From the IMG/VR virus record IMGVR_UViG_3300042090_002370, positions 64,001 to 128,000 of that record: 64,000 bases of DNA; one strand, written 5' to 3'. Every line of letters begins with the position of its first letter. Within the stretch, counting starts at the first letter, position 1. Of this stretch, positions 1-64,000 are shown in pieces. The DNA is from a virus. The position numbers were made by a program, and so were the translations under genes. The notes beneath the pieces are model-generated. The model was not told the DNA's origin and did no database searches. It saw nothing but the letters and a program-made list of their open reading frames with translations.

Positions 1-644
1 TGGTTGTGCGTGTAGCTCATCGGCCAGTGGGACATATTGCCGAAGCGTTTCTCCTTACCGGCGCGGCAGGCATCGCAGCCCTGCCCTTGGCATTTTACCC
101 AGTTGAAGAAAGCCTCACCGGTTTTGTTGTTGATCTTGAGCTGACCAGTAGCATGATCGATGGATTCGAGCTTGTGATACGGGCCATAATCCAGAACGGA
201 GATCACGTACTTGTCGACACGGCTGATGGTCTTCGATTCGAGTCGGTTGGTCTTTGGGTCACGTACAGCGGTTTCCCAGAAGATGTCGCAGCCTCTGCAT
301 GGCGCTCTCTTGCTCTTGATGTTGGCGAACGGCCCTGCGCTGCAGATTGCGCTCTTGCCCTTTCCAGTAGGGCTGCCTAGGAAGTGTTCGGTGAACGTGA
401 TGTAGTCAGCCGGTAATTCTACGAGCTGTACGTCGTCGCCTGTACCGATGGCGTGCTGTTGTAGGTAGTGCCCTGCGATGAGGCGGATGGTGTCGGGGGA
501 ACCAACAGTGGGCGTGTATTGATCTACGAAGTATGGCAGGCGGCCCTTTGGGCCGCGTGTGACAAGGTCACGGCCGAATGATTGAACAGTTTGGCGTAGT
601 GAGCCGCCGGCGAGTGCAAGACGAGGATCTTTTCCGAATGCCAT
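1..644 (-). CDS. putative T4 gp32-like single-stranded DNA-binding protein (runs off the window; not in the ORF track)
   Basis: Manual translation from ATG 644 (SD GAAAGGT): MAFGKDPRL...DTIRLIAG...YITFTEHF...AICSAG...PCRGCDIFW..., open to the window edge; His/Cys spacing resembles the gp32 Zn site; lies after primase and helicase. Confidence 0.6.
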   Translation of the reverse strand, partial: MAFGKDPRLALAGGSLRQTVQSFGRDLVTRGPKGRLPYFVDQYTPTVGSPDTIRLIAGHYLQQHAIGTGDDVQLVELPADYITFTEHFLGSPTGKGKSAICSAGPFANIKSKRAPCRGCDIFWETAVRDPKTNRLESKTISRVDKYVISVLDYGPYHKLESIDHATGQLKINNKTGEAFFNWVKCQGQGCDACRAGKEKRFGNMSHWPMSYTHN

Positions 645-659
645 GATAGGACGACCTTT

Positions 660-1649
660 CTACTGTGTGCTGGTTGCAACTTGCTTTTGGTACCAAACTC
701 CGAATGTAACTGCTGTTGTAACAGCGTCTGCTACCTCTTCTGGTGTTAGGTCACTCGGCTGAGGCGCTGCGTATTCTACGAAGCGCACTCCACCAGCGCG
801 TCCGAGGAGCGCCTCGGCGGCTTTGAGCGTGCCGTTCAAGCCGGCTTCGTTGTTGTCGAGCATCAGGTAGATGGGAACTTCGTGTTTGACGAGCCACCAC
901 CTCTGCTCTTTTGAAAGGGCGGAGCCGAGTAGGGCGACTACGGTACTTACGCCTGCTTGCGCTACGCGCATAGCGGCCTTGAAGCCCTCCACGACGACGA
1001 TGAAGCGGTCGTTGAAAGGGGTCTTGTCGAGCGCCTCCTTGCATTCACGGGCGTGCCAGATGATGGCCCGCTTTTCGGTCTTCCGTTCTGCCAGACCGAA
1101 GTCCTTGTACTCTTTGTCGTAGACCTTGTAACGGGGTGTGGCGCCTGTGAGGTTTCGTCCGCTGATGCCGACTAGCCGACCTTCCAGATCGCGCAATGGG
1201 AATGTGACGCGTTGATGCAGCTCGTCGAATCCTACGCTGAATGCCTGGCAGACTTCGGGGGAGAACCCTTCGTCGGCCATAAGCTGCGGGTAGTAGTTGA
1301 ATAGGCCTAGTATACCTTCTGGTAGCGGCTCACTTGTTGGTGCTACGGGGTTGAGTGGGTTGCCTGGGTCCGGTATATACTTTGCGACTTCGTCGAGGAT
1401 GCGCTGGTATCCGGCGATAATGTTGGCGTGCGTGAGCCCAATGTTGCGCAGGAAGGTGTAGAAGTTACCACTTGCGTGACAGGAGTGGCAGAACCAGAGG
1501 CCGCTGTTTACGTTGATTGCGAATGACGGGCCGTGCTCCTCGCTGCCATCTAACTTACGATGGAAGGGGCAGATAGCCATCGCGTTTTCATTGCCGGACG
1601 ACTTTACTTTCTTGAGGTATCGCCTAGCGATATCGAGGACCTCGGTCAT
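660..1649 (-). CDS. dnaG: DNA primase (CHC2 zinc finger + TOPRIM)
   Basis: CPFH...CHSC zinc finger, VTFPLRD..G.LVGISGR, VVVEG and LMLDNNEAG TOPRIM motifs. Confidence 0.9.
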   Translation of the reverse strand: MTEVLDIARRYLKKVKSSGNENAMAICPFHRKLDGSEEHGPSFAINVNSGLWFCHSCHASGNFYTFLRNIGLTHANIIAGYQRILDEVAKYIPDPGNPLNPVAPTSEPLPEGILGLFNYYPQLMADEGFSPEVCQAFSVGFDELHQRVTFPLRDLEGRLVGISGRNLTGATPRYKVYDKEYKDFGLAERKTEKRAIIWHARECKEALDKTPFNDRFIVVVEGFKAAMRVAQAGVSTVVALLGSALSKEQRWWLVKHEVPIYLMLDNNEAGLNGTLKAAEALLGRAGGVRFVEYAAPQPSDLTPEEVADAVTTAVTFGVWYQKQVATSTQ

Positions 1650-3061
1650 GCTGGTTTTACTGCCTTTAGTTGTTCGGCTAGATCCTTGTCATGTGTATCG
1701 GGTTCTGTAGGCTGCCCGCCCTTCTTGCCTTTCTTCGGCTTCTTCTCGTCCTCCCCCTGGTCACCCTCGACAGCTTTCTTGATGTCATGTTCTTGGAGTA
1801 TGGAGTGCTGCGTGAAATTCTTGGCTGGTATGGCGTGGATGCGTATTCCGTGAAGAGCGAACTCGCGACTGCCGCCTACAACCAGGCTGATAGTTGGAGC
1901 CTCCTTGTCGGCAATTACGCGTGCGAACATTGTTGCGTCCTGGCCGACGGCATCCGAGTAGGCGATCTCTCCGCTGCTGGCCTGGCCGTGGCCCTCAGCT
2001 TTACGATTCGCTTGAATTGTGGCGATGATCGGCACGTTCGTGCCGAGGTTCATGTCTCGCAGATCGCGTGAGATATTCATTACGCGCTGGTGGTCGCTTG
2101 TGTGCTTTCTGGAGTCGCTCATGAGATAGAAGCCGTCAACGAACACGATGTCCGGCTCGTACTGTTTGACCTTTGACCTTAACCACGGGACGTTGTCGTT
2201 TCCCGGTCCGACCTCGCGCCCGTTTACTACCTGGATAAGGTTGGCGAGGAATCGGTCGTTACGAAGGTCTTCGAGGAACCGAGCGAACTTGTGCTCGTCG
2301 TTCGGTTCTAGTGGGTTGAACTTAGACATTACGGCCCCGCGGAGCTCTCGGTAGCCGAAGAACAAGATACAGGCGAGCGTTCTCAAGTAAACGTTGTCTG
2401 GTGTCATCTCTTTCGTGTAGACGACAACACGCTTCTGTTCGTGGAATGCCCAGGACAGAAGGTATGCAAGTACCCAGGTCTTCATCGACTTGGGTCTGCC
2501 GTAGAATACGATGAAGTCATCCGGTTGCAGACCGAAGGTCTCTGCTTGCAGCGCGGGCCATGGCCAGCGCATTTTGGCGAAGTCGCGCCCCTCTTTCGCC
2601 CACTCTTTACGCTGCCACGCACTCTCCACCCCCTGTAAAATGGACATGTCTGTGTTGGCCGCGCAGCCGAGTGCCTGATACGTCTGCAGCTTTGACTGCA
2701 GTTCGCTGATTGGACCCATCGGATCGACTTGCGGTAGGGACATCGCCTGCGAGAATTTTACGGCATCCCTCTCGCATTGCGCTCGTACGCGCTGTCGGCG
2801 CACCTCACTACAGAGCCCTTTGATGCTGGTCCCGGGCATGTCGTCGCCCATGCTGAAGTCCATCTGGTGGTGCGCACTCAGTGTGGACGTGTCTATTATG
2901 GACCCTGCTGTACGCGGGTCTGTGTAGTAGCTGAAGATAGAAGTCCAAAGCACTCTCGCTTCGTCAGAGATGAAGTCGTCTGCTGTGATCCCGAATGAAA
3001 GAGCTGTTTCGATGTCACGAGATTTCAGAACGCGATAGCACAACGCCATTTGGTAGCTCAT
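1646..3061 (-). CDS. dnaB: replicative DNA helicase, DnaB/SF4 family
   Basis: Walker A variant GRPKSMKT, Walker B IVFVDGFYLM, QANR and YSDAVGQDA motifs; 4-nt overlap with primase. Confidence 0.85.
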   Translation of the reverse strand: MSYQMALCYRVLKSRDIETALSFGITADDFISDEARVLWTSIFSYYTDPRTAGSIIDTSTLSAHHQMDFSMGDDMPGTSIKGLCSEVRRQRVRAQCERDAVKFSQAMSLPQVDPMGPISELQSKLQTYQALGCAANTDMSILQGVESAWQRKEWAKEGRDFAKMRWPWPALQAETFGLQPDDFIVFYGRPKSMKTWVLAYLLSWAFHEQKRVVVYTKEMTPDNVYLRTLACILFFGYRELRGAVMSKFNPLEPNDEHKFARFLEDLRNDRFLANLIQVVNGREVGPGNDNVPWLRSKVKQYEPDIVFVDGFYLMSDSRKHTSDHQRVMNISRDLRDMNLGTNVPIIATIQANRKAEGHGQASSGEIAYSDAVGQDATMFARVIADKEAPTISLVVGGSREFALHGIRIHAIPAKNFTQHSILQEHDIKKAVEGDQGEDEKKPKKGKKGGQPTEPDTHDKDLAEQLKAVKPA

Positions 3062-3097
3062 TCACCCTCCGTGGACGCGTAATCTGTATGCGACGCC

Positions 3098-3107
3098 CTT
3101 ATTCCGC
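3098..3107 (-). promoter_or_regulatory. putative class I phage promoter motif GCGGAATAAG
   Basis: Recurrent intergenic motif; ends about 37 nt upstream of the helicase ATG. Confidence 0.6.
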
Positions 3108-3135
3108 CAACGCGAGACAATGTGCAGCCCCGCGG

Positions 3136-3218
3136 AGCTAAAAAAAGGCGGCGCAGGCCGGACCGTCAACATGGCTCCGTTTTCGAAGCCATGTCAACGT
3201 GCCGAAGCCCCTTTTTTC
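3136..3218 (-). terminator. long irregular hairpin (16-bp core 3164-3199) followed by U7-AGCU
   Basis: Minus-strand RNA CGUUGACAUGGCUUCG-AAAA-CGGAGCCAUGUUGACG pairs fully with 3 G-U wobbles; ends CCUUUUUUUAGCU; follows the 8111-3270 gene run. Confidence 0.65.
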
Positions 3219-3269
3219 TCGTGTCTTGTGGTGGCCCACAGCCGTAGCCACTAGGGGTTGTGGACGAGC

Positions 3270-3602
3270 TCAGACCTGCTCGGCGCCGCTTTCTCCGAGG
3301 TGGTCGCCGAGCCCTGTTGGGGGTTGTGCGCCGCCCCTTTGAGCGGTGACAGTATTGGCAGTGAGCTCGCCACCGCTCTCGAGGTGCTTCATGCCAAGGT
3401 CGAGCTCCATCATCTCACGCAGCTCCTTCAGCTTTGCGATGGTGGGTGGGGACCATGTGCTGTTGGTGGTCCACCCGTGCGTCTCCCCTGTCTTGGAGTC
3501 GACGAAGGCGGCCTTGGCCTTGAACTCCAATGTGGGGCCTAGGAAGACTGCTGTGAACTCGCCGACGGCCACGCCGTCAAACTTCGTGACTCCCTTGATC
3601 AT
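3270..3602 (-). CDS. hypothetical protein
   Basis: Coupled ORF in the minus-strand operon, phage-like codon usage. Confidence 0.75.
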   Translation of the reverse strand: MIKGVTKFDGVAVGEFTAVFLGPTLEFKAKAAFVDSKTGETHGWTTNSTWSPPTIAKLKELREMMELDLGMKHLESGGELTANTVTAQRGGAQPPTGLGDHLGESGAEQV

Positions 3603-3898
3603 TCTGCTTTCTTTCCTGCCAGGATAGAAAAGCCGCCTTGCATGTACTCGATGGCTTTGAGTAGGGCGAGCTCAGCGGCGCGGTCGAGTGTGGGCTCGTT
3701 CTGGTCGCAAGTGAGATTCACGACGGCTGTGATTTTCACGTCGCCGAAGTTCTGTGAGGTACCGACATTGAAGCCGACGTTTCCATGAATGGCTCCAGGT
3801 GTTGCGAGCTGAGCGAACTGGTCTTCCTTGAGGACCTCGCGTTTGAGAACCTCAGCCGGCCCGTCGCCCACTTGTACTTCTACGCGCACCTCGTTCAA
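3599..3898 (-). CDS. hypothetical protein
   Basis: 4-nt overlaps with both neighbours. Confidence 0.75.
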   Translation of the reverse strand: MNEVRVEVQVGDGPAEVLKREVLKEDQFAQLATPGAIHGNVGFNVGTSQNFGDVKITAVVNLTCDQNEPTLDRAAELALLKAIEYMQGGFSILAGKKAE

Positions 3899-4338
3899 GG
3901 CGTCACCAGCTTAGGTGGCATGTGATAATTCACAATTTCTTTGCGCACGAGGCTCACGACTTCGTCCTTGATCTTACTGTTGGGCATTGTAACGGCGGCG
4001 TCGAAGCGGCCTTTGTCGATGGCGTAAGTTGTTGTATTACTGATAGCGCCGCCCACTTGCAGAAAGAGCTCACGTCCTACTGCATCGTAGAGCGCTTCTG
4101 GATCGTACTTGACCGAGACCTGGTAGGCGTCGAAGGGGCCGCACTTCACCTCTTGTTGCCTCACCGCCTTCTCCGCTTGCTCCAGTTCGGAGTTGTACCG
4201 GTCTACGAGGTGTGCGAACTGTTCGAATACAGCCGCGTTGTCGGCCTTGAACTCCTCGAGTGCTGCTTTGGCGTCGAGAAATCTGAGTACCTCGAGAAAT
4301 TCCTCGGGCGGTTTTGTGACGATGCTCTTCTTCTTCAC
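3895..4338 (-). CDS. hypothetical protein (N-terminal coiled coil)
   Basis: 4-nt overlaps with both neighbours. Confidence 0.75.
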   Translation of the reverse strand: MKKKSIVTKPPEEFLEVLRFLDAKAALEEFKADNAAVFEQFAHLVDRYNSELEQAEKAVRQQEVKCGPFDAYQVSVKYDPEALYDAVGRELFLQVGGAISNTTTYAIDKGRFDAAVTMPNSKIKDEVVSLVRKEIVNYHMPPKLVTP

Positions 4339-5198
4339 TCGGATTCTCTTTCTAGTTCGTGGTGTAACTCGTCTGCTTCGACCTTCTCGCGCTCTGTCGG
4401 GATGACACCGAAGATTGCTTCGAGGTAGCTGTTGTACGTTTGTACGGCCTTGCGAATATCGCCAACGAATCTCTGAAATGGGTTGCCTGGGCCCTTGTCA
4501 GACAGTTGCCGCGCGACGTACGCCGGGTGCAGTGTGGGGACGAAGTAGTAGTAGACCTCATTCTGCTCTACTGGGTTCTGCCACTCCTTGCCGACTTTAC
4601 GTAACCATTGCTGCTTCTTTTCCGTGAGTACAGGTCGATAGCTCGCGCCAGGGATGGCGATCTGGGCAATCTCACCATGGTCACGTGTGATGGTGATACT
4701 GCGGCCGAGGAGCGCTTCGCACGCTGGCCCTCCGAGTCCCACGATGACGATGGGGTCGACCAGGTAGATCTCCTCGAGTAGCCGTGGCCTACACGCGCTC
4801 TTCTGCGGTGGCGTTGGCGGTTCGTCTCTGAACACCGGGTAGGAGATCTTCGTGCGATAGTCCATCCGCATCTGCGGTGAGCCGTCTGCTTGCGTTGCGA
4901 TGGCGCAAGAACGGCAGCAGACAATGTTGGTGATGTAGAAGTCTGTGAGCCCCAGGGTGTCTATGACACGGCGTAGAAGCTGACCGCTACGCCCAATGAA
5001 CGGCTCACCGTGTTGTTCTTCGTCTACACCGGGGCCCTCGCCGATGAACATTACGCTGTGATTGAAGCCGCGGCCGAAGACGAATTTGCCGTCTCGACGG
5101 ATGCGCTCTACGCCGAGATCACACTTGATGCAGGAGGACCAGTCCTCTCTCAGTGTAGCAAGTGACTTCCTGGCGTCTGGTCTAATGTCTTCGGACAC
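4335..5198 (-). CDS. uracil-DNA glycosylase family 4 (Fe-S type), with insertions
   Basis: CIKCDL, VFGRG, MFIGEGPG..E...GEPFIGRSG, TNIVCCR and LHPAY motifs; start moved to GTG 5198 (SD GAAAGG). Confidence 0.88.
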   Translation of the reverse strand: MSEDIRPDARKSLATLREDWSSCIKCDLGVERIRRDGKFVFGRGFNHSVMFIGEGPGVDEEQHGEPFIGRSGQLLRRVIDTLGLTDFYITNIVCCRSCAIATQADGSPQMRMDYRTKISYPVFRDEPPTPPQKSACRPRLLEEIYLVDPIVIVGLGGPACEALLGRSITITRDHGEIAQIAIPGASYRPVLTEKKQQWLRKVGKEWQNPVEQNEVYYYFVPTLHPAYVARQLSDKGPGNPFQRFVGDIRKAVQTYNSYLEAIFGVIPTEREKVEADELHHELERESE

Positions 5199-5772
5199 GC
5201 CGCTGCCTTTCAGCCTCAGCAGCAACATCCTGCGGCGTTGCAGACGTTGTGAGGCCAGTTTGATGCGCCATCGCGTCCTTGCGGTGCTGCTCGTTGAGCT
5301 CCTCTGCGTGCTGGCAGAATGCCCGAAGCGTGGCCTGATCATTTTTGTGCTGCTGACTGAAGACGTAGATGCTGTTCCCTCTTCGGAAGTGCATCATGGT
5401 GGGATGTAGGTTGAAGTCGATACCCCTGATTAGCGGCTGACGTTGTAAGCCCACCTGTGGCATTCTCGTCTCTGGGTCGACGAGCGGTTTGCCATCGGGA
5501 CCCGTGATAGCCACACGCGTTTCTTGTACACCGAAGAAATAGGTAGGAAAGAGCGTGAGGATGTCGGCCATCATGATGGCCTGCGCTGAGACCGCTTGCT
5601 TCGGCGGGTCATTCAGGCCCTTGGGCGCGTATGGATCTCTGAAGTCGAGTTGGTATACGCGGCCCAGGTAAGTCGCTGGCCCGTCCTGGATGCGTATCCA
5701 CGTCCCGTTCTTCGGGTCGGTTATTGGCTCGCCTTCGGCGTGTCCGTGAACATTTTCGGTGTCGTTTGACAT
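5182..5772 (-). CDS. hypothetical protein
   Basis: ORF with SD GGGAG, inside the operon. Confidence 0.7.
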   Translation of the reverse strand: MSNDTENVHGHAEGEPITDPKNGTWIRIQDGPATYLGRVYQLDFRDPYAPKGLNDPPKQAVSAQAIMMADILTLFPTYFFGVQETRVAITGPDGKPLVDPETRMPQVGLQRQPLIRGIDFNLHPTMMHFRRGNSIYVFSQQHKNDQATLRAFCQHAEELNEQHRKDAMAHQTGLTTSATPQDVAAEAERQRRVRRH

Positions 5773-7487
5773 GCTCGTCTCCCAACAATGTGTCCGATGT
5801 TTTCATAGGTGAGTGGACCGTCTTGGTCGGCGGGCCAGCTCAGCAGGTGCGAACGTAGCTTCTGGCACATTCCGATGAAGGGGCCAATATCGTCCTCGAG
5901 GAAAACGACGATGGGTTCCTTCTTGCCGCCCTTCTTCCTGAGTATGCGGCCCATAAGCTGCTGCAGTGCGTTGGCGCTCGAGAGCGGCTCGTTTACGATG
6001 ATGGTGTCGAGCGCGCGTTCGTTGAGGCCCTCTTTGCCGTACTTCATGATGGCGAAGGTGACCTTTTTCTCGCGTAGCATCTTTGCTCGTTGGTCTGGCT
6101 TGACCTTGTAGATCATGAGGCCGGCGTCGCTCTGCTGAGCGAGAAGCGTCTTGAGGTACTTGCTACGGGCCTTATTCCACAAGGCCTCGCACTTCTTGTA
6201 GACGCGATGACCATATAGCAGCTGGTTGAGCTGCGCTTTCTTGATGAGCTCACCCTGCAGAGCGGCGCTGTGGCTCGTACCGGAGAGCTTTTGGATGTGC
6301 CCGATGCAGACGCCGAGCTGTTTCTGGATCTTTTGAAGAGAACTCGGGTCGAGCTCGGAAGGCGGTGTCGTCTCGCCAACGTCCTGGGCGGAGGGAAATG
6401 GAATGTCCGTGATGAGTGTCTGCCCTTTGTTGTTCCATGCAGCGAGGAGGTTCACGAGTGCGTCTACGCTCTTGGATAGAACCAGCACTTTCCGGTCGTT
6501 GGCTACTGCTTGGCGAATCTCACTTAGCACGAAGTCGATGCGCTTCGGCCATGCACCAAGAAAGCTCGCAATCTTGCCGATGTGTAGCTCACCATTCTTG
6601 TCACGTGCAGCGGCCTGTACGCGTGGGTCGCTTGTGTCGAGGCCCATTCCTGTCCAGACAAAGTAGAACTTAGGCTTCAGGTCCTGCCGTAGGTTCTTGT
6701 AGATGACTGGGCCTAGATGAAAGTTGTAGATGACGTGGTAGCCATCTTCGCGATCGGGGGTGGCTGTCAGGGCTAGCCTGTAACCGTAGAAAAGGTCGGC
6801 GGTACGCGCGAAGGTCGGAGCTGCGATGTGATGCCCCTCGTCCCATATGATGGTTCCGAACCATCGACGCGCCTCTTCTGGAAACAGATGGGCCTTTGCA
6901 GCCAGCGTGTGGTACGTCGCGATAACTACAGGCTTCTTCCAATCAAAGTGCTCGCCCTGTATCAGCCCGATGCCATCAGGTACCTCAAGGCAGTCGGCTA
7001 TCTCTTCGCGCCACTGGCGTATGAGCTCGGTTGTATCGAGGATAATAAGAAGAGGGACGCCGCGGCGCGCGGCGAAGTCCAGGGCAACAACAGTCTTCCC
7101 GCCACCGCAGCGAAGTTGGAGCACTCCCCCCCGTGAGGAGAGGAGTGCATTCATGGCCTCTTGCTGCGTGCGTTCGCCTGTGGGTACGAGTTGTCCGTTC
7201 TCTACTGTATGGTCGAGCTTTACCTTGCTCCGGATGTCCACTTTCGTGTAGTGCTGTGGCCGGCAGTCAATGACTGGGAATGCGTAGTCCTCTGGCTTCC
7301 AGAACTCTCGAGGTAGCAGTAGATGGTGCTCAGTCTCTCGGTAGAGTGTGAGGAGCGTAACCGCCTGCCTGTCGAAGAACTCAAATGTCAGCGCGTTCTT
7401 AGTGCCTTGTACATTTATCGCGCTCTTCGGACACCAGAGCATTGTATCGAGATACCCGACGTCAGGGCGGCGGACTAGCAGTTGCAT
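5721..7487 (-). CDS. superfamily 2 helicase (XPB/UvsW-like)
   Basis: LRCGGGKT, DEGHH, LTATPDR, KEGLN and QLMGRILR motifs; ~100-aa insert in the second RecA domain. Confidence 0.88.
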   Translation of the reverse strand: MQLLVRRPDVGYLDTMLWCPKSAINVQGTKNALTFEFFDRQAVTLLTLYRETEHHLLLPREFWKPEDYAFPVIDCRPQHYTKVDIRSKVKLDHTVENGQLVPTGERTQQEAMNALLSSRGGVLQLRCGGGKTVVALDFAARRGVPLLIILDTTELIRQWREEIADCLEVPDGIGLIQGEHFDWKKPVVIATYHTLAAKAHLFPEEARRWFGTIIWDEGHHIAAPTFARTADLFYGYRLALTATPDREDGYHVIYNFHLGPVIYKNLRQDLKPKFYFVWTGMGLDTSDPRVQAAARDKNGELHIGKIASFLGAWPKRIDFVLSEIRQAVANDRKVLVLSKSVDALVNLLAAWNNKGQTLITDIPFPSAQDVGETTPPSELDPSSLQKIQKQLGVCIGHIQKLSGTSHSAALQGELIKKAQLNQLLYGHRVYKKCEALWNKARSKYLKTLLAQQSDAGLMIYKVKPDQRAKMLREKKVTFAIMKYGKEGLNERALDTIIVNEPLSSANALQQLMGRILRKKGGKKEPIVVFLEDDIGPFIGMCQKLRSHLLSWPADQDGPLTYENIGHIVGRRACQTTPKMFTDTPKASQ

Positions 7488-7490
7488 CCT

Positions 7491-8111
7491 CTACTCCCTT
7501 CTTTCTTCCGGCTTCTTCTCTGGTACGGCCGCCTTCATGACATGCGTGTCGAACCAGTGCGCTGCAACGTGGCCTATGGCTTTGCCGAGGCCTCGTAAAA
7601 GTTGCCTGATGAGCGGCGACCACCAAGACTCACCGGGATGCCTCAGCTCCTCCGCAGACAGGAATGGTGGTACGGCGTAGGTTGAGGCCCATGTTGGGTA
7701 TGGGTGCTGTGGGTAAGGCACACCGTACTGAGAGCCTATAGCAGCTACCCGTTCAGCCTCCACTCTGCGGACGTACTCACCAAAGTTGGATGCCGGTGCT
7801 GGTGGGGAGTACGGGCGCGAGAATGGTTGTGGTGCAGGTTGTGGTGCAGCCTGCGCTTCGGGTGGTGGCGTAACTATAGGCGGTCTAAAGAGGTTCTGTG
7901 CGGGGATGACGCTACTAAGCGTCGCCGCGACACGGCTGCCGCAGGAGTTGAAGTAGTTACACTGATAGCGCACGTTCTTCCCGTTGTCGGGATTGACGTA
8001 GTTTGCGTCGGGCCCGCCTGCGCACGCGGGATGGTTCCTGTTCCAGAGCTTCGGGTTGCCGAAGCAGTCGGGCGGTGCTTCTCGATTGGTCACGGTGACC
8101 GGTACGTTCAT
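7491..8111 (-). CDS. hypothetical protein, Cys-containing N-terminus and Pro-rich linker
   Basis: SD GGAGGT; first gene of the minus-strand operon. Confidence 0.7.
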   Translation of the reverse strand: MNVPVTVTNREAPPDCFGNPKLWNRNHPACAGGPDANYVNPDNGKNVRYQCNYFNSCGSRVAATLSSVIPAQNLFRPPIVTPPPEAQAAPQPAPQPFSRPYSPPAPASNFGEYVRRVEAERVAAIGSQYGVPYPQHPYPTWASTYAVPPFLSAEELRHPGESWWSPLIRQLLRGLGKAIGHVAAHWFDTHVMKAAVPEKKPEERRE

Positions 8112-8147
8112 GCAGACCTCCGTATACTACTGGTGGCGATTCTAGTT

Positions 8148-8157
8148 CTTATCCCGC
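8148..8157 (-). promoter_or_regulatory. putative class I phage promoter motif GCGGGATAAG
   Basis: Ends about 37 nt upstream of ATG 8111; divergent intergenic region. Confidence 0.65.
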
Positions 8158-8181
8158 TTTTCGTGCGCCATTGGCGCGGTG

Positions 8182-8187
8182 TAAGAT
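8182..8187 (+). promoter_or_regulatory. putative -10 element TAAGAT, leaderless-type start
   Basis: Exactly 7 nt before in-frame ATG 8195, no SD. Confidence 0.5.
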
Positions 8188-8194
8188 AGACCGC

Positions 8195-9697
8195 ATGCAA
8201 ACTAGCGGCCTGATTCTAGACGTGTATGATGACATCGACGGATCTGTGCTGCGGTCGGTCTACCCGACACGCGAGAGTATTCCGCAGACAGTGAAGGAGG
8301 CACACGTACTGAGCTACGAGGAGCGACGCACGCTGCCTGATGACGTATTCGCGCTCATTCTTCTGAACAATGGGGAGTCTCTGCGCAAGTACGCATGCAT
8401 CGACGCAGGAGGAACAGCGCTCGCTGTGGAGTACTTCCTCAAGACGGCCTACAAACTTCCGGTCGAGGCGCAGAAGACCGCTGCAGAGAATCTCTGCACG
8501 GCCTGCGGCTGGTACGATGTCGAGGCCCCCGAGCAGCTACAGAAAATGGCGGGCATTATCAGCGGCGCATTTGGCCTGGCCACGGCTGTGCCGACCGTGA
8601 CCGGAACGGCACGCGAAATCAAAAACAACCTGGCGAACGTTCGTCAGGGAGAGGCTATGGGGGCCAACATTGTGGTTCCAGGCGGCGCGCCTGGAATGCC
8701 GAAAGTTGCTGAGGCGAGTGGGACAGCTCTCCTACCGAATCAGCCTACGCTCGGTCTCCCTTCGGCATCGAAGACCGTCATTCAGAAGACCGCACGCCTC
8801 GGTCGGCTTGTGGCATCCGAGCGCTCTCACCATGGTGGTGAGCAGGCGGTCGAGCCGGATGTCGTTCACCCGCCTACACACGAGCAGAAGGGCAAGCTCC
8901 CGCAGGCCGGACACCTACGCCCTACTTGCGACGTAACGAACTTCGAGGCGCCGGCTCGAATGCATGAGAAGAAGGGTAGCGTCTTTGCGCTTCCTTCTGA
9001 GGGCAAGTACCCGCTCGACACCTACGATCAGGTGAAGACCGCGAATCATTGGTACTCCCAATACGCCAACCACCTGACGCCGGACAAGCGCCGTGAGTTC
9101 GCCACCAACTTCATGAAGCGTGCGAGCGAGCTCGACATCAGGACGGACAACTACGACCTGAAGCGCTACGGATCGAACACGCCGGCATCCGAGGCTGAGA
9201 TCAAGGCAGCCTTCGACGCCAGGCGGCTTGAAGTTGCGCACAACGACGCGGCGCTCCAGCTCCTTGGAGAAGTCGAGAAGGTGGCCCGTACACGCATCTG
9301 GCGGGACGCAGGCACCATCGTCGAGCTCTCACCAGAGCAGATCTGCGGAGTCGTCGAAGAGTTCGACAAGGTCGCCGGACTCAACCATCGCTACGATGTC
9401 GTTCCCGACCCGTACTATACGATGTTCGGTGTGGAGAAGAACGCAGATGGAAAGAAAGACAACAACGACCCGGCATGGAGCGATCAGATCGCTAACGATT
9501 GTGTTACGAGCGCTGATTTGCATCGGCTCGCTCAGATCGGCGCTCTCAGCGTGAAGACTACGTTCGGCAATGATTTTCAGGAGGAATTCCTCAAAGACCC
9601 AGTAGGGATGTACGAGAGCCTGCCTCGCACGCAGAAGAAGATGTTGATGCGTATGGCGAACAGCACCCAGCCTGGAGTAGAACGTACCTACTTCTAG
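8195..9697 (+). CDS. putative virion/head-associated protein (K-x-A rich)
   Basis: Long ORF opening the structural cluster; two FAL...KY.(I/L)D segments; many KTA/KVA/KMA motifs. Confidence 0.7.
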   Translation: MQTSGLILDVYDDIDGSVLRSVYPTRESIPQTVKEAHVLSYEERRTLPDDVFALILLNNGESLRKYACIDAGGTALAVEYFLKTAYKLPVEAQKTAAENLCTACGWYDVEAPEQLQKMAGIISGAFGLATAVPTVTGTAREIKNNLANVRQGEAMGANIVVPGGAPGMPKVAEASGTALLPNQPTLGLPSASKTVIQKTARLGRLVASERSHHGGEQAVEPDVVHPPTHEQKGKLPQAGHLRPTCDVTNFEAPARMHEKKGSVFALPSEGKYPLDTYDQVKTANHWYSQYANHLTPDKRREFATNFMKRASELDIRTDNYDLKRYGSNTPASEAEIKAAFDARRLEVAHNDAALQLLGEVEKVARTRIWRDAGTIVELSPEQICGVVEEFDKVAGLNHRYDVVPDPYYTMFGVEKNADGKKDNNDPAWSDQIANDCVTSADLHRLAQIGALSVKTTFGNDFQEEFLKDPVGMYESLPRTQKKMLMRMANSTQPGVERTYF

Positions 9698-9705
9698 GAG
9701 GCGGC

Positions 9706-10491
9706 GTGTCGACTCTGGATAATGACCAAGCCTTCCTCGAGGCCCTTGAGAGTATCGGTGACAAGAAGAAGCTGCCGAAGATCGAAGGCGACCCCACAGT
9801 CATCGTTGAGGAGGGAAGTACAGATGCGCCGTCTGTTACCACGACTGTTCAGGCGCCCCCCGAGAACGTGACGGCGAAGAATATCTGGCGTCATCCAGAT
9901 GCGCACCCTATTGCGCTCGATTTCTTCCTTCTGCGTAGGTACGGCCATAGTTGGCTTGAATGGGAACCGGAGACCCTGCAGACGCTCATCCCAGAGGATT
10001 TCGGCACGCCGCTCCTCAGTGACCTCAACCTCTCGAAGCTACAGGCCTGTAAGACGCTGCATCTCGTCGATACATTCTGGCAGCAGTGGGAGATCTTCGT
10101 TGCCTGCCTGCGCCCCTTCAACAATGAGTTCCCCGACTTCGCCGTGATGCCCGCCCCCACAGTTGCAGAGGTATTGGTGGCATGTGACGTGGCAGCCCGT
10201 ATACGTGACGACGTGGCGTGGTCTACGGAGATGAAGGAGTACGTCAAGGTTGTCTACAAGCACGACGGGATCTTCCTACCGCTACCGCCTGCGGACTTCA
10301 TCACGCTTGAGGCGCCCGAGGAGATTGATCAGAAGCAACTCGCGGTGCGGTGGAATGAGGTACGCTCTACCGACAAGCCACCTGTTGGCGAGACGCACAT
10401 GGACGAGCAACTACGGCGGCTACTGACTGCGAATGACATTCTCGAGGAGAGCCGTGCGCGTCTACAGCGGCAGCTGAATCTACATGCTTGA
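9706..10491 (+). CDS. hypothetical protein
   Basis: SD AGGAGG before GTG. Confidence 0.8.
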   Translation: MSTLDNDQAFLEALESIGDKKKLPKIEGDPTVIVEEGSTDAPSVTTTVQAPPENVTAKNIWRHPDAHPIALDFFLLRRYGHSWLEWEPETLQTLIPEDFGTPLLSDLNLSKLQACKTLHLVDTFWQQWEIFVACLRPFNNEFPDFAVMPAPTVAEVLVACDVAARIRDDVAWSTEMKEYVKVVYKHDGIFLPLPPADFITLEAPEEIDQKQLAVRWNEVRSTDKPPVGETHMDEQLRRLLTANDILEESRARLQRQLNLHA

Positions 10492-11485
10492 GGCTACAAT
10501 CCACGCTTTCCGCGATGAGCTCCGTAAAGAGGCGACAACGCCGCTACTTGGGGCTCCGGGGCTGCTGCAACGGGCCAAACCAGTGTTACAGCGGGCAGGC
10601 GCACTCGGGGGCGTCGGTGCTCTCGGGGGGGCGGCTATTGGCGCTGGCCTAGGGGGTGCAAAGGGATACCGCGAGGCACGCGCAGAAGGGGCTGGAGTGG
10701 GCGGCGCAGCGTTACATGGGCTCCTCGGCGCCGGTGGCGGGGCTATACGCGGCGCCGGTTACGGCGCCCTGGCCGGAGCAGGTGCGGGCGCTTTTTCGAA
10801 GCTGGACACTAGCAAGCTCACTGCCGGTGAGGGCCTAATTCACAGCGCAGCCCGTTCTGGGCAGCGGCAGGTACACGCTCTCACAGGAATGCTAACGCCA
10901 GGTGAGCTTGAGGGGGTCCGCGGCGGTGCGTTTGACGCCAGGAAAGCGTTGGAGACCGCCAGGGGATTACCGCATGAAGCTAAAGCTCAAAAGGCCTTCA
11001 CGGCTGCTGACACGGCTCAGCACATGGGGCTTACCAGCGTTCCTGGCTATCTGAGAGCATTGAAAGACCGGCCAGTTAGTGAGGTTCTCGGTGCCAGCGC
11101 AAGGGAGCAGTATCACGGCATGCACCCTGCGCTGGGGGCGGTTATGGTTGGTCTGCCGGCCGCATCGGCAGTAGGTACACTTGCTAATAAGGAGAGCCCT
11201 ACCGGGCCAGGTAAGGGTGAGGAGCTCGGTCGTAATTTAGGTGGGGCTGTTGGTGGCGTAATGGGTGGGATGATGCCGGTGGGCGGCGCTGAGGTGATGA
11301 ATCGTCTGGGCACGGGCGCTGGCGCCGGCGTCGGCCGCGTCATCGATCGTATCCGTGGGCGCAAGCCTCTAGTCAATGACCTAGGCAACCCCAGCACGCT
11401 CGAACCTACCGAGTCGCAGAACACACCCAGTGAGCGCGTTACGAGCCCCTCAGCGGCAGGTGGGCAGAAAGATATAGGGCTGTGA
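10484..11485 (+). CDS. Gly/Ala-rich (glycine-zipper) putative virion protein
   Basis: GxxxG repeats after the N-terminal ...FRDELRKEA segment; directly upstream of portal. Confidence 0.7.
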   Translation: MLEATIHAFRDELRKEATTPLLGAPGLLQRAKPVLQRAGALGGVGALGGAAIGAGLGGAKGYREARAEGAGVGGAALHGLLGAGGGAIRGAGYGALAGAGAGAFSKLDTSKLTAGEGLIHSAARSGQRQVHALTGMLTPGELEGVRGGAFDARKALETARGLPHEAKAQKAFTAADTAQHMGLTSVPGYLRALKDRPVSEVLGASAREQYHGMHPALGAVMVGLPAASAVGTLANKESPTGPGKGEELGRNLGGAVGGVMGGMMPVGGAEVMNRLGTGAGAGVGRVIDRIRGRKPLVNDLGNPSTLEPTESQNTPSERVTSPSAAGGQKDIGL

Positions 11486-11486
11486 A

Positions 11487-14400
11487 ATGAGCTTCGTTGG
11501 ACCCGGTGGCGCAGTCGCTTCAGGCCCGGCTTCTGGCCTGCGGTTCGCGCAGTCGCGTGGGCGTATCCAGGGCTCCAATGTTACGGGCGTCAATTATCCG
11601 TCTCCGTTCTTCGATGTCGCCCACACCTACTTGCCCGTCACCGTCAAGGCGATGTTCAAATGGTGCCGCTATTACTTCCTCACGAATCCGCTCATCAATG
11701 CGGTAGTCTTCAAGTTGTCGGAGTACCCGGTCACCGACATCATCATTGACCATCCGTCGAATGAGGTGAAGAGGCGCTGGACCGACTACTTTCAAGACCA
11801 CCTTCGCTGGCAGCCATTTCGTGTAGAGGCCGGTCTCGATTACTTCGCATACGGTAACGGTTGTATCAGTCTAGGCTTCCCGTTCAAGAAGTATCTCTAC
11901 TGTAAGAACTGCGCGTTCCGGGATGAAGCGGGGAAGATTCGAGCGCAGTGGATCTTTACGAGCTTTCAGTTCCGCCTGACGTGCCCAAAGTGTGGCTACG
12001 TCGGCGACGCGCTCGCGAAGGACTTCTATTACAAGAATGCGAGCGGCATCAAGACCATCCGCTGGAATCCTGAAGACATCGAGATTACGTACAACGACAT
12101 CTCTGGGGAGTACACGTACTTCTACACCATCCCTGCAACGGTGCGTAATGACATTGTCATTGGCAGGAAGGACATTGTCGAAGGCGTGCCGCAGGTCTTC
12201 ATCCAAGCGATGCGTGAGCAGAAGGGTGTCATCTTCTCGAAGGACAACTTCTTCCACATGCGTAGGCCTACGTTGGCTACGCAGGACCGCGGTTGGGGCA
12301 CGCCACTTCTTCTGCCTGTTCTGAAGGACACGTTCTACCTCCAGGTCATGAAGAAGGCGCAGGAGGCCATCCTCCTCGAGCACATCGTTCCGTTGAGAGT
12401 TTTGTTTCCACAAGCCGGAAGCGGATCTAGCGACCCCTACTGCGTTTCGCCAGAGACTCTGGTCGAAACACCTTCTGGTTTGCTGCCGGCAGCAGAGGTT
12501 CGCGAGGGCGAGTTCCTTCGCAGCCACACGGGTGCGTGGCGACGCGTCGAGTACCAGAAGCGCCGTCAGATCAAGCCGGCCGAGAAGGTGTTCAAGTTCC
12601 AGATCGCCTCCCTTCCGGCCTTTCCGTTCGCGGTTTCGGAAGATCATCCGATCTTGGCGGTGCCTCGCGTATCCCGCAAGAAGCCGCGCGCTGGTCTGGT
12701 CGACCCGACTTTCATCGAAGCGAAAGCGCTCAAGAAGGGTGACTACGTTGCCTATCCCATCAAGCGCCAGATCCGTCGGGGTCAGATGCTCGATCTGGCA
12801 GACTACGTGACTGAGCGCGCAGCAACCGACAGCTGGGTCTACCGCCGGCTATCGCAGAGTGCTGCGGAAGCATACGAGTGGCTCGAGCAGAACGCAGATC
12901 CCGTGCACGCCTGGGGCGAACGGAAGAAGCTCCTGGAAGAGAAGGGATGGTCGGAGGCAGACTACGCTACTGCAGCAGCTGCGCGCCGCGAGCCTAAGGT
13001 AGATCGCGTGAGCCGCTTTCTGCCGATGTGCCCTGCTCTGGGTTCACTCATTGGCTACTACCTGTCCGAGGGATCGTACGGTGGTTCCACGGTTTCTTTC
13101 TCGCTGCACCTCGAGGAGAAGGACTTCGCAGAGCTCATTGAAAGCGCTGTGAAGAGGCTCGGGTTCCGTGGCGTGTCGCACTACGAGCGCCCAGAGCAAC
13201 ACGGTCGAACTGTTGTCATTGAGGATGTGATCCTATCCGAGCTGTTGGTCTCCATGTGCGGCTCCGGCTTTGCCGAGAAGCGCATCCCAGACGTTGTGTC
13301 GGAGGCTAGTGACGTCATCGTCCTGGATATGCTCCGTGCGCTGTTCAACGGAGATGGCTGTGACTTCAAGACAACCACAGATCGCGTCGGGTTGAAACTT
13401 GCGAACCCCTCGATGATCATGGAGGCGCGTCGACTCCTGCTCTCGTTCGGTCTCATCGGAGGCGTGGTCAAAGAGGAACCTACTGCCACCACGAAGTTCC
13501 GAACGACGAGTTACCAGCTGAACTACAACGGCCACGCCGCATATAAGCTACGGCACTTGTTCGGTAGGCCTGGGGGCTTTGACTGGCAGGAGCTGCCGCA
13601 GAAGAGCGGCCTCGTGCGTGGTGACTACGTGCTCTTGCGGATCGATGCCGTGCACGAAGTTGCCGATGTTCCCGAGGTCATCGGCTTTCAAATGGCGGAG
13701 GACAAGAGCTTCTGTGTCGCCGGTGTCGCGACACACAACACGACGATCAATCTCATCGACTGGCGTGACCAGGTCGCCGCTGAGATCGCCCGCTGGCGTT
13801 ATGACAACAACTACATACCCATCATGCCGTTGCCGCTAGGCAACCAGACCATTGGTGGTGACGGTCGTGCGCTCATGCTCACGCAGGAGATCACGACTTG
13901 GAGCGACCAGATTCTTAATGGCATGGGAGTGCCCGTGGAATTCATACGCGGCGGCCTTTCCTACGCCGGGACTAACGTCTCCATGCGCATGATGGAGAAC
14001 ATGTTCCTTGGGTACATCTCGAGGCAGAAGGCCCTCGCCAAGTTCGTAATGAAGCAGGTCTCTAGCTTCCTTGGTTGGCCGGAGGCGAACATTCGCTTCA
14101 AGCCATTCAAGATGGCCGACGATCTGCAGCGGAAGGCCTACTTGTTCCAGTTGAATCAGGCGAACAAGGTGAGCGACACGACGCTGCTAGCGGACAGTGA
14201 CCTCGACCAGGACGAAGAGAACGAGATTATGATTCGCGAGACGGACAAGCGAATCGAGGCGACGAAGAAACAGCAGCTGGCCATGGCCCGCATTCAGGGT
14301 GAGGCGCAGCAGATCATGATGAAGTTCCAGACTAAGGCACAGCAGGATGCGCAGCAGGCTATGGGCGCCCCCGCTGCGCCAGGCGAGCCTGGGGGTATAG

Positions 14401-14852
14401 AAATGCAGGGGCAGGGTGGAGGTCCAGGTGGCGCCGGCGGCGAAGGCGCGATGCGGACAATGCCTGTGGAGATGCAGGCCGCTGGGGCCGGCGCGAGCGG
14501 TATGGCTGCGCCACCCGCGCAGCCTACGGACCCGTCGCCGCAGGACTTTCTCTCGTCGGTCTCGAGCCAGCTTACGGGTGAGACGAGACTGAACCAGGAG
14601 CAGAGCCAGAAGGGTATTGACCTTCCCACTTATGCGATGGGCCAAGCAAAGCTACTCGTAACGATGGCTAAGCCTCAGCAGGAACAGGCCCTGAGAAACA
14701 TTCAGGCGATGAGCCCGGAGCTCGCCGACCTGGTGAAGCAGATGCTGGCTGAACTGCAGCCGCAGGAGCAGGCTGATAGCGGTAGTGCTGGCGTAGACAC
14801 GCGACCTCTACCGCAACAGCGTCCACCGCGACGAGCGGGCGGGATGGTGTGA
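11487..14852 (+). CDS. portal protein (intein-containing precursor)
   Basis: YYFLTNPLINAVV, DYFAYGNG, FHMRR..GWG.P.L.P, GMGVP..F.G...YA portal-like pattern; ~688 aa after intein removal. Confidence 0.75.
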   Translation: MSFVGPGGAVASGPASGLRFAQSRGRIQGSNVTGVNYPSPFFDVAHTYLPVTVKAMFKWCRYYFLTNPLINAVVFKLSEYPVTDIIIDHPSNEVKRRWTDYFQDHLRWQPFRVEAGLDYFAYGNGCISLGFPFKKYLYCKNCAFRDEAGKIRAQWIFTSFQFRLTCPKCGYVGDALAKDFYYKNASGIKTIRWNPEDIEITYNDISGEYTYFYTIPATVRNDIVIGRKDIVEGVPQVFIQAMREQKGVIFSKDNFFHMRRPTLATQDRGWGTPLLLPVLKDTFYLQVMKKAQEAILLEHIVPLRVLFPQAGSGSSDPYCVSPETLVETPSGLLPAAEVREGEFLRSHTGAWRRVEYQKRRQIKPAEKVFKFQIASLPAFPFAVSEDHPILAVPRVSRKKPRAGLVDPTFIEAKALKKGDYVAYPIKRQIRRGQMLDLADYVTERAATDSWVYRRLSQSAAEAYEWLEQNADPVHAWGERKKLLEEKGWSEADYATAAAARREPKVDRVSRFLPMCPALGSLIGYYLSEGSYGGSTVSFSLHLEEKDFAELIESAVKRLGFRGVSHYERPEQHGRTVVIEDVILSELLVSMCGSGFAEKRIPDVVSEASDVIVLDMLRALFNGDGCDFKTTTDRVGLKLANPSMIMEARRLLLSFGLIGGVVKEEPTATTKFRTTSYQLNYNGHAAYKLRHLFGRPGGFDWQELPQKSGLVRGDYVLLRIDAVHEVADVPEVIGFQMAEDKSFCVAGVATHNTTINLIDWRDQVAAEIARWRYDNNYIPIMPLPLGNQTIGGDGRALMLTQEITTWSDQILNGMGVPVEFIRGGLSYAGTNVSMRMMENMFLGYISRQKALAKFVMKQVSSFLGWPEANIRFKPFKMADDLQRKAYLFQLNQANKVSDTTLLADSDLDQDEENEIMIRETDKRIEATKKQQLAMARIQGEAQQIMMKFQTKAQQDAQQAMGAPAAPGEPGGIEMQGQGGGPGGAGGEGAMRTMPVEMQAAGAGASGMAAPPAQPTDPSPQDFLSSVSSQLTGETRLNQEQSQKGIDLPTYAMGQAKLLVTMAKPQQEQALRNIQAMSPELADLVKQMLAELQPQEQADSGSAGVDTRPLPQQRPPRRAGGMV
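12441..13739 (+). mobile_element. intein with LAGLIDADG homing endonuclease in the portal gene (433 aa)
   Basis: Starts CVSPETLV, block B SEDHPIL, LIGYYLSEG and LFNGDG endonuclease motifs, ends ATHN followed by Thr. Confidence 0.92.
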
Positions 14853-14901
14853 CCGGCCGTCAGCCGCGAGCTGCTCGCCAGGCGGAGCGTAAGGCGAACA
14901 G

Positions 14902-14934
14902 GTAGCTAAAAAAAGGGGCGGCACTGCCGCCCCT
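14902..14934 (-). terminator. intrinsic terminator with U7-AGCUAC tail
   Basis: Perfect 9-bp stem AGGGGCGGC/GCCGCCCCT (14914-14934) then TTTTTTTAGCTAC on minus; abuts the stop of the 14934-15155 gene. Confidence 0.85.
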
Positions 14935-15155
14935 CATTTGCATGATTCCTCGACGATGGCTTCGGCGAGGTCGACGCGCCACTGTTCATCGAGGCGCTTT
15001 CGGTCCTCGTAGGTCTGGTAGGGAACTGAGAGGAGGAACCGGTAGCAGCGGCTGACGCTCTCCGGCGACCGGTCCTCCACTTGGTTAGGTCCTGACCATA
15101 TCCAGCGACCGCGATCGTTCCACCAGTACCCGGTATGCGGGAACCATGTGCGCAT
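14934..15155 (-). CDS. small Trp-rich hypothetical protein
   Basis: 1-nt overlap with the upstream gene; ends at the terminator. Confidence 0.6.
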   Translation of the reverse strand: MRTWFPHTGYWWNDRGRWIWSGPNQVEDRSPESVSRCYRFLLSVPYQTYEDRKRLDEQWRVDLAEAIVEESCK

Positions 15156-16669
15156 CAGATACTGATGTCGTCTTCGTCATCCTCATCGGGCTCGTCCGGT
15201 AGAATGACTGCGGCCTTGCGTTGCTTCGGGTCCTCGGTGACGAAGACCGTGTGCCCGTAGCGGGCTGGGGCCTTGTTCCTGGCGTATCCGCCGAGGATTA
15301 GGCACCACACGATGTCCATGTACATCGGCGGCTTCTTGGGGGCCGCGCCGTCGCCGTCGGTGCAGTAGATGAGGATGTCGGGACGGGGGAAGAGCTTGTC
15401 GGCCGCCTTGATGGCTGGGATGAAGCTCGTGCCGCCGCGGCCGTGGGCCTCATTCAGCGTGCGGAAAAACTGCGGACCTACGCGCTTCCACGGCATGGCG
15501 ACGTCCGCGTCAGCATCTGTAAACCAGGCCTCGTCGACGCCGAGCGCCAGGAGGATGTGGTAGGCCTCGCGGATGCAGGCGTTGAGCTGCTCGATGTTCA
15601 TCGAGCCGGAGGTGTCTCGGACGATGGCGACTTCGGGCTGGTGCTCGATCATGCCTGGGCGGACGATGCCCCTCATGATGGAGCGTTTGGATGGGCGGGA
15701 CATCGAGAAGTCCTCCCCACCAGCCTGTACGCGACCGGTGGAGTGACGGATAACGTGCGCGAGTTCTGTCTGCCAGCGCACGTGCGGTTCCTCGATGAGG
15801 GCTTTGGCGAGCTCAGCCAGGCCTGCAGGAACGCTTCCGCGCCCATTCGCTTCGATGTGCGCTGCGATGTCCGCAGCCGTCTTTTTGGTGATGGTTTCCA
15901 TTTCGACGGCGCTGCGGCCATGTTCGGCGTTCAGCTTGTCGACAAGACGAGGATCGTCTGTTCCACCGGCTATGCTGCCGCAGTGGCCGGAGCAGACGCC
16001 GTTACCAAGTCCAGGTTTGGGCTCTTGCTTACTTTGACCTCCATCTTGGTCAGGCTGGCCGGCCGGCTCTTGCGTTTGCTGTGAGGGCGTGGCGCCATGC
16101 CCGCTTTGGCTTTGATCCTGCTTCTGCTGAGGATTTTGTCCGCCTCCCTGTTTATTAGGCGCTCCTTTGCCGGAGTTTCCGATGCTGGGCGTCGGCATGG
16201 TGGCGCCATTATGCTTCATCTGTAAAAGCCGGTCGTAGTACTCTTCTGTGGAAAGGCCCTCCGGTAACCCGACGTGCGCAGGAAAGATGGCGGGTCGCGT
16301 TGATTTCTCACCGGCGAGCTCCCAGATGCCTGTGTTGCGCATGTCAGGATTGATGGTGAGGTCGCCGGCCAGATTGAAGAGGTTTTTGTCTTCTACAGTC
16401 GCTCCGCGCTCGAAGTGCCTGCGCATGAAGTGGTTGACTTCATGGACGATGTCTGCGGCTAGCTCCTTGATGCTTGCTTCGTTGATCCACTGCGGGTCGT
16501 AAGCCAGTACCATCTGCGCTGTTACGCCCATGGTGCCAAGGCCTTCGACAGGCACGTAGATGAAACCGTGTACTACGCTCGCGAAGTATGGTGCATCGAA
16601 GACGACTGCTGCTCTCGCATAGGAAAGCTTGTCCTCGATAGTGTCCACAGATGGTATGAGCGAGATCAT
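15155..16669 (-). CDS. HExxH metallopeptidase-like + VWA-like domain protein (DUF2201-type)
   Basis: VHEVNHF, FNLAGDL.IN, SRPSKR, DTSGSM (MIDAS), GRGGTSF and TDG motifs. Confidence 0.85.
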   Translation of the reverse strand: MISLIPSVDTIEDKLSYARAAVVFDAPYFASVVHGFIYVPVEGLGTMGVTAQMVLAYDPQWINEASIKELAADIVHEVNHFMRRHFERGATVEDKNLFNLAGDLTINPDMRNTGIWELAGEKSTRPAIFPAHVGLPEGLSTEEYYDRLLQMKHNGATMPTPSIGNSGKGAPNKQGGGQNPQQKQDQSQSGHGATPSQQTQEPAGQPDQDGGQSKQEPKPGLGNGVCSGHCGSIAGGTDDPRLVDKLNAEHGRSAVEMETITKKTAADIAAHIEANGRGSVPAGLAELAKALIEEPHVRWQTELAHVIRHSTGRVQAGGEDFSMSRPSKRSIMRGIVRPGMIEHQPEVAIVRDTSGSMNIEQLNACIREAYHILLALGVDEAWFTDADADVAMPWKRVGPQFFRTLNEAHGRGGTSFIPAIKAADKLFPRPDILIYCTDGDGAAPKKPPMYMDIVWCLILGGYARNKAPARYGHTVFVTEDPKQRKAAVILPDEPDEDDEDDISI

Positions 16670-17862
16670 GGGTTTCGCGTTGTGTGTACGAAGAGAGATA
16701 TCTTGTCCGCGAACTTCTTGATGATCTTACGGGACACTGCGTCCATCGCCGATGAGTGCTTCGTGGTGAAGCCTGCGCGCATTAGAGGTACTGCGGCAGC
16801 GCATGCGGCATCGAGCATACCGTGCTTCTCCCAGGCATCGGTGAGCAATACCCATGCTTTCAACGCCCACTTTGTGCGCTCATCCTTGTCTGGCTTCGCA
16901 AGTGTCCAGGCGATGGCTTGGCCGTAGGCGGCGAAGCAGATATCAAGGCGGCGCTTGTCGGGCTCCCATCCGTTTGTCAGCATGTCTTCTGGACTCGGCA
17001 TGTTGGCTTTGAGGGTCCATTCTCCCCATGCAGCTGCTGGCCCTTTTCCAACGCACGCGGTGATGAACTCGAGACGCCACTCCTTACGGCCGATGCATTC
17101 GCAGGTGGCAGCGACGTTGGTGGCGAGGTCCCAGGTTCTGGGTGACGGCCACGCGCGGCCGCGGTCGACGTGACCGTCGCGCGGTATTTTCAGGAGCGTA
17201 TCCGGACCTAGGCTTTTGATGAACCCAGCGAATAGCCCTTGGTAGTAGGGGAAGACGTCGGGCCACTTCTTGCGGACCATCTCCTCGCCCTCATCGGCGC
17301 CGATGACCTGAGCAGCGTGGTTGCCCATTCGCCATGAGGCCCACTTGTCCGGCGACGGCGTAGGCATGTCGAAATGCATAAGGCGATTGGCCATAGGTAA
17401 GGATAGTGGCCAACCGCCTGCAGCTTCCTCTGGCGGGTTGGCGGCGGCCATGATGCGGATGCCTCCTGGTAGACGCTTGTTAGCCAGGATGCGGTCGCGC
17501 ACGAGACTCAGGCCTGCGCCCTGTACTGCCGGGCGTGCGCAGGTGAGCTCGTCTACGAAAATGACACCGCGCTTGGCCCTGATGAGATCTTGGATGCCGG
17601 GGTGCGCGATGTGTGTTGTCACACCGCCCTTGCCATCAGACATCGGAATGCCGCCGAGTTCTTCTGGTTGTGCTGTCGACAAGAAGAGCTCGCTTACGCT
17701 AAGCCCCACTGCGTGACCGGCCTCGCGGACGCTGTCGGACTTGCCAATGCCCGGCGACCCCCAGAGGATAGCAGGCGCACCCCAACGGCAATCATCGTCG
17801 TATGGGTTGTCCATCGGTGTGAGAAGTGCAACGGAGATGAGGTGTTCGACGGGGATGTCCAT
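16666..17862 (-). CDS. MoxR-like AAA+ ATPase
   Basis: GSPGIGKS, FVDEL, AANP and ANRL motifs; coupled to the VWA gene. Confidence 0.88.
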   Translation of the reverse strand: MDIPVEHLISVALLTPMDNPYDDDCRWGAPAILWGSPGIGKSDSVREAGHAVGLSVSELFLSTAQPEELGGIPMSDGKGGVTTHIAHPGIQDLIRAKRGVIFVDELTCARPAVQGAGLSLVRDRILANKRLPGGIRIMAAANPPEEAAGGWPLSLPMANRLMHFDMPTPSPDKWASWRMGNHAAQVIGADEGEEMVRKKWPDVFPYYQGLFAGFIKSLGPDTLLKIPRDGHVDRGRAWPSPRTWDLATNVAATCECIGRKEWRLEFITACVGKGPAAAWGEWTLKANMPSPEDMLTNGWEPDKRRLDICFAAYGQAIAWTLAKPDKDERTKWALKAWVLLTDAWEKHGMLDAACAAAVPLMRAGFTTKHSSAMDAVSRKIIKKFADKISLFVHTTRNP

Positions 17863-17870
17863 GTTGGTCT

Positions 17871-18494
17871 CTATCGATATTCGATGGTGGTTGGTTCAGC
17901 GGGCTGTTCTTCATCTTCCTCTGGCGCTTCGAAGTGGCAGCGGCATTCGCATTCTGACGCTCTCCAGCAGCGAGCTTGGATGCAATCGACGCATTCGCCG
18001 TACTCTGTAAGGTCGGGCCACATATCGATGCACCCATCGTTCAGGAGCGACATGCAGTAGAGGCAGATCAGATCGGGGTTACTGATGCCTAAGAAAGAGG
18101 CATCGTGCATGCCGTTCGGTGCGCGTTCGGAGATGTGGAACTCGCCGAGCGTTGCGAGCCCAGCGAGTTCAAACTCTCGTATGCCACTGCCGCAGCAGAC
18201 GCACTCGAACTTGCTATCGTAGTCGTTGACCGGTAGTTCGTCCTCCATGTCGCTGTGTATTTCGCCGTAGTTCTTCTCCCAGCACTGGATGCAGAAATAG
18301 TAGGGCTCGAATCGGAAGCAGCCGTCCGGGTCGTGCTCGTCGATGACCTCGTAGTGCAGTACGCCTTCCTGACCGCGTTTCGAGCGAACAATCTGGAGAA
18401 GAAAAACCTCGTCCATGTAAACCACGGCTCCGCCACAATCGGCGCAGATGTGGTCCGTTTTGCGCAGCTCGATTGGGTCTAGCTCTTTTCCCAA
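17871..18494 (-). CDS. acidic multi-CxxC (zinc-binding) hypothetical protein
   Basis: CADC, CIQC, CVCC, CLYC, CVDC and CECRCH motifs. Confidence 0.75.
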   Translation of the reverse strand: MGKELDPIELRKTDHICADCGGAVVYMDEVFLLQIVRSKRGQEGVLHYEVIDEHDPDGCFRFEPYYFCIQCWEKNYGEIHSDMEDELPVNDYDSKFECVCCGSGIREFELAGLATLGEFHISERAPNGMHDASFLGISNPDLICLYCMSLLNDGCIDMWPDLTEYGECVDCIQARCWRASECECRCHFEAPEEDEEQPAEPTTIEYR

Positions 18495-19063
18495 CGTACT
18501 CTCTTCCTCTCTGCTCGCATCCAGCGGTGCTCAATGGTCTCGAAGCGCGTGTCGGGCGACTGCCCTGTTTCTGGTGCGTAGTCCCCGAGCATTACAAAGA
18601 GATCTTCTACGTCATAGTTCTTCCCTATGTGTACACGCCTGGCTATGTCGTACTCCGTGGTGAGGATGCTCATCGGCATCTGTGTTCGCAGCAGGCCTTC
18701 TCGTTCGAGTAGGTCGTCGCGTAGGTCTTCGTCGTCGCAGGCCAGACCGACCCAGCTCTCACTGGTGCAATCAACGTAGTACTCGTCCAGCCATGGGCAG
18801 AACTCGCCGGGTTGGGCGTAGCCCAGTATTACTTCCAGATCGCGTTGATTGCAGAAGGAGATGAATCCCTTCTGGTCGCGAATCTTTACGCGCAGGCCGC
18901 CTAGAACGCGGCCTGGGATGGGCATGTATGCGGTCTCGACTTGCCAGATACGTCGAGCATCGAGGGGGTCCGTAAACCGAACCCCCTCGATGCCTAGCTG
19001 TGTTTCTATGACGCGGGTTCCTGGGAATGTACTGGGTCTGTCACGGTACAGGTTGATGATCAA
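18479..19063 (-). CDS. hypothetical protein
   Basis: TTG start with GGAG SD; in operon. Confidence 0.7.
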   Translation of the reverse strand: MIINLYRDRPSTFPGTRVIETQLGIEGVRFTDPLDARRIWQVETAYMPIPGRVLGGLRVKIRDQKGFISFCNQRDLEVILGYAQPGEFCPWLDEYYVDCTSESWVGLACDDEDLRDDLLEREGLLRTQMPMSILTTEYDIARRVHIGKNYDVEDLFVMLGDYAPETGQSPDTRFETIEHRWMRAERKRVRWEKS

Positions 19064-19154
19064 GGTGCTCCGTCAGCTTGCGATGAATCCACAGCATGAT
19101 GCCGTTGAGAAAACCGGCGAGTATGAACCACAAGAGACTCTTTCTCACGCTTCT

Positions 19155-19164
19155 CTTATTCCCG
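19155..19164 (-). promoter_or_regulatory. putative class I promoter motif CGGGAATAAG
   Basis: Intergenic, upstream of the MoxR operon. Confidence 0.55.
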
Positions 19165-19186
19165 TAGTGTTCAACCTATTTCCGCG

Positions 19187-19342
19187 TTACTCGCCCTCGT
19201 CTTCGCTTTCCTCGTCGTCTTCATCGAAGTCTTCATCGAAGTCTTCGGACCCGTCGTCTGTAGGTAGCAGCTCGCGTTCGATCTTTCGCTCCATGCCGCC
19301 ACCCACCGTCTCTTCTTTTACCTTCTTGTCCTTCGGTCCCAT
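19187..19342 (-). CDS. small protein with a highly acidic C-terminus (51 aa)
   Basis: ATG 19342 with SD GAAAGG; MGPKDKK...EDFDEDFDEDDEESEDEGE. Confidence 0.65.
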   Translation of the reverse strand: MGPKDKKVKEETVGGGMERKIERELLPTDDGSEDFDEDFDEDDEESEDEGE

Positions 19343-19378
19343 ATTGATGCCTTTCGTGGCGTTGCATCTCCCATCTCT

Positions 19379-19388
19379 CTTATCCCGC
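19379..19388 (-). promoter_or_regulatory. putative class I promoter motif GCGGGATAAG
   Basis: Ends about 37 nt upstream of ATG 19342; divergent from the RNAP gene. Confidence 0.65.
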
Positions 19389-19435
19389 GGCGGTGCGTTT
19401 TTTGGTGTCGTTGGCCTTATGCCGGACGGCATGAG

Positions 19436-22400
19436 ATGATTGCAGCGGCCATGGCGTATTTGGACCCCAAGAAGGCGTTCGAACACCTGAAGGAACGCGT
19501 GCTCGAGGGCATACAGGACCAATTTGCCAAGAACCCCATTGTCGGGAAGAAGCAGTCGCTGCACCTTGAGGCGCTCGAAGTACGCGACAAGTTAGGTGAG
19601 GCAGACGACATCCGCGCACAGCACAAGGCAAAGGTGGAGAACGACACCTGGGCGGTGCCTATTTATGCCACACTGGCGCTCAAGGATAACGAGACCGGAA
19701 AGGCGTTAGACCGTCGAACTATCCGCATCGCGGAGATTCCGAAGACGACTAACAGGCACTCGTACATCATCGATGGGCAGGAGTATCAGGTCAACAACCA
19801 GTGGCAATTGCGGCACGGCATTTATGTAAAGCGCCGTGTGAACGGTGAGCTTGAGGCTGCGTGCAACGCGGGTCGCGGGTTCGATGTTGTGCTGGACCCG
19901 GCAACCAAAGTCTTTCGAATGGAGCACGGTAAGAGCCGCGGTAAGCTCCCCATCTACCCATTCCTCAAGACGCTTGGTGTGAGCGACGAAGATCTCATGA
20001 AGTCGTGGGGCAAGGAGATGTTCGAAGCGAATCAGAAGGCGCCGAAGTCGGACATTGCGCTCGAGAAATTCTACAAGGCGGATAAGCCGTGGGCAGGTAC
20101 TCCAACCAAGGAGGTCGCTGCCGAGCACTTCTACGACATGATGGAGAAGACGCATCTCCGTCCAGAGTCCACGCAACTCACGTTAGGGCGGCCCTTCACG
20201 CATGTATCCGGCGAGGCGCTGAAGCTCGCAACTGAGAAGATGCTCAAGGTACAGGCGGGGCACCCAGAGGATGACCGCGATTCACTGGTCTTCAAGGATC
20301 TACGTACCGCCGGTGACTTCGCCTATGACGCCATTCTACATCAGCGCAAGAATATTGAGACACGTGCCGGGCGACAGATCGACAAAGCAAAGGACGCCTA
20401 TGACGTCATGAAGTTCGACATGTTCAACAAGCCCATCAAGGGGGCGTTGTCCTCAGCGAACGCGGCGGCTATGCCGGCATCGCAGATCAATCCACTAGAG
20501 ATGGCGTCGTCTGCGATGCAGACTACTATCATGGGCGCAGGCGGTATTCGTACCGCGCAGCAGGTACAGCATGAAGCGAAGTTTGTGAATCCCAGCCATC
20601 TCGGTTTTCTTGATCCGCTCAACACACCGGAGGGTGAGAAAACAGGTGTCACATTGCGGCTGCCTATCGGTGTACGCAAGGTCGGGCACGAGGCGAAGAT
20701 TCCTCTCTACAACCTGCTCTCCAAAAAAACCGAGCTTGTCTCTCCAGGCGAGTTCATGGAGGCAAACATCGTCCTGCCAGATCAGGTGAAGTGGGAAGAT
20801 GGCGTACCGCATCCGCTGCACCATACAGTTCGCGCGAGCTCTAAGGGCAACGAGATTCGCGACGTGAAATTCGAGGATGCGCACTACGTTATGCGCAGCC
20901 CTTCTCAGCTTTTCAACATGACTTCGAACCTCATTCCATTCCTGGCGAACACGAGCGGTAACCGCGCGTCTATGGCGAGCAGGCATATGGAACAGGCGGT
21001 CTCGCTCTTGCATCGTGAGGCCCCACTTGTCCAGGTAGGTACAGGCTCCGACAAGGAAGGCATCGACACCTTCGAGAACATCATGGGCTACCAGGCGTCC
21101 CACGCTGCTTCGGAAGAAGGCAAAGTTGTAGCAGTGAACAGGGACGGCATTATCATTGAAGACCGCCTTGGTAAGAAGCACGAAGTTCAGCTCTACAACA
21201 ACTACCCGCTCAATGACGCCAAGAGTGTGATGCACTCTACACCCGTTGTCGCCGTCGGCGATCATGTGAAGAAGGGTCAGCTCATTGCAGACACGAACTT
21301 CTCCAAGAATGGGACGCTCGCTCTCGGCACGAACTTGCGCGTCGCGTACCTGCCCTTCAAAGGGTACAACTTCGAGGACGGTGTTGTCATTAGTGACAGC
21401 GCTGCCAAGAAGCTCTCGAGTGAGCATCTGCAGAAGCTGATGATGCCACTCGACCAGGAGACCATACTCGACAAGAAGCGCTTCCACATCTCCAACCCCG
21501 GGTTGATGACGAAGGAACAGTACGAGAAGATGGACTCGAACGGCATAGTGCGGGTGGGGCAGAAGGTCCAGCCAGGCGACCCGCTCGTTGCAGCGATGCG
21601 ACCGTACAAATTGAAGGACCGTACGGGTATGGCGGCTGTGCGCAAGGCCATGGGCGGTCGGCACGATGACCGCAGCATGCGGTGGGACAGCGACTTCGAG
21701 GGCGAGGTCGTAGGCGTACATCGCAGCGACAAAGGGCTGACCGTTCATGTTCGCACGGTCGAGCCTATGCAGGTCGGCGACAAGATCAGTAATCGTTATG
21801 GTGGGAAAGGTATCGTCACCAAGATTCTGCCCGACCCTGAGATGCCGCACACGAAGGACGGTAAGCATATAGAGGTAGCGCTAAACCCCAGCGGCATACC
21901 GGGGCGCATGAACGTGGGGCAGGTCTTCGAGACCTCCGTCGCCAAGATCGCCGAGAAGACCGGCAAGCCCTACATCGTGAAGAACTTCGACACGAACATG
22001 GACGTCATCGCCAAGGTCCAGGCTGACCTGAAGGCGCACGGGCTCTCGGACACCGAGGAGCTCAAGGATCCTGCGACTGGGCAGATCCTTGGGCAGGTGA
22101 CGGTGGGGCCGCAGCACATCTTCAAACTCGTTCACCAGATCGACAAGAAGCTTGCAGTGCGCAGCGGCAGTGGGACCCTGCCTGGGGCAGCGGCGGAGCA
22201 TTACGACTTGAATCTGCAGCCCATGGGTGGCAAGAGCACTGGCGGGCAGTCGATGGGCACGCTGGGGCTCTTCGCGCTCCTGGCGCACGGCGCCAAAGCA
22301 AACATCCGGGAGATGCAGACATACAAGTCGGAGGGCCCGGACCCGCAGACCGACCCGGCGAAGAGGTGGCCGAGCGACCACCACCGGATCTGGGCAGCCA

Positions 22401-25400
22401 TTCAGACTGGGCACCCACTACCGACGCCCAAGCCGACTTTTGCTTACCGCAAGTTCGAAGACATGCTACGCGGGAGTGGCATCAACATCGAGAAGAAGGG
22501 GCATGACCTTATCCTCTCGCCAATGACGGACCAACACATACGAGCGCTGGCGAAGAACGCACTGCCGCACCCTGCGGACATGCTGAACTCGAAGATGGAC
22601 AAGAACGGAGACCCTAAGCCTAAGGCCGGTGGGCTCTGGGATGAGAAGCTTACTGGTGGGTTGGGCGGTCGTCAGTGGACGCGAATCGAGCTATCTGAAC
22701 CGCTGCCAAACCCCATCTTCGAGAAGCCTATCAAGGCACTGACCGGGCTCTCTCCAAAAGACTTTAATGCTGTTCTGCATGGAAGTAAGGGCGTCACGGC
22801 GAATGGCAACATCACGGAGGCCGGCGCCGGCGTAACTGGCGGAGCGGGCATCAAGGTTTTGCTAGACCGCGTCAACGTTGCGCGCGATCTCGCCAAGGCC
22901 GAGGCTCAGCTGAAGATCGTCAAGGGGCAGAGCGTCGACCGTGTACTGAAGAAGGTAAAGTACTTGCGGGCGCTCAAGCAGATTGGGGTGACCCCAAGCG
23001 AGGCGTACATCCTTCACAACATCCCTGTCATGCCGCCCATCATGCGACCGGTATCGAAACTGCCGGATGGGTCACCTAAGTTCGACGATATCAACCAGCT
23101 CTATTCCGACTTCGCGAAGATCAACGATAAGTTGAAGGACCCCATCTTGGTGAGGAATCTCACTGACGAGGGGAAGTCGGATCTCCGCAAGGACTTCTAC
23201 GACGGCGCCAAGATGTTCATGGGCATGGGGCTCCAGTACGGAGATGCCAAGCACAAGGGGCTACTGCACCAGATTGCCGGCAGCTCACCGAAACACGGCT
23301 ACTTCCAGGACAAGCTCATCGCCCGCAAGCAGGATCTGACGATGCGCTCGACCATCGTCCCCGAGCCAGGTCTCGATTTGGATGAGGTGGGTCTGCCGAA
23401 GCACGCCGCGCTCGAGCTTTTCAAGCCCTTTGTCGTTCGCCAGCTCAAGCAGATGGGCGCCATACAGAACGAGGTGCAGGGCGCGGCCTTTGTAGAGAAG
23501 AAGAGCCCACAGGTCTGGCGTGCGCTCGATCGTGTGATGGCGGAGCGACCTATTCTCCTAAAGCGAGACCCTGCGCTGCACAAGTACAATGTGCAAGCCT
23601 TCCGTGCACGGCCTATTGAGGGCGACGCTGTGCGCATACACCCGCTCGTGACGGGCGGATACAACGCCGATTTCGACGGCGACACGATGAGTGCCTTCGT
23701 GCCCATCACGCACGATGCGGTGAACGAGGCCGTACGGATGTTCCCCTCTCATAACCTCTTCAGCGAGGCGACTGGCCGGCTTATGTACCAGCCGACGCTC
23801 GAGAGCGCCCTCGGACTCTACAAGCTGTCGGTAGTTGGTAAGGACTCCGGGCAGAAGTTTGAGCACGCTGGCCTGGCACTTGACGCCGTGCGTTCGGGGA
23901 AGCTTGGGTATACCGATGTCGTACACATCGGTGGCAAGAAAACCACGCCGGGGCGCATTCTGCTCTCCAGCGCGGTTCCGGAGGCTATGCAGAGCGAGAT
24001 GCTGCATGATCTTCACTATCGAATCGACGGTAAGTCAGCGGGCCTGAGCGCGCTTCTGACAGGCATTGCTAAGCATTACGGCCCGCAGTATGGAGAGGTC
24101 GTCAACAAGCTGAAGGATCTCGGCAACACTACGACATTCGGAGCAGCAGCGGTTCCGCGGGCTACTAGCGCTGGGCACGCGATGTCTTTTAGCACGTTGG
24201 GTAAGAACCCAGTCGCAACACTCAATAAGAAGATGGATGTCTTCATCCCAGTTGGGGCGCACACACTCTCGCTTAAGGACTTCGAGCCGGACAAGGCGTC
24301 GAGGGACCACGTGCTGTCAGCAGCTCACAAGGTCGTAGAGAAATACGCCGACGACCCGAAAATGACTAAGGACGAGAGGGATCGCAGAACCATTGCCGTA
24401 TACGAACACGCCGCCGACGAGATGAAGGCCCTACATGAAAAGAAGGAAGAGAAAGACCCAAGCAACCTCTACACAATGTACAAGGCTGGCGTGAAGCCTG
24501 GCTGGGACCAGTACAAACAGATGGTTCTAGCACCCATGATTTACAAGGATTCCGCTGATCGGAAGATTCCGATACCTGTGACCAAGAGCTACGCAGAGGG
24601 GCTAGACGTAGGCAGCTACTGGACTCAGATGCACGGCGCCCGACGCGGTTCGGTCATGAAGGTGCAAGAGGTCAGCGGTCCAGGCTATCTATCCAAGTTG
24701 CTCATGAACAACATGATGCACATTCTTGTGAACTCTCCTGATTGCGGGACGAGCAAGGGCATCGTCCTGGACGCCAATGAGGCAGATATTCATGATCGAT
24801 ACCTGCAGCAGGAGTTCACACACGGCAAGGTTACTTTTCCTGCGGGTACGCTACTCACCCCAAGCGTTGTCGGGAAGATCCGAGCGGCGAAGAAGGACGC
24901 CAAGCTGCTTGTACGAAGCCCGCTGAAATGCGAGGACCCGAAAGGGATTTGCCAGATGTGCTCAGGGCTTGGCTCGAGTGGTCAGCACTACGACCTGGGG
25001 CACAATCTCGGCGTGCAGTCTGCACAAGCCGTTGGTGAACGCGGCATCCAGTTAGCGCTCAAGAGCTTTCATACAGGTGGCGTAGGCGAACACAAGGGCG
25101 GCTCGAAGCTGCTCAACTCCTTCGAGCGCTTCAAGCAGCTTATGTACTTGCCTGAGAAAGTTCAGGACGAGTCCTCCCTAGCGATGAAGACTGGGAAGGT
25201 TGAACAGATCGTGCCTACGTCAACAGGAGTTGACATCTTCATCGGCGGGCAGAAGCACCATGTGGGCCGCGATACGAAGGGCATGCCGCTGCATCAGCCG
25301 CTGCCAGGCGCAGAGGCGGTAGAGGGCTATGTCCACTGGAAGGTTCCGGTGGTCGGGCAGCACCTCAAGGCAGGGGACACGCTCTCCGACCCCAACCGTA

Positions 25401-25915
25401 CGCTGCTCAACCCCCATCATCTCTATGCGGCGACAGGCTCCATTGAGGAGGTACAGAATCACCTCACGAATGAGATCTACGGGCTCTACCAGAAGGAAGG
25501 CATCAAGCGTCGAGCCATTGAAACGGTCGTGCGCGCGATGAGTAACCTAACCAAGGTCAATGACCCTGGCGAGCATCCCGATGTCCTCCGCGGTGAGTTC
25601 TACCCGCTGGCACAGGTGCAGCATATGAACCAAGAGCTGCTGCGCAACAAGAAGCGGCCTATCGAACACGAGCCGGTGATGAAAGGCATCAGCGCTATGC
25701 CTCATGCCCTCATTGAGGATTGGATGGCGAAGTTGCAGCATGAACATCTGCGAACGACGCTCACTGAGGCCGCGGCGATGGGCGGCATTTCCCACCTCCA
25801 TTCTACTCACCCGATTCCAGCCATTGCTTTCGGCGCCGAATTCGGGCTTACTTCCAAGGACGCGCTAAAGCCAGGGCATGAACACTTACGTGATGTGCCG
25901 GCGCATTACTACTAG
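19436..25915 (+). CDS. rpoBC: DNA-directed RNA polymerase, fused beta-beta' subunits (alternative start 19451)
   Basis: beta motifs TPEG, LIPFL...NRA.M, GYNFEDG, GDKISNRYGGKG, LNPSGIPGRMN.GQ, GGQ.MG; beta' motifs PVMPP..RP, LLKRDPALH, NADFDGD (23663-23683), GYLSK.L, RSPLKC...CQMC, AQAVGERGIQL.LKSFHTGG; one uninterrupted frame. Confidence 0.95.
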   Translation: MIAAAMAYLDPKKAFEHLKERVLEGIQDQFAKNPIVGKKQSLHLEALEVRDKLGEADDIRAQHKAKVENDTWAVPIYATLALKDNETGKALDRRTIRIAEIPKTTNRHSYIIDGQEYQVNNQWQLRHGIYVKRRVNGELEAACNAGRGFDVVLDPATKVFRMEHGKSRGKLPIYPFLKTLGVSDEDLMKSWGKEMFEANQKAPKSDIALEKFYKADKPWAGTPTKEVAAEHFYDMMEKTHLRPESTQLTLGRPFTHVSGEALKLATEKMLKVQAGHPEDDRDSLVFKDLRTAGDFAYDAILHQRKNIETRAGRQIDKAKDAYDVMKFDMFNKPIKGALSSANAAAMPASQINPLEMASSAMQTTIMGAGGIRTAQQVQHEAKFVNPSHLGFLDPLNTPEGEKTGVTLRLPIGVRKVGHEAKIPLYNLLSKKTELVSPGEFMEANIVLPDQVKWEDGVPHPLHHTVRASSKGNEIRDVKFEDAHYVMRSPSQLFNMTSNLIPFLANTSGNRASMASRHMEQAVSLLHREAPLVQVGTGSDKEGIDTFENIMGYQASHAASEEGKVVAVNRDGIIIEDRLGKKHEVQLYNNYPLNDAKSVMHSTPVVAVGDHVKKGQLIADTNFSKNGTLALGTNLRVAYLPFKGYNFEDGVVISDSAAKKLSSEHLQKLMMPLDQETILDKKRFHISNPGLMTKEQYEKMDSNGIVRVGQKVQPGDPLVAAMRPYKLKDRTGMAAVRKAMGGRHDDRSMRWDSDFEGEVVGVHRSDKGLTVHVRTVEPMQVGDKISNRYGGKGIVTKILPDPEMPHTKDGKHIEVALNPSGIPGRMNVGQVFETSVAKIAEKTGKPYIVKNFDTNMDVIAKVQADLKAHGLSDTEELKDPATGQILGQVTVGPQHIFKLVHQIDKKLAVRSGSGTLPGAAAEHYDLNLQPMGGKSTGGQSMGTLGLFALLAHGAKANIREMQTYKSEGPDPQTDPAKRWPSDHHRIWAAIQTGHPLPTPKPTFAYRKFEDMLRGSGINIEKKGHDLILSPMTDQHIRALAKNALPHPADMLNSKMDKNGDPKPKAGGLWDEKLTGGLGGRQWTRIELSEPLPNPIFEKPIKALTGLSPKDFNAVLHGSKGVTANGNITEAGAGVTGGAGIKVLLDRVNVARDLAKAEAQLKIVKGQSVDRVLKKVKYLRALKQIGVTPSEAYILHNIPVMPPIMRPVSKLPDGSPKFDDINQLYSDFAKINDKLKDPILVRNLTDEGKSDLRKDFYDGAKMFMGMGLQYGDAKHKGLLHQIAGSSPKHGYFQDKLIARKQDLTMRSTIVPEPGLDLDEVGLPKHAALELFKPFVVRQLKQMGAIQNEVQGAAFVEKKSPQVWRALDRVMAERPILLKRDPALHKYNVQAFRARPIEGDAVRIHPLVTGGYNADFDGDTMSAFVPITHDAVNEAVRMFPSHNLFSEATGRLMYQPTLESALGLYKLSVVGKDSGQKFEHAGLALDAVRSGKLGYTDVVHIGGKKTTPGRILLSSAVPEAMQSEMLHDLHYRIDGKSAGLSALLTGIAKHYGPQYGEVVNKLKDLGNTTTFGAAAVPRATSAGHAMSFSTLGKNPVATLNKKMDVFIPVGAHTLSLKDFEPDKASRDHVLSAAHKVVEKYADDPKMTKDERDRRTIAVYEHAADEMKALHEKKEEKDPSNLYTMYKAGVKPGWDQYKQMVLAPMIYKDSADRKIPIPVTKSYAEGLDVGSYWTQMHGARRGSVMKVQEVSGPGYLSKLLMNNMMHILVNSPDCGTSKGIVLDANEADIHDRYLQQEFTHGKVTFPAGTLLTPSVVGKIRAAKKDAKLLVRSPLKCEDPKGICQMCSGLGSSGQHYDLGHNLGVQSAQAVGERGIQLALKSFHTGGVGEHKGGSKLLNSFERFKQLMYLPEKVQDESSLAMKTGKVEQIVPTSTGVDIFIGGQKHHVGRDTKGMPLHQPLPGAEAVEGYVHWKVPVVGQHLKAGDTLSDPNRTLLNPHHLYAATGSIEEVQNHLTNEIYGLYQKEGIKRRAIETVVRAMSNLTKVNDPGEHPDVLRGEFYPLAQVQHMNQELLRNKKRPIEHEPVMKGISAMPHALIEDWMAKLQHEHLRTTLTEAAAMGGISHLHSTHPIPAIAFGAEFGLTSKDALKPGHEHLRDVPAHYY

Positions 25916-25920
25916 GAGCC

Positions 25921-27195
25921 ATGCTGAATTGGGCATCGAAATTTCGCACGTCGATGACGAGCGTGGCTGGTCATGGGCCGGCTAAGATTTGCCAAGGGCG
26001 CATCGTCAACATCAATCTGCTCAAGTGGACGGTCGATGTTATCGCGCAATTCGACAGGAAGCGTTACTTCAACATCCAGGTGAGCTCGCCATATCTGCAC
26101 CATGCCAGCGGCGAGGGCATCTACGTCATGCCTGAGGTCAATGCGACCGTCATGGTCTGCATCCCCTCGGACAGCACGGCGCCCTTCGTTCTAGGTTTCA
26201 TTATGCCGACTGAGACCGTCGACTCCTCTACGGACGACGCGCCTCTCGGTACGACGCAGCACGCTCAGGCACCGGCGAACGCGACTGACTCCTCCTATGC
26301 CGCCGGACGCACAGCGAATCCTGGTGACATCGTTATGCGCTCGAGGGACAACAACTTTGTCATTCTGCATCGAGGGGGCGTGCTCCAGGTGGGTGCGACT
26401 CCGCTCGCGCAGCGCCTCTATATCCCTCTGCAGAATCTCGTGATGGACATCAGCGAGAACTATGAGCACCAGAATTCTGGTGGTGCCATCAAGTGGGGTA
26501 TACAGGAAGGCCCTTCGCAGACGACGCACCCCACGCAGTTCGTCCAAACCTTCCGTGTCTTTGCCGAGAATCAGTACGCGGACGTGCGCGTGACGTGCGG
26601 CGACATCACCGGACCATACGGGGACCCAGACGGCGGTGTTGCCGCTGCTGCGGATGGCTTGGGGCAGAAGAACAACACGGCTACAGCTAGCAACTGCGTT
26701 CTCTTCGAGATCGCCGTTACACCGCAAGGCTTCAACGTCAGCACTGGCGTGCCCAACGATGTTCCGGTTTCAGCGTCTACCTTCCGCTTCGCCTACGACA
26801 GAACTGGCAACGTTTTTTTACGTAATGCCGGCAACTTCTCCCAGCAAACGCAGGGTAAATACACGCTTTCGGTAGTCGGTGACCTCAGCGTTTCTTCGCA
26901 GGGTGTCGTGGAGCTCACATCACCCAAGAGCGTCAAGATCAACGGCGGAAAAGAGACGGACATTATAGGGACTGTCGTACGGCTGAATGCTGGGAAGAAC
27001 GCCGTGGCCTCTAAGGGCGACATGGTGCGTATCGATGTCGCAACCACTACGCCATTACAGGTCGGGCCGACTCCTATCCCGGTTGTCGGCTCTCCAACCG
27101 GCCCGTGGAGCATCGCTCCTGGAACACCCATCATCTTGACTGGCACGCTCTGGGGTTCGATTGTTGTCTGCCAAAACAGTTCGGTGCTGACGTGA
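25921..27195 (+). CDS. baseplate spike/hub-like protein (gpV/gp5-type OB fold + beta-strand repeats)
   Basis: GEGIYVMPEVNATVMV...PFVLG OB-fold pattern; C-terminal short beta repeats. Confidence 0.65.
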   Translation: MLNWASKFRTSMTSVAGHGPAKICQGRIVNINLLKWTVDVIAQFDRKRYFNIQVSSPYLHHASGEGIYVMPEVNATVMVCIPSDSTAPFVLGFIMPTETVDSSTDDAPLGTTQHAQAPANATDSSYAAGRTANPGDIVMRSRDNNFVILHRGGVLQVGATPLAQRLYIPLQNLVMDISENYEHQNSGGAIKWGIQEGPSQTTHPTQFVQTFRVFAENQYADVRVTCGDITGPYGDPDGGVAAAADGLGQKNNTATASNCVLFEIAVTPQGFNVSTGVPNDVPVSASTFRFAYDRTGNVFLRNAGNFSQQTQGKYTLSVVGDLSVSSQGVVELTSPKSVKINGGKETDIIGTVVRLNAGKNAVASKGDMVRIDVATTTPLQVGPTPIPVVGSPTGPWSIAPGTPIILTGTLWGSIVVCQNSSVLT

Positions 27196-27809
27196 CCGTA
27201 CAGTTCGTAGAAGAGCTCTCGCTCGGTGAGCTGATGCCGGGGATTGTTCTTCTCATCCCACCACTGCTTGCCGGCTTCGATCTTGTTCTCACTGGGCCGT
27301 TCGGTCTTGGGACACTGCTAGCGGATGTCTCGGTGCAGCTCGCGGCGTCGATCTCAATTCAGGTGCAGATAGGGCTGCAGATATCGAACCCCTTTGCCGC
27401 TATTGAGGCGCAGCTTGCAGCGTTAGTACAAATTCAAGCGACGCTAGAGGCCTCGCTTTCTCTGGGGCTGCCTTCAGTAGCTGTTGGCTTCTCGGCATCC
27501 TTGAGCGCTAATGCTGCCATTGCGGCGTCCCTTGGCGCTCAGATTGGTGGTATTCAAGCGCTCATTCAAGCCTCCTTGGCATTGAAGATTCCAATCGTTT
27601 CCCTACTGGCTGCGCTGGAGGTCGGTCCAGCGGACCTCTTCACGGTCGGCTTCGATACGCCGGACAACATCAATGACATCGGTGCAGGTATACTCTCAGC
27701 TCGGCTGTCGCCCGGTTGCACGCTTGCGGACACCCCCGTCTACGGCGTCATCTTGCTCACCAACGGCGCTGCGGTACAGGCCAGCATGGGCCTCATCTTC
27801 AATCCGTAG
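27192..27809 (+). CDS. hydrophobic helical hypothetical protein (possibly baseplate-associated)
   Basis: GTGA overlap with the spike gene stop; Ala/Leu/Ile-rich, a single Lys. Confidence 0.65.
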   Translation: MTVQFVEELSLGELMPGIVLLIPPLLAGFDLVLTGPFGLGTLLADVSVQLAASISIQVQIGLQISNPFAAIEAQLAALVQIQATLEASLSLGLPSVAVGFSASLSANAAIAASLGAQIGGIQALIQASLALKIPIVSLLAALEVGPADLFTVGFDTPDNINDIGAGILSARLSPGCTLADTPVYGVILLTNGAAVQASMGLIFNP

Positions 27810-27839
27810 CTAAAAAGAAGCGGGTTGTGCCCGCTTCTT
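27806..27839 (-). terminator. intrinsic terminator with U-tract-AGCUAC tail
   Basis: Perfect 10-bp stem AAGAAGCGGG/CCCGCTTCTT then TTTTTAGCTAC on minus. Confidence 0.85.
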
Positions 27840-27845
27840 CGCGCC

Positions 27846-28083
27846 TCAGCGCGTTTCGGCCAGGTGCATCGAGTAGAGGATGGTTATGAAGACGCGCTCC
27901 GCACTTCGGACGATGACACCGGGCTTCTCGTGATTGTAGTTCACGAGGTCTGAGCGCACGCTCGGGTCCTTCAGAAACACGATACCTGGCTTGTGCGCCA
28001 GCCACTCGTTTGTCTCCTTCTCTACGACGTCAGGGGGCTCCGAAGAAGAACTTGATCTGCGGTTTGGGATGAAATTCGGACAT
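27846..28083 (-). CDS. 78-aa protein split by a +1 shift at CCC-TGA-C (programmed frameshift, pseudogene or indel error)
   Basis: SD GGAGGT + ATG 28083 gives 17 aa to TGA 28030; the +1 frame continues 61 aa (DVVEKETNEWL...FITILYSMHLAETR) and stops just before the terminator. Confidence 0.55.
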
Positions 28084-28102
28084 GGTAGGTACCTCCATCA
28101 TC

Positions 28103-28112
28103 CTTATCCCGC
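28103..28112 (-). promoter_or_regulatory. putative class I promoter motif GCGGGATAAG
   Basis: About 20 nt upstream of ATG 28083. Confidence 0.65.
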
Positions 28113-28126
28113 AGATGGCCTGAAGA

Positions 28127-28155
28127 TTGCGGCGCTGTAGTGCATTTGGTACCCT
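28127..28155 (+). promoter_or_regulatory. sigma70-like promoter TTGCGG-N17-TACCCT, leaderless-type start
   Basis: -10 box ends 7 nt before ATG 28163; no SD. Confidence 0.55.
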
Positions 28156-28162
28156 CATCGAC

Positions 28163-30151
28163 ATGACACAGCCGCTCTTCTTCCAGCCTGAGGTGACCTT
28201 CGAAAAGACGGCAGCAGAAGTCATGCTTCCAGAGGACGCGAATCAGTGGCCTGAAGAGTTGATGCAGGAGCTCTACAAGCAGGTGCCTTATGCAGCGGAC
28301 TTCGAGCCGCATGTTGTTATGGATCGTGTCGATGCGGAGCGCGGTTACGCCTTTGGTCACATAGAAATTCAGAATAAAACCGAGGTCCAGCACGGAGCTC
28401 CTCCTGATGCAACTGCTGCCGCGGGCATCAAGAACGCGCGTATCCCCGTCATCATCAAAGACCTACGCCTACAGCCGCTCGACCTCCTCGTCACCGATGA
28501 CTCGAAGGTTCTACCGCTCACCGAGCCGCGTCTGCGTCAGGCCATCTTCCGCCCGCAGGCCTTCGATATCACGGGGCGCGGCCCCGGCGACATGTCGATG
28601 ATTGGGCAGCTCTACCCACCGTACCGTCAGAATTATGGCTTCGGTGGCGGCGGCGCGACGATGAATGTAGGAATGGGTAAGGAGGGGGGTGTTCTCTCTG
28701 CCATCCTCCCGACCATCCGCGAGCATGACTACAACGCCTTCTTTGCCAAGTTCGCGCACGACCGCGGCCTGCAGGCGCAGTACGTCGCTAATCATGGCGG
28801 TACGGCAGCGGCGTTGGATACGCTCTCGAGGTACGAGCCAGTCAGCCCAGTCAAGCTAGCGGAGGCGGCACTCAGTCACATTAAGCCGTCCGTCGTGCAG
28901 CTGCGTAAGGAGGCAGAGGGCTATACGCTTAAGACCGCTTCGTACGCCTGCTGGATGCCTATCGAGAGCCATCTCGACCGCGGGGAAGCAGTGCGCCTGC
29001 TCGGACCGAAAGTTGTGCTCGCGGCCGACCAGACCGGGTCCACGACCATGTCAGTGGGCGACGGCTCGAATGAGGAGGCCATGCAGAGCCCCGGCGGCGA
29101 AGCTCAGATGATCACCGAGTACGGCATCTACCAAGTGCAGGACGAGAAGGGTAACCACCTTATCGGCTTCGTCTTCCCGAACCTCATCGACCTCGACGGC
29201 AAGCCGCTGCCCATAGCGCTCTTCACGAACGGCAGTCAGATGGCGGTGCAGAGCGACATCGCCGGCATCCCCGTCGGTGAGGGCGTGAGCCTCTTTGAGG
29301 GGCAGCCTGGGGGTATGGGGGTCTTCTACAAGGATTCGCAGGCGACGCTCCCCATGACCGTCAAGGCGACCATGGCATCCCCTGAGGAGGGTGGTGTCAT
29401 CCTACACGCCGAGACCTTCGATGGGCGTGGCATGCAGGTCATGGTGCAGCCGAACATTGAACAGCCTACCCCAGGCCCAGATGGGGAGTTCCTCATCCCC
29501 GACTCCTGGTCCTGGCTCCCGCTCGACACCTCGGAGAAAACTGCCCTCGTCAGCACCCCCGAGGACATGGGCAAGGAGGGCGAGGCCCTGCGGTCGCTGA
29601 CGGCAGTGACGCTGCGCTGCGGTGGGGACTGCTTCTCAATTGACGGCTTTGCTGTGGAGAAACTGGCGTCTGACGCCAAGTCGTTCCTCTCCCTCGACGA
29701 GACGATGTTCGTCCTGGCCGGGCTCGGCGCCAACCTCGACTACGCCCAGAAGAAGATGGGCGAGGCCGCGGCGCTGCACCGCCCAGCGAGCGTTATCGTC
29801 AACAGGGAAATCAAGACGGCGTCGTCGGCGCTCCTCGATTCTCGCAAGGAAGCGATGCGCGTCCTCAGTGACATGCCGGACTTGCGCAGGGATCTCGTGA
29901 AGGAAGCTGCGGTCATACCCGACCCCGCGGCCGTAGACACTGTGCTCTCTCTCGGCTTCCTCAATCCTGAAAACCTAGGAACCTTCATCAGCTCCATGCC
30001 GGAAATAGACGCCTCGCAATTGAAGATGTGCGACCTCCTTCTGGCTGCGCGTCTGGGGCTTGCTGAGGTACCGGCCCCAGCGTTGGAGACGGCTATCCGT
30101 GCTACGGAGGAAGTCCTTGAGGGCTTGAAGGTGCTCGCGTTTCAGAAGTAG
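28163..30151 (+). CDS. putative head-associated protein (K-x-A rich)
   Basis: Long ORF; EKTAA, KLAE, KTAS, EKLAS and KEAA motifs. Confidence 0.75.
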   Translation: MTQPLFFQPEVTFEKTAAEVMLPEDANQWPEELMQELYKQVPYAADFEPHVVMDRVDAERGYAFGHIEIQNKTEVQHGAPPDATAAAGIKNARIPVIIKDLRLQPLDLLVTDDSKVLPLTEPRLRQAIFRPQAFDITGRGPGDMSMIGQLYPPYRQNYGFGGGGATMNVGMGKEGGVLSAILPTIREHDYNAFFAKFAHDRGLQAQYVANHGGTAAALDTLSRYEPVSPVKLAEAALSHIKPSVVQLRKEAEGYTLKTASYACWMPIESHLDRGEAVRLLGPKVVLAADQTGSTTMSVGDGSNEEAMQSPGGEAQMITEYGIYQVQDEKGNHLIGFVFPNLIDLDGKPLPIALFTNGSQMAVQSDIAGIPVGEGVSLFEGQPGGMGVFYKDSQATLPMTVKATMASPEEGGVILHAETFDGRGMQVMVQPNIEQPTPGPDGEFLIPDSWSWLPLDTSEKTALVSTPEDMGKEGEALRSLTAVTLRCGGDCFSIDGFAVEKLASDAKSFLSLDETMFVLAGLGANLDYAQKKMGEAAALHRPASVIVNREIKTASSALLDSRKEAMRVLSDMPDLRRDLVKEAAVIPDPAAVDTVLSLGFLNPENLGTFISSMPEIDASQLKMCDLLLAARLGLAEVPAPALETAIRATEEVLEGLKVLAFQK

Positions 30152-30193
30152 TCTAGACCCGCTTGCGGTAGTGTTGTACCCTCGTGCGAGGCG

Positions 30194-31168
30194 ATGCGTC
30201 TTCGTAGCCCGGCAGAGCACTACATCAAATACCTGATTCTGGCCAACAGGCAGAATACAAACGATGTTATCAAGGAGCGGCTCAACGACGAGCGGCTCGA
30301 TTACATCTCGGACAGGTACCTAGACAAGGTGAGGGCAGCACTGAAGCCGCCTGCGCCTTTTCAGCCCATGGATATTGGGCACGTGAAGTCCTTCAAGTTC
30401 ATCAACGAGGAGCGGGTCAACAGCCTCTTTCATCCCACTGCGGCGATGAAGATGGCCAAGCGAATATTGGAGGTTCCGCGGGCCAAAGAGTTTGTGGAGA
30501 CGATGATCCTTGTCCACGTACCGCTGTCGGCTATCGCGGCCTATGTTACGCAGCACCGAAAAGTCTATTGTACAGCCGAGGCAGTGCAGCTCTACCAGCA
30601 CTACTTCTGGAACATCGATCTGCTTGATACCGCTGAGATGCGCATTCTCTTTGCGCTTCGATTCGAACAGGCGGGAGAGCGCGACCCAGATCTCAAGGAT
30701 CGCAAGAAGTTGTTGACGACGGCCTACTACAAGGATGCGCGCAAGCTAGCAGCCGACCTGCCGTACTCCCCAATGTCTGCGACCCTGGCCCAGATGCGGC
30801 TCGGTGTAAGCCTGAACCGTGGTGAGCTGTCTACGCGGATGATGGAGGCTCGAGACATCGCCGTTGCACGCGCCATTGAGGCAGTTCAGCAAGATGGTCC
30901 TGGAGACCATATGAAGTTCTTGAATTACATCAACGGGGGCAGGATAATCGAGGAGATGCTGCAGATGATCGCGAAGCCAGCGGATCACCTGCAGGAGCTG
31001 CAGAAGAAGATTGCGTTGCGCACAGAGACGCGCAAAATGCTGACTGTTCACGAGCTAAGCGGTGGTCACCACACAGTGGAGATGGCCCCCATTGAGGACG
31101 CCCATGAAGGAACAGGACAAGATCTCGTCGGACAAGGTGATCTCAGCGGTTCAGGACTCCCCGGCTGA
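30194..31168 (+). CDS. hypothetical protein, possible HTH / small terminase candidate
   Basis: Helical, with an HTH-like segment VPLSAIAAYV...TAEAVQLY; near terL; function is inference only. Confidence 0.6.
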   Translation: MRLRSPAEHYIKYLILANRQNTNDVIKERLNDERLDYISDRYLDKVRAALKPPAPFQPMDIGHVKSFKFINEERVNSLFHPTAAMKMAKRILEVPRAKEFVETMILVHVPLSAIAAYVTQHRKVYCTAEAVQLYQHYFWNIDLLDTAEMRILFALRFEQAGERDPDLKDRKKLLTTAYYKDARKLAADLPYSPMSATLAQMRLGVSLNRGELSTRMMEARDIAVARAIEAVQQDGPGDHMKFLNYINGGRIIEEMLQMIAKPADHLQELQKKIALRTETRKMLTVHELSGGHHTVEMAPIEDAHEGTGQDLVGQGDLSGSGLPG

Positions 31169-31526
31169 GCTGCCGGTCCTGCCGCTGTCATTCATTCAGG
31201 TCAATGACTACACGACGTTCCGCGCTGAGTTCGCCATTACCGAAGGCGACATCGTCTACCACTTCTTCATAACCGCGGAGATCAATGGTCTAGTGAATCC
31301 GCGTCGATACTGGGACGAGCTCTTCCCGAGCAAGTTACAAGATGTCGCGCGGGAGTACTTCAAGGCAGACTTTCCGCGTCTTCAGGCGCAGTACATTCCG
31401 GAGATGGCATCCTGGTGGTTTCGTGCAAAGGGTTATGGAGCCAAGCTCGACCCGCACCGGTTCTCTTACCGGTTCTTTGACTTGTTCGATGAAGCGCTCG
31501 AAGGTGAGATGGCCAAAGCAACGTGA
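31104..31526 (+). CDS. hypothetical protein
   Basis: ATG 31104 with SD GAGG; aromatic-rich. Confidence 0.7.
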   Translation: MKEQDKISSDKVISAVQDSPAELPVLPLSFIQVNDYTTFRAEFAITEGDIVYHFFITAEINGLVNPRRYWDELFPSKLQDVAREYFKADFPRLQAQYIPEMASWWFRAKGYGAKLDPHRFSYRFFDLFDEALEGEMAKAT

Positions 31527-31774
31527 CCCTTCTTGAGCGCCAGTCTTGTGATCTTCCAGCCGCTCTCCTTGGCGTACTCCCTCATCAGGGACGTCAGCGA
31601 GCTCCACACGGACGGCATGAGATTGCCAGGCGCGAGTTGTAGTGAGCACTCGTAGGACGCGTCTTTGGGTATGCACCGAGCATTGGATGTGAACACTGGA
31701 CCGGCGGCCTGTACACAACTCCACATGTTGTTGAGCAGCTCCTGCGCGTCTGCGGTCTCTGTCGGTGGAAACAC
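31466..31774 (-). CDS. hypothetical protein
   Basis: Fills the gap between plus-strand genes; plausible alpha/beta composition. Confidence 0.45.
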   Translation of the reverse strand: MFPPTETADAQELLNNMWSCVQAAGPVFTSNARCIPKDASYECSLQLAPGNLMPSVWSSLTSLMREYAKESGWKITRLALKKGHVALAISPSSASSNKSKNR

Positions 31775-31782
31775 GTGAGCCT

Positions 31783-33615
31783 ATGACTATCTATCATCAC
31801 TACGGACCCAACGGCTACCAGGAGCTGGATAGCGAAGACGAACCGGAGCTCAGCGACGACGCGCTCCGAGCGGCCTACGATTGGATGAACGCGCCGGAGT
31901 CCTTCGCGGACTTCAGTCTAGTTGACGAGGCCTATGTAGAGGACGGCGACATCCCACCTATCCTGCCTTCGGAATTTACCGAGTTCGCCTTCCGGATGCC
32001 GTTGGTTGATGGAAGTGGCTGGGGCCCGTTTGATTTCGGGCCCAGACGCCACATGCGGCAGCTTTACGACACACCGGCCAAGCGCGTGTTGCTCTTCTGT
32101 GCACGGCAGGTAGAAAAGTCGACGATGCTGGGTAACCGCTCGCTGACGTACTCTTGCATGATTCCTGGCTTCCGTACGCTATACGTGTCGCCCTCTGCTA
32201 CGCAGACCAAAACTTTCTCCGTCGACCGAATCAAGGAGCCACTCGAGACCAGCGATATCCTAAAGGCGTACACGACGTCGCTTCTGCAGCAGAACGTCTT
32301 CGAGAAGCAGTTCGTCAACCGCTCGAAGATCACGCTGCGTTACGCCTTCCTCAACGCCGACCGCTGCCGCGGTATCCCTGCGCACGGTATCTTCATCGAC
32401 GAGTTCCAGGACATCCTGTCTGACTGCGTTCCAGTCATCGAGCAGGCCTCCAGCCATGCGCCCGAGAACCTAAAGCGTTTCATCTACGCCGGCACGCCCA
32501 AGGGCCTCGATAACGTACTCGAGTACTACCGTTCAGGTACTTCTAAAGGCCAGCCCATGAGCACCATGGGCGAGTGGGTAGTGCCCTGCGACCGACATGG
32601 TGGCGAGGGCGGACGTTTCTGGAACATCCTCGGCGAGAAGAACATTCAGAAGAAGGGGCTCTCTTGTGAGAGATGCCACCAACTCATCGACCCGATGCAC
32701 ACAGATGCACAATGGGCGCAGCTACAAGAAGAAGGTGTATTCGAGTCCTATCGTATTCCGCAGCTCATGGTCCCGTGGAAAGAGTGGAGCGAGATCTACC
32801 TCGACTACGGGCGATACGAGCGAGCCAAGTTCTACAACGAAGTCCTTGGTATATCTTACGATTCAGGACTCCGTCCGTTGACGCGGCAGCAGGTGCGTGA
32901 GTGCTGCCGACCCAACATCTCAATGCACCCGAGCGAGCTCGATAAGTACCGCCAGCACGGCATGCCAGGAAACACAATCTTCGCTGGTATTGATTGGGGC
33001 ACGGGCGAAAATTCCTTCACAGTCCTCTGTCTTGGTACGTACATAGAAAGCCGCTTTCGCATCTTCTATATCCACCGCTTCATCGGGGAAGACGTCGACC
33101 CCGTTCCGCAGCTGCAGAAGATCTGCGAGATGCTCTCGTACTTCAATGTGCGCATCATTGCCACGGACTATGGTGGTGGCTTTCACAGCAACGATCACCT
33201 GACGCGGAAATTCGGATACAAGCGCGTGATGAAGTATCAATATATGGCCCGCGCTCGAAAGAAGGTCTTGTGGAACCCGGCCTTCCGCCGCTGGCAGATC
33301 GTTCGCACCGAGCTCATGTCGGACGTCTTCAATGCCATCAAGAGGAAGCAGATAGACCTGCCGCGCTTCGAGGAGTTCGAGGACCCGTACGCCAATGACT
33401 GCCTGAACATTTACGCCGAGTACAACGACACACTGCGCATGCTCCAGTACCGGCACCGCCCCGACAAGCCCGACGACTCCTTACACGCTATCCTCTACTG
33501 CCTGGTTGGTTCGATGATTGTATACCCCAGGCCAGATTTGATAATGCCGCAGAGGGAGTTCCCTGGACAGGGACCGCTACGCAGTGCCTATAGGGGGCCT
33601 TTAGATCAAGGTTGA
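31783..33615 (+). CDS. terL: terminase large subunit
   Basis: LLFCARQVEKST (Walker A variant), FIDEFQD, AGTP coupling motif, nuclease FAGIDWG ... DDSLHA; start could be 31765. Confidence 0.88.
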   Translation: MTIYHHYGPNGYQELDSEDEPELSDDALRAAYDWMNAPESFADFSLVDEAYVEDGDIPPILPSEFTEFAFRMPLVDGSGWGPFDFGPRRHMRQLYDTPAKRVLLFCARQVEKSTMLGNRSLTYSCMIPGFRTLYVSPSATQTKTFSVDRIKEPLETSDILKAYTTSLLQQNVFEKQFVNRSKITLRYAFLNADRCRGIPAHGIFIDEFQDILSDCVPVIEQASSHAPENLKRFIYAGTPKGLDNVLEYYRSGTSKGQPMSTMGEWVVPCDRHGGEGGRFWNILGEKNIQKKGLSCERCHQLIDPMHTDAQWAQLQEEGVFESYRIPQLMVPWKEWSEIYLDYGRYERAKFYNEVLGISYDSGLRPLTRQQVRECCRPNISMHPSELDKYRQHGMPGNTIFAGIDWGTGENSFTVLCLGTYIESRFRIFYIHRFIGEDVDPVPQLQKICEMLSYFNVRIIATDYGGGFHSNDHLTRKFGYKRVMKYQYMARARKKVLWNPAFRRWQIVRTELMSDVFNAIKRKQIDLPRFEEFEDPYANDCLNIYAEYNDTLRMLQYRHRPDKPDDSLHAILYCLVGSMIVYPRPDLIMPQREFPGQGPLRSAYRGPLDQG

Positions 33616-33621
33616 CTCGCG

Positions 33622-34290
33622 TTAGTGAAGCAGCGCGCAGAGTTCGTTCACAGCCTTGCCAGCGTCGCCGAACACGTCGGTCGCTACCTTGTAGCCGTGT
33701 CTCAGGTGACAGAGTACGTACGCGACGTGCCAGAGGTTCTGCCGCGCACTCTCTAAGTACTTGGCAGCGAGGAAGAGCTCCTCGGAGTGCGTCATGGCGT
33801 CTGACCCCATCGTGTGTAGCATTTGAGTCAGTCGGTTGGCGTAGTCGCAGAACGGCCGCCACGGTTCCTCCGTTTTCGTGAGAAGGCCGATGGCTTCAAG
33901 ATAGGTCTCATCCATACCGAAGAACACGCCGCCCCAGTAGCGAATGAAGCCAGGCTGGATGACGTGCTCGTATCGTACAGGTTCGAGCAATTCCTTGAGT
34001 AGAATGAGTACGGAGGGTACGTCGCGCTGAAGCATCGGTGCAGTTAGCCCTAAATGGTGCATCAGTGCGGTTACGCGGTGCTCTGCGACGTTGGCGGCGG
34101 ACAGCGCCTGCATGGAAATATACCGAGCGGTGGCGCGCATACCGGTCAGCGCTGCTGCTCTGCGCTTTGGCTTTCTGAACCGGTCCCTGTTCGCGTAGCT
34201 CCATGCCGCCTTGTAACAGGGCTTGCACATGCCGTTGACCTTCGGCGGATTGTTGCAACCTGGTATGGAGCAGAGCCCTCGGCTTCCCAT
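33622..34290 (-). CDS. hypothetical protein with N-terminal C..GC...C..C zinc finger
   Basis: CSIPGC..GMCKPCY; TAGTCT-N7-ATG upstream. Confidence 0.7.
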   Translation of the reverse strand: MGSRGLCSIPGCNNPPKVNGMCKPCYKAAWSYANRDRFRKPKRRAAALTGMRATARYISMQALSAANVAEHRVTALMHHLGLTAPMLQRDVPSVLILLKELLEPVRYEHVIQPGFIRYWGGVFFGMDETYLEAIGLLTKTEEPWRPFCDYANRLTQMLHTMGSDAMTHSEELFLAAKYLESARQNLWHVAYVLCHLRHGYKVATDVFGDAGKAVNELCALLH

Positions 34291-34328
34291 GTGAACTAGA
34301 CTAGCCTAATTTAGAAGAGGAGGCATTG

Positions 34329-35513
34329 ATGGACCTACCTAGCGTTGGCGCCTACCAACAGTCGCATGCACATCCGCATTCGGGAGAATACCTCGAGGTG
34401 CTGGGTAAAAAGGCAGCGGCCGACTGGGGCAACGGGCAGCACAAGACGCTGACCGATTCGGTGACCGAGACTGTGAAGCAGGCGCAGCTCTCCCCCGAGC
34501 AGGTGAAGCGTGTCGTCGAGTTCGCCAACACGGCGGCCTTCATCACCGAGTTCAAGAAGGAAGGCACAACCAGCTCGGTCGTTGACTTCCAGGGCGGTCC
34601 TGCTGATGCCTCGGAGATCTTGAAGGACCTCAACGACGGTGGCGGCGGTTCGGTGCTCGACAGGGGAACGCTCGATTACGCCATCCCGCCCGGGGAGACC
34701 AAGACCTCGAGCGCCTACGAAGAGACCAAGCTCGCTTCGATGTTCGGCGCCATGGAGCCGGCTACCGAGATTCCATACGAGAACCCGCTTGGAGAAGTCA
34801 TCGAGCTCAAGGACAAGCTCGCCGGCGCCGAGCAGCATCTGCAGTCGCAGATCAGCGGGCTCGAGATCATGTACGCCGACCTCGGCGACCGAGTCTACCA
34901 TCAGGTGAAGCAGGCCGCACTCAATGGTATCTCTCTTGGGGAGGTAATGGAGGCCTGGCAGACCGTCGCTCCGTCCGACGAGTACATCAAGGTCGCCTTC
35001 ACGCTCATCAGCCCGCGCCTACTGCGTGAGGGCGTCTTCCATCGGGTGGAGGATATGACGGCGTCGGTAGACAAGACCGCCGGTGCCCGCGCCGTGAATC
35101 CTGAGCACCCGCTGGTTGTGGACTTCGGCGAGTTCTGTATCACCCTCAGCAAGCTGGCGGAGAGCCGCGCGGCGCGGACCGAGTTGGTTGGGCATCTCGG
35201 CCATCTCAACGCGTACGTGAAGCAGGCAAACCTTGCCGGGCAGGCATGGGATCTTGCAGGGAGGGCCGGCGCTGCCGCCCGCCCTTTAGGTAGGGTTGTT
35301 GGTGGCGAGACCGGCGCCAACATTGCGGGCGCACTGCCCAAGGCGGCCCTGGTCGGCGGCGGTCTCATCGCGGCCAATGAGGCCAAGACACATATCGAGA
35401 ATAGCCCCAGCCTCCCGGCTCGTGGGCTGCGTGCGACAGGGCGGCTAGTGGCGCAGCAGATTCCTGGCACCGAACAGAATCTTCAGCACAAGTGGGGGAT
35501 TCAAAATGGCTAG
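34329..35513 (+). CDS. putative head/internal protein with C-terminal Gly-rich segment
   Basis: SD GAGGAGG; K-x-A motifs; first gene of the head operon. Confidence 0.75.
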   Translation: MDLPSVGAYQQSHAHPHSGEYLEVLGKKAAADWGNGQHKTLTDSVTETVKQAQLSPEQVKRVVEFANTAAFITEFKKEGTTSSVVDFQGGPADASEILKDLNDGGGGSVLDRGTLDYAIPPGETKTSSAYEETKLASMFGAMEPATEIPYENPLGEVIELKDKLAGAEQHLQSQISGLEIMYADLGDRVYHQVKQAALNGISLGEVMEAWQTVAPSDEYIKVAFTLISPRLLREGVFHRVEDMTASVDKTAGARAVNPEHPLVVDFGEFCITLSKLAESRAARTELVGHLGHLNAYVKQANLAGQAWDLAGRAGAAARPLGRVVGGETGANIAGALPKAALVGGGLIAANEAKTHIENSPSLPARGLRATGRLVAQQIPGTEQNLQHKWGIQNG

Positions 35514-36033
35514 TGAGAAGAATCCCGTTGAGGACTACCTGACACAGAAGAAGGCGGGCATCTACGGTGATGTAGTGAATGGTGTTAGGGAGGGCGTTCG
35601 GCATGCCGTCACGGGTGGAAGGCTGCGGCCTGCCACCTCTATGGCCGGTGGTATTGGGCGCATGGGCGGTAAGGGCCTCGCTGCAACGGGCGGGACAGCT
35701 GCCGTGGCGCTTGCTGCGCTGGGCGTGCACAAGCTCTATGATGCTGCGACCAAGACGCGGGACTTCAACTCTATGCTCGAGTACGCCCCCGATGTTGCCG
35801 AGATGCACGCCGAGAACCCGCAGCACGTGAACCAAATGTTCTCTACGCTGCGGATGTTCAACCCGGACTTCACCAAGGACCCCGTGGTGTCGAGCAGCTA
35901 CGTGCGGAGGATGATGAGCGACCCGATGTCAGCGGGCGGCATTGCCACAGAGGCGCTTGGTCATCGTGACAAGATGCATAACCCGCTCGCCGACAAGGTG
36001 CTCAACGCAGCCTTCATCCAAAAGAAGAAGTAG
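35506..36033 (+). CDS. putative internal virion protein with a hydrophobic segment
   Basis: QKKA then an amphipathic Gly-rich helix and TAAVALAALGV. Confidence 0.7.
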   Translation: MASEKNPVEDYLTQKKAGIYGDVVNGVREGVRHAVTGGRLRPATSMAGGIGRMGGKGLAATGGTAAVALAALGVHKLYDAATKTRDFNSMLEYAPDVAEMHAENPQHVNQMFSTLRMFNPDFTKDPVVSSSYVRRMMSDPMSAGGIATEALGHRDKMHNPLADKVLNAAFIQKKK

Positions 36034-36035
36034 CC

Positions 36036-38861
36036 GTGATCAAGGTCGCCTTCTTCCACGGGGAAGACGAGTACGGACCGAGGGTCATTCCTCTATTCGG
36101 CCCGGCGGACCCAGTATTCGAGAAGACCGCAGCTCCTACACTGCTGCCTGAGGTAGCAAAGTACATCGCAGGCCTGCGGCCGCAGAACGACTCGCAGTAC
36201 GTGCTGCTCAACGCGATGGGTGCAAGTGAGTGGTGGGGTTCGAACATAAACGGCGACGCTTTCACCGAGGCCTCCCTCATTCACAGGCCTGATGAATGGT
36301 CAGGCAACCCGCTTGTGGACAAGCCTCGTTCGACCGACTGGCCTTACGGCTTTCCCACGTTCTACTTTGCCCACCCCTACGCCCACCATCGCAACAAGGA
36401 TGCCGCGCGGGCCTTCGGAGATGTAGAGCTCGCTGCCTGGCATCCGAAGATGAAGCGGGTCGAGCTTGTTACCCGTGTCGACAAGGACAAGTGCCAGGAG
36501 TTCGGTGGCACCGGGGTCTGGGACAAGCTCAGAGCCGGCGAGCTCCCCGACGTGTCGATGGGCTGCTTCAAGGCAGGGGCTCAAGTCACCATGGCGGACG
36601 GTACGCGAAAGCCTATCGAGGATGTTGTAGTAGATGACCGCGTACGAACACATACTGGCGGTGTGGGGCGTGTAACCGAGCTGCATCGTAGACGCTACCG
36701 CGGTGAGTTCTTTGAGATTCAGCCCGCCAATGAGGATTCTTTCATAGCTACGCAGGAGCACCCTTTCTGGGCAGCCTTCAACAGCAAGGACCCCTCCAGA
36801 GTTTGGCGGAAGGAACATCCGGTTTTTGACTGGGTGGGCGCCAGAGACTTGGACGGCGCTGTGCTCGCACACCCCAAAATTACTACGGAGGCACCATCAG
36901 AAATCACAACTGCGTGGGCCCGCCTCATCGGGTACTACTTGGCCGAAGGCCACGTTGTATTCAATAAGAAGGACGAACCGGCCGGCATCGAGCTCACAGT
37001 GGGTGCGGAGGATGCCATACACGATGAGATTGAGAGGCTCTGCGCTGAAATCGGCACGCGCAACATGCCGGTCTGGCGGCCACGAGAGAACAGCTGTAAG
37101 GCTTTCGCTATCGGCATCTATGATCCTGAAGTGGCTGAGCGGTGCGCGATGTACGCCGGCCGTTTCTCGAAAACCAAGAGGTTAGCCGAGGCAGTTCTGT
37201 ACTGGCCTACGCACCTTCAGCTAAATCTGATTGGCGCCTATCTGAACGGTGACGGGTTCTCTACAGCCACCGGCCTGCTGTGCGCGAGCACTTCCTCCCA
37301 AGACCTTGTGCACCAGCTTCGCGAGCTCCTATTCCGTCTCGGCATCCCGACTTCTTACCAGCTGCTTCACCACAAGGCCGGTAGCGGCTTCTCACGAACG
37401 GATACGGATGAGTGGGTGGTCTCCATCGGCCGACAGTGGGCGCCGCGTTTCGAGGGCTATTGCGCCAAAGTACGCGTGATGCAGGTGGGCAAATCCAAGA
37501 ATGTGCTAGCCGACTTCGGTGACCTTTGGGCTGTGCCTATACGCGCCCTGGATTCCTTCTACGATGAAGACGACGTTTATAACTTCGAGGTGGAGGGTGA
37601 CAACTCTTACCTGGTGAACGGCGTCGCTGTGCATAACTGCAAGGTTCCCTTCGATACCTGCAGCATCTGCCTAGACAAGGAGACTTACCGTCGAGCGCAG
37701 CAGATGTTCAACTCCTCGCGTCACAGATCACCTGGGGACGCGGTGCTCGCCTACCACAAGGAGCTCATAAAGAAGAACGGCAAAGGCATCCGCGGCGTCT
37801 CTATCACCAGGAAGGACTACTGCGAGCACGCCGGCAAGATGATGAACCACATCCTGCCCGATGGCAGGAAGGTCTTCGTCTACAACGACTACCCCAAGTT
37901 CTTCGATATCAGCTTCGTGTTCATCGGCGCCGACAAGACGGCCAAGGTGATGATGAAGATCGCCGGTGGCGGCAAGGTCTTTTGGTTCCTGAACGGCGCT
38001 GAGCTGGCAGAGAAGCTGGGCTACGGGCAGGACGATGACATCCTCATGCCAGAGTTTGCGCCTGATGGCACTGCTACGCTGAAGGTAGCCAGCGTCAGTG
38101 ATGAGACGTTGAAGCACGCCTTCTTGGGGAAGCTGGCGAAGAACAAGGATGCGGAGATCACAAAGGATGTTGTGCCCAGTCAGTTCGCTGGCAAAGCAGT
38201 ACCGTTGCTGACACAACACGAGAAGGATCTACCCAAGTCAACGCTCGATGCGCTGGGTACTTCTTCGCTCGAAGAGGCATTGTCCACACCAACCGGTCTC
38301 GGCATGGTGCTGCGCCCTCACGAGTTTCAGCGGATCATCCTTATTCAGATGGGAAAACAGCAACTGGCAGATGAGTTGGATAGTAAGGGTGAAGTCTTTC
38401 CGAAGAGTGAGGAGAAGCTTGATGTGCCTATGGGACCGCGCTTCTTTTCACAGGTTCTTGCTCGCTTGCTGTTGCCTATGATGAGTGAGCGTTCTGGTTT
38501 GGGGCCAGTAATTGAGAGGCGTGTACTGGTAGCTACTGGAGACCCCAAAGAAAAGCGTGGGAGGTCTTCTTCCCTTTCCAATCCCGTCCTGCGTAAGATG
38601 GGTGCTGCGTACAACGGATACCGAACAGGCATCATGGAACTTGTTGCACATGCTCCCGAACTGATATCGTCGATGGCGATGCCGTCGCACAGTCAGTTGA
38701 CCAAGCTTGCGTCAGCACCGGTCCAGTCTGTTTTCACTCCACTGAGCGCAAGCTACTTCAAACTCGCGTTCATGGACGAAGTCACACCCGCCTCCGTGGA
38801 GAGGGGATTCCCCTCGAGGAACACGTCGGCCATGAGCAAAAAAGCTGCCGGAGGATATTGA
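36036..38861 (+). CDS. prohead (capsid maturation) protease, intein-containing precursor
   Basis: NINGDAF, YAHH (His), DVSMG/C (Ser), CSIC..CEH, FFDISFV..GAD..A; upstream of scaffold and capsid genes. Confidence 0.78.
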   Translation: MIKVAFFHGEDEYGPRVIPLFGPADPVFEKTAAPTLLPEVAKYIAGLRPQNDSQYVLLNAMGASEWWGSNINGDAFTEASLIHRPDEWSGNPLVDKPRSTDWPYGFPTFYFAHPYAHHRNKDAARAFGDVELAAWHPKMKRVELVTRVDKDKCQEFGGTGVWDKLRAGELPDVSMGCFKAGAQVTMADGTRKPIEDVVVDDRVRTHTGGVGRVTELHRRRYRGEFFEIQPANEDSFIATQEHPFWAAFNSKDPSRVWRKEHPVFDWVGARDLDGAVLAHPKITTEAPSEITTAWARLIGYYLAEGHVVFNKKDEPAGIELTVGAEDAIHDEIERLCAEIGTRNMPVWRPRENSCKAFAIGIYDPEVAERCAMYAGRFSKTKRLAEAVLYWPTHLQLNLIGAYLNGDGFSTATGLLCASTSSQDLVHQLRELLFRLGIPTSYQLLHHKAGSGFSRTDTDEWVVSIGRQWAPRFEGYCAKVRVMQVGKSKNVLADFGDLWAVPIRALDSFYDEDDVYNFEVEGDNSYLVNGVAVHNCKVPFDTCSICLDKETYRRAQQMFNSSRHRSPGDAVLAYHKELIKKNGKGIRGVSITRKDYCEHAGKMMNHILPDGRKVFVYNDYPKFFDISFVFIGADKTAKVMMKIAGGGKVFWFLNGAELAEKLGYGQDDDILMPEFAPDGTATLKVASVSDETLKHAFLGKLAKNKDAEITKDVVPSQFAGKAVPLLTQHEKDLPKSTLDALGTSSLEEALSTPTGLGMVLRPHEFQRIILIQMGKQQLADELDSKGEVFPKSEEKLDVPMGPRFFSQVLARLLLPMMSERSGLGPVIERRVLVATGDPKEKRGRSSSLSNPVLRKMGAAYNGYRTGIMELVAHAPELISSMAMPSHSQLTKLASAPVQSVFTPLSASYFKLAFMDEVTPASVERGFPSRNTSAMSKKAAGGY
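36564..37637 (+). mobile_element. intein with LAGLIDADG homing endonuclease in the protease gene (358 aa)
   Basis: Starts CFKAGAQVTMADG, block B TQEHPF, LIGYYLAEG and YLNGDG, ends VYNFEV..NSYLVNGVAVHN followed by Cys. Confidence 0.93.
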
Positions 38862-38862
38862 G

Positions 38863-39762
38863 ATGGTCGACAAGGCACAGCAGATGGACGAGTTCCTCTC
38901 TGACTTCTACGGAACGGGCGCTGCGGTAAAGACTGCCGCCGCGAACCAGGAAGACCTCGAGAAGCAGGCCTCCATTGATCTCTTCATGAAGCTTGCTACC
39001 GAGCAGAACATCGACCTCGGTAAGATGGAGCCCAAGCAGGTAGAGGCGCTCTACAGTAACTGGGTGAAGGCCGCTTCCGCTCCCGCCGCCGGGGCGGCTG
39101 AGGAAGAAGAAGAAAAGGAAAAGCACGAGGAGGCCAAGAAGGAGCACGAGGAGAAGAAGGCGCAGGCGGAGAAGGTCGCCGAAGCGGACTTCCTCGGGCG
39201 CGTCATGGCTCATGCGTACTGCCAGGAGATGCGCAAGATCGCCGAAGCAGCCGCCGACCCTGCGGTCAAGGAAGCAGGCAAGGTTCGCGACACACAAGCG
39301 GGCTATGTAGCAGCCAAGGGCATTGGCCATCGGGCGCATGAGGCCCTGAAGAAGGGGCTCGATCATGTGAAGGGCCATATGGCCAATACTGGTGCAGCGG
39401 CACATCATGCGGCACATAGCTCTGGTCCTGTAACCGAAGGCAAGGCAAAGGCGATTGGCGCCGGTATCCACGCTGCGGGCGCAGCAGGAGCGGCCGGTGC
39501 TGGCGCGGCAGCTGCGCACCACTTCGGCAAGGACAAGGAAGGCTCGGCTATCGACGGGCTTGCTGCTGAGCAGGCTGTGAAGGTTGCGTTCGAGGGAAAC
39601 TTCGACCCCGAAGAGGCAGGTCGCAAGATCGCAGCGGTCCTCGAGCTCGGGCTTGCCGCGCCGAGCGAGAAGATTGCATCCGCTCCCGACTACGCGGCGG
39701 CGGTGGGTATCCGCGCTCTCGAACTACTCGAGGTCGCTGGCTACCCAGTTACGTGGTCGTAG
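38863..39762 (+). CDS. Ala/Glu/Lys-rich scaffold-like or internal head protein
   Basis: About 10 K-x-A/G motifs; between protease and capsid genes. Confidence 0.7.
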   Translation: MVDKAQQMDEFLSDFYGTGAAVKTAAANQEDLEKQASIDLFMKLATEQNIDLGKMEPKQVEALYSNWVKAASAPAAGAAEEEEEKEKHEEAKKEHEEKKAQAEKVAEADFLGRVMAHAYCQEMRKIAEAAADPAVKEAGKVRDTQAGYVAAKGIGHRAHEALKKGLDHVKGHMANTGAAAHHAAHSSGPVTEGKAKAIGAGIHAAGAAGAAGAGAAAAHHFGKDKEGSAIDGLAAEQAVKVAFEGNFDPEEAGRKIAAVLELGLAAPSEKIASAPDYAAAVGIRALELLEVAGYPVTWS

Positions 39763-39798
39763 TAGCAACTCGGAGAATGGCGATGGGAGGCAACGGAC

Positions 39799-41244
39799 AT
39801 GTACGGATGGTTGAAACGAGCGGATGCACAACCGCCGTCGGCCACCGGCATGACTGCGGCCTCGCCCATCCCAACCCCCAGCATCTCCCACACTTACGCA
39901 CCAGGTCTGCGAGGACCACAAGGTATAGGCCCGCGCACCAATTACTCCAGGGTGAATACAGGCACTCCACCACAGGCAGACGCTGGGTCGGAGGCGCAGA
40001 AATCCATGCCCCCGAGGGGCGCTGAGATGTTGCCGAAGCGGGCTTCCGCGAACGGAGAGACCACGATGGGAAACATGGCTGGACGACCGATGCTGCAAGA
40101 CCTGGTGAAGGCTGCGATGGTGGACGCCACGCGCCGTACCAGCGTCAATGCGGAGGCGCACCTCCAGACCGTGAAGACGGCTGGTGAGAAGAAGTGCGAG
40201 AAGTGCGGCAAGGAGAAGTGCTCTTGCATGGGCAAGATGGGCTCCGGCTTCCAGTCCGAGCTCGGTGAAAAACTTGCCGGCGCTCTCGACCATATGGCCT
40301 CCTTGCTCATGAAGAACGCCGATGCTCACATGGGCGGGCCGTACAATCTCACCGAGCATCTTGTGGGTAGCCCACCGGGTGTCTCGCAGGCAACTGCCTC
40401 ACAATCCCTCCCCGACCACAAGGGACAGGCGACCCCGGCGCACATCACACCGATGAGCCCGCCCACCCAGAAGGACCTGCCCGCCGAACACGGTGCGACG
40501 CAGATGAAGGACAATATGCAAGAGGGGCTCGAGCATACAAAGATGCCCCCGAACATCGTGTCCGGTGGAAAGCACGCCTCGGTAGCTGAGATCATCGCAG
40601 CCAAACTCGCTGCCCAGAAGACCGGGTCGGACGCGGAGAAGAAGGAGACTGAGGGTCTTGAGGCGGCCAAGAAGGGCCTCGAGCACGCCGAGGCAGCGCA
40701 CAAGAGCGAATCAGAGAACAAGGAAGGCGCCGCGACTGTCCCTACGTCACTTGTTGACTATATGGCGTCGCGCGTGAAGCAGGCGGAGGACGCGATCAAC
40801 CCGGCTAAGATTACGGCCGGCGCTGCGGTCCCCCCACAGACCACTCAGGCCGGTCAGCCAGGCGGACACCCCGTTGGCGGCGCTCCCAAGGGGCCATCTG
40901 GCCTAGTCGGCTCCAACGACGCAGCACGAAACTACACCAAGGCGCAGTCGCACGGGGTGCGACGTGAAGAGCTCGCCAAGTATCTCAAGGAGCCTGCGCT
41001 CTCGATGGAGCACGACAGCGTACTGCGCGATGCATTCAAGCATACGGCGCAGGCGGGGACGAAGTTCGCCGAAGCAGCCACCCCGCCCCTCCCCGAGGGC
41101 GAGAAGACAGCCGAAGCGGCTCCTCCTGTCGCCCCCGCTACGCCGGTAACGCCCAATCCCGTGACGACGAGCGTGAAGACAGCTGCCGCCAAGGTTCTGC
41201 TGTCACGTCTCGCAGCTGACGCAGTTGCTGCAGGAGCCCAGTAG
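39799..41244 (+). CDS. low-complexity scaffold-like/internal head protein (possible second start 40066)
   Basis: About 14 K-x-A/G motifs, CEKCGKEKCSC mini-motif; SD GGAGG at 39799 and GGAGAG at 40066. Confidence 0.7.
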   Translation: MYGWLKRADAQPPSATGMTAASPIPTPSISHTYAPGLRGPQGIGPRTNYSRVNTGTPPQADAGSEAQKSMPPRGAEMLPKRASANGETTMGNMAGRPMLQDLVKAAMVDATRRTSVNAEAHLQTVKTAGEKKCEKCGKEKCSCMGKMGSGFQSELGEKLAGALDHMASLLMKNADAHMGGPYNLTEHLVGSPPGVSQATASQSLPDHKGQATPAHITPMSPPTQKDLPAEHGATQMKDNMQEGLEHTKMPPNIVSGGKHASVAEIIAAKLAAQKTGSDAEKKETEGLEAAKKGLEHAEAAHKSESENKEGAATVPTSLVDYMASRVKQAEDAINPAKITAGAAVPPQTTQAGQPGGHPVGGAPKGPSGLVGSNDAARNYTKAQSHGVRREELAKYLKEPALSMEHDSVLRDAFKHTAQAGTKFAEAATPPLPEGEKTAEAAPPVAPATPVTPNPVTTSVKTAAAKVLLSRLAADAVAAGAQ

Positions 41245-41253
41245 GAGACGCAT

Positions 41254-41619
41254 ATGGACAAGCTCAGCAATGCTCAGGCCGCAGAGGTCCTCTCTGATGC
41301 GGCGGCCTACATCCGGGCGCAAGGCGCACAGATCAACGATCTTACGGAGAAGCTCGCTGCGAGGGAGCGCCGTGACCGCGTAGAGAAGCTTGCGGGTACG
41401 ATGCACGCCAAAGGACTTGAGCTCGACATCTCTGCCGATGCTCTTGCTGACCGACTCGAGAAGACCGCAGCTGCCGGTAAGCTCGATGCGTACGAGCACG
41501 CCGTGGACCTCGTCGGTCCCGATATGGGAACGAAGCTCGCGCAGCTCACAAACGACGCGCCTGGGGATTCCTCCAGCGGGTCTGCTTTCGAATCGTACAT
41601 CGTCGGGACGGCAGGATAG
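41254..41619 (+). CDS. small scaffolding-like coiled-coil protein
   Basis: SD AGGAG; EKLA x2, EKTAA, TKLA. Confidence 0.7.
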   Translation: MDKLSNAQAAEVLSDAAAYIRAQGAQINDLTEKLAARERRDRVEKLAGTMHAKGLELDISADALADRLEKTAAAGKLDAYEHAVDLVGPDMGTKLAQLTNDAPGDSSSGSAFESYIVGTAG

Positions 41620-41657
41620 ACCCGCCCATACCAAGGAACTCAAGGAGGAGCTAGATC

Positions 41658-42194
41658 ATGTCGACCCTGCAGAGAATCAACTTCACGCCCGTCTCGGACA
41701 TCCTTCCGATTCAGCGCCGTGACTTCGCGCTCAACGACCCGACGCTGTCGAACCCCACTAACCCGACCTGCATGGTCGACGGCGAGTGGTTTACTTTGAA
41801 CACGAGCTACCAAGCGGTTCGCGCTGCGCTCATTACCGGCACTGTAGGAACAACCTACGCGTCAGTCCGTTCCTTTCCGGTCTTCGCCGAGAAGGGCCGC
41901 TACGACATTCAGGCGATGTCGCTCACCAAGATCCCGCTCCTGTTCCGTGGGGACTACGAGTTCGACACGCGCATCTTCGATGCGAGCCTTGTCGTACACG
42001 GCGGTGCGGCCATTACTACCATCATGCAGCCCCTCAAGGTCGCGCTCATCAACTTCAGTGGGCGCAACTTCTCGGGCATCGTCGGGCACGGTACCCCCGG
42101 CGGCGGCGACGTCGACCCGATCATCGGGTACTGCACCAGGCTTCCGTCCAGTAACGGCGGTCAACTCCGGTTCATCTCGGGCTGGGCCTCGTAG
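41658..42194 (+). CDS. putative capsid decoration/cement protein
   Basis: Beta-rich 178 aa immediately upstream of the major capsid gene, strong SD AAGGAGG. Confidence 0.55.
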   Translation: MSTLQRINFTPVSDILPIQRRDFALNDPTLSNPTNPTCMVDGEWFTLNTSYQAVRAALITGTVGTTYASVRSFPVFAEKGRYDIQAMSLTKIPLLFRGDYEFDTRIFDASLVVHGGAAITTIMQPLKVALINFSGRNFSGIVGHGTPGGGDVDPIIGYCTRLPSSNGGQLRFISGWAS

Positions 42195-42229
42195 ACCGGA
42201 ACCCAGAAGGAAGGAGAAAGGCAACCATC

Positions 42230-43354
42230 ATGAGTGTTCCGGCGCGAGTCCTGAACGAGCTTTTCACGCAGAAGCTCGGTTCGTCTGAGGGCAAAGAGAA
42301 GATGGCGGAGTACGGAGGTTCGTATATCCGCGACCGTCTGCGTGAGGTCTCTTACGCCCGCAAGGTCGTCCCACCGGAGCAGGTCACGCGCAGTGACTGC
42401 CAGCGCTCCGTCAACCACGACACCTTGGTCAAGATCGTGGATGTCGAGCCTCAGTCGAGGGCGCTCACGATGTCTTTCCGTGGTCAGCCCACGGCAAGAT
42501 TCATTCGTGGGCCCAAGGCGGAGATCGGTTTCTACACGATCTCGAGCGAGGTCTTCCAGAAGACTGAGCAGGAGCTTCTGGCCTATGAGATGCCCATCAC
42601 CAAGATCATCGAGGAGAACTCGGTGAAGGACATCCAGGAGGTCGAGGACCGTGAGTTCACGGTCTTCACCGAGGCGGCCGTACAGGCCCTTCAGGTGGTC
42701 GCAAACGGCGGTGTCGCAACGCCGCTCAACGCGACGACCATCCAGGCTGGTGGCGTTGTGGAGTTCTCGGTGCGTAAGGGCGAACTTGCTCGGACGCAGA
42801 CGAGCAACACATCCACCGTTTTCCCCATCCAGCGACCGGACCTCATCAACCTGTTCAAGCTCTTGGACGGGAACCGGTTGCGCTCGGAGCGCCTGCTGAT
42901 GACGGAGGCCGACTGGGACGACATCCTCCAGTGGACGGTCGAGGACTTGGGCGACAGGCTCCAATCGGAGACCGCCGTCGACGGCTACAAGTACAACACC
43001 CTGTTCGGGCGTTCGTACATTCGTACTGTGAAGACGGACATCCTGCGTCCAGGAAACGTCTACGTCTTTACGAAGCCGGAGTTCTTCGGGAAGTTCTACG
43101 TCCTGAACAACACGAAGTTCTACATCGACAAGATCGCCAACGTCATCACCTTCCAGGCCTGGGAGGATATCGGCATGGCGGTCATCAACATCGCAGCCGT
43201 TCGCAAGCTCGAGCTCTACTCGGCAGACGCGGACCCCACGACGAACGCCGACGGTCTCATCACGAGCTTCATCCCCGTGGTCGAGGACGCGCTCGGTGCG
43301 CCGAATAACCAGGTTGACAATGGCCTGGTTTTCCCTGGGATCACGCAGTACTAG
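42230..43354 (+). CDS. major capsid protein (HK97-fold expected)
   Basis: 374 aa, strong SD, biased codons, IRDRLRE.SYARKV.PP and IQEVEDREF patterns, followed by a terminator; position after protease/scaffold. Confidence 0.8.
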   Translation: MSVPARVLNELFTQKLGSSEGKEKMAEYGGSYIRDRLREVSYARKVVPPEQVTRSDCQRSVNHDTLVKIVDVEPQSRALTMSFRGQPTARFIRGPKAEIGFYTISSEVFQKTEQELLAYEMPITKIIEENSVKDIQEVEDREFTVFTEAAVQALQVVANGGVATPLNATTIQAGGVVEFSVRKGELARTQTSNTSTVFPIQRPDLINLFKLLDGNRLRSERLLMTEADWDDILQWTVEDLGDRLQSETAVDGYKYNTLFGRSYIRTVKTDILRPGNVYVFTKPEFFGKFYVLNNTKFYIDKIANVITFQAWEDIGMAVINIAAVRKLELYSADADPTTNADGLITSFIPVVEDALGAPNNQVDNGLVFPGITQY

Positions 43355-43372
43355 CCGAAAGGCCGGTTGGCT

Positions 43373-43416
43373 AAGAGGAGGCGGCACTGGCTCACGCCGT
43401 GCCGCCTTCTTCGTTT
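43373..43416 (+). terminator. intrinsic terminator after the capsid gene (no AGCT tail)
   Basis: GAGGAGGCGGCAC...GTGCCGCCTTCTT stem then CGTTTC. Confidence 0.7.
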
Positions 43417-43432
43417 CTACTAGGAGGTTCTA

Positions 43433-44077
43433 ATGCAGGAGTACGTTATTCACAATGTGGCTCGAGCTCGCCACAACCGTACCGTACGTGCAGCTCTCCC
43501 GCAGAATCCGCGGATGAAGCAGTACGTAGGGGACGACAAGCGGCGCCTCATTCGCGGCCAGCCCATCCTCGTCACTGAGGAGATGGTGAAGAAGAATCTC
43601 GAAGAGCTTCGTGCGAAGCACGCGCAGCACATGATCGAAGTGCGGACGCGCGACGGCCGCCTCGTTGATCTCCAAACACTCGAGGCTGCGCCTATCGGTC
43701 CGGTGGAAACCAAGCCGCATCCGCTGCTCGACTCTGTAGCGAATGACAGGAACTTCCCGCTACCCGACGGCTACCGGTTCGTGCCCGAGCGCGGCGGAGA
43801 TGACGCAACCATGCCGCAGCTCGTACCAGCAGGCGAGAAGCCGGCACTCCTTCAAGGCGCCGAGTCGACTGAGCCCAATACTGCGATGGACGCAGTTGCA
43901 CCAGACGTCGTAGCAGCCGCTGATGCAGACGCACCTGAGCCTGAAGCCGCTGCAGGTAGCGACCCCGTCGACGCGGCCATTGCACGCGCCCAAGCCGAAG
44001 CCACAGATCCTGTTGCTATGGCGACGGAAGACGTATCCTCTGATGGTCAGAGGAAGGTTAGGAGGAATCGTCGATGA
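43433..44077 (+). CDS. hypothetical protein (acidic Ala/Pro-rich C-terminus)
   Basis: SD AGGAGG. Confidence 0.75.
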   Translation: MQEYVIHNVARARHNRTVRAALPQNPRMKQYVGDDKRRLIRGQPILVTEEMVKKNLEELRAKHAQHMIEVRTRDGRLVDLQTLEAAPIGPVETKPHPLLDSVANDRNFPLPDGYRFVPERGGDDATMPQLVPAGEKPALLQGAESTEPNTAMDAVAPDVVAAADADAPEPEAAAGSDPVDAAIARAQAEATDPVAMATEDVSSDGQRKVRRNRR

Positions 44078-44385
44078 AGTTCTTTAACCTGACCGACGTT
44101 CGTACGAAAGCGCTCAAGCAGCACAAGCTGTTCAAGCAGGCCATCGTCGTTGCAGGCCAGCTCATCGAACCTGGTGGGTCCTTGGAGCTCAAGGAGGTGA
44201 CAGCGCACCAGCTCGCGGCCGCGCAGCACCTGGTGAAGGTGCATGCATTGGCGGTGGACGAGCTTCCACAGTTCTATCTTGACGCCAAGGGCTCGCCGGC
44301 GCTGCCTCCAGCGCCCTCGCCGCCACAGGCCCCCACTGCAACAGACACCACGCCGCCGGTGAGCAAGCGTAGCAAGGCCCTCTAG
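44074..44385 (+). CDS. hypothetical protein
   Basis: ATGA overlap, SD AGGAGG. Confidence 0.75.
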   Translation: MKFFNLTDVRTKALKQHKLFKQAIVVAGQLIEPGGSLELKEVTAHQLAAAQHLVKVHALAVDELPQFYLDAKGSPALPPAPSPPQAPTATDTTPPVSKRSKAL

Positions 44386-44388
44386 CCC

Positions 44389-44967
44389 ATGATGGGGTAT
44401 GGCGACCAGCACACCGGGCGCCTTCAAGGCATCCCGCACATGACGCCGGAGTTCCGGGCGTTCATCCAGTCCGTTCGTCTCTACATGCGCGACTTCGCGG
44501 AGTTGAATCGCATTGTTTCTGGGGAGGAGACGACCGACCGACAGATTGCCTGGTCGATGCTCGACGCCTTGGCAGACTTCAACGGCACGCCGCATCTCAC
44601 CTCGTACTCTTTCGAGGATCTGCTTCAGCAGCAGCAGCACGCGCTGCTACTCCGTATGACCGTGATCTCCATCGTTGAGTCGGTCGGCTTGCTGCAGACG
44701 CGCAACCATATCAACTATTCCAACGGCGGCATCAACGTCGGCGTGAACGACAAGACGCCGCTCCTCATGAAGTGGTTGCAGTATTATAAAAGCTATACCG
44801 ATCAGCTAAAGCAGCGCGTGAAAGTGGCGCTCAATATCGGGGGCATCCTTGGACCTTCACATCCTGGCGTTTTTTCGGAACTTTGGGCTGTAAATTCGAC
44901 CTACGCCGCCTACGTTTTGCCGCTGTTTTTCATGCTCCGTACCATTCATATGTTGCATTATCTCTAG
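44389..44967 (+). CDS. putative head-tail adaptor/neck protein
   Basis: Helical; VRLYMRD..., ALADFN..P, INYSNGGINV pattern typical of adaptors; position after capsid. Confidence 0.55.
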   Translation: MMGYGDQHTGRLQGIPHMTPEFRAFIQSVRLYMRDFAELNRIVSGEETTDRQIAWSMLDALADFNGTPHLTSYSFEDLLQQQQHALLLRMTVISIVESVGLLQTRNHINYSNGGINVGVNDKTPLLMKWLQYYKSYTDQLKQRVKVALNIGGILGPSHPGVFSELWAVNSTYAAYVLPLFFMLRTIHMLHYL

Positions 44968-45085
44968 GCCTCGAATCTACAATTGCGTTTTGGTGCGCAT
45001 GGCGCAGGCATTGTTCTTCGTTGTCGCTGCTGCGGATCTCAGGATGTGGAGGCAACTCCCATCGCTTCTCCTACTTCCCACTGAC

Positions 45086-45130
45086 CGGGTAGACTGGGGC
45101 ATGCGCCCCAGCCCGCCTTTTTCTAGCTAC
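45086..45130 (+). terminator. hairpin + TTTTTCTAGCTAC (variant AGCT-type terminator)
   Basis: CTGGGGC-ATGC-GCCCCAG stem extended by CGGG/CCCG. Confidence 0.55.
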
Positions 45131-45148
45131 GCATCGAGGAACTGAGCC

Positions 45149-45655
45149 ATGTCCATCAACCGACTTCGAAAGTTCCGTACCATCGATGAGGTACAGACGT
45201 TCCTCAACGGCGGCGTTTGGAGCGGTAGCAAGGTGTCTCAGGTTGGCCCGCCGAGTAACCAAGGTCCAGGCGTGTACGGTCTGGTTGGGTTGACTCTCAT
45301 CTTCGTCGGACCAGGGCCTACAGGTACGGTTACCTTCGTTGCGAGCTCTACCTCGAACCCGAATCCGCAGGTGCTGCTCTTCAGCGACATCAAGGCGCAG
45401 ATTCAAGCGGCCATTGCAACGCTGTCGGTAACGACGTTCGATGGCTACCTGAGCATTCAGGAAGTGACACCGACCAATGGAGTCACTGTCAGCAGCACCG
45501 GTACTGCGAACTCGGTACTCGGCTTCGATACCGCGAACAATACTGTGGGCAAGTATTACAAGCCCGCCGCTGCAGCGTCCCCACCAATTGCTCCGTACTG
45601 GGTCTGGTCGTATACGGACAACAACAATATGCACAACATCTACACCGTAGAGTAG
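45149..45655 (+). CDS. structural protein with one sheath-insert-like beta domain
   Basis: IKAQIQAAI...GYLSI...GTANSVLGF resembles the repeats in the tail sheath. Confidence 0.65.
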   Translation: MSINRLRKFRTIDEVQTFLNGGVWSGSKVSQVGPPSNQGPGVYGLVGLTLIFVGPGPTGTVTFVASSTSNPNPQVLLFSDIKAQIQAAIATLSVTTFDGYLSIQEVTPTNGVTVSSTGTANSVLGFDTANNTVGKYYKPAAAASPPIAPYWVWSYTDNNNMHNIYTVE

Positions 45656-45663
45656 GAGTCGCC

Positions 45664-47097
45664 ATGGATTTCGAAGAGCAACTCCTGAACGGTATCCCGC
45701 ACGCTGAAGCTGCAGACTTCTTCTTGCGCATCCGCGGCAAGGACAAGACGGCCATGAGCGCTGTGGCCTTCGACTCGGCTGTAGCTCTCATGCCAGAGGC
45801 CGAACGCGCGGTGCTTATGAAGAGCGCCAGTGCTGTCCTACACAACATTCAGCTCCCCGGGGTCTTGAAGAAGGCCAATATGATGGGGGCCCCTCCCACT
45901 CCACTGCCGCCCGGCGGCCGCGGTCAGAACATGTCGCCGGCGATGCCAGCGCCACTTACGCCGACAGCGATGGGGCAGCAGAGCATGGCTCCTCCTGGTG
46001 GTATGGCTGGCGGTGGTATGAAGATGGGGGCAGCAGAGAAGAGCCCAGATGAAGTGGGCAAGGAGCGCGGCCGCGCTTCTGTCGCCGCCGAGTTCGAGAA
46101 GGAGAAGTACCATACGCACGAGAGTAATCGTAACCTCATCGGCCATCTTGGTGGCGCGGCTTTGGGCGCAGCCATCGGCCACAAGATGAATGGCAACGCG
46201 ACCTCGAAGGTGCTCTCCACGCTCGCGGGCTCTCATCTTGGCGGGCTCGCAGGTAAGCACTCGGGCCAGGAAGCAGACCGCAAGGAGTTCGATAAGAGCG
46301 CCGCTGCTTTCAAGACCGCGCTCGACGCTACGATGGGGCTCAATGGCCCCAAGCAACCTCAGCAGATGGCGCAGCAGGAAGAGCCGATGACGCAAGAGCC
46401 CGGGGCCCCGCCTGTTCCAGCAGGGCAGGAGGAGGGTGTCGAGCCGCGCATCCCACTCCCGGTGCAGCAGTTCCTCGAAGCTCAGCGGATGGGCGATCAG
46501 GCTGCTGAGCAGAGCCACGCGGACTTCTTGCGTGGGAAGCTCGAGGAGGCACGTGCCGCGCAGCAGCAAGCCCAGGAGGAGGCCGCTGCTCTACAGGAGC
46601 AGCAGGCGCAGCACGAGCAGCAGCAGATGGAGATTCAACAGCAGGTGCAGGACTCCATCCAGCAGGCGTCTGCAGCGCAGGACCAGGTGCTCCAGGAGCA
46701 GCAGGCCGCTGCGGCGATGCGCATGGCCTACCAGCAGCTTCGTGGGCAGGTTCTGCAGATCGCTTCTGCCGACCCACCGGCATTGAGCTCAGACGCCGCC
46801 GCCCTCTCGGCGGCTAGTACGGCGGCCGCTCCGCAGAGCGGGCCAGGCGCCTCAGGCCCACCTGAGCGCGGCCCTGCCGGCCAAGCGCCCAGCCCTGGTA
46901 CTCCCAATACGCCAGCGCCACTCGGCGACGAGACTGTCACCGACAAGGACGGTATCCAGCCCAATGAGCCCACGTTCAGCAATGCGTCGCCTACGACTTC
47001 GGTGGGTCAGAAGGAACCGCAGGGTGATGCGAAGACCCCACAGAAGGAGGTCTTGTCGCACTACCGCCCTTTAGACTTGAGAAAGCTGCTTCTCTGA
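45664..47097 (+). CDS. putative internal virion protein (Gly zipper + Gln-rich coiled coil)
   Basis: K-x-A motifs, GHLGGAALGAAIG, long Q/A coiled coil. Confidence 0.72.
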   Translation: MDFEEQLLNGIPHAEAADFFLRIRGKDKTAMSAVAFDSAVALMPEAERAVLMKSASAVLHNIQLPGVLKKANMMGAPPTPLPPGGRGQNMSPAMPAPLTPTAMGQQSMAPPGGMAGGGMKMGAAEKSPDEVGKERGRASVAAEFEKEKYHTHESNRNLIGHLGGAALGAAIGHKMNGNATSKVLSTLAGSHLGGLAGKHSGQEADRKEFDKSAAAFKTALDATMGLNGPKQPQQMAQQEEPMTQEPGAPPVPAGQEEGVEPRIPLPVQQFLEAQRMGDQAAEQSHADFLRGKLEEARAAQQQAQEEAAALQEQQAQHEQQQMEIQQQVQDSIQQASAAQDQVLQEQQAAAAMRMAYQQLRGQVLQIASADPPALSSDAAALSAASTAAAPQSGPGASGPPERGPAGQAPSPGTPNTPAPLGDETVTDKDGIQPNEPTFSNASPTTSVGQKEPQGDAKTPQKEVLSHYRPLDLRKLLL

Positions 47098-47129
47098 GAA
47101 ACTACTTCTCTGAGATTGCGAGGAAGACT

Positions 47130-47480
47130 GTGCCGGTTCTTCCTCATGCAGCTATCGGAGCAGCGATGGGAGCTGGGATGGGGCTCGCTGAGGCAAAGAC
47201 CAGTAACGAACCATTGCGTCAGAAGATCGAGGCGCTCGAGGCACAACCAGAACGCGGTCTCAGAGGCACTCTGGACTTAGCGCAGGCACGTGCCAGGCAT
47301 ACGGTAGGTGAGTGGGCAGCAGAGCATCCTGGGGCAATGGTTGGTGCAGGCGCACTAAGCGGAGCGATGTTCGGTGCAAGGAAGGGGCCTGGTATAGTGA
47401 ACGAGGCAAACGCGTGGGCCGGGAAGGCCAAGAACCTCGGTAAGAACGTGAGTGAAATCTTTGGCAAGGGAGCGGCGTGA
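47130..47480 (+). CDS. small Gly-zipper protein
   Basis: AAIGAAMGAGMG and GALSGAMFG segments. Confidence 0.65.
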   Translation: MPVLPHAAIGAAMGAGMGLAEAKTSNEPLRQKIEALEAQPERGLRGTLDLAQARARHTVGEWAAEHPGAMVGAGALSGAMFGARKGPGIVNEANAWAGKAKNLGKNVSEIFGKGAA

Positions 47481-48562
47481 TGCTCGACGAGTTTCTGGAT
47501 ACGGTTTACACGCACCAGGTTCGGAAGCAGGCCGAGTACGAAATGGTCGGCTTGCTCAAGGACATTCCGACCCTTGAGCTCAAGAAGCTCGCGGCCGGGA
47601 CACCCGTTGCCGAGCTCTACGAGAAGCAGGCCTTCGGTGACTGCGCCCCAAGCACTGACGACGCGCCGAAGACTTTCCTCGACAAGTTCAAGGACACGCC
47701 TCTCTTCGATGAGGCGCTAGCCCTTGAGCAGGAGAATCTGGAGGCCGAGGCCGCCAACATTCAGGCACGGATGCAGCGTCGAGGGGAGGACCAGTTGTAC
47801 CAGGTGCAGGACCAGATCCGTCTGAAGAAGCGTCTCCTCGAGCTGAAGCTGGCCAAGCTACAGGCGGGTGGTCAGGACCCGGCGGCTGCAGCTGGCGCGC
47901 CACCTCCCCCAGGCGAGCCAGCGCAAGGCGCCGGCGCTCCCGGCCCAGTACCAGCAGAGGGAGTACAAGATAGCTCGCAGGGGTTGGGCGGCGGCGTGGC
48001 GAAGTCGGCGAGCGTGAAGAAGACCGCTTCCGAGCTCGTTCAGTTCTCCGATGCCTTTGCTCGAGCGCTCGCTCGCGCAGACTTTGAGAAGGCAGCGCGT
48101 GTAGAGGTACTGCTCAAGACCGGGTCGGTTGCTGGTGAATTGATGGCCAAGAGCGCTGGTCTAGGTACTATGATCGGACAGTCACTGAACGGCGGTACGC
48201 TTGGACGCGCAGCTGGTTGGGCGTTGAAGCACCCTAGCGCAGCGGGTAGTATCGTAGGTGGAACAGTTGGAGCCGCCGGCGGTGCCCTTGCAGGCGGCCC
48301 GGAGCATCGACTCTCTGGAGCCATAGGTGGAGCAGCACTGGGCGCTGGTGTTGGTCATGCAGCAGGCGGAATCGGGTCTGGGATGCTGGCAGGGCAGGGT
48401 CTCGGACAGGCGGCCAAGAGCTACGGTGGGGGCGTTTTGCAGAAGGCCAAGGGCATGATGCCAGGCGCAGGTGCGGCGCCATCTGGGCCGGCACCCATTC
48501 GCAAGCGCAGGCCAGGCCAAGGCAACGCGCTGAGCATGCCCACCGTTCCAGACATGCGGTAG
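47477..48562 (+). CDS. putative internal virion protein with a C-terminal Gly-zipper hairpin
   Basis: Eight K-x-A/G motifs; GGTVGAAGGALAG...GAIGGAALGAGVG after MAKSA. Confidence 0.72.
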   Translation: MMLDEFLDTVYTHQVRKQAEYEMVGLLKDIPTLELKKLAAGTPVAELYEKQAFGDCAPSTDDAPKTFLDKFKDTPLFDEALALEQENLEAEAANIQARMQRRGEDQLYQVQDQIRLKKRLLELKLAKLQAGGQDPAAAAGAPPPPGEPAQGAGAPGPVPAEGVQDSSQGLGGGVAKSASVKKTASELVQFSDAFARALARADFEKAARVEVLLKTGSVAGELMAKSAGLGTMIGQSLNGGTLGRAAGWALKHPSAAGSIVGGTVGAAGGALAGGPEHRLSGAIGGAALGAGVGHAAGGIGSGMLAGQGLGQAAKSYGGGVLQKAKGMMPGAGAAPSGPAPIRKRRPGQGNALSMPTVPDMR

Positions 48563-48568
48563 GCCCTC

Positions 48569-49465
48569 ATGGGCGTCCTCATCGACATTGTCGAGTTCCG
48601 GTGCCGCTCACTCGACGTCGACAAGAATGAGCTCTCGTGGCAGCTCGGCCCCACGAGCGAGGACATCCTCGACTACAACTTCCAGGTGCAGCGGAGCGAG
48701 TCTCCGAACGGGCCATGGGACATCCTGACGCCGCCGTTTCAGGATGAGTACGTCTACATCGATAAGGCCATCTACACGGGCGATCGGTGGAGGAAGTTCT
48801 ACTACCGCATATTTGTGACGCAGGTGCCGACGGGGGAGACGAAGTCCTTCGGCCCCGTATCTCAGGAGCCCGATGCCGACCTTGTAGCGCAGGAGCTGCG
48901 GCGTCACATGCAGCTGCTCTTCAAGGAGTTCGCTGGCCGGCGCTGCTGGGTTCTTCCGGTGCGCACATTCGGCCAGCGTTGTTCTTGTTTCAACCAGAAG
49001 CTCAAGATGCGGCAGCGATCAGGCTGCAAGCTTTGCTGGGACACGAGTTGGGTGCGTGGGTATCTCCACCCTATCGAGAGCTGGATTCAGGTCGACCCCT
49101 CGCCGAAGACGAAGCAGTTCACCAATGTTGGAGAGCAGGAGCAGTCGAACAGTACGATGCGGCTTGTGTGGTACCCGCCGCTCAAGCCGGATGACCTCAT
49201 CATCGAACCGGAGAACCGACGTTGGAAAGTCGTGCAGGTGAGCCAGACGGAGCAGGGTCGAGCGGCGGTGCACCAGGAGGTACAGATTCACGAGGTGCCA
49301 CCGAAAGACATCGAGTACGCGGTTCCTCTGATCCTTGACCGCGCGCTCAAGGACATCTGGTTCAACCCGAAGAGGAACTACACCAACCCGACGACCCTCG
49401 GTGATTTCCTAGACGCGGAGATGCCCGATATTATGAGGCTGTATACACCTTACCGGCCCGGATGA
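48569..49465 (+). CDS. putative head-closure/neck protein (FN3-like N-terminus + Zn motif)
   Basis: LSW...YNFQVQRSESPNGPW..Y.D..FYYRI (FN3-like), RCSC..CKLC, PPLKPDDLIIE...RWKV. Confidence 0.6.
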   Translation: MGVLIDIVEFRCRSLDVDKNELSWQLGPTSEDILDYNFQVQRSESPNGPWDILTPPFQDEYVYIDKAIYTGDRWRKFYYRIFVTQVPTGETKSFGPVSQEPDADLVAQELRRHMQLLFKEFAGRRCWVLPVRTFGQRCSCFNQKLKMRQRSGCKLCWDTSWVRGYLHPIESWIQVDPSPKTKQFTNVGEQEQSNSTMRLVWYPPLKPDDLIIEPENRRWKVVQVSQTEQGRAAVHQEVQIHEVPPKDIEYAVPLILDRALKDIWFNPKRNYTNPTTLGDFLDAEMPDIMRLYTPYRPG

Positions 49466-49800
49466 CCCCTACACTGTTTGCCTACCTGCCGAGAGAAGTA
49501 GCCGTCGCGCTCTGCAAGCTGGCCGAGGGTGCGCCGGTGCAGCCGCCACCTAGTAAGCCGTCGAACATCCTCAATGAAGCGCTGGGTATGGGTATTGGAA
49601 CGCTAGCTGGGCAGGGCGCTGCTAGTTTCGGAGAGGCAGCGTACAAGCACTTCAGCGGTGGCAAGTCGATACCTTTGAAGCATCTGATGTACGCTGCCCC
49701 TGTAGTTGGCGCTGGGCTTGGTCTTGCGTACAACATGGCGAAGGCGCACCAGCTGGAGGAAACACAACGTGCCGTCGAAGGTGCAAACAACAAGTCCTAG
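49462..49800 (+). CDS. small Gly-zipper/membrane-like protein
   Basis: CKLA then two hydrophobic Gly-rich helices; ATGA overlap. Confidence 0.65.
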   Translation: MTPTLFAYLPREVAVALCKLAEGAPVQPPPSKPSNILNEALGMGIGTLAGQGAASFGEAAYKHFSGGKSIPLKHLMYAAPVVGAGLGLAYNMAKAHQLEETQRAVEGANNKS

Positions 49801-50767
49801 TGGCGCCTTTGAGGCCGACAGCTTCAAGTATTCGCCGCTCGAGCATGTAAGAAGCCTCTTCGCTGGCTTCTATCAGGGCCTCTTTCAGGCGTCACCGCTT
49901 GGCGCATATCACTGGGACGAAGATGACCAGCTAACCGAGATCTACATTACGGGTGAGAGCGTAGCGAAGGCCGAGGTCATCGGGCTTCGCCCGGCGATCA
50001 CCATCGTGCGTAGCCCCGTGCAGTTTTACACGCTCGGGCTCGACGATATGCTCGGCTACGACTTCCGTACAGGGAAGAAGACGAAGAGCGTGCTGGTCCC
50101 CGGTACGATGGTCGTCAATTGCTGCTCTCGTGTGCCGCTCGAGTGTGAGCGCATCGCATGGATTGCTGCAGAACAGCTCTGGCTTCATCGAGAGATGCTG
50201 ACGCAACAGGGTTTCTTCGAAGTGGGCCGCCAGCCGGCTATCGGTGCACCGTCTGCGGCAGGCTCCATCATCATCTGTGATGAGAATGACGAGTGGTTTG
50301 TAACCTCAGTTACTTGCCCATACCAATTCTCTAGAACGTCGCAGTACACACCGCTCAATGCGCGCGTGGTTCGTGAGATCACAATGCGTATGCGTACTGG
50401 AACTACAGCAGTACAAGAGCAATTCGTTACGACTAGCGGGCATGGCGGACCTCCATCCGCTCCAGGCGGCGGGCTGCCCTATGAGATCGAGACGCGTATG
50501 CCACCACCCTTCGCGCCACAAGCAAGCGACGTTTATGGAAACACGCCCAATCCTGGAGCTGGTCCGCCGCAGCTGCCGCAGGTCCCACACCCCAGGAATC
50601 CAGCGCAGTGGGTCACCGTGCGCGCCGCTCGCCCTAATGGGATTGCAGTACGACCTCCGGGAATGGGAGGTCAGCCTATTCCCTTAGCGGCCTCGCCCGT
50701 GGAAGAATCAATCGGGAACCAAAGAGATGCACACGGTCACTACATCCGCACGGTCAAGGTGCGATAG
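49769..50767 (+). CDS. putative tail terminator/completion protein
   Basis: GTG 49769 with SD GGAGGA; RPAITIVR pattern; directly before the sheath gene. Confidence 0.55.
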   Translation: MPSKVQTTSPSGAFEADSFKYSPLEHVRSLFAGFYQGLFQASPLGAYHWDEDDQLTEIYITGESVAKAEVIGLRPAITIVRSPVQFYTLGLDDMLGYDFRTGKKTKSVLVPGTMVVNCCSRVPLECERIAWIAAEQLWLHREMLTQQGFFEVGRQPAIGAPSAAGSIIICDENDEWFVTSVTCPYQFSRTSQYTPLNARVVREITMRMRTGTTAVQEQFVTTSGHGGPPSAPGGGLPYEIETRMPPPFAPQASDVYGNTPNPGAGPPQLPQVPHPRNPAQWVTVRAARPNGIAVRPPGMGGQPIPLAASPVEESIGNQRDAHGHYIRTVKVR

Positions 50768-50773
50768 GACGCG

Positions 50774-50923
50774 ATGACGGTCAAGGTCGACAAGCCCTGC
50801 ATTACCGGCTGCGGTAGCATTCGTGCCGCAGGCAGGTCTCGCTGCGTCGAGTGTCTGGAAAAGCAGCGCGTCGCCAATCGTCGTTTCTACAATGAGCGCA
50901 TTCAGCGCGGGCAGTGCCCATGA
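50774..50923 (+). pseudogene. short Cys-repeat ORF, apparently truncated (GQCP*C)
   Basis: MTVKVDKPCITGC..GRSRCVEC...GQCP-TGA-C; the second Cys repeat is interrupted by a stop. Confidence 0.4.
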
Positions 50924-50998
50924 TGTGCCGCCTCGTGATTCGTGAACAAGACCGTCGTGCGAAGGCATTCAACGAACTGCCCATGAGGAGCAACTGAA

Positions 50999-53900
50999 AT
51001 GGCTGCTGAACTCCCGAGGCCCGGGGTAGAGGTTATCCAGGTGTTCCAAACGGTCACGCCGACCGTTATTACACCGACGCTCGTTCCGTGCGTTGTTGGT
51101 GTTTGCAAGCAAGAAGTCGACGTTCTGACGACTAGCGCGACCGGCGCCTCGGTTCTGAATAGCGTGGCACTCACAGAGCTTCAGGCCGTTCTTCTGGCGG
51201 CTGCGGCTACGGGTACGCCGCCAGTGTATTCCGGGCTCACTGGCCTCAACCTCGACCTCTCTCTCAACAACGGCCCGCTCATCAGCGTTGTCTTCTCGGG
51301 TACGCCTCTGACCCCGGCACAAGTCGTCGCGCAGGTCCTTCTCGAGTTTAGCGCTGCCGGTGTCACTGAGTTCTCGGCGCAGACTTTCAGCGCTGCTCAG
51401 TGGGAAATCGTCTCGGTCGGTGCAGACCAGTACCAGAGCATCGAAGTTCTTTCGACTACCGCACCGGCTGTTCTTGCTGCATTCGGCTTCGCCGCAGGGC
51501 GCGTGGAGACGGGGTCGCAGTTCTACGATCAGGACGCCACTAGCATCTACACGTCGAGCTTTCCTAACCCGAATAACAACCTCGACCAGCTTGTTATCGA
51601 CCCGACGACGGTGCGCGTCTTCTTGTACCTCGGCGGCTCGAACGGTTCGAGCGCTTTGCTCGAGGCGTTGCAGACGCAGTCGTTCCTTGAGAACGGCATT
51701 GGTCTGCCTGCCATCATTACGGGGACCGTTAGCCTGGCTGGGCTCACGTACGCCACTACGGCAACTGTTACTGGCTCGGCAAACATCTCCAGTGGTGGCC
51801 TCTATGGTACGGGCGGTTCGCTAAACGGCGAGACGATCATTCTTACTGTGAACGGCGTCGGGCCTACGACACTCACTCTCTCAGGTACGAGCAGCTCCGC
51901 AAACGAAACGAACCTTCTGGCGGCCATCAACACGACGTTCCCTGGGCTCACAGCTACGGTGAACGGCTCCAACTTCCTCGTTCTCACAGACAACACGCCG
52001 GGCTCGACGGGAGTCATCATTGTAGGTGCGGGGACTGCGAATACGAATCTCGGCTTGACGGGCGGTACGACGACGGGTGTGAACGCAAGTTTCACCGGGG
52101 ACACTCTCTCGCTAGCACTAAACGGTAACGCGCCCGTTACTGTGACGCTCGTCAACCCGACAAGTGCGGCGAGCTTGCTCGCGCAGATCAATGCCGTCAT
52201 CGGATCATTGGCGACTGCATCTGAAGCCGTCAGCACGAACTTCCTCGTACTCACCAACAACAACATCGGCCCTGCGTACAGCCTTCAGGTTACTGGCGGT
52301 ACTGGGCTTGCTGTCTTGGGGCTCATCACGAATGCAACACCGGTTGTTGGTACGGCTGGTGTACAGGCCATTGCAAGCGGCAGTGGCTCGGCGCTCACAA
52401 ACATCCTGCAGTTCTACGGAGCGAACTTTACAGCTGCGCCAACCAGCGCCCAGGTTGTTGGCACTACTGCCATCTCTGGTGGGGTGACTGCCGGGCAGAC
52501 GCTCATTCTCGATGACGGTACGGGTCCGCAGACGCTCACCTTCGTGGCGCCTGTAACGACTTCCGCTGAGGTACTCTCTCAGATCAACGGGCTCTTTGGC
52601 GCAGCTGCGGGCGGACGCATTCTGGCAACCGTCAACGGTAGCGTACACCTTGTTCTGACAAACACCTTCTTGGGTGTGGGGTCTCTGGTCAACATTCTCG
52701 GTGGTACGGCACTTACGGCCCTCGGGCTTACTATCGGTATCACGCGCGGCTCGCCGTTCGCCCCATTGCCGGGCGACACCATCACGGTCGACGGGCTGTC
52801 GTATGCGACCGTCACGCAGGTGGCTCCTGGCGGCAACGTCAACCAGCTGCTCATCAGTACGCAGGTTCCGGTGTCGAACAACGTCGGAATGTCCTGGTTC
52901 ATCACCGCGATGAACCTGAACGTGGCGAATGCCAATAGTGGCGTTACGCGGCCGTTCCCGAATCTCGTCGTTGACGGCTTCGGTGACGCCTTCCTCAAGC
53001 AGGATCTCATCAGAGACAACCACGGTAACCCGGTCTATCCATCGCTTGCGCAGATCTATGTGCAGTACCAGGCGCTGCGCCTCGATGTGACCGCCATGGC
53101 CGAGCACCCGGCCCTACTGAGCTTCAACGATACGACAGATCTGACCAACCAGTTGTCGCCCATCACGACCGACAACCCACTCGGACTTGGGGTTTACTTC
53201 GCGCTGCTGAACGCGCCGGGCATTTCGGTTACAGCCCTCGGTGTCGACGCGTACTCAGGTGATGAGCCCTTCGGAACAGTGGACGCCTTCACCAGGGCGG
53301 CAACCTTCCTCGAGGGCTTTGAGGTTTACGGTATCGCACCTCTGACGCACGATCCCACTGTCAACCAGGTCTTCCAGACGCACGTCGACCTGATGAGCCA
53401 GCCCGAGAACACGGGCGAGCGTATTGTCCTCGTCAATCCCGAGACGCCCACCACGTTCTTGAACACGTTGGTGGCCTCGGGGACCAATGGAAATACGACT
53501 TCCACGTCGAATCAGTTCGACACTGGCGTCCACAACCTCACGGCCCTACTCCTCGCACAGGGGCTCCCGCCGGCGGGGCCGTACCTCGTTAACGACGGCA
53601 TCTTCCTCGACATCGGCAATGGAGAGAACTACTCCATCGTCAATGTTGTGGGGTCCGTTATTACCATCCAGACCTCTGGATTCCTACCTGGGCAGAATGA
53701 CGATGGTTTCTACGCCACGACCACGCTTCCCTCTCCGCTCATCTCGGAGACCTTTGCTGTTTACATCCGCGGTGCGGATCTCGTGCTCACGAATGGGCAG
53801 CCTGACCTGACGAACATCGCTCTCACAGTTCAGAAGGTAGGGCAGGGTTTCAACGATCGGCGCGTCTGGGACATCTTCCCCGACTCTTGCTCGTATACCG

Positions 53901-54448
53901 GGTCGACCGGCGTGCAACAGATCATCGACGGCTTCTACATGTCGGCTGCCATCGTCGGCCTGATTGGAGCGCAGCCGCCGCAGCAGTCCTTCACCAACTT
54001 CCCGATGACCGGATTCACCAAGGTCAATGGGTCGAACGATACCTTCAGTACGCCGCTGCTGAACACCATCGCAGCCGGCGGCGTGTACATCATCGTCCAG
54101 GACGCGCCGGCCACGCCGCTCATTAGCCGCATGGCCCTCACAACTGACATGACGTCGGTCGAGACGCGTACCGACTCGGTCACGAAGATCGTCGACTTCT
54201 GCGCGAAGTTCCTGCGTACAGGCCTGAAGAACTTCATCGGGCGGTTCAACATCACCCAGGGGTTCCTCGATTCTCTTGGCCACGTCATCCAGGGGCTCCT
54301 CGGATTCCTCGCGGACTCGGGCGTGCTCATCGGCTCGAACCTCAACAACATCGTTCAGGATACGACGGAGCCTGACCAGGTGGATGTGGATGTCACCTTG
54401 GACGTTCCGCTACCGTGCAATTACATCAGGCTCACGCTTGTGATATAG
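50999..54448 (+). CDS. contractile tail sheath protein with multiple inserted domains
   Basis: N-terminal RPGVEV; C-terminal SVTKIVDF..FLR..LKNFIG.FN...V.LDVPLPCNYIRLTLVI; 1149 aa. Confidence 0.85.
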   Translation: MAAELPRPGVEVIQVFQTVTPTVITPTLVPCVVGVCKQEVDVLTTSATGASVLNSVALTELQAVLLAAAATGTPPVYSGLTGLNLDLSLNNGPLISVVFSGTPLTPAQVVAQVLLEFSAAGVTEFSAQTFSAAQWEIVSVGADQYQSIEVLSTTAPAVLAAFGFAAGRVETGSQFYDQDATSIYTSSFPNPNNNLDQLVIDPTTVRVFLYLGGSNGSSALLEALQTQSFLENGIGLPAIITGTVSLAGLTYATTATVTGSANISSGGLYGTGGSLNGETIILTVNGVGPTTLTLSGTSSSANETNLLAAINTTFPGLTATVNGSNFLVLTDNTPGSTGVIIVGAGTANTNLGLTGGTTTGVNASFTGDTLSLALNGNAPVTVTLVNPTSAASLLAQINAVIGSLATASEAVSTNFLVLTNNNIGPAYSLQVTGGTGLAVLGLITNATPVVGTAGVQAIASGSGSALTNILQFYGANFTAAPTSAQVVGTTAISGGVTAGQTLILDDGTGPQTLTFVAPVTTSAEVLSQINGLFGAAAGGRILATVNGSVHLVLTNTFLGVGSLVNILGGTALTALGLTIGITRGSPFAPLPGDTITVDGLSYATVTQVAPGGNVNQLLISTQVPVSNNVGMSWFITAMNLNVANANSGVTRPFPNLVVDGFGDAFLKQDLIRDNHGNPVYPSLAQIYVQYQALRLDVTAMAEHPALLSFNDTTDLTNQLSPITTDNPLGLGVYFALLNAPGISVTALGVDAYSGDEPFGTVDAFTRAATFLEGFEVYGIAPLTHDPTVNQVFQTHVDLMSQPENTGERIVLVNPETPTTFLNTLVASGTNGNTTSTSNQFDTGVHNLTALLLAQGLPPAGPYLVNDGIFLDIGNGENYSIVNVVGSVITIQTSGFLPGQNDDGFYATTTLPSPLISETFAVYIRGADLVLTNGQPDLTNIALTVQKVGQGFNDRRVWDIFPDSCSYTGSTGVQQIIDGFYMSAAIVGLIGAQPPQQSFTNFPMTGFTKVNGSNDTFSTPLLNTIAAGGVYIIVQDAPATPLISRMALTTDMTSVETRTDSVTKIVDFCAKFLRTGLKNFIGRFNITQGFLDSLGHVIQGLLGFLADSGVLIGSNLNNIVQDTTEPDQVDVDVTLDVPLPCNYIRLTLVI

Positions 54449-54465
54449 CCAGCGTTACCTTGAAT

Positions 54466-54475
54466 GCGGTATAAG
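54466..54475 (+). promoter_or_regulatory. putative class I promoter motif GCGGTATAAG
   Basis: About 23 nt upstream of the HNH gene ATG. Confidence 0.55.
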
Positions 54476-54497
54476 ACTCCCGAGAGGAGTCACCGCT

Positions 54498-55313
54498 ATG
54501 GAAGAGAAGCGACTCGGACGGAAACCAAGAACCTCATGGCCGCCATGCAAAGCAGAAGGATGCGCGAAGACCGCCGAGGGCGGGTCGCATGGCTTCTGCC
54601 AAACGCACTACATGGCAGCTCGTCGCGGGCGGCTGGACAAGGCGACTGGTGCAGCGCTGCGTCCAGCGAAGCGCGTGCGGAGCTACGGCCCGGGTGCCCG
54701 CTGCGTGGTTCATGGCTGCGGCCGGCGGCCGAAGGCACGCGCGCTCTGCATCATGCACTACAACCAGTTTGTGGACGGGAAGGACTTGGGAGTCGAGCTC
54801 GCCGGCGACTCCTTTGTGAAGACCGTATACCCACCTACGGCCTGCTGCATTCTGCCTGGATGCGCCAACCGACCGGTCAATCGCTGGATGTGCTCCAAGC
54901 ACACGCAGCAGAGGGAGGCGGGTATCATCAGCGAGCAGGGGGAGCCATTACGCCCATTGATGCCAAACAAGGGGCCGAAGCGGAAGGACGGTTCCATCAT
55001 CGATGGGGCAGGCTACGCACTGGTCATGCCGCCTTCTGGCTACCAGGGGAAGACCCGGCAGGGGCGCGTCCTGGAACATCGGCTCGTGATGGAGCAGAAG
55101 CTGGGGCGGCTCCTGGAGCGCTGGGAGATTGTCCATCACAAGAACGGTGTGAAGCCGGACAATCGTCCAGAGAACCTGGAGCTCATGACACAGCGAGAAC
55201 ATCCGCCTGCACACGAGTACACCCTAGAGCAGGCAGAGCTGGCACTCAACGCGCTTCAGCAGAACGACCCAGAGGCGTACGTGGCGCTGATGGCGAAGCG
55301 GTTTGCTATGTAG
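54498..55313 (+). CDS. free-standing HNH endonuclease with three N-terminal C..GC..C..H fingers
   Basis: EHRLVME..LGR.L...EIVHHKNG.KPDNRPENLELM; inserted between sheath and tube genes. Confidence 0.9.
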   Translation: MEEKRLGRKPRTSWPPCKAEGCAKTAEGGSHGFCQTHYMAARRGRLDKATGAALRPAKRVRSYGPGARCVVHGCGRRPKARALCIMHYNQFVDGKDLGVELAGDSFVKTVYPPTACCILPGCANRPVNRWMCSKHTQQREAGIISEQGEPLRPLMPNKGPKRKDGSIIDGAGYALVMPPSGYQGKTRQGRVLEHRLVMEQKLGRLLERWEIVHHKNGVKPDNRPENLELMTQREHPPAHEYTLEQAELALNALQQNDPEAYVALMAKRFAM

Positions 55314-55318
55314 CATCT

Positions 55319-55351
55319 AAGAAGGAGCAGCCCTCCTTCTTTTTTAGCTAC
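55319..55351 (+). terminator. intrinsic terminator with U-tract-AGCUAC tail
   Basis: AAGAAGGAG-CAGCC-CTCCTTCTT-TTTTAGCTAC. Confidence 0.85.
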
Positions 55352-55371
55352 CCGTCCGGTACGCTGGAGAT

Positions 55372-55773
55372 GTGATGGAAGCTGACCTGCGCAAGCTAGC
55401 AGCTGACATCGTCGGCCGCGGTCATCTCGAGGAGCGCTTTGGCACGCCGAGGCTCAGTGCCGTGGACATCGTCCTGCTCCACAAGATGGCCTCTGCTGAC
55501 CAGGAGCTATTGGCCATCGCTGGCTCCCTCTCAAACTATGAGAAGCTCGGCGGCGAATACAAGGCTGCGGTGTCTATTCAGGGGGTCCGGCAAGCTGTAT
55601 CCTCAGCCAAAGCAACGCCGGATCGGCTCGAGAAGTTCATCGACAAGGTGGTCGATACCGGCCGCAAGGCCTGGGACAAGCCGGTGACGTCGCCGGGTTA
55701 CTATCCCCGCGAGCTGGTTCGTGAAGAGGCAGTGCGCTCGGCCATCCACCACCCTGCGCGAAAGGGAACGTAA
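55372..55773 (+). CDS. hypothetical protein (K-x-A/G motifs)
   Basis: RKLAA, HKMAS, EKLGG; TACGCT box just upstream. Confidence 0.65.
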   Translation: MMEADLRKLAADIVGRGHLEERFGTPRLSAVDIVLLHKMASADQELLAIAGSLSNYEKLGGEYKAAVSIQGVRQAVSSAKATPDRLEKFIDKVVDTGRKAWDKPVTSPGYYPRELVREEAVRSAIHHPARKGT

Positions 55774-55775
55774 TC

Positions 55776-56534
55776 ATGGCAGGGAACTTCAGCGACTGGG
55801 CACCATACACCAACTACGTACAGGCCGGTCTCGTCGACGGAACGTACGCCAACGCGGGCTATACGATGCTCGCAGCGGGGCCGCCCCGTCTGTCGAACAT
55901 CGGAGGCAATGCCGCCATTGCGGGTGCGGTCTCGGGTAACGGCCAAGCCGCCAACCAGATCGTCTTCCCCATCGGCATCGTTCAGAACTTCAACCTCTCC
56001 CACACGCGGCAGTTCTCCCGCATCTTCGAGATCGGCTCCGAGCGCAGCTACTTCATCGGCGGCCGGACCGTGGGGCAGATTGGACTGGGGCGCATCTACT
56101 ACTGGGGCGCGTCGCTCTTGCGCATCCTATACGCGTACTACCAGAACCTCATCCCCCCGACGCTCATCCCGGCGATGTTTCCGAATGCCGGCGCCGCGGC
56201 GATGTCGAACCCACACGACGTCATCATCCCACCAGGCTACGACAACATCTTCGTCAACCTGGCATCCGACCTCTTCACGCAGCCGGTCGGCATCCTGATG
56301 TACGTGCGCGACATCAACCTCGACACGCTGGCGGCCGTCTACTTCGAGGCCTGCTACCTGCCGAACCACAGTTGGGCGACCGACGCACAGGGTGTCCTCA
56401 TCCAGGAGTCGGTGGCCGTGCAGTTCGAGCGCGCGGTGCCTGTCCAGGTCTCCGAGCTCACGCTCGTGACGAACACCACGAGCTCGAACGCCGGCGGCGC
56501 CAACGCCACGTTCCCCGGCATCCCTGGGTCCTGA
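55776..56534 (+). CDS. tail tube protein
   Basis: PIGIVQNFNLSHTRQFSRIFEIGS and YFEAC...IQESVAVQFER tube-like pattern; follows the sheath gene. Confidence 0.75.
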   Translation: MAGNFSDWAPYTNYVQAGLVDGTYANAGYTMLAAGPPRLSNIGGNAAIAGAVSGNGQAANQIVFPIGIVQNFNLSHTRQFSRIFEIGSERSYFIGGRTVGQIGLGRIYYWGASLLRILYAYYQNLIPPTLIPAMFPNAGAAAMSNPHDVIIPPGYDNIFVNLASDLFTQPVGILMYVRDINLDTLAAVYFEACYLPNHSWATDAQGVLIQESVAVQFERAVPVQVSELTLVTNTTSSNAGGANATFPGIPGS

Positions 56535-56543
56535 TAGGAGCTG

Positions 56544-56933
56544 ATGATGCCGCCTACCTCGCAGCCGTTCTCCTTCGCTGGAGCTCTGCAGCTGTCGGCA
56601 GATCCGTCGCTGCCCGCTGACCCCATTCCGTTCAATTTCTCCAACTCCTTTGTGGCGTTGGCGAGCGGCGTGCTCAACATTAGCGGTGCAGGCGTGACCA
56701 CTGTGCCGTTTGACGGCGTGCCATCTGCAGGAGCGAAGGGCATCCTCATTCGCTACGATACACAGACAGGCGCTGCTGCTGTTCAGCTTGCGCTCAATGG
56801 CTCCAGTACCCCTATCGAGCTGACACCAGGGTCGATGTTGACGTACTTCGATGCGACGCCCACTACGGGCATCACCGCAGCAACTATCACGGTGACCGTC
56901 GCCTGCCAGATACGGTTTTGGATTCTCGGCTGA
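56544..56933 (+). CDS. small beta-rich structural protein
   Basis: SD AGGAG; composition like the tail proteins. Confidence 0.65.
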   Translation: MMPPTSQPFSFAGALQLSADPSLPADPIPFNFSNSFVALASGVLNISGAGVTTVPFDGVPSAGAKGILIRYDTQTGAAAVQLALNGSSTPIELTPGSMLTYFDATPTTGITAATITVTVACQIRFWILG

Positions 56934-56939
56934 TGGGAG

Positions 56940-57356
56940 GTGGCGATGGCTCCTTCCAAGAAGGCCGAGACCGAGATTCGCGATCTGCTGAAGGAGTACG
57001 TCGGTGCGGTGCGGAGCGTACCTCCGCCACCTAACACGCCGGACCTCGAGACCAAGCTTGTAGAGGCGCTCGTCAGCAAGGTCGAGTCCTTTGACCGTAC
57101 GCGTCATAACCTAGCCAAGCAGCTGGGTTCTTCACTTCGTGACTCAGGAACCTTCGAGCCACTCGGTCAGGCACAACTCGACGTTGTGATGCTGCGTGTG
57201 GAGAACACAAAGCTGAAGGAGGAGAACGCAGAGCTGAAGGAGATCATCAAAACCTGGACCCACCGCAAGGACGATTGGTCTGTGCGCATCCTTGTTGGGC
57301 TCGTTGCTGGAGCTCTCGTGTTCATCTGGAAGTTCCTCATCGAGGGTAAGAAGTAG
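56940..57356 (+). CDS. coiled-coil protein with a C-terminal transmembrane helix
   Basis: ILVGLVAGALVFIW followed by a basic tail. Confidence 0.7.
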   Translation: MAMAPSKKAETEIRDLLKEYVGAVRSVPPPPNTPDLETKLVEALVSKVESFDRTRHNLAKQLGSSLRDSGTFEPLGQAQLDVVMLRVENTKLKEENAELKEIIKTWTHRKDDWSVRILVGLVAGALVFIWKFLIEGKK

Positions 57357-57872
57357 ATGCGCGGCCCCAATCCCGTGCTCACGTACTACTACGGCAACGA
57401 GAAGGTCGCTGGCCTCGGTGCTGCGGCCTACGACATGCTGGTGCAGCAGATGCTGTCGCACGACGATGCGAAGCAGGAACAAGAAGCGGCTCGTCTCAAT
57501 GCTATCGCGCAAGAGATGGAACAGGAGCGCATGCGCCCAGCCGTAGAAGCACTCCGGTATACGCCCGTCGATGCGGGCATGATGCGTCTCGCTTCTGTTG
57601 CTGCCCTAGCCGGTGTCGACATGGCGAAGAGGGCTGGGATCATAGGCAGCGCTGCAGGCGCTCTTGTGAAGAGCCCGACGGCAAGGAAGGTAGTAGGATT
57701 AGGGGCGCTGGCAGGCGGTGGAGTACTAGCTGCTAAGGCCATCAACGCGATTCCACAAGAACTAGGGCGTGAGGCTGGTCCTCAGACCTTTGGTTCTGGT
57801 AGATTGGGATACAGCCCGCCGATGGGCGTAAACGCGTACGGAGTTCCACAGGCGGGCACGCCGCTATTCTAG
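57357..57872 (+). CDS. putative internal virion protein with an amphipathic Gly-rich segment
   Basis: EKVAG and MAKRA|GIIGSAAGALVK...VVGLGALAGGGVLAAK. Confidence 0.7.
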   Translation: MRGPNPVLTYYYGNEKVAGLGAAAYDMLVQQMLSHDDAKQEQEAARLNAIAQEMEQERMRPAVEALRYTPVDAGMMRLASVAALAGVDMAKRAGIIGSAAGALVKSPTARKVVGLGALAGGGVLAAKAINAIPQELGREAGPQTFGSGRLGYSPPMGVNAYGVPQAGTPLF

Positions 57873-57882
57873 GAGATAGAGA

Positions 57883-59016
57883 ATGACACTCGCAGGTTCT
57901 GTAGGTTCGGGTCTCTGGAGCACGCAGTCTGCAATCTTCCCGCACCTGCTGCACGGTCAGGGCGGTATCAGTGGGGAGGTATACGCTGTACGCAAGGATC
58001 TCGGCATTGTGCTCACTCCGCTCAAGTGCGTCACCGTGGAGGAGTACGATCTGCCGCTGCCTGCATCCGGTACGCTCATTCTGACGGGCGGAGTGTCTTC
58101 TCTTGCCGCTCAGACGTTTGCGCAGTCAGCTCTGAACGGCAGCCTGGGCGGCGGCGTCATCAGCCCGCCGCGTAATACAGAGGTCGTCGTCGCTGGCGCC
58201 ACCGCAACGCAGATGGCGGCCAGCGTCACCATCAACGGTGTGGATGCATGGGGACGTGCGCTCTCGGAGACCATTACTGGAACGAGCGGCGGCGCTGGCA
58301 CGTACACCGGCGTGAAGTGTTTCGCCAAGGTGACCAGCGTGGTGGTGCCCGCGGGTACAGGTACGGGCGCCACTTTCACGGTGGGAACGGGGGTTGTCAT
58401 CGGCCTCTCGCAGTACCCGAAGCTGCGTGCGGGTCAGCTGCTGCCGCTCATCACGCGAGAGATCGTAGATGGGGCTGTAGTCACGACTGGGGTACTAACT
58501 TTGCCCGCGACCAACCTGCCCTTCGGTGCATACACGCCGGCTACGGCGCCTACGACCCCAGGTGCGGCTACGTTCACTGGTTCCGTGAACATGGCAACCG
58601 GCGGGCTGTATGGCGGCGGCGGCTCACTCAACGGTGAGGTGCTGCAGTTCACCTCTATCAACGGGGTGGGCCCGCAGTCGCTGACCTTCGTAGGTACTGG
58701 CAACGCAGCCTCTGAGTCGGCTGCCCTTGCTGCCATCGCCGCGGCGTTCCCCAGTCTGACCGTAACGACCAACGGCTCCGGCTTCCTCGTTCTTACGGAC
58801 AAGACCTCTGGCGCTGCTTACTCCATGGTTCTGGCTGCCAACGGTACGAGCACGGCGAACGTCACGCTCGGCCTCACCGCCGGCACACAGACGGGCACTG
58901 GCCACCAGTACGCCATCGACTACGAATTCGACGGCACCAAGCAGCCGACCTTCCCTGCTGTCGGGATGGCTGGTTCATCGTACGGACCGCTGCCGGGTAC
59001 GGTGCCGACGGTCTAG
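57883..59016 (+). CDS. Thr/Gly-rich structural protein sharing a domain with the tail sheath
   Basis: GGLYGGGGSLNGE...NGVGP...NGSGFLVLTD closely matches the sheath segment. Confidence 0.75.
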   Translation: MTLAGSVGSGLWSTQSAIFPHLLHGQGGISGEVYAVRKDLGIVLTPLKCVTVEEYDLPLPASGTLILTGGVSSLAAQTFAQSALNGSLGGGVISPPRNTEVVVAGATATQMAASVTINGVDAWGRALSETITGTSGGAGTYTGVKCFAKVTSVVVPAGTGTGATFTVGTGVVIGLSQYPKLRAGQLLPLITREIVDGAVVTTGVLTLPATNLPFGAYTPATAPTTPGAATFTGSVNMATGGLYGGGGSLNGEVLQFTSINGVGPQSLTFVGTGNAASESAALAAIAAAFPSLTVTTNGSGFLVLTDKTSGAAYSMVLAANGTSTANVTLGLTAGTQTGTGHQYAIDYEFDGTKQPTFPAVGMAGSSYGPLPGTVPTV

Positions 59017-59597
59017 GCCTGAGCGCCTCGGTCCCACCAGAACGAAGACATCGTCTGCCCTGCGTCCTCTACCTGCGGAGCCCGGTCGTCTTGAAGACCG
59101 GGCTCGTAGGGGTTGCCTGGTGTCTGCGGTCGAGGCTTGGAGCTGGGTTTCGGCAACACCGGCGGCGTCCGCTTAGGCCTCGGACTGGCGTAGTCCAATA
59201 CAGCGTGATCGAGCCGCGCCTTCTCCTCCGGTGTCAGCGCCTCGACCGCACGGCCTCCTGCCCCCAGTTCTCCTAGGAAGAGTTGGGTCTCGGGGTCGTA
59301 GCGTTCGGGGTGGTCGATGCTGTCCTGTACCAAGAGCGGCAGGTTGCCACCCAGCATCCCTTTGAAAAGAGAGGTCGGCTCATTCGGCGGCCTGATCTCC
59401 GCTGTCTGCAGAATTGGGTGCTGCGCCCCCCCTCTCATGTGCTCCAGCATCTCCGCCATCGTGGGGAACCTGGGGAACTTCACAGTCTGCGGCGGGGCGA
59501 CGGGTGTGACGTCGGCGATAGGGGTTCGGTAGTCCGGAGACGGACTTGCGGCGTCGAATACCGACGACGGCTTCAGCGGCGAGTCGCTCCACTTCAT
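59013..59597 (-). CDS. Pro-rich hypothetical protein
   Basis: SD GGAGG; converges on the 57883 gene. Confidence 0.6.
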   Translation of the reverse strand: MKWSDSPLKPSSVFDAASPSPDYRTPIADVTPVAPPQTVKFPRFPTMAEMLEHMRGGAQHPILQTAEIRPPNEPTSLFKGMLGGNLPLLVQDSIDHPERYDPETQLFLGELGAGGRAVEALTPEEKARLDHAVLDYASPRPKRTPPVLPKPSSKPRPQTPGNPYEPGLQDDRAPQVEDAGQTMSSFWWDRGAQA

Positions 59598-59802
59598 CGG
59601 TCATATCCTCCAAGATGTCCTGCTCATGCCTCTGCAGGTACGCTTCTACGATGAGCGCGCCCAGCTCGCCAGCGCTTACGCTTAGGTGCCGGCCGCTATC
59701 TTTGCGCTTCTTTCGTACAAGGGCCAGCGTGATCCTGAAGAGGGCGGCGGTCTTGCCGTCGAGGATCAAGTCCAGTGGACCGATGCGGTCGTCGAGGGCC
59801 AT
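59380..59802 (-). CDS. hypothetical protein (N-terminal ~80 aa look real; long overlap with the next gene)
   Basis: ATG just after the terminator; helical, possibly DNA-binding. Confidence 0.5.
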   Translation of the reverse strand: MALDDRIGPLDLILDGKTAALFRITLALVRKKRKDSGRHLSVSAGELGALIVEAYLQRHEQDILEDMTDEVERLAAEAVVGIRRRKSVSGLPNPYRRRHTRRPAADCEVPQVPHDGGDAGAHERGGAAPNSADSGDQAAE

Positions 59803-59817
59803 GTAGAGTCAGTACCA

Positions 59818-59856
59818 CAAATAAAAGAGGCCGCCCTACGAATAGAGCGGCCTCTT
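59818..59856 (-). terminator. intrinsic terminator after the C1 protease gene (no AGCT tail)
   Basis: minus: AAGAGGCCGCTCTA-TTCG-TAGGGCGGCCTCTT-TTATTT. Confidence 0.8.
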
Positions 59857-59885
59857 GGGCCCGTGAGCCCGAAGACATGAGTATA

Positions 59886-60716
59886 TCAGAACTCGAGGTC
59901 AGGCATTCGCGTCAAAACCCAGAGGTCGTTCAGCTGAACCCATCCAGCCCAGGCGTCGTCGATGAGGAAGTGGCCGTTGTCGCCGTAGGCGGCACCCCAG
60001 GAGTTCCTGATGCGCCACACGCGCGCCCCGTCGATGTAGTGCACACCGGTGAAGCAGGTGGAGTGACCGCCGATGATGTCGTTGGCGCTGGGGATGGTGA
60101 GGATCTGCCCCTCTTGGTAGTTCTGGATGGCCGAGCTCACCGGTGACCCGTAGATAACGGGGTGGTTAGAGCGAATGGCCGTCTCGAGTTGATCGAGTCG
60201 ACTGGTGCCACCGCTCGGCGCTAGCGCGTCGATGTTGAACCACGCGGTGAACTTGTTGTCGCTCGCTTCGGGGTAGGTGTCCGGCGTTGGGGAGTTGTAG
60301 AGGTTCGAATCCCCATACGCCCAGACCTTCTCCTCACAGACACCGATGTTGCCGACGCGGTCTACGGCAAGGTGCGTGTACGTGCCTGAGTCCTGCGTGG
60401 TCGTACCCATCTGTAGGCGGCACTGCCAGTAGAGGAAGAGGCGAGACAGCATGTCGACCGAGCTCCCCTCGACAGCGAGCACGATGTTAGCTGCACCGCA
60501 GGTAGAGTTGAGTACGCACGACCCGATGTCGCCCTGGTCGTAGACCGGCGGTTCGTTCGGGATGTCGTAGTCGTTACCGTCCTGCGCCTTCGGCGACGCC
60601 TTCTTCTTGAAGGCCTTCTCGACCGTGGTGAAGGAGACCACTGGGTCGAGCCGCGCCTTGATCTTCGCAGGCATCGTAGAGTCGGGCAGGTAGCCTTTTG
60701 TCGCCATTACTTGCAT
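59886..60716 (-). CDS. papain-like cysteine peptidase (family C1)
   Basis: YDQGDIGSC (Gln/Cys), GGHS (His), RNSWG..YGDNG (Asn); start set at ATG 60716. Confidence 0.9.
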   Translation of the reverse strand: MQVMATKGYLPDSTMPAKIKARLDPVVSFTTVEKAFKKKASPKAQDGNDYDIPNEPPVYDQGDIGSCVLNSTCGAANIVLAVEGSSVDMLSRLFLYWQCRLQMGTTTQDSGTYTHLAVDRVGNIGVCEEKVWAYGDSNLYNSPTPDTYPEASDNKFTAWFNIDALAPSGGTSRLDQLETAIRSNHPVIYGSPVSSAIQNYQEGQILTIPSANDIIGGHSTCFTGVHYIDGARVWRIRNSWGAAYGDNGHFLIDDAWAGWVQLNDLWVLTRMPDLEF

Positions 60717-61084
60717 TTCATCACCGCCTGGCACGAGGAAGCTGCCGCTATGCAGACCGCGTGGAGATCCACGCCGGCGTCGCCATCGATTCGGCACTGA
60801 ACGGCCCAGCCTACCCCATGTAGGTCGGGTCCACCGATGAGTCGGCCGCGGCTGTCCGTGCAACCGAGCGCGAGTAGCTTGGCCTGGCCTGCAGCGCAGG
60901 CATCAACAGGACCTGGGGGAGAAGGCGCAGCGTCTGGAGAAGCCGCCTCAGGTGCGGCTGCCTCTACGACAGGTACTGCGGCGTCAGTACACGGAGACGG
61001 TGCGCAGTTGGGGATGGGGACAGGTGGCGTCTGCGGGCATGCCGTCAGCGCTACGAGGGCCAGTGTATAGATGAGGTTTCTCAT
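60707..61084 (-). CDS. Cys-rich lipoprotein
   Basis: Signal peptide II MRNLIYTLALVALTA-C, Pro/Ala DAA/EAA linker, Cys-rich C-terminus; TACAAT-N7-ATG upstream. Confidence 0.8.
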   Translation of the reverse strand: MRNLIYTLALVALTACPQTPPVPIPNCAPSPCTDAAVPVVEAAAPEAASPDAAPSPPGPVDACAAGQAKLLALGCTDSRGRLIGGPDLHGVGWAVQCRIDGDAGVDLHAVCIAAASSCQAVMKCK

Positions 61085-61123
61085 GCGGCAGATTGTACCG
61101 GTGGCGCAACCAGAAAGCCAGTA

Positions 61124-61133
61124 AAGGAATAAG
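61124..61133 (+). promoter_or_regulatory. putative class I promoter motif AAGGAATAAG
   Basis: Upstream of the right-hand plus-strand accessory genes; divergent from the lipoprotein gene. Confidence 0.5.
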
Positions 61134-61149
61134 AACCCTGGAGGAAGCT

Positions 61150-61347
61150 ATGTCACGCTCTTTCGTCAGTGAAAACGATGTGCGTTTGTTGGAAAAAGTA
61201 GGCGCGGGTCTGACGATGGCCGCGCCAGTGGTGCTCGTGCTGTGCTTCTGGGTCGACAACACCGCTAGTCGTCCTCAGCTTTTTGCTGCGACATTTCTTC
61301 TGGTGCTAGTCGGCCAGCTGCTGGCGCGTATTCGTATTGACTTCTAG
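61150..61347 (+). CDS. small two-TM membrane protein
   Basis: SD GGAGGA; two hydrophobic helices. Confidence 0.7.
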   Translation: MSRSFVSENDVRLLEKVGAGLTMAAPVVLVLCFWVDNTASRPQLFAATFLLVLVGQLLARIRIDF

Positions 61348-61447
61348 TACTGGCGTAGTACTTCTACTAGTCCGCAGGGCGCAGCACCTATTTAGGTATA
61401 CCGCGCTCTGACGTTTCTGGGCTGGTGCCTGGACGCAAGGAGAGACC

Positions 61448-62308
61448 ATGCAATACGCCAAGCTGAATCTCGCTATGTTCACTGAGCATGTGAAAAACGG
61501 GCGATACGAGAGCCGTACCGCAGCCCGCCGTGCCATCGGCAAGGTGACCGAGTGGAGCGACAAAGACAAGGATGCCGCCCACGCCCTCATCAATAAGACC
61601 TTCGGGGAGAGCGACGACGCAGCGCCGAAGAAGGCCAAGCGCGCTGCTGCACCGAAGACGGCCAAGCGCGCAGCTAGCCGAGAAGTAGCTGCTCCCAGGA
61701 CTGCGAAGGCCGCTACAGCACCAGCAGCAAAGGTCCAGCGTGAGCGTGGCCGTAAGCCGCGTCAGGCCCCTGTAGGGGCGAGCCATCCTCCCGTCGATGC
61801 GGTGGCTACGACCAGTGATCTACTCATGCTACAGCGGTCGCCCGTCGTTACTGGTAAGCAGGAGCCGGCTTCTGCCTCGCGTTACAACGCGGCCGCTTCT
61901 ATCATTGCAACGCTCAAGAACGTGAGCCCGATCACTGCCGCGGAGCAGGAGCTGCTCGAGCTGGCTGAGGCTGAGGCCCGTGTGAATACGACTCCGGAAG
62001 CCGAAGCGGACCGCATCAAGTGGGACGCCAAGAACAAGCCTTGTCAGGCCGCCGAGTCCAAGAAAGTAGCGCCACGCGGCAAGGTCAATGGCGTCACTAC
62101 AGAAGCCGCTGCTCGTCCGCACATCGCAGTCCCACTGACGGCTCCAACAAGTACAACCCCCTCTCGACCGCTCCCCACTACAGGCGAGGAGCTCGCCGAG
62201 GCCGAGCGCAGCCTGACCCCCGATGAGCGTGAGACGATTGCTCGCGTGCAGGCTCTGGCACCCAAACCCGTCAACGTTGGCCCGATTCCACCGCCACTCG
62301 TTGGCTAG
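61448..62308 (+). CDS. hypothetical protein with an Ala/Lys/Pro-rich basic (histone-like) linker
   Basis: SD AAGGAG; AAPKKAKRAAAPKTAKRAA repeats. Confidence 0.75.
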   Translation: MQYAKLNLAMFTEHVKNGRYESRTAARRAIGKVTEWSDKDKDAAHALINKTFGESDDAAPKKAKRAAAPKTAKRAASREVAAPRTAKAATAPAAKVQRERGRKPRQAPVGASHPPVDAVATTSDLLMLQRSPVVTGKQEPASASRYNAAASIIATLKNVSPITAAEQELLELAEAEARVNTTPEAEADRIKWDAKNKPCQAAESKKVAPRGKVNGVTTEAAARPHIAVPLTAPTSTTPSRPLPTTGEELAEAERSLTPDERETIARVQALAPKPVNVGPIPPPLVG

Positions 62309-62766
62309 TGCCGGCTGCCTTTTCTCCATAGCAGCCCGACGCATTCTTCATTGTCTCTCTTCTCAACCTGGCCGGGGACTTGAACGTCTCCGTGCCAGGT
62401 GAGTGGGATACGCCAGGAGCGTGAGCCGTGGTGCGTCTCGAGCAAGATGTGGATGGCGTTCTCGCGCTGCTCTACGACCACAAGACCGTAGGCCTTGGCG
62501 CGTTCTACCAGTTGCTGTAGGAGCTTCAAACGCTGTGCTGCATCTAACGTGGAAGAAATTGGGCAGAGAATAGACTGCGTGATCTCTTGGCCAGCGTCAT
62601 CTATTACTGGCTCACGTGGCCACACCGCTGCGTAGGAGTCGATCTTCCGTCGTTTCCTCCAGGTCTGTAGCGCATCTGTCATCAGGAGCTCCGCTCTACG
62701 AGCAAGCTCGTCGTGGATGAATTGCTCAGACTGGAAGTAACGATCTAGAGGCATGGAGGTCAGCAT
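62305..62766 (-). CDS. hypothetical protein (alternative start 62754)
   Basis: Fills the gap between plus-strand genes; globular composition. Confidence 0.6.
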   Translation of the reverse strand: MLTSMPLDRYFQSEQFIHDELARRAELLMTDALQTWRKRRKIDSYAAVWPREPVIDDAGQEITQSILCPISSTLDAAQRLKLLQQLVERAKAYGLVVVEQRENAIHILLETHHGSRSWRIPLTWHGDVQVPGQVEKRDNEECVGLLWRKGSRH

Positions 62767-63073
62767 GGACCGCGGGGCAGTACTACTTCAAGGGCTCCGT
62801 GACAAGCTTTTTTCGGGTTGGGCGCGGTCAATACAGCGCTCTACGGGTGCGCACAACGTGGAGTTCGTTACGCGTGAGAACGGCGAGTTCGCTGTGCGCG
62901 TCAGTTGGAAGAAGGGAGAGGTCGATAAGGTCTTCGAGAAGGAGTTCACCAGGGCGCACGTTCTGGGTCCGAGCCTTCATCGACCAATGATGGAGTGGCA
63001 CATGCAGAAGAGGACGTGCGACTACGCACGCGAGATCATGTGCGAGGTGCTCGCGCAACGAGGTGTTCTATGA
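62765..63073 (+). CDS. hypothetical protein
   Basis: SD GGAGGT before ATG 62765. Confidence 0.7.
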   Translation: MDRGAVLLQGLRDKLFSGWARSIQRSTGAHNVEFVTRENGEFAVRVSWKKGEVDKVFEKEFTRAHVLGPSLHRPMMEWHMQKRTCDYAREIMCEVLAQRGVL

Positions 63074-63375
63074 AAGGTAGTGGAGATTTCTCCATAGGCA
63101 GCCAGGTGTGGCCTGGCGCGTCCAAGGTCATCGAGGAGATGGGCGAGCTCCAACAAGTGCTGGGCAAGCTCATCGCAACCGCTGGGGATACGAAGCACTG
63201 GGAGGGCAAGGATCTGAAGGACCGTCTCAAGGAGGAGATCGCAGACGTGAAGGCCGCGCTCTTCTTCTTTATGGCCGTGAACTTCGACGTCAACGACCGC
63301 GCCGATGTCGTGATGCGCTCGGACGAGAAGTACCAACTCTTCCTCAAGTGGCATGCAAACCCGGAGGCACCATGA
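63070..63375 (+). CDS. MazG-like NTP pyrophosphohydrolase
   Basis: KVIEEMGELQQ...EEIADV (EExxE..ExxD); ATGA overlaps. Confidence 0.8.
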   Translation: MKGSGDFSIGSQVWPGASKVIEEMGELQQVLGKLIATAGDTKHWEGKDLKDRLKEEIADVKAALFFFMAVNFDVNDRADVVMRSDEKYQLFLKWHANPEAP

Positions 63376-63839
63376 AAGAAAACAGGCCGTCCTTCCAGGA
63401 CATTTACATGCGTCTCGCCCTGATGATGGCCGAGCGCTCCACCTGCGCCCGCCTGAACGTGGGGTGCATTATCACCAGCCCCGACTTTCGATACGTTTAC
63501 GGTACCGGCTACAACGGCAGTACCTCGGGCGGGCCGAACGACTGCGACCTGCATGGTGAGGCTGCCGTAGGCGCATGTGGATGTTTGCACGCGGAGGTCA
63601 ACGCAGTCATCAATTGCTGCACGCCACGCAGCAGTCCAAAGATCGTATTCTGCTCGCATCTTCCGTGCAAGATGTGCGCGAAGGCGCTTGTGAACCTCGG
63701 CGGCGTGCAGAAGGTGTTCTACAACATGGATTACCGTAATCGTGAGGGCCTGTTGTGGCTCACGCAGGCAGGTATCCACAACGAGCAGCACATTGTTGCC
63801 ATAACAGGCGCCGGTTCCCTGGAGGCATTGGCACGATGA
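63372..63839 (+). CDS. dCMP deaminase
   Basis: RSTC.R..VG, GYNG, HAEVNA and PCKMC motifs. Confidence 0.92.
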   Translation: MKENRPSFQDIYMRLALMMAERSTCARLNVGCIITSPDFRYVYGTGYNGSTSGGPNDCDLHGEAAVGACGCLHAEVNAVINCCTPRSSPKIVFCSHLPCKMCAKALVNLGGVQKVFYNMDYRNREGLLWLTQAGIHNEQHIVAITGAGSLEALAR

Positions 63840-64000
63840 TTCCGTACAGGCACTACAAAGGCGGTCGCTATGCCTGGCTCTGCCAGGCAGCGACGCACAA
63901 TCACAACGGCGACCTCGACGTCGTCTACATTTCACTGACGCATGGCACGGCCGTCACGCGCCCGCTGGAACGCGACTCGCGTAATGAGGCTTCCTGGAAT
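63836..64000 (+). CDS. DUF1653-like protein (partial, runs off the window)
   Basis: Manual translation MIPYRHYKGGRY...ATH...VVYISL...TRP. Confidence 0.7.
   Translation, partial: MIPYRHYKGGRYAWLCQAATHNHNGDLDVVYISLTHGTAVTRPLERDSRNEASWN

Follow-up and report, generated by a model that had tools for sequence, protein, structure and literature searches.

We report that the octamer GG(N)ATAAG, which recurs in front of non-structural genes in a 64-kb window (the whole stretch of phage DNA analysed, 64,000 nucleotides of a 163,859-bp contig), forms the extended -10-like core of a two-part signal, very likely a promoter. The reading we favor, at a probability of roughly 60%, is that a phage sigma factor of the Arash gp10 family, most likely together with the phage's own single-chain RNA polymerase, reads this signal for the non-structural transcription units. 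A preceding sequence-only reading had proposed a promoter for non-structural genes read by the phage polymerase itself; the promoter and the class of units it serves stand, whereas the polymerase core alone as reader does not. Given the sigma70-type geometry of the promoter and an occurrence that tracks the gp10-family sigma, the specificity determinant is most likely this sigma, not the core alone. The genes served comprise replication helicases and a primase, a MoxR/VWA pair, small genes and a homing endonuclease (Table 1).

Table 1. Predicted promoters and terminators, and reference genes, in the 64-kb window
Feature	Position	Strand	Upstream element	Core	Predicted start	PWM score	Genes and remarks
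P1	3091-3125	-	GCAC 3122-3125	GGAATAAG 3098-3105	G 3091	22.6	DnaB-like helicase 1646-3061; DnaG-like primase 660-1649
P2	8141-8175	-	GCCA 8172-8175	GGGATAAG 8148-8155	8141	23.6	206-aa ORF 7491-8111; SNF2/ResIII helicase 5721-7487
P3	19148-19182	-	GAAA	GGAATAAG 19155-19162	19148	23.4	Last genes of the minus-strand unit: MoxR-like AAA ATPase 16666-17862; DUF2201 metallopeptidase/VWA protein 15155-16669
P4	19372-19406	-		GGGATAAG 19379-19386	19372	26.0	51-aa acidic ORF 19187-19342, divergent from the RNA polymerase gene
P5	19409-19443	-	GCAA 19440-19443	GGCATAAG 19416-19423	19409	17.3	
P6	28096-28130	-	GCAA 28127-28130	GGGATAAG 28103-28110	28096	31.5	Unit of ~285 nt, small ORFs, ending at terminator 27806-27850
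P7	54448-54482	+	GCCA	GGTATAAG 54468-54475	54482	21.2	HNH_3 homing endonuclease 54498-55313, inserted in the structural block
P8	61106-61140	+	GCAA 61106-61109	GGAATAAG 61126-61133	61140	26.0	65-aa ORF 61150-61347, then subsequent genes
Intragenic copy	6171-6178	-		GGAATAAG			No -35 element or Y-G pair; under the PWM threshold
Terminator of P6 unit	27806-27850	-					GC-rich hairpin, T5, AGCTAC; -18.4 kcal/mol
Terminator of P3-P5 unit	14902-14948	-					10-bp GC hairpin, T7, AGCTAC; -20.4 kcal/mol
Terminator-promoter junction	3134-3180	-					T-run then AGCTCC directly upstream of P1; weak hairpin
RNA polymerase, single-chain β-β′, multisubunit type	19436-25915	+					2159 aa
Portal	11487-14852	+					Unit without motif
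Large terminase	31783-33615	+					Unit without motif
Major head protein	42230-43354	+					Unit without motif

An exact search of the window returned all seven intergenic copies named earlier, at the same coordinates and on the same strands, and GGDATAAG matched eight times against 2.28 expected, a number reached by none of 100 dinucleotide shuffles. The eighth match lies within the SNF2/ResIII helicase ORF, is devoid of the upstream and downstream elements described below and probably occurs by chance. One further intergenic copy, GGCATAAG, has C at position 3 and a perfect GCAA upstream element (P5). The whole contig contains 28 copies of GGNATAAG where a third-order Markov model predicts 5.7 (Poisson p = 2e-11), with 22 of the 28 in the 14.3% of sequence called non-coding (binomial p = 4e-14); GGGATAAG is the 8-mer most enriched between genes (12 intergenic copies vs one coding). 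A Shine-Dalgarno sequence and a start codon follow within 70 nt in the sense direction for 19 of the 22 intergenic copies, compared with two in antisense, in agreement with the expected enrichment in front of genes over ORF interiors and antisense. The equal offset noticed at three copies also holds, the last G of the motif lying 36 nt from the ATG at 3061, 8111 and 19342, while the distance to the start is 16-22 nt at the remaining copies. Every virion gene that could be identified conforms to the claim that none is preceded by the motif: GGNATAAG was not found before the portal, large terminase or major head protein genes, all in plus-strand units, and the copy at 54468 sits within the structural block yet precedes an HNH homing endonuclease.

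The octamer is only the core of the full signal, which reads GCAA, 16 nt, GGNATAAG, 5 nt and pyrimidine-G. With the start site placed at the G of this last pair, as suggested by its spacing and conservation, GCAA spans -34 to -31, G-G-N-A-T-A-A-G spans -14 to -7, and the pyrimidine and G occupy -1 and +1. In an alignment of 21 sites, information peaks at GCAA (alignment indices -20 to -17), at the core, at an A/G right after the core and at the Y-G pair (indices 13-14), whose G is present in 20 of the 21 sites. The pair is retained even when the Shine-Dalgarno sequence lies 20-30 nt further downstream; in many copies, TGGAGG starts exactly 5 nt past the core. Housekeeping -10 elements carry a conserved T at -7. 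This position is G in all 63 sites pooled from three phages, with no A, C or T; the separate counts are 30 G vs 2 T for Salmonella phage Arash and 27 G vs 3 T for Vibrio phage D69. The statement that the motif matches no sigma70 -35/-10 pair is thus correct for the consensus letters but not for the architecture, which is that of the sigma70 family (-35, extended -10, start site). Sites fitting the sigma70 consensus in positions 1-20000 of the window numbered 6 vs 6.6 expected, and none coincides with a motif copy.

P4 has an orthologous promoter at the same place in relatives. P5 stands in tandem with it, 37 nt upstream, with a -35 element lying over the opening codons of the polymerase ORF, which is encoded on the opposite strand. 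A lineage-specific terminator tail, a T-run followed by AGC, is found on the promoter strand in this contig (G000), Arash and D69, suggesting that the core enzyme is not that of the host. A wetland metatranscriptome contains patchy contigs of the phage, which show neither transcript ends nor strand; the deepest (27859-28084, depth 11.4) falls within the P6-to-terminator unit.

Contrary to what had been supposed, the motif also occurs outside this phage. Two related metagenomic phages, G001 and G004, carry the same signal, with 18 and 21 PWM matches, respectively, against 0-1 in reversed controls, and these include the orthologous site beside the polymerase gene; it is also present in a phage-like segment of a Pendulispora (Myxococcota) chromosome. 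No 8-mer in Arash is more over-represented than GGTATAAG (31 copies vs 3.4 expected); 30 of the copies are on one strand, and the N5-T-G/A spacing is retained. One Arash copy stands 12 nt upstream of a tRNA-like gene without Shine-Dalgarno sequence or ORF, which indicates that the signal acts in transcription and not in translation. D69 has a variant, TG(T/C)TATAAG-N5-T-G/A, with CAATAA upstream. The group with this promoter is one of widespread large phages with their own bacterial-type RNA polymerase and sigma.

Every motif carrier has an RNA polymerase of this one lineage together with a gp10-family sigma, the latter predicted for our contig from synteny. Homologues of Arash gp10 were detected in G004 (8e-25) and G001 (6e-18), that of G004 matching Pfam Sigma70_r3 (3e-13), and the family profile matches solved SigA at 2e-13 and FliA at 2e-6. 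The family is single-copy in both Arash and D69, regions 2, 3 and 4 are present in complete relatives, and a second Pfam-recognisable sigma was not found in the complete genome of G001. A motif copy lies upstream of the sigma gene itself in G004, G001, Arash and L058 (at 37 nt in L058). The sigma gene was not found in the 164-kb contig, which is estimated to be 88% complete, and synteny would place it just off the contig ends. As D69 has a gp10-type sigma but no GG dinucleotide, the sigma-motif pairing is correlative and has drifted.

The fused β-β′ RNA polymerase recognized by the sequence-only reading is indeed encoded (Pfam Rpb2_6 2e-58, Rpb1_2 1e-24, Rpb1_5 4e-18), and its orthologues are 59-67% identical. 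Its gene belongs to the virion-gene block, with the portal upstream and the terminase and major head protein downstream, and no GGNATAAG promoter was found for it on its own strand; since both the polymerase and the structural genes are devoid of the motif, a second transcription route must exist. The suggestion that the polymerase is virion-borne holds for the relative Arash, where polymerase gp206 gave the most spectra of the virion proteome and gp216 and sigma gp10 were also present, although the authors noted that abundant proteins might be carry-over (PMC10585845); for the phage studied here, it is an extrapolation. The predicted sigma-polymerase complex scored 0.75 against 0.00 for the best control, a mark that 58 of 80 solved complexes but just 2 of 110 mismatched pairs attained, with at least 25% of contacts shared between runs and partner pLDDT of at least 67. 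The modelled interface puts sigma residues 34-77 on β′ clamp helices 1210-1242; being the textbook sigma2/clamp-helix interface, it may owe its pass to likeness to solved holoenzymes, and a bacterial β′ in place of the phage one would probably pass too.

We propose that a phage-encoded sigma70-family factor (Arash gp10 family) recognizes the GCAA plus GG(N)ATAAG promoter, most likely in partnership with the phage's own single-chain β-β′ polymerase, and that G instead of T at -7 would set the signal apart from host housekeeping promoters. The putative holoenzyme would serve small genes of early type, the replication genes and homing endonucleases as well as the operon that encodes sigma, in units that end at hairpin/U-tract terminators followed by AGC(TAC). 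By analogy with Arash, polymerase and sigma would probably enter with the virion and launch the programme. In this view, a self-contained viral transcription machine probably uses the motif as its start signal.

The same promoter and sigma could instead work with the host core, redirected as by T4 gp55 or SPO1 gp28/gp34, the phage polymerase being reserved for another class, such as late genes. We consider this rather unlikely, even though phage sigmas usually redirect the host core (Iyer et al. 2021, PMC7824862, and established knowledge), the promoter geometry is exactly of the bacterial-holoenzyme type and the motif-free polymerase and structural genes require a second polymerase/promoter pairing anyway. 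What speaks for the phage core is the co-inheritance of sigma and polymerase in every relative examined, their joint presence in Arash virions (PMC10585845), the clamp-helix surface of phage β′, predicted to accept sigma albeit through the textbook interface, and the lineage-specific tail of the terminators. Recognition by the phage polymerase without any sigma70-family protein, either unaided or through a non-sigma subunit as in phiKZ/AR9, was the original interpretation and now appears improbable. The lack of a sigma gene in the 164-kb contig would fit it, as would the absence of sigma homologues from other phage multisubunit polymerases (PMC7824862), but the missing gene maps to an assembly gap, complete relatives sharing the motif encode a sigma with regions 2-4, and the features seen here are hallmarks of sigma dependence, namely an extended -10-like core preceded at a constant 16 nt by a -35 element and followed at the canonical distance by Y-1/G+1.

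Two further readings are very improbable. A host polymerase with a host sigma, either housekeeping or alternative such as sigma28, would explain a superficial likeness to extended -10 promoters and, in spacing and GATAA letters, to sigma28 promoters; it conflicts with the invariance of G at -7, the position of the conserved housekeeping T, with sigma70-consensus sites not being in excess, with invariant GG at the CC positions of sigma28 and N in place of its G before ATAA, and with a distribution following phage lineage and not host (Salmonella, Vibrio for the variant, probably Myxococcota). Nor does a function as operator, bound by a phage DNA-binding regulator, or as an RNA processing or translation signal account well for the data: proximity to the Shine-Dalgarno sequence, often as TGGAGG, is suggestive of such a role, but the Y-G spacing stays fixed when that sequence is distant, the Arash tRNA-like gene has none, and the asymmetric motif is strictly co-oriented with downstream genes, heading terminator-ended units and occurring in short divergent intergenic regions that need a promoter.

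The preferred sigma-polymerase reading sets this signal among several known systems. Bacterial sigma70-family holoenzymes use extended -10 promoters, TGnTATAAT with or without TTGACA. The phage signal shares their G at -14 and A-T-A-A at -11 to -8. It likewise has an upstream element at a distance of about 17 bp, and its predicted start, with pyrimidine/purine at -1/+1, falls 7 nt after the core; in D69, the core even reads TG(T/C)TATAAG. The signal differs by G for T at -7, by G at -13 and a free -12 in this phage, by GCAA/CAA instead of TTGACA upstream and by a cognate sigma that is viral. Sigma28 (FliA/SigD) promoters follow the consensus TAAA-N15-GCCGATAA, similar in their four-letter A-rich upstream element, spacing of ~15-16 nt and eight-letter downstream element with GATAA, but here GGN replaces the defining CGA, the upstream letters differ, and the gp10-family profile is nearer SigA than FliA. 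Phage sigmas with private promoter classes include T4 gp55 (late TATAAATA) and SPO1 gp28 and gp33/34, likewise viral sigma70-family proteins that set up a promoter code different from that of the host and time the expression of one class of phage genes. T4 and SPO1 lack a polymerase core, however, while this lineage encodes a complete β-β′ enzyme, which is a single fused chain in the wetland phages and accompanies sigma in the Arash virion. Jumbo phages of the phiKZ/AR9 type, with virion and non-virion multisubunit RNA polymerases, also encode relatives of bacterial β/β′; the virion-borne form serves early genes, and transcription does not depend on the host enzyme. They differ in using short A/T-rich signals at the start site. 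Their polymerases are divided into four or five pieces and lack a sigma homologue (PMC7824862), whereas the lineage described here combines a single chain, a bona fide sigma in relatives and a bipartite -35/-10-type promoter.

The word GGDATAAG occurs eight times in the window against 2.28 expected, a number reached by none of 100 dinucleotide shuffles. Seven of these matches are the intergenic copies listed by the sequence-only reading, all of which were recovered, and the eighth (6171-6178) falls within the helicase ORF. Scanning with a position weight matrix derived from sites of the same genome added an intergenic copy with a C at the third position (19416-19423, minus strand), and the eight-nucleotide core is therefore written here as GGNATAAG. 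Over the whole contig this core is found 28 times against 5.7 expected (p 2e-11), and 22 of the copies lie outside gene calls, that is, in 14.3% of the sequence (p 4e-14), which agrees with the rarity inside ORFs anticipated by that reading. Its proposal that the copies face the downstream gene was likewise borne out, since a Shine-Dalgarno (SD) sequence and a start codon follow within 70 nt for 19 of the 22 intergenic copies in the sense direction, against two of 22 in antisense; the equal offset from the start codon that it reported for three sites is correct and amounts to 36 nt. The most intergenic-enriched 8-mer is GGGATAAG, with 12 intergenic occurrences and a single coding one.

An alignment of 21 sites, in which the first G of the core (positions 0-7) was taken as index 0, uncovered a second block, GCAA, at indices -20 to -17 (G in 15, C in 16, A in 15 and A in 18 of the 21 sites), separated from the core by a spacer of exactly 16 nt; A or G is conserved at 8-9 and a pyrimidine-G (Y-G) pair at 13-14 (20 of 21 sites each). 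Such a pair of elements with a fixed spacer (about 16-18 bp) is what characterizes sigma70-family promoters and, judged from its sequence, the GGNATAAG signal is of that geometry, with an extended -10 element. Even sites whose ribosome-binding sequence comes another 20-30 nt later (such as 3098, 19155, and 46123 and 143760 of the genome) retain the Y-G pair, which must accordingly be more than a piece of the Shine-Dalgarno sequence; its G is, by indirect argument, the predicted transcription start. If this G is +1, the core would span -14 to -7 and GCAA -34 to -31, and the promoter of the lineage can be summarized as GCAA-N16-GGNATAAG-N5-YG.

The resemblance to known promoter classes stops at defining letters. 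The A at -11 is invariant, and the T expected at -7 of a -10 element is never present: with the Y-G pair used as a filter, the sites pooled from three phages show 63 G and no A, C or T at this position. The core appears to work like a -10 element, yet not like the housekeeping one. Pairs matching the sigma70 consensus number six in window positions 1-20000, against 6.6 expected, and none coincides with a GGNATAAG site, so that the original statement that the motif does not match sigma70 promoters stands for the consensus letters and fails for the geometry, which is of the -35/extended -10 type. Promoters of the sigma28/FliA type, with a -10 of GCCGATAA carrying CGA and a -35 of TAAA, differ from the invariant GG, free base and upstream GCAA found here, and the letters at the defining positions rule out both a sigma28 and a sigma54 reading. 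Promoters of the phiKZ/AR9 type consist of a short A/T-rich start-site signal with no -35 and no sigma homologue, whereas the present signal is bipartite. We consider it very likely that the motif is a promoter of a sigma-dependent kind, probably tied to an unusual virus-encoded holoenzyme. A full-text literature search for GGGATAAG or GGTATAAG in a phage or promoter context returned nothing relevant. Promoters go unmentioned in the paper describing the cultured Salmonella phage Arash (PMC10585845), so that the present promoter is reported neither there nor in the literature covered by the full-text search.

Features of the window and candidate signals
Feature	Coordinates	Strand	Remarks
DnaB-like helicase; DnaG-like primase	1646-3061; 660-1649		promoter-headed
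206-aa ORF; SNF2/ResIII helicase	7491-8111; 5721-7487		promoter-headed
MoxR-like ATPase, then DUF2201 metallopeptidase/VWA protein	16666-17862; 15155-16669	-	end of a promoter-headed unit
51-aa acidic ORF	19187-19342		promoter-headed; divergent from polymerase gene
Short unit of small ORFs	28096 down to terminator 27806-27850		promoter-headed
Free-standing HNH_3 homing endonuclease	54498-55313	+	own GGTATAAG promoter; amid structural genes, terminator after it
65-aa ORF	61150-61347		promoter-headed
Portal	11487-14852	+	homologous to Arash gp204 (2e-73); motif-less unit
Large terminase	31783-33615	+	motif-less unit
Major head protein	42230-43354	+	motif-less unit
Intrinsic-type terminators	3134-3180; 14902-14948; 27806-27850	-	GC hairpin and T-run
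Intrinsic-type terminators	45084-45130; 55306-55351	+	GC hairpin and T-run
(T)GGTAC(G/C)CT sites, window	28149-28155; 30176-30182; 55359-55365
(T)GGTAC(G/C)CT sites, genome	30197; 155368

The distribution of the motif over the transcription units follows the sequence-only reading in that no copy precedes a recognisable virion gene, the units of the portal, large terminase and major head protein all being devoid of it. The portal homologue contains an intein-like insert with a LAGLIDADG domain and exceeds its orthologue in G001, a related metagenomic contig, by about 425 aa; an intein-like insert, with Hint/intein-splicing and LAGLIDADG matches, is also present in a 941-aa protein (36036-38861, plus strand). 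The polymerase gene lacks the GGNATAAG motif as well, and its neighbors 25921-27195 and 27192-27809 gave no informative family matches. For some jumbo phages, a MoxR/VWA chaperone pair has been suggested to help assemble the virion (PMC7824862); here, the MoxR-like AAA+ ATPase and DUF2201-VWA pair (15155-17862, minus strand) belongs to a unit under GGNATAAG promoters. The replication unit also encodes a protein of the uracil-DNA glycosylase superfamily (9e-21; 4335-5342, minus strand), and a papain-family C1 cysteine peptidase (1e-11; 59886-60716, minus strand) lies past the structural block. One wetland metatranscriptome run yielded 18 small contigs identical to the phage, with uneven coverage compared with the even coverage of a DNA run; such contigs show neither 5' ends, strand nor level, and uncovered parts carry no meaning. 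The deepest of them (27859-28084, depth 11.4) lies inside the predicted unit that runs from 28096 to its terminator, which fits the promoter model.

Transcription units end with a GC hairpin and a T-run, followed by AGCTAC. The corresponding pattern TTTT[CT]?TAGCTA is found 13 times in the genome and never in controls. Its counterpart in Arash, TTTTTAGC, occurs 14 times on the promoter strand and not once on the other, and that of the cultured Vibrio phage D69, TTTTTTAG, 14 times against one. This ending may be one at which the phage polymerase, specifically, terminates.

A second promoter class was sought upstream of the genes devoid of the motif. K-mer enrichment returned only the terminator tail and Shine-Dalgarno words, GGTAnnnT was not enriched (177 versus 200 in the control), and the polymerase and structural genes gave no convincing signal of any kind. 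A TAnnnT-type word, (T)GGTAC(G/C)CT, stands 6-12 nt before several start codons that have no Shine-Dalgarno sequence, and also upstream of the polymerase gene in the relatives L001 and L004. GGTAC(G/C)CT is mildly enriched (19 in total, of which 7 intergenic, versus 10 in the control), a difference that is not statistically secure; the word may represent a second promoter class giving leaderless mRNAs.

The window covers positions 64,001-128,000 of an IMG/VR virus contig, which is single and linear, with 163,859 bp, 58.8% G+C and an estimated completeness of 88%; a megablast search of 11 kb of the window found no match among 50,697 phage records. Orthologues of its RNA polymerase with 59-67% identity are encoded by six IMG/VR contigs, of which the two longest are G001 (193,844 bp, complete) and G004 (121,428 bp), and the nearest isolates by polymerase are the Vibrio phages D69, D148 and D181 (30% identity) and Arash (33%). 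The promoter had been described as private to this phage, a claim that did not survive the comparison, as matching sites exist in G001, G004 and Arash and a variant in D69. The matrix retrieved 18 sites in G001 and 21 in G004, whereas the reversed sequences used as controls gave 0 and 1. Almost every site in the two contigs continues with N5-(T/C)-G and then with a Shine-Dalgarno sequence and ATG; the strict form GCAA-N16-GGNATAAG occurs five times in each contig and not in the controls. Next to the polymerase gene, the small acidic gene is preceded by a site that is orthologous in this phage, L001 and L004, and persists as GGAACAAG in L002 and GAGATAAG in L006, two further relatives.

The Arash genome has 36 copies of GGNATAAG on one strand and 7 on the other (7-8 in controls), and the most over-represented 8-mer of the genome is GGTATAAG (31 versus 3.4 expected). 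The Arash sites display T-G/A, likewise spaced by 5 nt from the core, and weakly conserve a CAA-type element upstream, and almost all precede a Shine-Dalgarno sequence and ATG; a tRNA-like gene starts 12 nt after one of them, as would be expected if the signal acts in transcription and not in translation. The D69 version dispenses with the GG and reads TG(T/C)TATAAG-N5-T-G/A; CAATAA stands upstream of it, and G is again strongly preferred at -7 (27 G versus 3 T). The presence of the signal in this phage, Arash and D69 indicates that the promoter type follows the phage lineage across hosts whose genomes have 45-63% G+C.

The promoter type co-occurs with the polymerase and with a sigma factor of the Arash gp10 type. 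The only convincing plus-strand copy in Arash stands just before gp9-gp10, the sigma operon, and the sigma gene also lies downstream of a copy in G004, G001 and L058, a contig from a metagenome-assembled genome (MAG), the distance in L058 being 37 nt. Arash gp10 matches Pfam Sigma70_r3 (9e-9) and, weakly, r2 (0.0036); it has homologues in G004 (8e-25; Sigma70_r3 3e-13) and G001 (6e-18), and the family is also represented in D69, in a segment of the Pendulispora rubella chromosome and in two MAG contigs. It comprises at least 143 metagenome clusters, often on contigs of 170-200 kb. A 30-member alignment displays region 2-like, region 3.0-like and C-terminal helix-turn-helix blocks with a conserved YDPxRGAALNTH; a search with the family profile hits SigA chains of solved structure (2e-13, covering regions 2.3-3.1) and, with query residues 75-247, Bacillus subtilis SigA as far as region 4. 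Regions 2, 3 and 4 thus follow in the order that defines the sigma70 family. Arash and D69 each have a single match to the profile, and the complete genome G001 has no further Pfam-recognisable sigma. A second sigma, with Sigma70_r2 above the Pfam cut-off, is encoded by Arash (gp196, OQ632216.1 120,656-121,693) and D69 (VPHD69_0246, OZ195729.1 133,187-133,963), with no homologue in this contig or in G001-G005; that of Arash is absent from the portion of the published virion protein table covered here (PMC10585845), and this second sigma may direct a later gene class.

Within the present contig, searches with Pfam Sigma70 r2, r3 and r4, Arash gp10 and the G001 and G004 sigmas found no sigma factor. 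In G001, G004 and the Pendulispora segment, the gene lies between homologues of the genes at ~157-163 kb and 5.0-8.2 kb of this contig, an interval that spans the contig ends and would place the gene in the missing ~12%, downstream of the predicted promoter at genome 163,327. Short tandem repeats occupy both ends (genome 1-60, AGTGCGGCGG..., and 163,800-163,859, GGTCGCGGTCG..., both outside the window) and are the probable reason why the assembly stops short of the place where the sigma gene is expected. Two ORFs that follow a 1149-aa protein had been considered as sigma candidates by position, by analogy with Arash gp8-gp10: 54498-55313 turned out to be the HNH endonuclease and 55776-56534 had no detectable similarity; the 1149-aa protein itself is not homologous to gp8.

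The segment of the Pendulispora rubella chromosome (complete, 13.6 Mb, Myxococcota; CP089983.1, 9,221,145-9,241,924) is syntenic with the phage and carries the sigma gene, homologues of the 1015-aa, 600-aa and 1199-aa proteins, and GG(N)A(T/C)AAG sites. The same genes are found on two contigs, L057 and L058, binned as Myxococcales and Deltaproteobacteria MAGs. There are hints of Myxococcota as hosts, with an integrated or carried phage state as a possibility.

The sigma probably serves the core enzyme of the phage, that of the host being a less likely alternative. The fused polymerase announced by the sequence-only reading is real, since ORF 19436-25915 encodes in one 2159-aa chain the domains of beta (Rpb2_6 2e-58, Rpb2_3) and then those of beta' (Rpb1_1, Rpb1_2, Rpb1_5). 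The NADFDGD motif is invariant in six orthologues, as in bacterial-type multisubunit (two double-psi beta-barrel) enzymes. According to the Arash paper, the polymerase subunit gp206 tops all proteins in spectra from purified virions, which also hold the second polymerase piece gp216 and the sigma gp10; its authors caution that abundant proteins may have been carried over (PMC10585845). Four points favor the phage core: sigma and polymerase are co-inherited; both are found in Arash virions; the polymerase gene sits among virion genes, an arrangement conserved between Arash and the window; and the T-run with AGC tail, common to this phage, Arash and D69, would be needless for a host enzyme. Complex prediction for the G004 sigma and a fragment of the polymerase from the same contig (residues 1012-1470) gave a score of 0.75 (best control 0.00) for a textbook sigma2/clamp-helix interface, a result that may derive from likeness to solved holoenzymes. 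Among reference cases, 58 of 80 solved complexes attain this score, as do 2 of 110 mismatched pairs; here it goes with at least 25% contact agreement between runs and a partner pLDDT of at least 67. In the model, sigma residues 34-77 lie against the predicted clamp helices at 1210-1242; it points to a clamp-helix surface retained in the phage beta' rather than to binding by this particular pair, and a bacterial beta' would probably pass as well.

Our most far-reaching interpretation, to which we assign a probability of about 0.45, is that of a widespread, mostly uncultured lineage with a portable, virion-packed holoenzyme, made of a beta-beta' core and a sigma70-family factor, that has its own promoter and terminator codes and would start infection without the host polymerase. 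The lineage so defined covers contigs of ~160-195 kb with a single-chain or two-piece core and relatives in Salmonella, Vibrio and probably Myxococcota; its codes are an extended -10 with G at -7, and a U-tract followed by AGC. The same signal exists in cultured Arash, whose virions contain polymerase and sigma, and the hypothesis is therefore testable at the bench. The T-to-G switch at -7 suggests a simple rule, open to test, by which such promoters would be orthogonal to those of the host; it is relevant to the reading of the -7 base by sigma region 2 and to the design of orthogonal expression systems. The motif is also a practical key to annotate transcription units across many uncultured phage genomes.

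Phages are known either to encode a sigma factor that borrows the host core, as in T4 and SPO1, or to carry a fragmented polymerase that works without sigma, as in phiKZ and AR9. The presence of a sigma homologue in relatives of this phage sets its polymerase apart from the phiKZ/AR9 type and, if the far-reaching interpretation is true, its configuration is intermediate between phages that have only a sigma and those of the phiKZ type, which lack one. In a survey of jumbo phages from 2021, sigma factors turned up only where the phage had no polymerase of its own, the polymerase-encoding phages of group 1 (phiKZ-type) being devoid of sigma (PMC7824862); in contrast to this pattern, the present lineage, whose genomes fall short of jumbo size, seems to possess sigma and polymerase together.

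Follow-up and report, generated by a model that had tools for sequence, protein, structure and literature searches.

A conserved TAGC-containing tail behind hairpin terminators in a clade of uncultured phages with a single-chain beta-beta' RNA polymerase

Terminators and promoter-like motifs in the window

The 64,000-nt stretch of DNA analyzed here (the window; positions 64,001 to 128,000 of IMG/VR record IMGVR_UViG_3300042090_002370) belongs to an uncultured phage of about 165 kb, and the genome-wide counts given below refer to the entire 163.9-kb record, which is 88% complete. The window encompasses genes for a fused beta-beta' RNA polymerase, an SNF2/ResIII helicase, the capsid protein and a papain-like (C1) peptidase, along with promoter-like motifs and hairpin terminators, five of which are followed by a U-rich tract and an AGC-containing tail (Table 1).

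Table 1 Features of the window that bear on termination and its tail
Feature	Position	Strand	Details
Variant-tail terminator	3134..3199	-	16-bp hairpin 3164-3199, weak CGGC/GCCG hairpin, T7 3146-3140, AGCTCC 3139-3134
SNF2/ResIII helicase gene	5721-7487	-	encoded by this phage
GGGATAAG promoter-like motif	8148..8155	-	opens unit closed at 3146
Convergent-junction terminator	14902..14935	-	10-bp GC hairpin, T7 14914-14908, AGCTAC 14907-14902
Two promoter-like motifs	19155..19386	-	GGAATAAG 19155-19162, GGGATAAG 19379-19386; open unit closed at 14914
Fused beta-beta' RNA polymerase gene	19436..25915	+	single 2159-aa chain; the phage's only RNA polymerase gene
Terminator of single-gene unit	27806..27840	-	hairpin GAAGAAGCGGG/CCCGCTTCTTT, T5, AGCTAC 27811-27806
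GGGATAAG motif	28103..28110	-	opens unit closed at 27816
Hairpin after capsid gene	43375..43411	+	no T-AGC tail on + strand
Structural-block terminator, spaced tail	45087..45130	+	hairpin, T5 45118-45122, CT, AGCTAC 45125-45130
GGTATAAG motif	54468..54475	+	opens unit closed at 55340
Terminator between co-directional genes	55319..55351	+	hairpin 55319-55341, T6, AGCTAC 55346-55351
Terminator after C1 peptidase gene	59825..59856	-	strong hairpin + TTTTATTTG, no tail

At all five sites, the U-rich tract (T5 to T7, or T5 followed by CT) comes directly after the stem, and the distance from the G/C-rich part of the stem to the start of AGC, as read from the sequences and folds, is 7, 8, 9, 7 and 9 nt. 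Counting A:U closing pairs as part of the stem makes the spacing to AGC range between 0 and 8 nt, an observation that runs counter to the explanation proposed below; measuring from the last G:C pair proved too noisy and was dropped because A:U extensions close with G:C pairs. Folding yields minimum free energies of -18 to -41 kcal/mol for the hairpins, the z-score being -1.6 at 45118 and between -3.8 and -4.7 at the other four sites, and no Rfam covariance model produced a match at the gathering score anywhere in the window. The sequence TTTTAGCT is found four times in the window compared to 0.66 expected, a count that was reached in one of 100 shuffles.

An earlier note on this DNA had listed these five sites as hairpins, unrelated in sequence, with a common tail, and all five read as described, with hairpins that differ from site to site, except that the copy at 3146(-) consists of T7 and AGCTCC, the final AC missing. 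At this site, the T-run is adjoined only by a weak 4-bp hairpin, the strong 16-bp hairpin being located 18 nt upstream, and the GGAATAAG promoter of a DnaB-like gene (3105-3098) lies 28 nt downstream of the terminator. The opposing gene ends at 14852, so that no same-strand gene follows the convergent-junction terminator; the gene closed by the terminator at 27806..27840 is a 44-aa ORF (27846-27980). The two terminators that the note had described as tailless, those after the capsid and C1 peptidase genes, indeed lack the tail; both are strong and, if they are functional, do without it, a point against the explanation proposed below. Read on the minus strand, the capsid-gene hairpin is followed by CTCTTAGCC.

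Distribution of the tail across the genome

TAGCTAC occurs at 17 distinct places in the record, 13 of them directly after a hairpin, 12 with a T-run. The association of the tail with hairpins, noticed at first in the window, holds for the genome as a whole, with T-AGC located within a few pyrimidines of the T-run in 12 of the 13 intergenic terminators that consist of a hairpin and a T-run (Fisher p = 1e-6 for terminators versus other T-runs). Elsewhere, TAGC is under-represented genome-wide (observed/expected 0.27-0.71), and among the 16 tetramers with the most hits, it shows the strongest association with hairpins (8.0% versus 2.9% over all tetramers, as determined with a fast stem finder). 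At 143296(-) in the genome, the tail follows a hairpin without a proper U-tract.

The tail is always oriented as the same-strand upstream gene, and in all 13 cases, that gene stops 0-120 nt ahead of the hairpin (gene ends were taken from gene calls made for this analysis from codon usage). The tail is present also at convergent junctions, beyond which no gene remains to be transcribed (14914(-) in the window and 44802(-) in the genome), and tail units border single small genes that have a promoter of their own (27816/28110 and 55340/54468 in the window; 141148-143296 in the genome). A co-linear unit opening with a GG(N)ATAAG motif is closed by about 15 of the 20 tail terminators in the genome. 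Thus, the pairing of promoter and terminator put forward in the earlier note holds for most sites, but the tail is not exclusive to the class I units, given that the structural-block terminator at 45118(+), which carries it, has no class I promoter close upstream.

The tail in related and unrelated phages

The tail recurs in phages that share the polymerase but is nearly absent from unrelated phages. In 20 genomes of the clade, TTTTTAGCY was detected 67 times versus 18 for the reversed control; the corresponding counts in unrelated large phages are 0/0 (RSL1), 0/2 (phiCbK), 1/1 (PaBG) and 1/1 (RHph_TM30). With one pipeline for all genomes, the tail was found on 39 of 161 terminators in the clade compared to one of 104 in RSL1, phiCbK and PaBG taken together, three unrelated large GC-rich phages (Fisher p = 1e-8). 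Related metagenomic phages in IMG/VR number at least 238. No match to a cultured phage was obtained by megablast.

The invariant core across the relatives consists of T-AGC-Y-N-C preceded by a pyrimidine tract. AGCTAC is the form specific to the lineage of this phage, its counterparts in relatives being AGCC(T/C)C, AGCCCTC(A) or AGCTAT, so that the conserved tail proposed originally, AGCT(AC), is real, but the strict word is TAGC, and positions 5-7 vary between lineages. Specifically, G001 has AGCTAC and AGCCTC; G004, AGCC(T/C)C; G012, AGCCCTC(A) after CTTCTTCT arms; G014, AGCTAC and AGCTCC; and G020, with 37% polymerase identity and a GC content of 0.49, AGCTAT. In G001, G004 and G012, the box reaches about 10 bp (TAGCYNCTCA). 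A mixed C/T tract may replace the T-run in relatives, and many such sites in G012 keep the tail. Face-to-face or bidirectional terminators carry one tail per direction (G001 40216-40289; TGAGGGCTA-hairpin-TAGCCCTCA in G012).

Hosts vary over the wider clade. In the cultured distant relatives, the tail is weak, which again speaks against the explanation proposed below: in Vibrio phage D69 (polymerase 30% identical), four terminators with a hairpin and a T-run continue with AGCC or AGCT, and the tail is a minority feature (one of 25 strict terminators), and Salmonella phage Arash mostly has only a T-run and AG. In the wetland phages, with GC-rich hosts, the tail is common. The polymerase is the machinery shared over the wider clade despite the differing hosts. 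No Pfam sigma region 2 or 4 was detected in the 88%-complete record, and Arash gp10 produced a weak tblastn match (E = 0.14) at genome positions 26767-27097.

Comparison with known signals

Intrinsic termination by multisubunit polymerases is thought to require only a hairpin and a U-tract. As in bacterial intrinsic terminators, the G/C-rich hairpin is directly followed by a U-rich tract, just past stop codons and in gene orientation, and the bidirectional copies have an A-tract partner, as do bacterial bidirectional terminators. In ordinary intrinsic terminators, only AT-richness past the U-tract correlates with strength (PMC11696848). There is no fixed word at that position in such terminators, whereas T-AGC-Y-N-C is nearly invariant in the phage clade and, in relatives, stays even where the U-tract degrades to a C/T mix. 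Bases just past the release site reportedly alter the termination efficiency of the E. coli polymerase at the T3/T7 early terminators (Telesnitsky and Chamberlin 1989); this is a quantitative effect at two terminators, in contrast to a conserved word on most terminators of a genome and its relatives.

The class II termination or pause signal of T7 RNA polymerase, ATCTGTT, is located upstream of a U-run and needs no hairpin. The likeness is that a short specific word belongs to the stop signal and is read by the polymerase of a phage, although in our case, the reader is putative; the T7 enzyme is single-subunit, whereas here the polymerase is of the fused beta-beta' multisubunit type, and the word is TAGCYNC, always after a hairpin. 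Accordingly, none of the hallmarks of the T7 type (single-subunit polymerase, ATCTGTT, hairpin-free signal) was found. The PeSL/PmSL promoter-stem-loop cassettes reported for T4-type phages (Arbiol 2010) are similarly repeated regulatory junctions of large phage genomes, with a stem-loop and a promoter on the flanks of small accessory genes. However, PeSL stem-loops are alike in sequence and tied to early promoters, whereas the stem-loops of the copies analyzed here are dissimilar and it is a short, promoter-independent tail that is conserved. Poxviruses likewise have a virion-packaged multisubunit polymerase and a U-rich sequence-specific stop signal, but this early signal, U5NU, which depends on NPH-I and the capping enzyme, acts in the RNA 20-50 nt before its end without a hairpin, and does not match the T-run and AGC copies.

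A possible third terminator module and its alternatives

The TAGCTAC word is probably part of the stop signal of these phages because related phages share it and ordinary terminators lack it. On balance, we favor the interpretation that the tail is a third, sequence-specific terminator module in a clade of uncultured phages of about 120-200 kb with a single-chain beta-beta' polymerase. The signal would then begin with a G/C-rich hairpin of variable sequence and continue with a tract rich in U or pyrimidines and a T-AGC-Y-N-C box, TAGCTAC in this phage. The box starts 7-9 nt past the G/C-rich part of the stem, which is where the active site of a multisubunit polymerase lies when an intrinsic terminator fires; at this expected release point, it would belong to the downstream DNA, or be the next bases to be copied, and would therefore stay outside the released RNA. 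Its most likely role would be to act, either directly or by way of a phage factor, on the phage polymerase that has reached the end of the U-tract, holding or destabilizing it so that hairpin-driven release becomes efficient, which would also explain how relatives with a poor U-tract manage.

The data show the anatomy of the signal, the orientation rule, the conservation throughout the clade and the absence from unrelated phages, from which we infer an effect of the box on termination and its recognition by the phage polymerase. The tail could be read by the phage polymerase, a factor or an RNase, and the fused beta-beta' polymerase is the candidate. In its favor, it is shared by phages with different hosts, polymerase subunits are abundant together with a sigma factor in the virions of phage Arash (PMC10585845), and sigma-70-type promoters show no enrichment in the window (2 found versus 4.4 expected). 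More tentatively, at somewhat less than even confidence, efficient hairpin-driven release by the single-chain polymerase, alone or with a packaged factor, might depend on its recognizing T-AGC-Y-N-C where the transcription bubble ends downstream. A point against our explanation is that there are few precedents for a multisubunit polymerase core that reads downstream DNA in a sequence-specific manner; for the bacterial polymerase, no more than composition effects of downstream DNA are known (see also PMC11696848).

It appears unlikely that the polymerase instead reads through and that a ribonuclease or RNA-binding protein, of the phage or of the host, cuts or binds the transcript at UAGCYNC, with the hairpin left behind to protect the 3' end. 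The phage is represented in one wetland metatranscriptome, as assembled contigs only, and two of these contigs run across the terminators at 43373 and 45118, so that read-through RNA (or DNA carry-over) exists, but assembled contigs cannot reveal transcript ends. A fixed word beside a variable hairpin fits a sequence-specific nuclease, and the tails behind hairpins without a proper U-tract (143296(-) and the many G012 sites) point the same way; however, the analysis identified no candidate nuclease, a good T-run precedes most copies in this phage, and the word, beginning at the expected release point, would be absent from terminated RNA. Quite unlikely, too, is that the 7-10 bp box is bound as duplex DNA by a phage DNA-binding protein or helicase-type factor that halts the polymerase or takes it off the template. 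Such a mechanism would resemble that of Pol I terminators, which combine a T-rich element with a Reb1/TTF-I site, and the NPH-I-dependent termination of poxviruses. The box extended to about 10 bp and the SNF2/ResIII helicase of the phage are consistent with this possibility, as is the presence of helicases alongside the polymerase in the virions of phage Arash. No binding protein was identified, though, and the box abuts the U-tract, which leaves no space for the polymerase footprint of about 13 bp ahead of the active site that a roadblock placed downstream would require.

That the word marks recombination joints for the swapping of small gene units, like the PeSL cassettes, with no role in termination chemistry, seems very unlikely. 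Several copies do border single small genes that have a promoter of their own, but a stretch of seven bases does not suffice for homologous exchange, long operons and convergent gene pairs likewise end with the word, its strand is always that of the hairpin and T-run, and the hairpins are unrelated in sequence, so that the cassettes are not copies of one another. The least credible alternative, extremely improbable in our view, takes the T-run for an upstream AT element and TAGCTAC for a promoter element at or near the start site of the next gene. Although a start codon lies 2-38 nt past the tail where the neighboring genes are co-directional, at convergent junctions there is no gene to drive, and at 141148 in the genome, the ATG is only 2 nt past the word. 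The GG(N)ATAAG promoter class already has its own upstream GCAA box, and the tail keeps no fixed spacing to a -10-like box, being separated from GG(N)ATAAG promoters by 4 to 28 nt or lacking one altogether. Because the tail follows the strand of the upstream gene, occurs at convergent ends and shows no fixed promoter spacing, it is a part of the terminator and not of a promoter, and we reject the promoter or initiator reading.

The literature we searched contains no description of this tail, and we found nothing published in the searchable literature on termination signals of phage multisubunit polymerases. If the polymerase indeed recognizes the box, these phages would punctuate their genes with a stop signal unlike ordinary host-type terminators and would provide the first case of a strict terminator-distal consensus for a multisubunit polymerase. 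A bacterial-type polymerase could then evolve sequence-specific termination, the word being conserved in phages whose polymerases are only about 37% identical. Recognition of the tail would improve the annotation of transcription units in the related metagenomic phages, and together with the GG(N)ATAAG promoters, it would provide a compact orthogonal promoter/terminator pair for synthetic biology. Given the cultured distant relatives, D69 and Arash, the question can be tested at the bench.

Other roles considered for the word were a back-up stop codon, rejected because the upstream gene and the TAG within the tail do not consistently share a reading frame, and a closing helix, in which the tail would pair with GTAGC upstream of the hairpin, as seen in several folds. 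Over 128 sites, the complementarity was 4.55 compared to 4.56 in permuted pairs, and the closing helix was rejected as well; the upstream GTAGC mostly represents the TAG stop codon, which accounts for 41% of stops.

A conserved tail behind the terminators

Five terminators in the window carry a tail of the form T-AGC-Y-N-C (TAGCTAC in this phage) behind the hairpin and the T-run, and at all five the sequence agrees with the description in the earlier note. A hairpin precedes the T-run at each of these sites, with folding z-scores from -3.8 to -4.7, but only -1.6 at 45118; at 3146, a 4-bp hairpin abuts the T-run and a strong one lies 18 nt further upstream. The window contains TTTTAGCT 4 times, where 0.66 copies would be expected. 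The terminators behind the capsid gene and the papain-like (C1) peptidase gene lack the tail, as the same note had claimed. On the opposite strand, the capsid-gene hairpin (43375-43411), which is tailless on the coding strand, is trailed by CTCTTAGCC, and hence may keep antisense transcription out of the capsid gene.

Tail-bearing terminators and selected genes in the window
Feature	Position	Strand	Tail or content	AGC start (nt past the G/C-rich part of the stem)
Terminator, hairpin upstream	3146	-	T7, then AGCTCC	9
Terminator, hairpin upstream	14914	-	T7, then AGCTAC	7
Terminator, hairpin upstream	27816	-	T5, then AGCTAC	8
Terminator, hairpin upstream	45118	+	T5, CT, then AGCTAC	7
Terminator, hairpin upstream	55340	+	T6, then AGCTAC	9
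Uracil-DNA glycosylase family protein	4335-5342	-		
SNF2/ResIII helicase	5721-7487	-		
RNA polymerase ORF	19436-25915	+	2159 aa, beta and beta' fused in a single chain (Pfam matches)	
Papain-family (C1) peptidase	59886-60863	-		

The complete phage record from IMG/VR comprises 163,859 bp (GC 0.59, estimated 88% complete; the window is bases 64001-128000), and genes were called in this analysis from codon usage. A genome-wide terminator scan, as proposed in the earlier note, found the tail enriched behind hairpins: T-AGC follows after 0-4 pyrimidines in 12 of the 13 intergenic hairpin-plus-T-run terminators, and the association of the tail with hairpins is significant when compared with all other T-runs (p = 1e-6). 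TAGCTAC itself occurs at 17 distinct places, 13 of them directly behind a hairpin and 12 of these with a T-run; variant copies elsewhere in the genome read TTTTTTCTAGCC, TTTTCTTTAGCC and TCCTAGCTGC, and one bidirectional terminator is flanked by AGCCGC and AGTTAC. An unbiased count of intergenic 7-mers yielded the tail and GG(G/A)ATAAG as its two motif families. Apart from the tail, TAGC is under-represented in these genomes. Both CTAG and TAGC are under-represented overall in this phage, and TAG ends 70 of its 169 called genes (41% of stop codons), which is unusual at 59% GC.

The tail is part of the terminator, not of the promoter, because its orientation is that of the gene ending upstream in 13 of 13 cases, it is found at convergent gene ends with nothing left to transcribe (window 14914, genome 44802), face-to-face or bidirectional terminators have one tail per direction, and the spacing to the following promoter-like motif GG(N)ATAAG varies from 4 to 28 nt. 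At one genome site, the next ATG is just 2 nt past the word. In a related phage (G001:C1:40216-40289, L024/L014), two facing convergent terminators have in common the palindrome CTAGTAGCTA, so that a TAGC tail is present in either direction.

The tail in related and unrelated phages

For nine relatives, complete records were retrieved and scanned as for this phage. The tails read AGCC(T/C)C in G004 (67% polymerase identity), AGCTAC and AGCCTC in G001 (62%), AGCTAC and AGCTCC in G014 (48%), and AGCTAT in G020 (37%; GC 0.49); in G012 (52%), AGCCCTC(A) or AGCTNC stands behind pyrimidine arms such as CTTCTTCT, and pure T-runs are few. The invariant part is T-AGC behind a pyrimidine tract; Y, any base and C commonly follow, and in some lineages TCA comes next. 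The enrichment thus extends to relatives, a point on which the earlier claim depended: a single pipeline gave a tail on 39 of the 161 strict terminators in the clade, the phages sharing the fused polymerase, and on 1 of 104 in the unrelated phages RSL1, phiCbK and PaBG (p = 1e-8). TTTTTAGCY occurs 67 times in 20 clade genomes against 18 for the reversed control, and 2 against 4 times in total in the large unrelated phages RSL1, phiCbK, PaBG and RHph_TM30. Vibrio phage D69 has 8 copies of TTTTTAGCY against 2 of the control, 4 of the 8 behind strong hairpins. In the cultured branch, the tail is rarer: it stands on only 1 of 25 strict terminators of D69, and Salmonella phage Arash usually shows the T-run and AG only.

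The polymerase and the reading of the tail

The 2159-aa beta-beta' fusion (Rpb2_6, 2e-58; Rpb1_2, 1e-24; Rpb1_5, 4e-18) is the sole polymerase gene in the phage record. It has at least 238 relatives in IMG/VR, mostly on contigs of 120-200 kb, and the closest cultured phages by polymerase are Vibrio phages D69, D181 and D148 (30% identity) and Arash (33%). In Arash, the homologue is split into two genes, gp206 and gp216, with virion-abundant products. Polymerase subunits and a sigma factor rank with the most abundant proteins of the Arash virion (PMC10585845), so the enzyme probably enters the cell together with the DNA. The hosts differ within the clade while the polymerase is common to it, which points to machinery of the phage rather than of the host.

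In intrinsic termination, bacterial polymerase frees the RNA 7-9 nt past the stem. The AGC starts at this same distance (read from sequences and folds, the automatic measurement being too noisy), so that, upon release, the word would lie just ahead of the polymerase active site and outside the terminated RNA. Our preferred interpretation of the tail is a terminator-distal box, specific to the clade, on top of otherwise ordinary intrinsic terminators; its probable target, with moderate confidence, is the polymerase of the phage itself at the point of release. It is also possible that the tail is an RNA-processing site, a site for a factor or roadblock, or a relic of a cassette junction. The one RNA data set holding the phage, a wetland metatranscriptome available as assembled contigs only, a form that does not display RNA ends, includes two contigs that cross terminators. 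A helix of the tail with the 5' flank of the hairpin, seen in single folds, was at chance level over 128 sites; an in-frame stop role for the TAG was not systematic, and Rfam gave no family match. We found no description of the tail in the searchable literature, where termination signals are absent from reviews of phage multisubunit polymerases; for E. coli, a composition effect is all that is reported downstream of the U-tract (PMC11696848).

Promoter motif and transcription units

Genome-wide, a second conserved box, GCAA, lies about 17-19 nt upstream of GG(G/A/T)ATAAG (in the window, at 8100-8160, 19150-19390, 28060-28110 and 54430-54475), and the motif is located 15-40 nt ahead of start codons; the combination resembles a sigma-type promoter in two parts. 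Within the window, there is no enrichment of sigma-70-type promoters, and a Pfam search of the 88% complete record turned up no sigma domain. About 15 of 20 tail-type terminators in the genome end a co-linear gene run opened by an intergenic GG(N)ATAAG, as in the unit ending at genome 44802 (motif at 45611), and the four promoter-terminator pairs named in the earlier note are all among them. The matched promoter-terminator grammar proposed there accordingly holds as a tendency but not as a rule, given exceptions such as 45118, which is unpaired and deep inside the structural block. Downstream of a tail terminator and ahead of the following start codon, GGTACGCTGG is found at window 55358-55367 and G000:C1:30197-30206 (whole-record coordinates), with a third site, GGTACGCTG, at about 155366-155374; these may represent a second class of promoter or an element of the leader.

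Other observations

In the wetland metatranscriptome, contig depth is about 15 over the capsid region (window 41000-43000) and 0-4 over most of the 17 kb that follow, a pattern compatible with late-gene RNA rather than with carried-over DNA. Two long ORFs on the (+) strand, 11487-14852 with a LAGLIDADG homing-endonuclease domain and 36036-38861 with LAGLIDADG homing-endonuclease and Hint/intein splicing domains, are probably intein-containing genes. Within the unit closed at 14914, a DUF2201 metallopeptidase/VWA-like protein adjoins an AAA_5 (MoxR-like) ATPase (15155-17862, (-) strand).

Follow-up and report, generated by a model that had tools for sequence, protein, structure and literature searches.

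Natural rpoB-rpoC fusions are known from Helicobacter and Wolbachia, where a single reading frame continues from the end of beta into the start of beta'; these are housekeeping cellular enzymes of ~2900 aa that have both zinc sites and function together with alpha, omega and host sigmas. The crAss-like (gp62 type) and YonO single-chain two-barrel RNA polymerases (RNAPs) build both barrels from one polypeptide, and the crAss-like enzyme is packaged in the virion. The virion and non-virion RNAPs of phiKZ and AR9 are phage-encoded and lack alpha and omega; one set is packaged and, once injected, reads the early genes (PMC7598289, PMC7824862). The mReC group (multisubunit-RNAP-encoding Caudovirales, Weinheimer and Aylward 2020) consists of metagenomic tailed phages with cellular-type beta and beta' that fall outside Bacteria; in the table rows covered these are two separate genes of about 900-1400 aa each, and the paper names a fusion only for crAss-like phages (PMC7481178). 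Salmonella phage Arash (Gp206 and Gp216, sigma Gp10; OQ632216) and Vibrio phages D69, D148 and D181 (0261 and 0264) belong to the same deep lineage as the enzyme described here; in the Arash paper the genes carry the annotations beta and beta', with no mention of a fusion (PMC10585845).

The present locus lies in a window of 64,000 nucleotides, positions 64,001 to 128,000 of the IMG/VR record IMGVR_UViG_3300042090_002370. The source phage is uncultured and has a genome of roughly 190 kb, and its host is probably one of the Myxococcota (myxobacteria); the chromosome of Pendulispora rubella holds a matching RNAP block, terminase and sigma. We found no published description of the fused form or of the phage family.

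A complete beta module joined to beta' in one frame

The fused gene occupies 19436..25915 (+) as a single frame of 2159 aa with no internal stops, and only one RNAP copy is present in the whole record. The ORF list with its translation, Pfam and alignments with relatives all agree on this gene, confirming a preliminary description that had reported the catalytic motifs of both subunits in one frame. Full-length relatives are 54-79% identical and begin with MAYLDP, so the ATG at 19451 is probably the true start, which would give a protein of 2154 aa. Pfam detects Rpb2_3 and Rpb2_6 of beta at aa 349-911 and Rpb1_1, Rpb1_2 and Rpb1_5 of beta' at aa 1154-2047, with Rpb2_6 (198.8 bits), Rpb1_2 (88.1) and Rpb1_5 (66.4) scoring far over their cut-offs.

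The beta-like module (~aa 1-1021; 19436..22498, +) contains the protrusion/lobe, the fork, the DPBB with flap and the C-terminal clamp part. It matches bacterial beta chains over aa 41-967 with phmmer (258 bits), and its AF2 model (pLDDT 75) reaches a Foldseek TM of about 0.70-0.73 to bacterial beta. The beta'-like module (~aa 1022-2159; 22499..25912, +), recognized by AF2, Foldseek and its three Pfam matches, was modelled with pLDDT 80 and pTM 0.72 and has a TM of 0.72-0.76 to bacterial beta'. Structure prediction, which had been proposed as a check against the bacterial core, therefore shows both modules folding like bacterial chains (TM about 0.70-0.76). When aligned with bacterial beta' N-termini, the junction GINIEKKGHDLILSP (aa 1015-1029; 22478..22522, +) leaves a linker of ~5 residues between the end of beta and the start of beta'; the peptide originally quoted for it spans aa 1007-1031 (nt 22454-22528). 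In the fusion, a complete beta module of bacterial type leads straight into a beta' module. Its description as much shorter than a bacterial beta plus beta' is correct relative to E. coli (1342+1407 aa); compared with the shortest bacterial pair in the PDB tables (1193+1199), however, the phage protein is only ~10% shorter.

All catalytic motifs were found. NADFDGD, recognized by sequence and alignment, lies at aa 1410-1416 (23663..23683, +), and in 63 relatives A392, D393, D395, G396 and D397 (alignment numbering) are invariant and N391 and F394 nearly so. The beta DPBB active-site lysine motif GDKISNRYGGKGIVT (aa 781-795; 21776..21820, +) aligns to bacterial beta GDKMAGRHGNKGI, with D782, K783, K791 and G792 invariant in 56 relatives. 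The bridge-helix region GARRGSVMKVQEVSGPGYLSKLLMNNM (24635..24715, +) is inside the Rpb1_5 match and conserved in relatives, and the trigger-loop base VGERGIQLALKSFHTGGV (25031..25084, +) has a conserved block of E849, Q853, F859, H860, G862 and G863 in alignment A3. The clamp coiled-coil, the usual docking site of sigma region 2, is also present: its first helix DINQLYSDFAKINDKLKD (aa 1218-1235; 23087..23140, +) aligns to bacterial beta' DLNDLYRRVINRNNRLKR, and the beta' model has helices at 200-215 and 225-243. The stretch GMAAVRKAMGG (aa 731-741; 21626..21658, +) aligns to the bacterial flap region and is modelled as a helix at 732-738; from established knowledge of bacterial RNAP, we take it to be the equivalent of the flap-tip helix on which sigma-4 docks.

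Most lineage-specific inserts are absent from the core, as is the first zinc ribbon of beta'. The stretch GGLWDEKLTGGLGGRQWTRIEL (aa 1065-1086), with the deletion site at GGLWDEKLTGGLGG^RQWTRIEL (22628..22693, +), shows a 32-residue gap opposite YECxCGKY...C..CGVEV, the CxC...CxxC ribbon of the host and other bacterial beta', and the deletion is common to every phage-lineage row of the alignment, Arash and D69 included. The protein has five cysteines in total (C143, C1770, C1832, C1839 and C1842), none of them at the deleted region. Four make up the second zinc site, C1770 (NSPDCGTS) with C1832, C1839 and C1842 (LKCEDPKGICQMCSG; 24731..24967, +); across the 63 relatives in A3, C751, C813 and C820 are invariant and C823 is present in at least 90%. 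Both parts of the earlier reading, that the first ribbon is deleted and the second site kept, are borne out by the gap and the four conserved cysteines.

Genomic setting and phylogenetic position

The RNAP stop codon (TAG, 25913-25915) is followed by GAGCC and then by the ATG at 25921, so the spike-like gene does begin after 5 nt, as had been noted. This gene (25921..27195, +) is a candidate gpV/gp5/VgrG-like baseplate spike or hub, with a Pfam Phage_base_V match under the cut-off (E=0.006), Atlas features of 0.95-0.96 and structure rows, and a spike-like gene follows the RNAP in 8/8 related loci. Upstream is a homologue of Arash gp204, annotated as portal (11487..14852, +; tblastn to Arash and D69), which has a LAGLIDADG intein inside (Pfam LAGLIDADG_3, aa 613-683), and 6 kb downstream of the RNAP is the large terminase (31765..33615, +; Pfam GpA_ATPase, 30.2 bits; 27% identical to Arash gp1 TerL). 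The particle and packaging genes form a co-directional block with the RNAP gene at its head. On the other strand, a gene of 194 aa with no assigned function (18479..19063, -) has full-length orthologues, 41-56% identical, in six related loci, which include L007 and L014, identical to each other over that stretch. The plus-strand ORF at 18849-19439 (196 aa) is low-complexity and was rejected as an antisense shadow of this gene. No sigma-70 promoters or terminators above chance were found across 18-34 kb.

Far from being rare, the fused enzyme characterizes a very large phage family. The fusion is shared by at least 120 clusters at 90% identity, full-length and 54-79% identical, and among the best 150 clusters at 50% identity almost all are at least 2000 aa and span the junction. 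Bacterial beta' chains, from mixed phyla, are only 25-30% identical to the phage protein. Recent capture of rpoB-rpoC from the host, or a contig contaminated with bacterial DNA, would fit the cellular Pfam families and the one copy in a bacterial chromosome. However, the protein is 27.8% identical to the RpoC of that host versus 58% to the prophage copy in the Pendulispora chromosome, phage genes flank the RNAP in all loci compared, and the zinc-ribbon deletion is lineage-wide. The tree, which was built under a site-homogeneous model without archaeal or eukaryotic outgroup and is flagged for long branches and compositional bias, places all phage rows on one side of a branch with SH-aLRT 100% and 1.3 changes per site, and host RpoC among bacteria. 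We regard capture or contamination as refuted by the tree and the low identity to host RpoC, and its probability as negligible; the sequence comparisons support a deep branch, as the preliminary description had suggested.

Sigma factor, promoter-like motifs and proposed role

HMM searches for sigma, alpha and omega gave no match anywhere in the 163.9-kb record, the window included, nor did phmmer with the Arash sigmas match the record. Alpha and omega HMMs also found nothing in a relative that is 100% complete or in the cultured phages Arash and D69, whose genomes are complete; the observation that neither gene is recognizable in the window stands, and the data are compatible with operation without alpha and omega. 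The reported lack of a sigma gene likewise holds for the window and record, but a profile of gp10-like sigmas found a gp10-type sigma in 6/6 related elements searched (G003, G006, Arash, D69, the Pendulispora chromosome and a Myxococcales MAG; E 1e-59 to 1e-106). The small sigma-70-type protein of the family, which is of the Arash gp10 type, has regions 2-3 together with a weak region 4; in G006 it scores 50 bits for Sigma70_r3 and matches regions 2.3-3.1 of SigA/RpoD. By synteny, 147.4 to 134.6 kb of G003 corresponds to 145.2 to 163.3 kb of the present record (G000); the G003 sigma is at 131.4-132.1 kb, and the G000 contig stops at 163,859 in a simple repeat. The absence of sigma is an artefact of the incomplete record, and extrapolation from the synteny and the six relatives would put the gene 2-3 kb past the right contig end.

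Given these sigmas, the earlier suggestion that the enzyme may work without sigma was not upheld. A self-sufficient single protein, initiating without a sigma-like factor, alpha or omega, would agree with the empty sigma searches of the record, but that record is linear and 88% complete, all six relatives carry the gene, synteny sets it just past the contig end, and the clamp coiled-coil and flap tip, the sigma docks of bacteria, are retained, so we consider this reading very improbable. The single chain could also join host alpha and/or omega as a phage-modified host enzyme; missing phage genes say nothing about the use of host proteins, and the fold is bacterial throughout. Against this, a protein 28% identical to host RpoC is unlikely to have conserved the alpha and omega contact surfaces, the relatives infect very different hosts, and the phiKZ and AR9 enzymes function without alpha and omega, which makes such an assembly improbable in our view. 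We favour a model in which one polypeptide would form the whole catalytic core of a multisubunit RNAP of bacterial type and would require neither a phage-encoded alpha nor omega, the covalent link probably substituting for the alpha dimer's role of uniting beta and beta'. With clamp coiled-coil and flap tip kept, initiation would not be self-sufficient and would use a gp10-type sigma.

The top intergenic 7-mer is the promoter-like motif GG[AGT]ATAAG, with 25 copies observed versus 5.2 expected; it is followed by a Shine-Dalgarno sequence, start and ORF 18 times versus 0.41 expected, standing a few bases before the Shine-Dalgarno of 18 non-structural genes. One copy, GGGATAAG (19379..19386, -), is divergent from the RNAP gene and leads a small acidic ORF (about 19342-19187, -); it is found at the equal place in relatives L009 and L012, and as the variant GAGATAAG in L007 and L014. 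A second, GGAATAAG (19155..19162, -), precedes a minus-strand unit of m194, m207, a MoxR ATPase and a VWA protein. Related motifs precede non-structural genes in Arash (TGGTATAAG) and D69 (GTTATAAG), and the Arash form carries the TG of an extended minus-10. The RNAP gene has no GG[AGT]ATAAG motif of its own, and a second motif for the structural block, including the RNAP gene, was looked for and none was found.

We infer that the core pairs with the phage sigma, that the two most likely read GG[AGT]ATAAG as the phage's own extended-minus-10-like promoters, and, because the RNAP gene heads the particle block without its own promoter motif, that the enzyme is probably made late and packed into the virion with sigma. 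Delivered with the DNA, it would then set off the next infection, like the enzymes of N4, phiKZ and crAss-like phages. We believe that this proposal as a whole, from core plus phage sigma and own promoters to late expression and virion delivery, is fairly probable. Packaging is plausible from the gene position and, by analogy, from the Arash particle proteome, where Gp206 tops the spectral counts and Gp216 and sigma Gp10 were detected as well (PMC10585845). That proteome lists 116/272 proteins, ribonucleotide reductases included, and its authors state that abundant infection proteins may contaminate the preparation (PMC10585845), so packaging is unproven even in Arash.

This probable contamination also speaks for a non-virion polymerase, made during infection to transcribe middle/late genes while the host holoenzyme reads the early GG[AGT]ATAAG genes. 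The motif resembles TATAAT, the sigma-70 minus-10 element, so host holoenzyme could read it, all the more in the Arash form with its TG, and a capsid-targeting signal is not evident, the N-terminus being the conserved beta N-terminal helix. However, the final G of the motif is invariant, whereas sigma-70 prefers T at that position, and related motifs occur in phages of hosts from different phyla that share only the phage enzyme and sigma. In addition, the sole RNAP gene heads the structural block and has no motif, so an enzyme that reads the block must exist before the block is expressed. Gp206, Gp216 and Gp10 are also among the strongest signals of the Arash particle proteome (PMC10585845), and we consider a purely non-virion role unlikely. 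Overall, the earlier interpretation of a late-expressed, packaged enzyme that may work without alpha and sigma is partly supported.

Comparison with known systems

Bacterial RpoB and RpoC share with the present protein the domain order, catalytic motifs, bridge helix, trigger loop, second zinc site, clamp helices, flap and fold; the phage protein differs in being fused, 20-30% identical, and without the first zinc ribbon, lineage inserts and alpha/omega genes. The phiKZ and AR9 enzymes consist of 4-5 polypeptides, exist as two sets, have diverged much further and lack a sigma-70-type factor, whereas the present enzyme is one chain in one set with clear Pfam matches and a sigma-70-family factor. 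CrAss-like and YonO enzymes are too diverged for cellular beta/beta' HMMs, while the present protein scores up to 199 bits with a TM of 0.7 over its whole length. The mReC contigs have a T4-type capsid (PF07068) and a PF03237 terminase, neither of which was found in the present record.

The Arash/D69 group is the sister in the tree, with 30-33% identity over 69-89%; Arash is only about 30% identical to the present protein. About 10 proteins of the present genome have relatives in Arash and D69, in compared stretches that exclude Arash 50-100 kb. In this group beta is likewise fused to the N-terminal half of beta', with the same junction and the same zinc-ribbon deletion, the RNAP gene adjoins the portal gene, and a gp10-type sigma, an SNF2-type helicase and a related ATAAG motif are shared with the present lineage. 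In contrast to the present single chain, beta' in the Arash/D69 group is cut in two, giving proteins of about 1525 aa and about 606 aa encoded 0.6-4.8 kb apart, and the hosts are Gammaproteobacteria.

The fused polymerase and its family

The RNA polymerase (RNAP) gene of the window is an uninterrupted frame of 2159 aa on the plus strand (19436-25915), and because homologues start at MAYLDP, the true start is probably the ATG at 19451, which gives a protein of 2154 aa. Pfam places the beta domains Rpb2_3 and Rpb2_6 at aa 349-911 and the beta' domains Rpb1_1, Rpb1_2 and Rpb1_5 at aa 1154-2047, with Rpb2_6 (198.8 bits, cut-off 23.4), Rpb1_2 (88.1) and Rpb1_5 (66.4) scoring well over their cut-offs, and in PHROGs the protein matches a beta-like and a beta'-like family, both long and of unknown function. 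The beta barrel has the conserved lysines (GDK...GGKG) and a flap insert. The NADFDGD Mg-binding loop of beta' is at aa 1410-1416, and among 63 relatives its A, D, D, G and D are invariant, with N and F close to it. Conservation extends to the bridge helix, the base of the trigger loop and the lysine motif of beta. The junction peptide quoted in the preliminary description was found at aa 1007-1031, where a single frame crosses from the beta C-terminus (...GINIE) over about five residues to the beta' start (ILSPMT...). The frame, the Pfam matches and the conserved motifs thus bear out its claim that both subunits and their catalytic motifs lie in one chain.

The same description had noted that the N-terminal Cys4 domain of beta' is deleted and the second zinc site kept, and both points hold. 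Compared with the RpoC of the likely host and with other bacterial RpoC sequences, the RNAP lacks a 32-residue block with the CxC...CxxC zinc ribbon; in the alignment all rows of the wider phage lineage share this gap, those of Salmonella phage Arash and Vibrio phage D69 among them. There is no Cys at the N-terminal four-Cys ribbon site, and of the five Cys in the protein, all but C143 belong to the second zinc site (C1770, C1832, C1839, C1842); these four are invariant or nearly so among the 63 relatives. The counterpart of the rifampicin cluster, aligned to bacterial beta, is diverged (aa 349-370, 20480-20545 on the plus strand, reading SQINPLEMASSAMQTTIMGAGG), and the residues that we take to correspond to E. 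coli D516, H526 and S531 are S, S and T. Judging from the sequence of this segment, the phage RNAP is probably insensitive to rifampicin.

AlphaFold models built from family alignments have pLDDT values of 80 (beta') and 75 (beta), and the closest PDB folds in Foldseek are bacterial beta' and beta chains (TM 0.70-0.76, E about 1e-60), so structure prediction gives the bacterial fold for both subunits. In sequence searches with the beta module, bacterial beta chains score 200-258 bits and archaeal and eukaryotic homologues about 80. The enzyme had been called much shorter than its bacterial counterparts, which is true of E. coli, where beta and beta' total 590 aa more (1342+1407), but the smallest bacterial pair in the PDB tables (1193+1199) is longer by a margin that makes the RNAP only about 10% shorter, so "streamlined" is fair but modest.

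The fused RNAP is not unique to this DNA. A word-indexed search gave at least 120 clusters at 90% identity that are 54-79% identical to it over the full length, on contigs reaching about 200 kb, with several of the homologues lengthened by inteins, and there is a second fused lineage at 38-42% identity. In an exhaustive search, 2954 proteins matched the junction-spanning piece aa 560-1700 at E<=1e-30; the best 150 representatives of 50%-identity clusters are almost all 2000-4739 aa long, and most of those without long inserts align to the piece as a single segment that crosses the junction.

Bacterial beta' proteins that stand alone show 25-30% identity; they belong to unrelated phyla, and none stands out as a donor. 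In two maximum-likelihood beta' trees, computed with no outgroup and a site-homogeneous model and carrying long-branch and composition warnings, all phage rows (the window family, the 38-42% lineage, Arash and D69) are on one side of a branch with 100% SH-aLRT and about 1.3 changes per site. The phage rows are therefore outside the sampled bacterial rows and not nested among them as a recent capture. RpoC of the likely hosts falls among the bacteria in these trees and is 27.8% identical to the phage beta' module, whereas the phage-type copies in the same genomes are 58-61% identical to it.

Those genomes are the 13.6-Mb chromosome of Pendulispora rubella (CP089983) and a Myxococcales MAG; the RpoC sequences of the two are 93% identical. 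Given that both have an RNAP copy, the host of the window phage is probably a member of the Myxococcota. The Pendulispora copy is full length and has the same neighbours, and on the same chromosome there are a terminase homologue (62% identity) at a distance of about 85 kb and a phage-type sigma at about 25 kb. At least one member of the family is thus integrated: the Pendulispora element, at about 9.115-9.232 Mb (loci L008, L015, L019 and L038), comprises the RNAP as a 2153-aa open frame, the five downstream genes, the terminase and the sigma. Host-like genes, including a sigma-54 activator, are found between its RNAP block and the terminase, so the element may be rearranged or carry host-like cargo.

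Genes around the polymerase

The IMG/VR virus record, of which the window makes up bases 64001-128000, is linear, 163,859 bp long and an estimated 88% complete, with a single RNAP copy. After the RNAP stop codon TAG come GAGCC and the start ATG of a protein of 424 aa, which resembles gpV/gp5/VgrG spikes by a weak Pfam match, Atlas features (0.95-0.96) and structure rows; a baseplate-spike-like gene 5 nt after the RNAP was what the preliminary description had reported. Four more conserved genes follow, and then the large terminase, whose only Pfam match is PF05876. Each of the eight related loci that we compared has the RNAP with the five genes downstream of it, and seven, all but the Pendulispora locus L008, also have the terminase after this block. 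Since the particle and packaging genes after the RNAP are co-directional with it, the RNAP gene opens that long block. Sigma-70-type promoters and intrinsic terminators were not above chance across 18-34 kb.

Upstream, the portal-like gene (11487-14852, plus strand; a homologue of Arash gp204, which is annotated as portal) is seen in five of the eight loci, and in the window it is as long as 1121 aa because a LAGLIDADG intein (Pfam match at aa 613-683) interrupts it. Many RNAP homologues elsewhere in the family likewise have LAGLIDADG inteins, and the longest of these proteins reach 4739 aa. Between the portal-like gene and the RNAP, on the minus strand (15155-17862), are a MoxR-type AAA ATPase of 398 aa and a 504-aa protein, whose Pendulispora orthologue has DUF2201/VWA domains. 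This pair is shortly upstream of the RNAP, on the opposite strand, in 7/8 loci, and the remaining one, L013, begins inside the RNAP gene and so does not reach the pair. Back to back with the RNAP, directly behind a GGGATAAG motif (19379-19386), is a small, very acidic ORF of about 51 aa ending ...DEDFDEDDEESEDEGE (19187-19342, minus strand), which could encode a putative DNA mimic or early host-takeover protein.

Several candidate assignments in this neighbourhood were rejected. The 196-aa plus-strand ORF overlapping the RNAP start, considered as an accessory subunit, is the antisense of a conserved minus-strand gene, and the 234-aa ORF after the spike gene, considered as a sigma, encodes a protein of about 210 aa that is rich in Ala, Leu, Ser and Gly and matches nothing in the PDB or Pfam. 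We did not adopt "Portal_Mu", an Atlas lead, for the 674-aa protein, as the score was only 0.85 and few features were shared. Profile searches against PDB sequences gave no match for the 424-, 674- and about 210-aa proteins.

Sigma factor, promoter-like motif and proposed working

No alpha (PF01000, PF01193) or omega (PF01192) gene was found at E<=1 in the whole record, while the controls matched in 14/14 genomes, and the same HMMs found none in a related phage genome that is 100% complete (G003, 193.8 kb) or in the complete Arash and D69 genomes. For sigma, a six-frame search of the whole record with Sigma70_r2, r3, r4 and TIGR02937 likewise gave no match at E<=1, and the control genomes responded; a sigma profile that we built from proteins like Arash Gp10 had no match in the 88%-complete record either. 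The statement that no sigma is recognizable thus stands for the record by HMM, but the related elements are against extending it to the phage. In six of six (G003, a second related phage genome G006, Arash, D69, the Pendulispora chromosome and the Myxococcales MAG) the profile has one strong match each, with E from 1e-59 to 1e-106, and host sigmas score far below these. The G006 sigma scores 50 bits with Sigma70_r3, and its alignment to SigA/RpoD covers regions 2.3-3.1. In a gene-by-gene mapping, 147.4 to 134.6 kb of G003 corresponds to 145.2 to 163.3 kb of our record, and the G003 sigma is 2.5-3 kb past the stretch that matches the right end of the record. The record stops at 163,859 inside a G+C-rich simple repeat encoding (GR)n (C1:163380-163859), which probably broke the assembly 2-3 kb ahead of the expected sigma gene. 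With a sigma in all six relatives and synteny that points past the contig end, the missing sigma is most simply explained by a truncated assembly. The terminal repeat directly follows a small gene led by GGGGGATAAG.

Other sigma candidates did not hold up. Sub-threshold Sigma70_r4 matches in G003 and in a further related phage genome (G004) are HNH endonucleases with a C-terminal helix-turn-helix, and the ORFs after the gp8 homologue, which we considered by synteny with Arash, encode disordered proteins with an FxDELxKIA tag. A helix of this type is seen in several proteins after the gp6/gp8-like genes (C1:153952-160134 of the record, outside the window), including an SNF2-type helicase homologous to Arash Gp217, which is itself present in the Arash particle proteome. 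The tag was not seen on the RNAP.

The motif GG[AGT]ATAAG occurs 8 times in the window (2.3 expected) and 25 times in the whole record (5.2±2.2 expected), and 18 copies are followed, within 60 nt, by a Shine-Dalgarno sequence and the start codon of an ORF at least 40 codons long, where 0.41 are expected. GGGATAA is the top enriched intergenic 7-mer, followed by words of the TTTTAGCTAC terminator tail. Two minus-strand copies of the motif lie immediately before the RNAP gene, a position kept in relatives, and neither the RNAP gene nor the structural block has a copy directed towards it. Before non-structural genes it reads TGGTATAAGnAAnGTGTA in Arash and GTTATAAG in D69. With a start site a few bases on, GGnATAAG would have the shape of an extended minus-10 element and would fit a sigma with regions 2.4 and 3.0. 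Neither intergenic k-mer enrichment nor comparison of RNAP upstream sequences gave a second promoter motif for the structural block. Across the whole record, TTTTAGC, TTTAGCT and TAGCTAC are 12-15 times enriched in intergenic DNA, which fits a terminator tail made up of a hairpin, a U-tract and AGCT(AC); candidate copies of this tail are at 3136, 14902, 27806 and 55346 of the window.

Based on these features, we propose that the covalent beta-beta' link replaces the need for an assembly scaffold, so that the core would work without phage alpha and omega. The clamp coiled-coil and the flap tip, both retained, would dock the phage gp10-type sigma, and the holoenzyme would read the GG[AGT]ATAAG promoters of non-structural genes. 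In a complex prediction of the RNAP clamp (aa 1120-1439) with the G006 sigma, a control scored higher, so the prediction counts neither for nor against their pairing. We regard pairing of the RNAP with a phage sigma as very likely. No motif faces the RNAP gene, which stands first in the particle block and has no second copy in the record. On these grounds the polymerase is probably a late product that goes into the virion and acts when the following infection begins; packaging in the virion, taken on its own, is a reading that we favor somewhat. In the Arash particle proteome, Gp206 (beta with the N-terminal part of beta') has the highest spectral count and Gp216 (the C-terminal part of beta') the fifth-highest, and the sigma is covered 100% (PMC10585845). 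The particle preparation also has many metabolic enzymes, and its authors allow for carry-over (PMC10585845). The observation in the preliminary description is confirmed, and its interpretation, a late-expressed, packaged enzyme that may work without alpha or sigma, is partly supported.

More tentatively, and with our own judgment falling a little short of even, these parts may make up a complete private transcription system, in which a single-chain core free of alpha and omega uses a small sigma carried by the virion, GGnATAAG promoters that resemble an extended minus-10 element, and a terminator of its own (hairpin, U-tract, AGCT). Such a system would have been preserved as a unit in phages of Enterobacteria and Vibrio as well as in phages and prophages of Myxococcota, on a branch beyond all of the bacteria sampled. 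If so, it would be the smallest natural sigma-dependent RNAP of the cellular type. A single-chain core and a small sigma, should they prove to be a natural two-protein machine, would be a minimal model for the roles of alpha, omega and the first zinc ribbon, as well as an attractive structure target and a possible orthogonal expression tool. Because the family is very large and branches outside the sampled Bacteria, it is relevant to the early evolution of cellular RNA polymerases and to how large phages escape dependence on the host RNAP. The window adds a tie between the family and Myxococcota, by way of the integrated copy in a Pendulispora strain that is both cultured and sequenced; an account of the sigma absence as a contig-end artefact; and statistics for the promoter-like motif.

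Comparison with known systems

A fully fused phage enzyme was not described in the literature that we found on mReC, jumbo phages, myxophages and rpoBC, and a phage multisubunit-type RNAP that is one chain with its own sigma is apparently unpublished. Fusion of rpoB and rpoC is known from Helicobacter and Wolbachia, yet these bacteria keep alpha, omega and both zinc sites. The RNAPs of phiKZ and AR9 consist of four to five polypeptides in two paralogous sets and have no sigma-70-type factors, whereas the window phage has one chain in one copy. The crAss gp62 and YonO enzymes are single chains beyond the detection of cellular HMMs, with RdRP-like barrels that have no flap insert; unlike them, the window RNAP strongly matches cellular beta and beta' in Pfam and the PDB. 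The myxophage groups MV-3 and MV-4, for which "RNA polymerase subunits" are listed, were rejected as the window family, their genomes being 33-38 kb.

In mReC, beta and beta' are separate genes in all of the table rows compared, whereas the window RNAP is one chain, and these phages have a T4-type capsid (PF07068) and a PF03237 terminase (Weinheimer and Aylward, PMC7481178). The 88%-complete record has no match to the PF07068 capsid or the PF03237 terminase. On gene structure in the rows compared, and on marker genes in the incomplete record, we rejected membership in mReC. The closest characterised relatives are the phages of the Arash/D69 group, and the Arash paper does not comment on the fusion of beta to beta'N (PMC10585845). 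In that group, beta is fused to the N-terminal half of beta' only and the C-terminal half is a separate gene, while in the window phage one chain holds both subunits.
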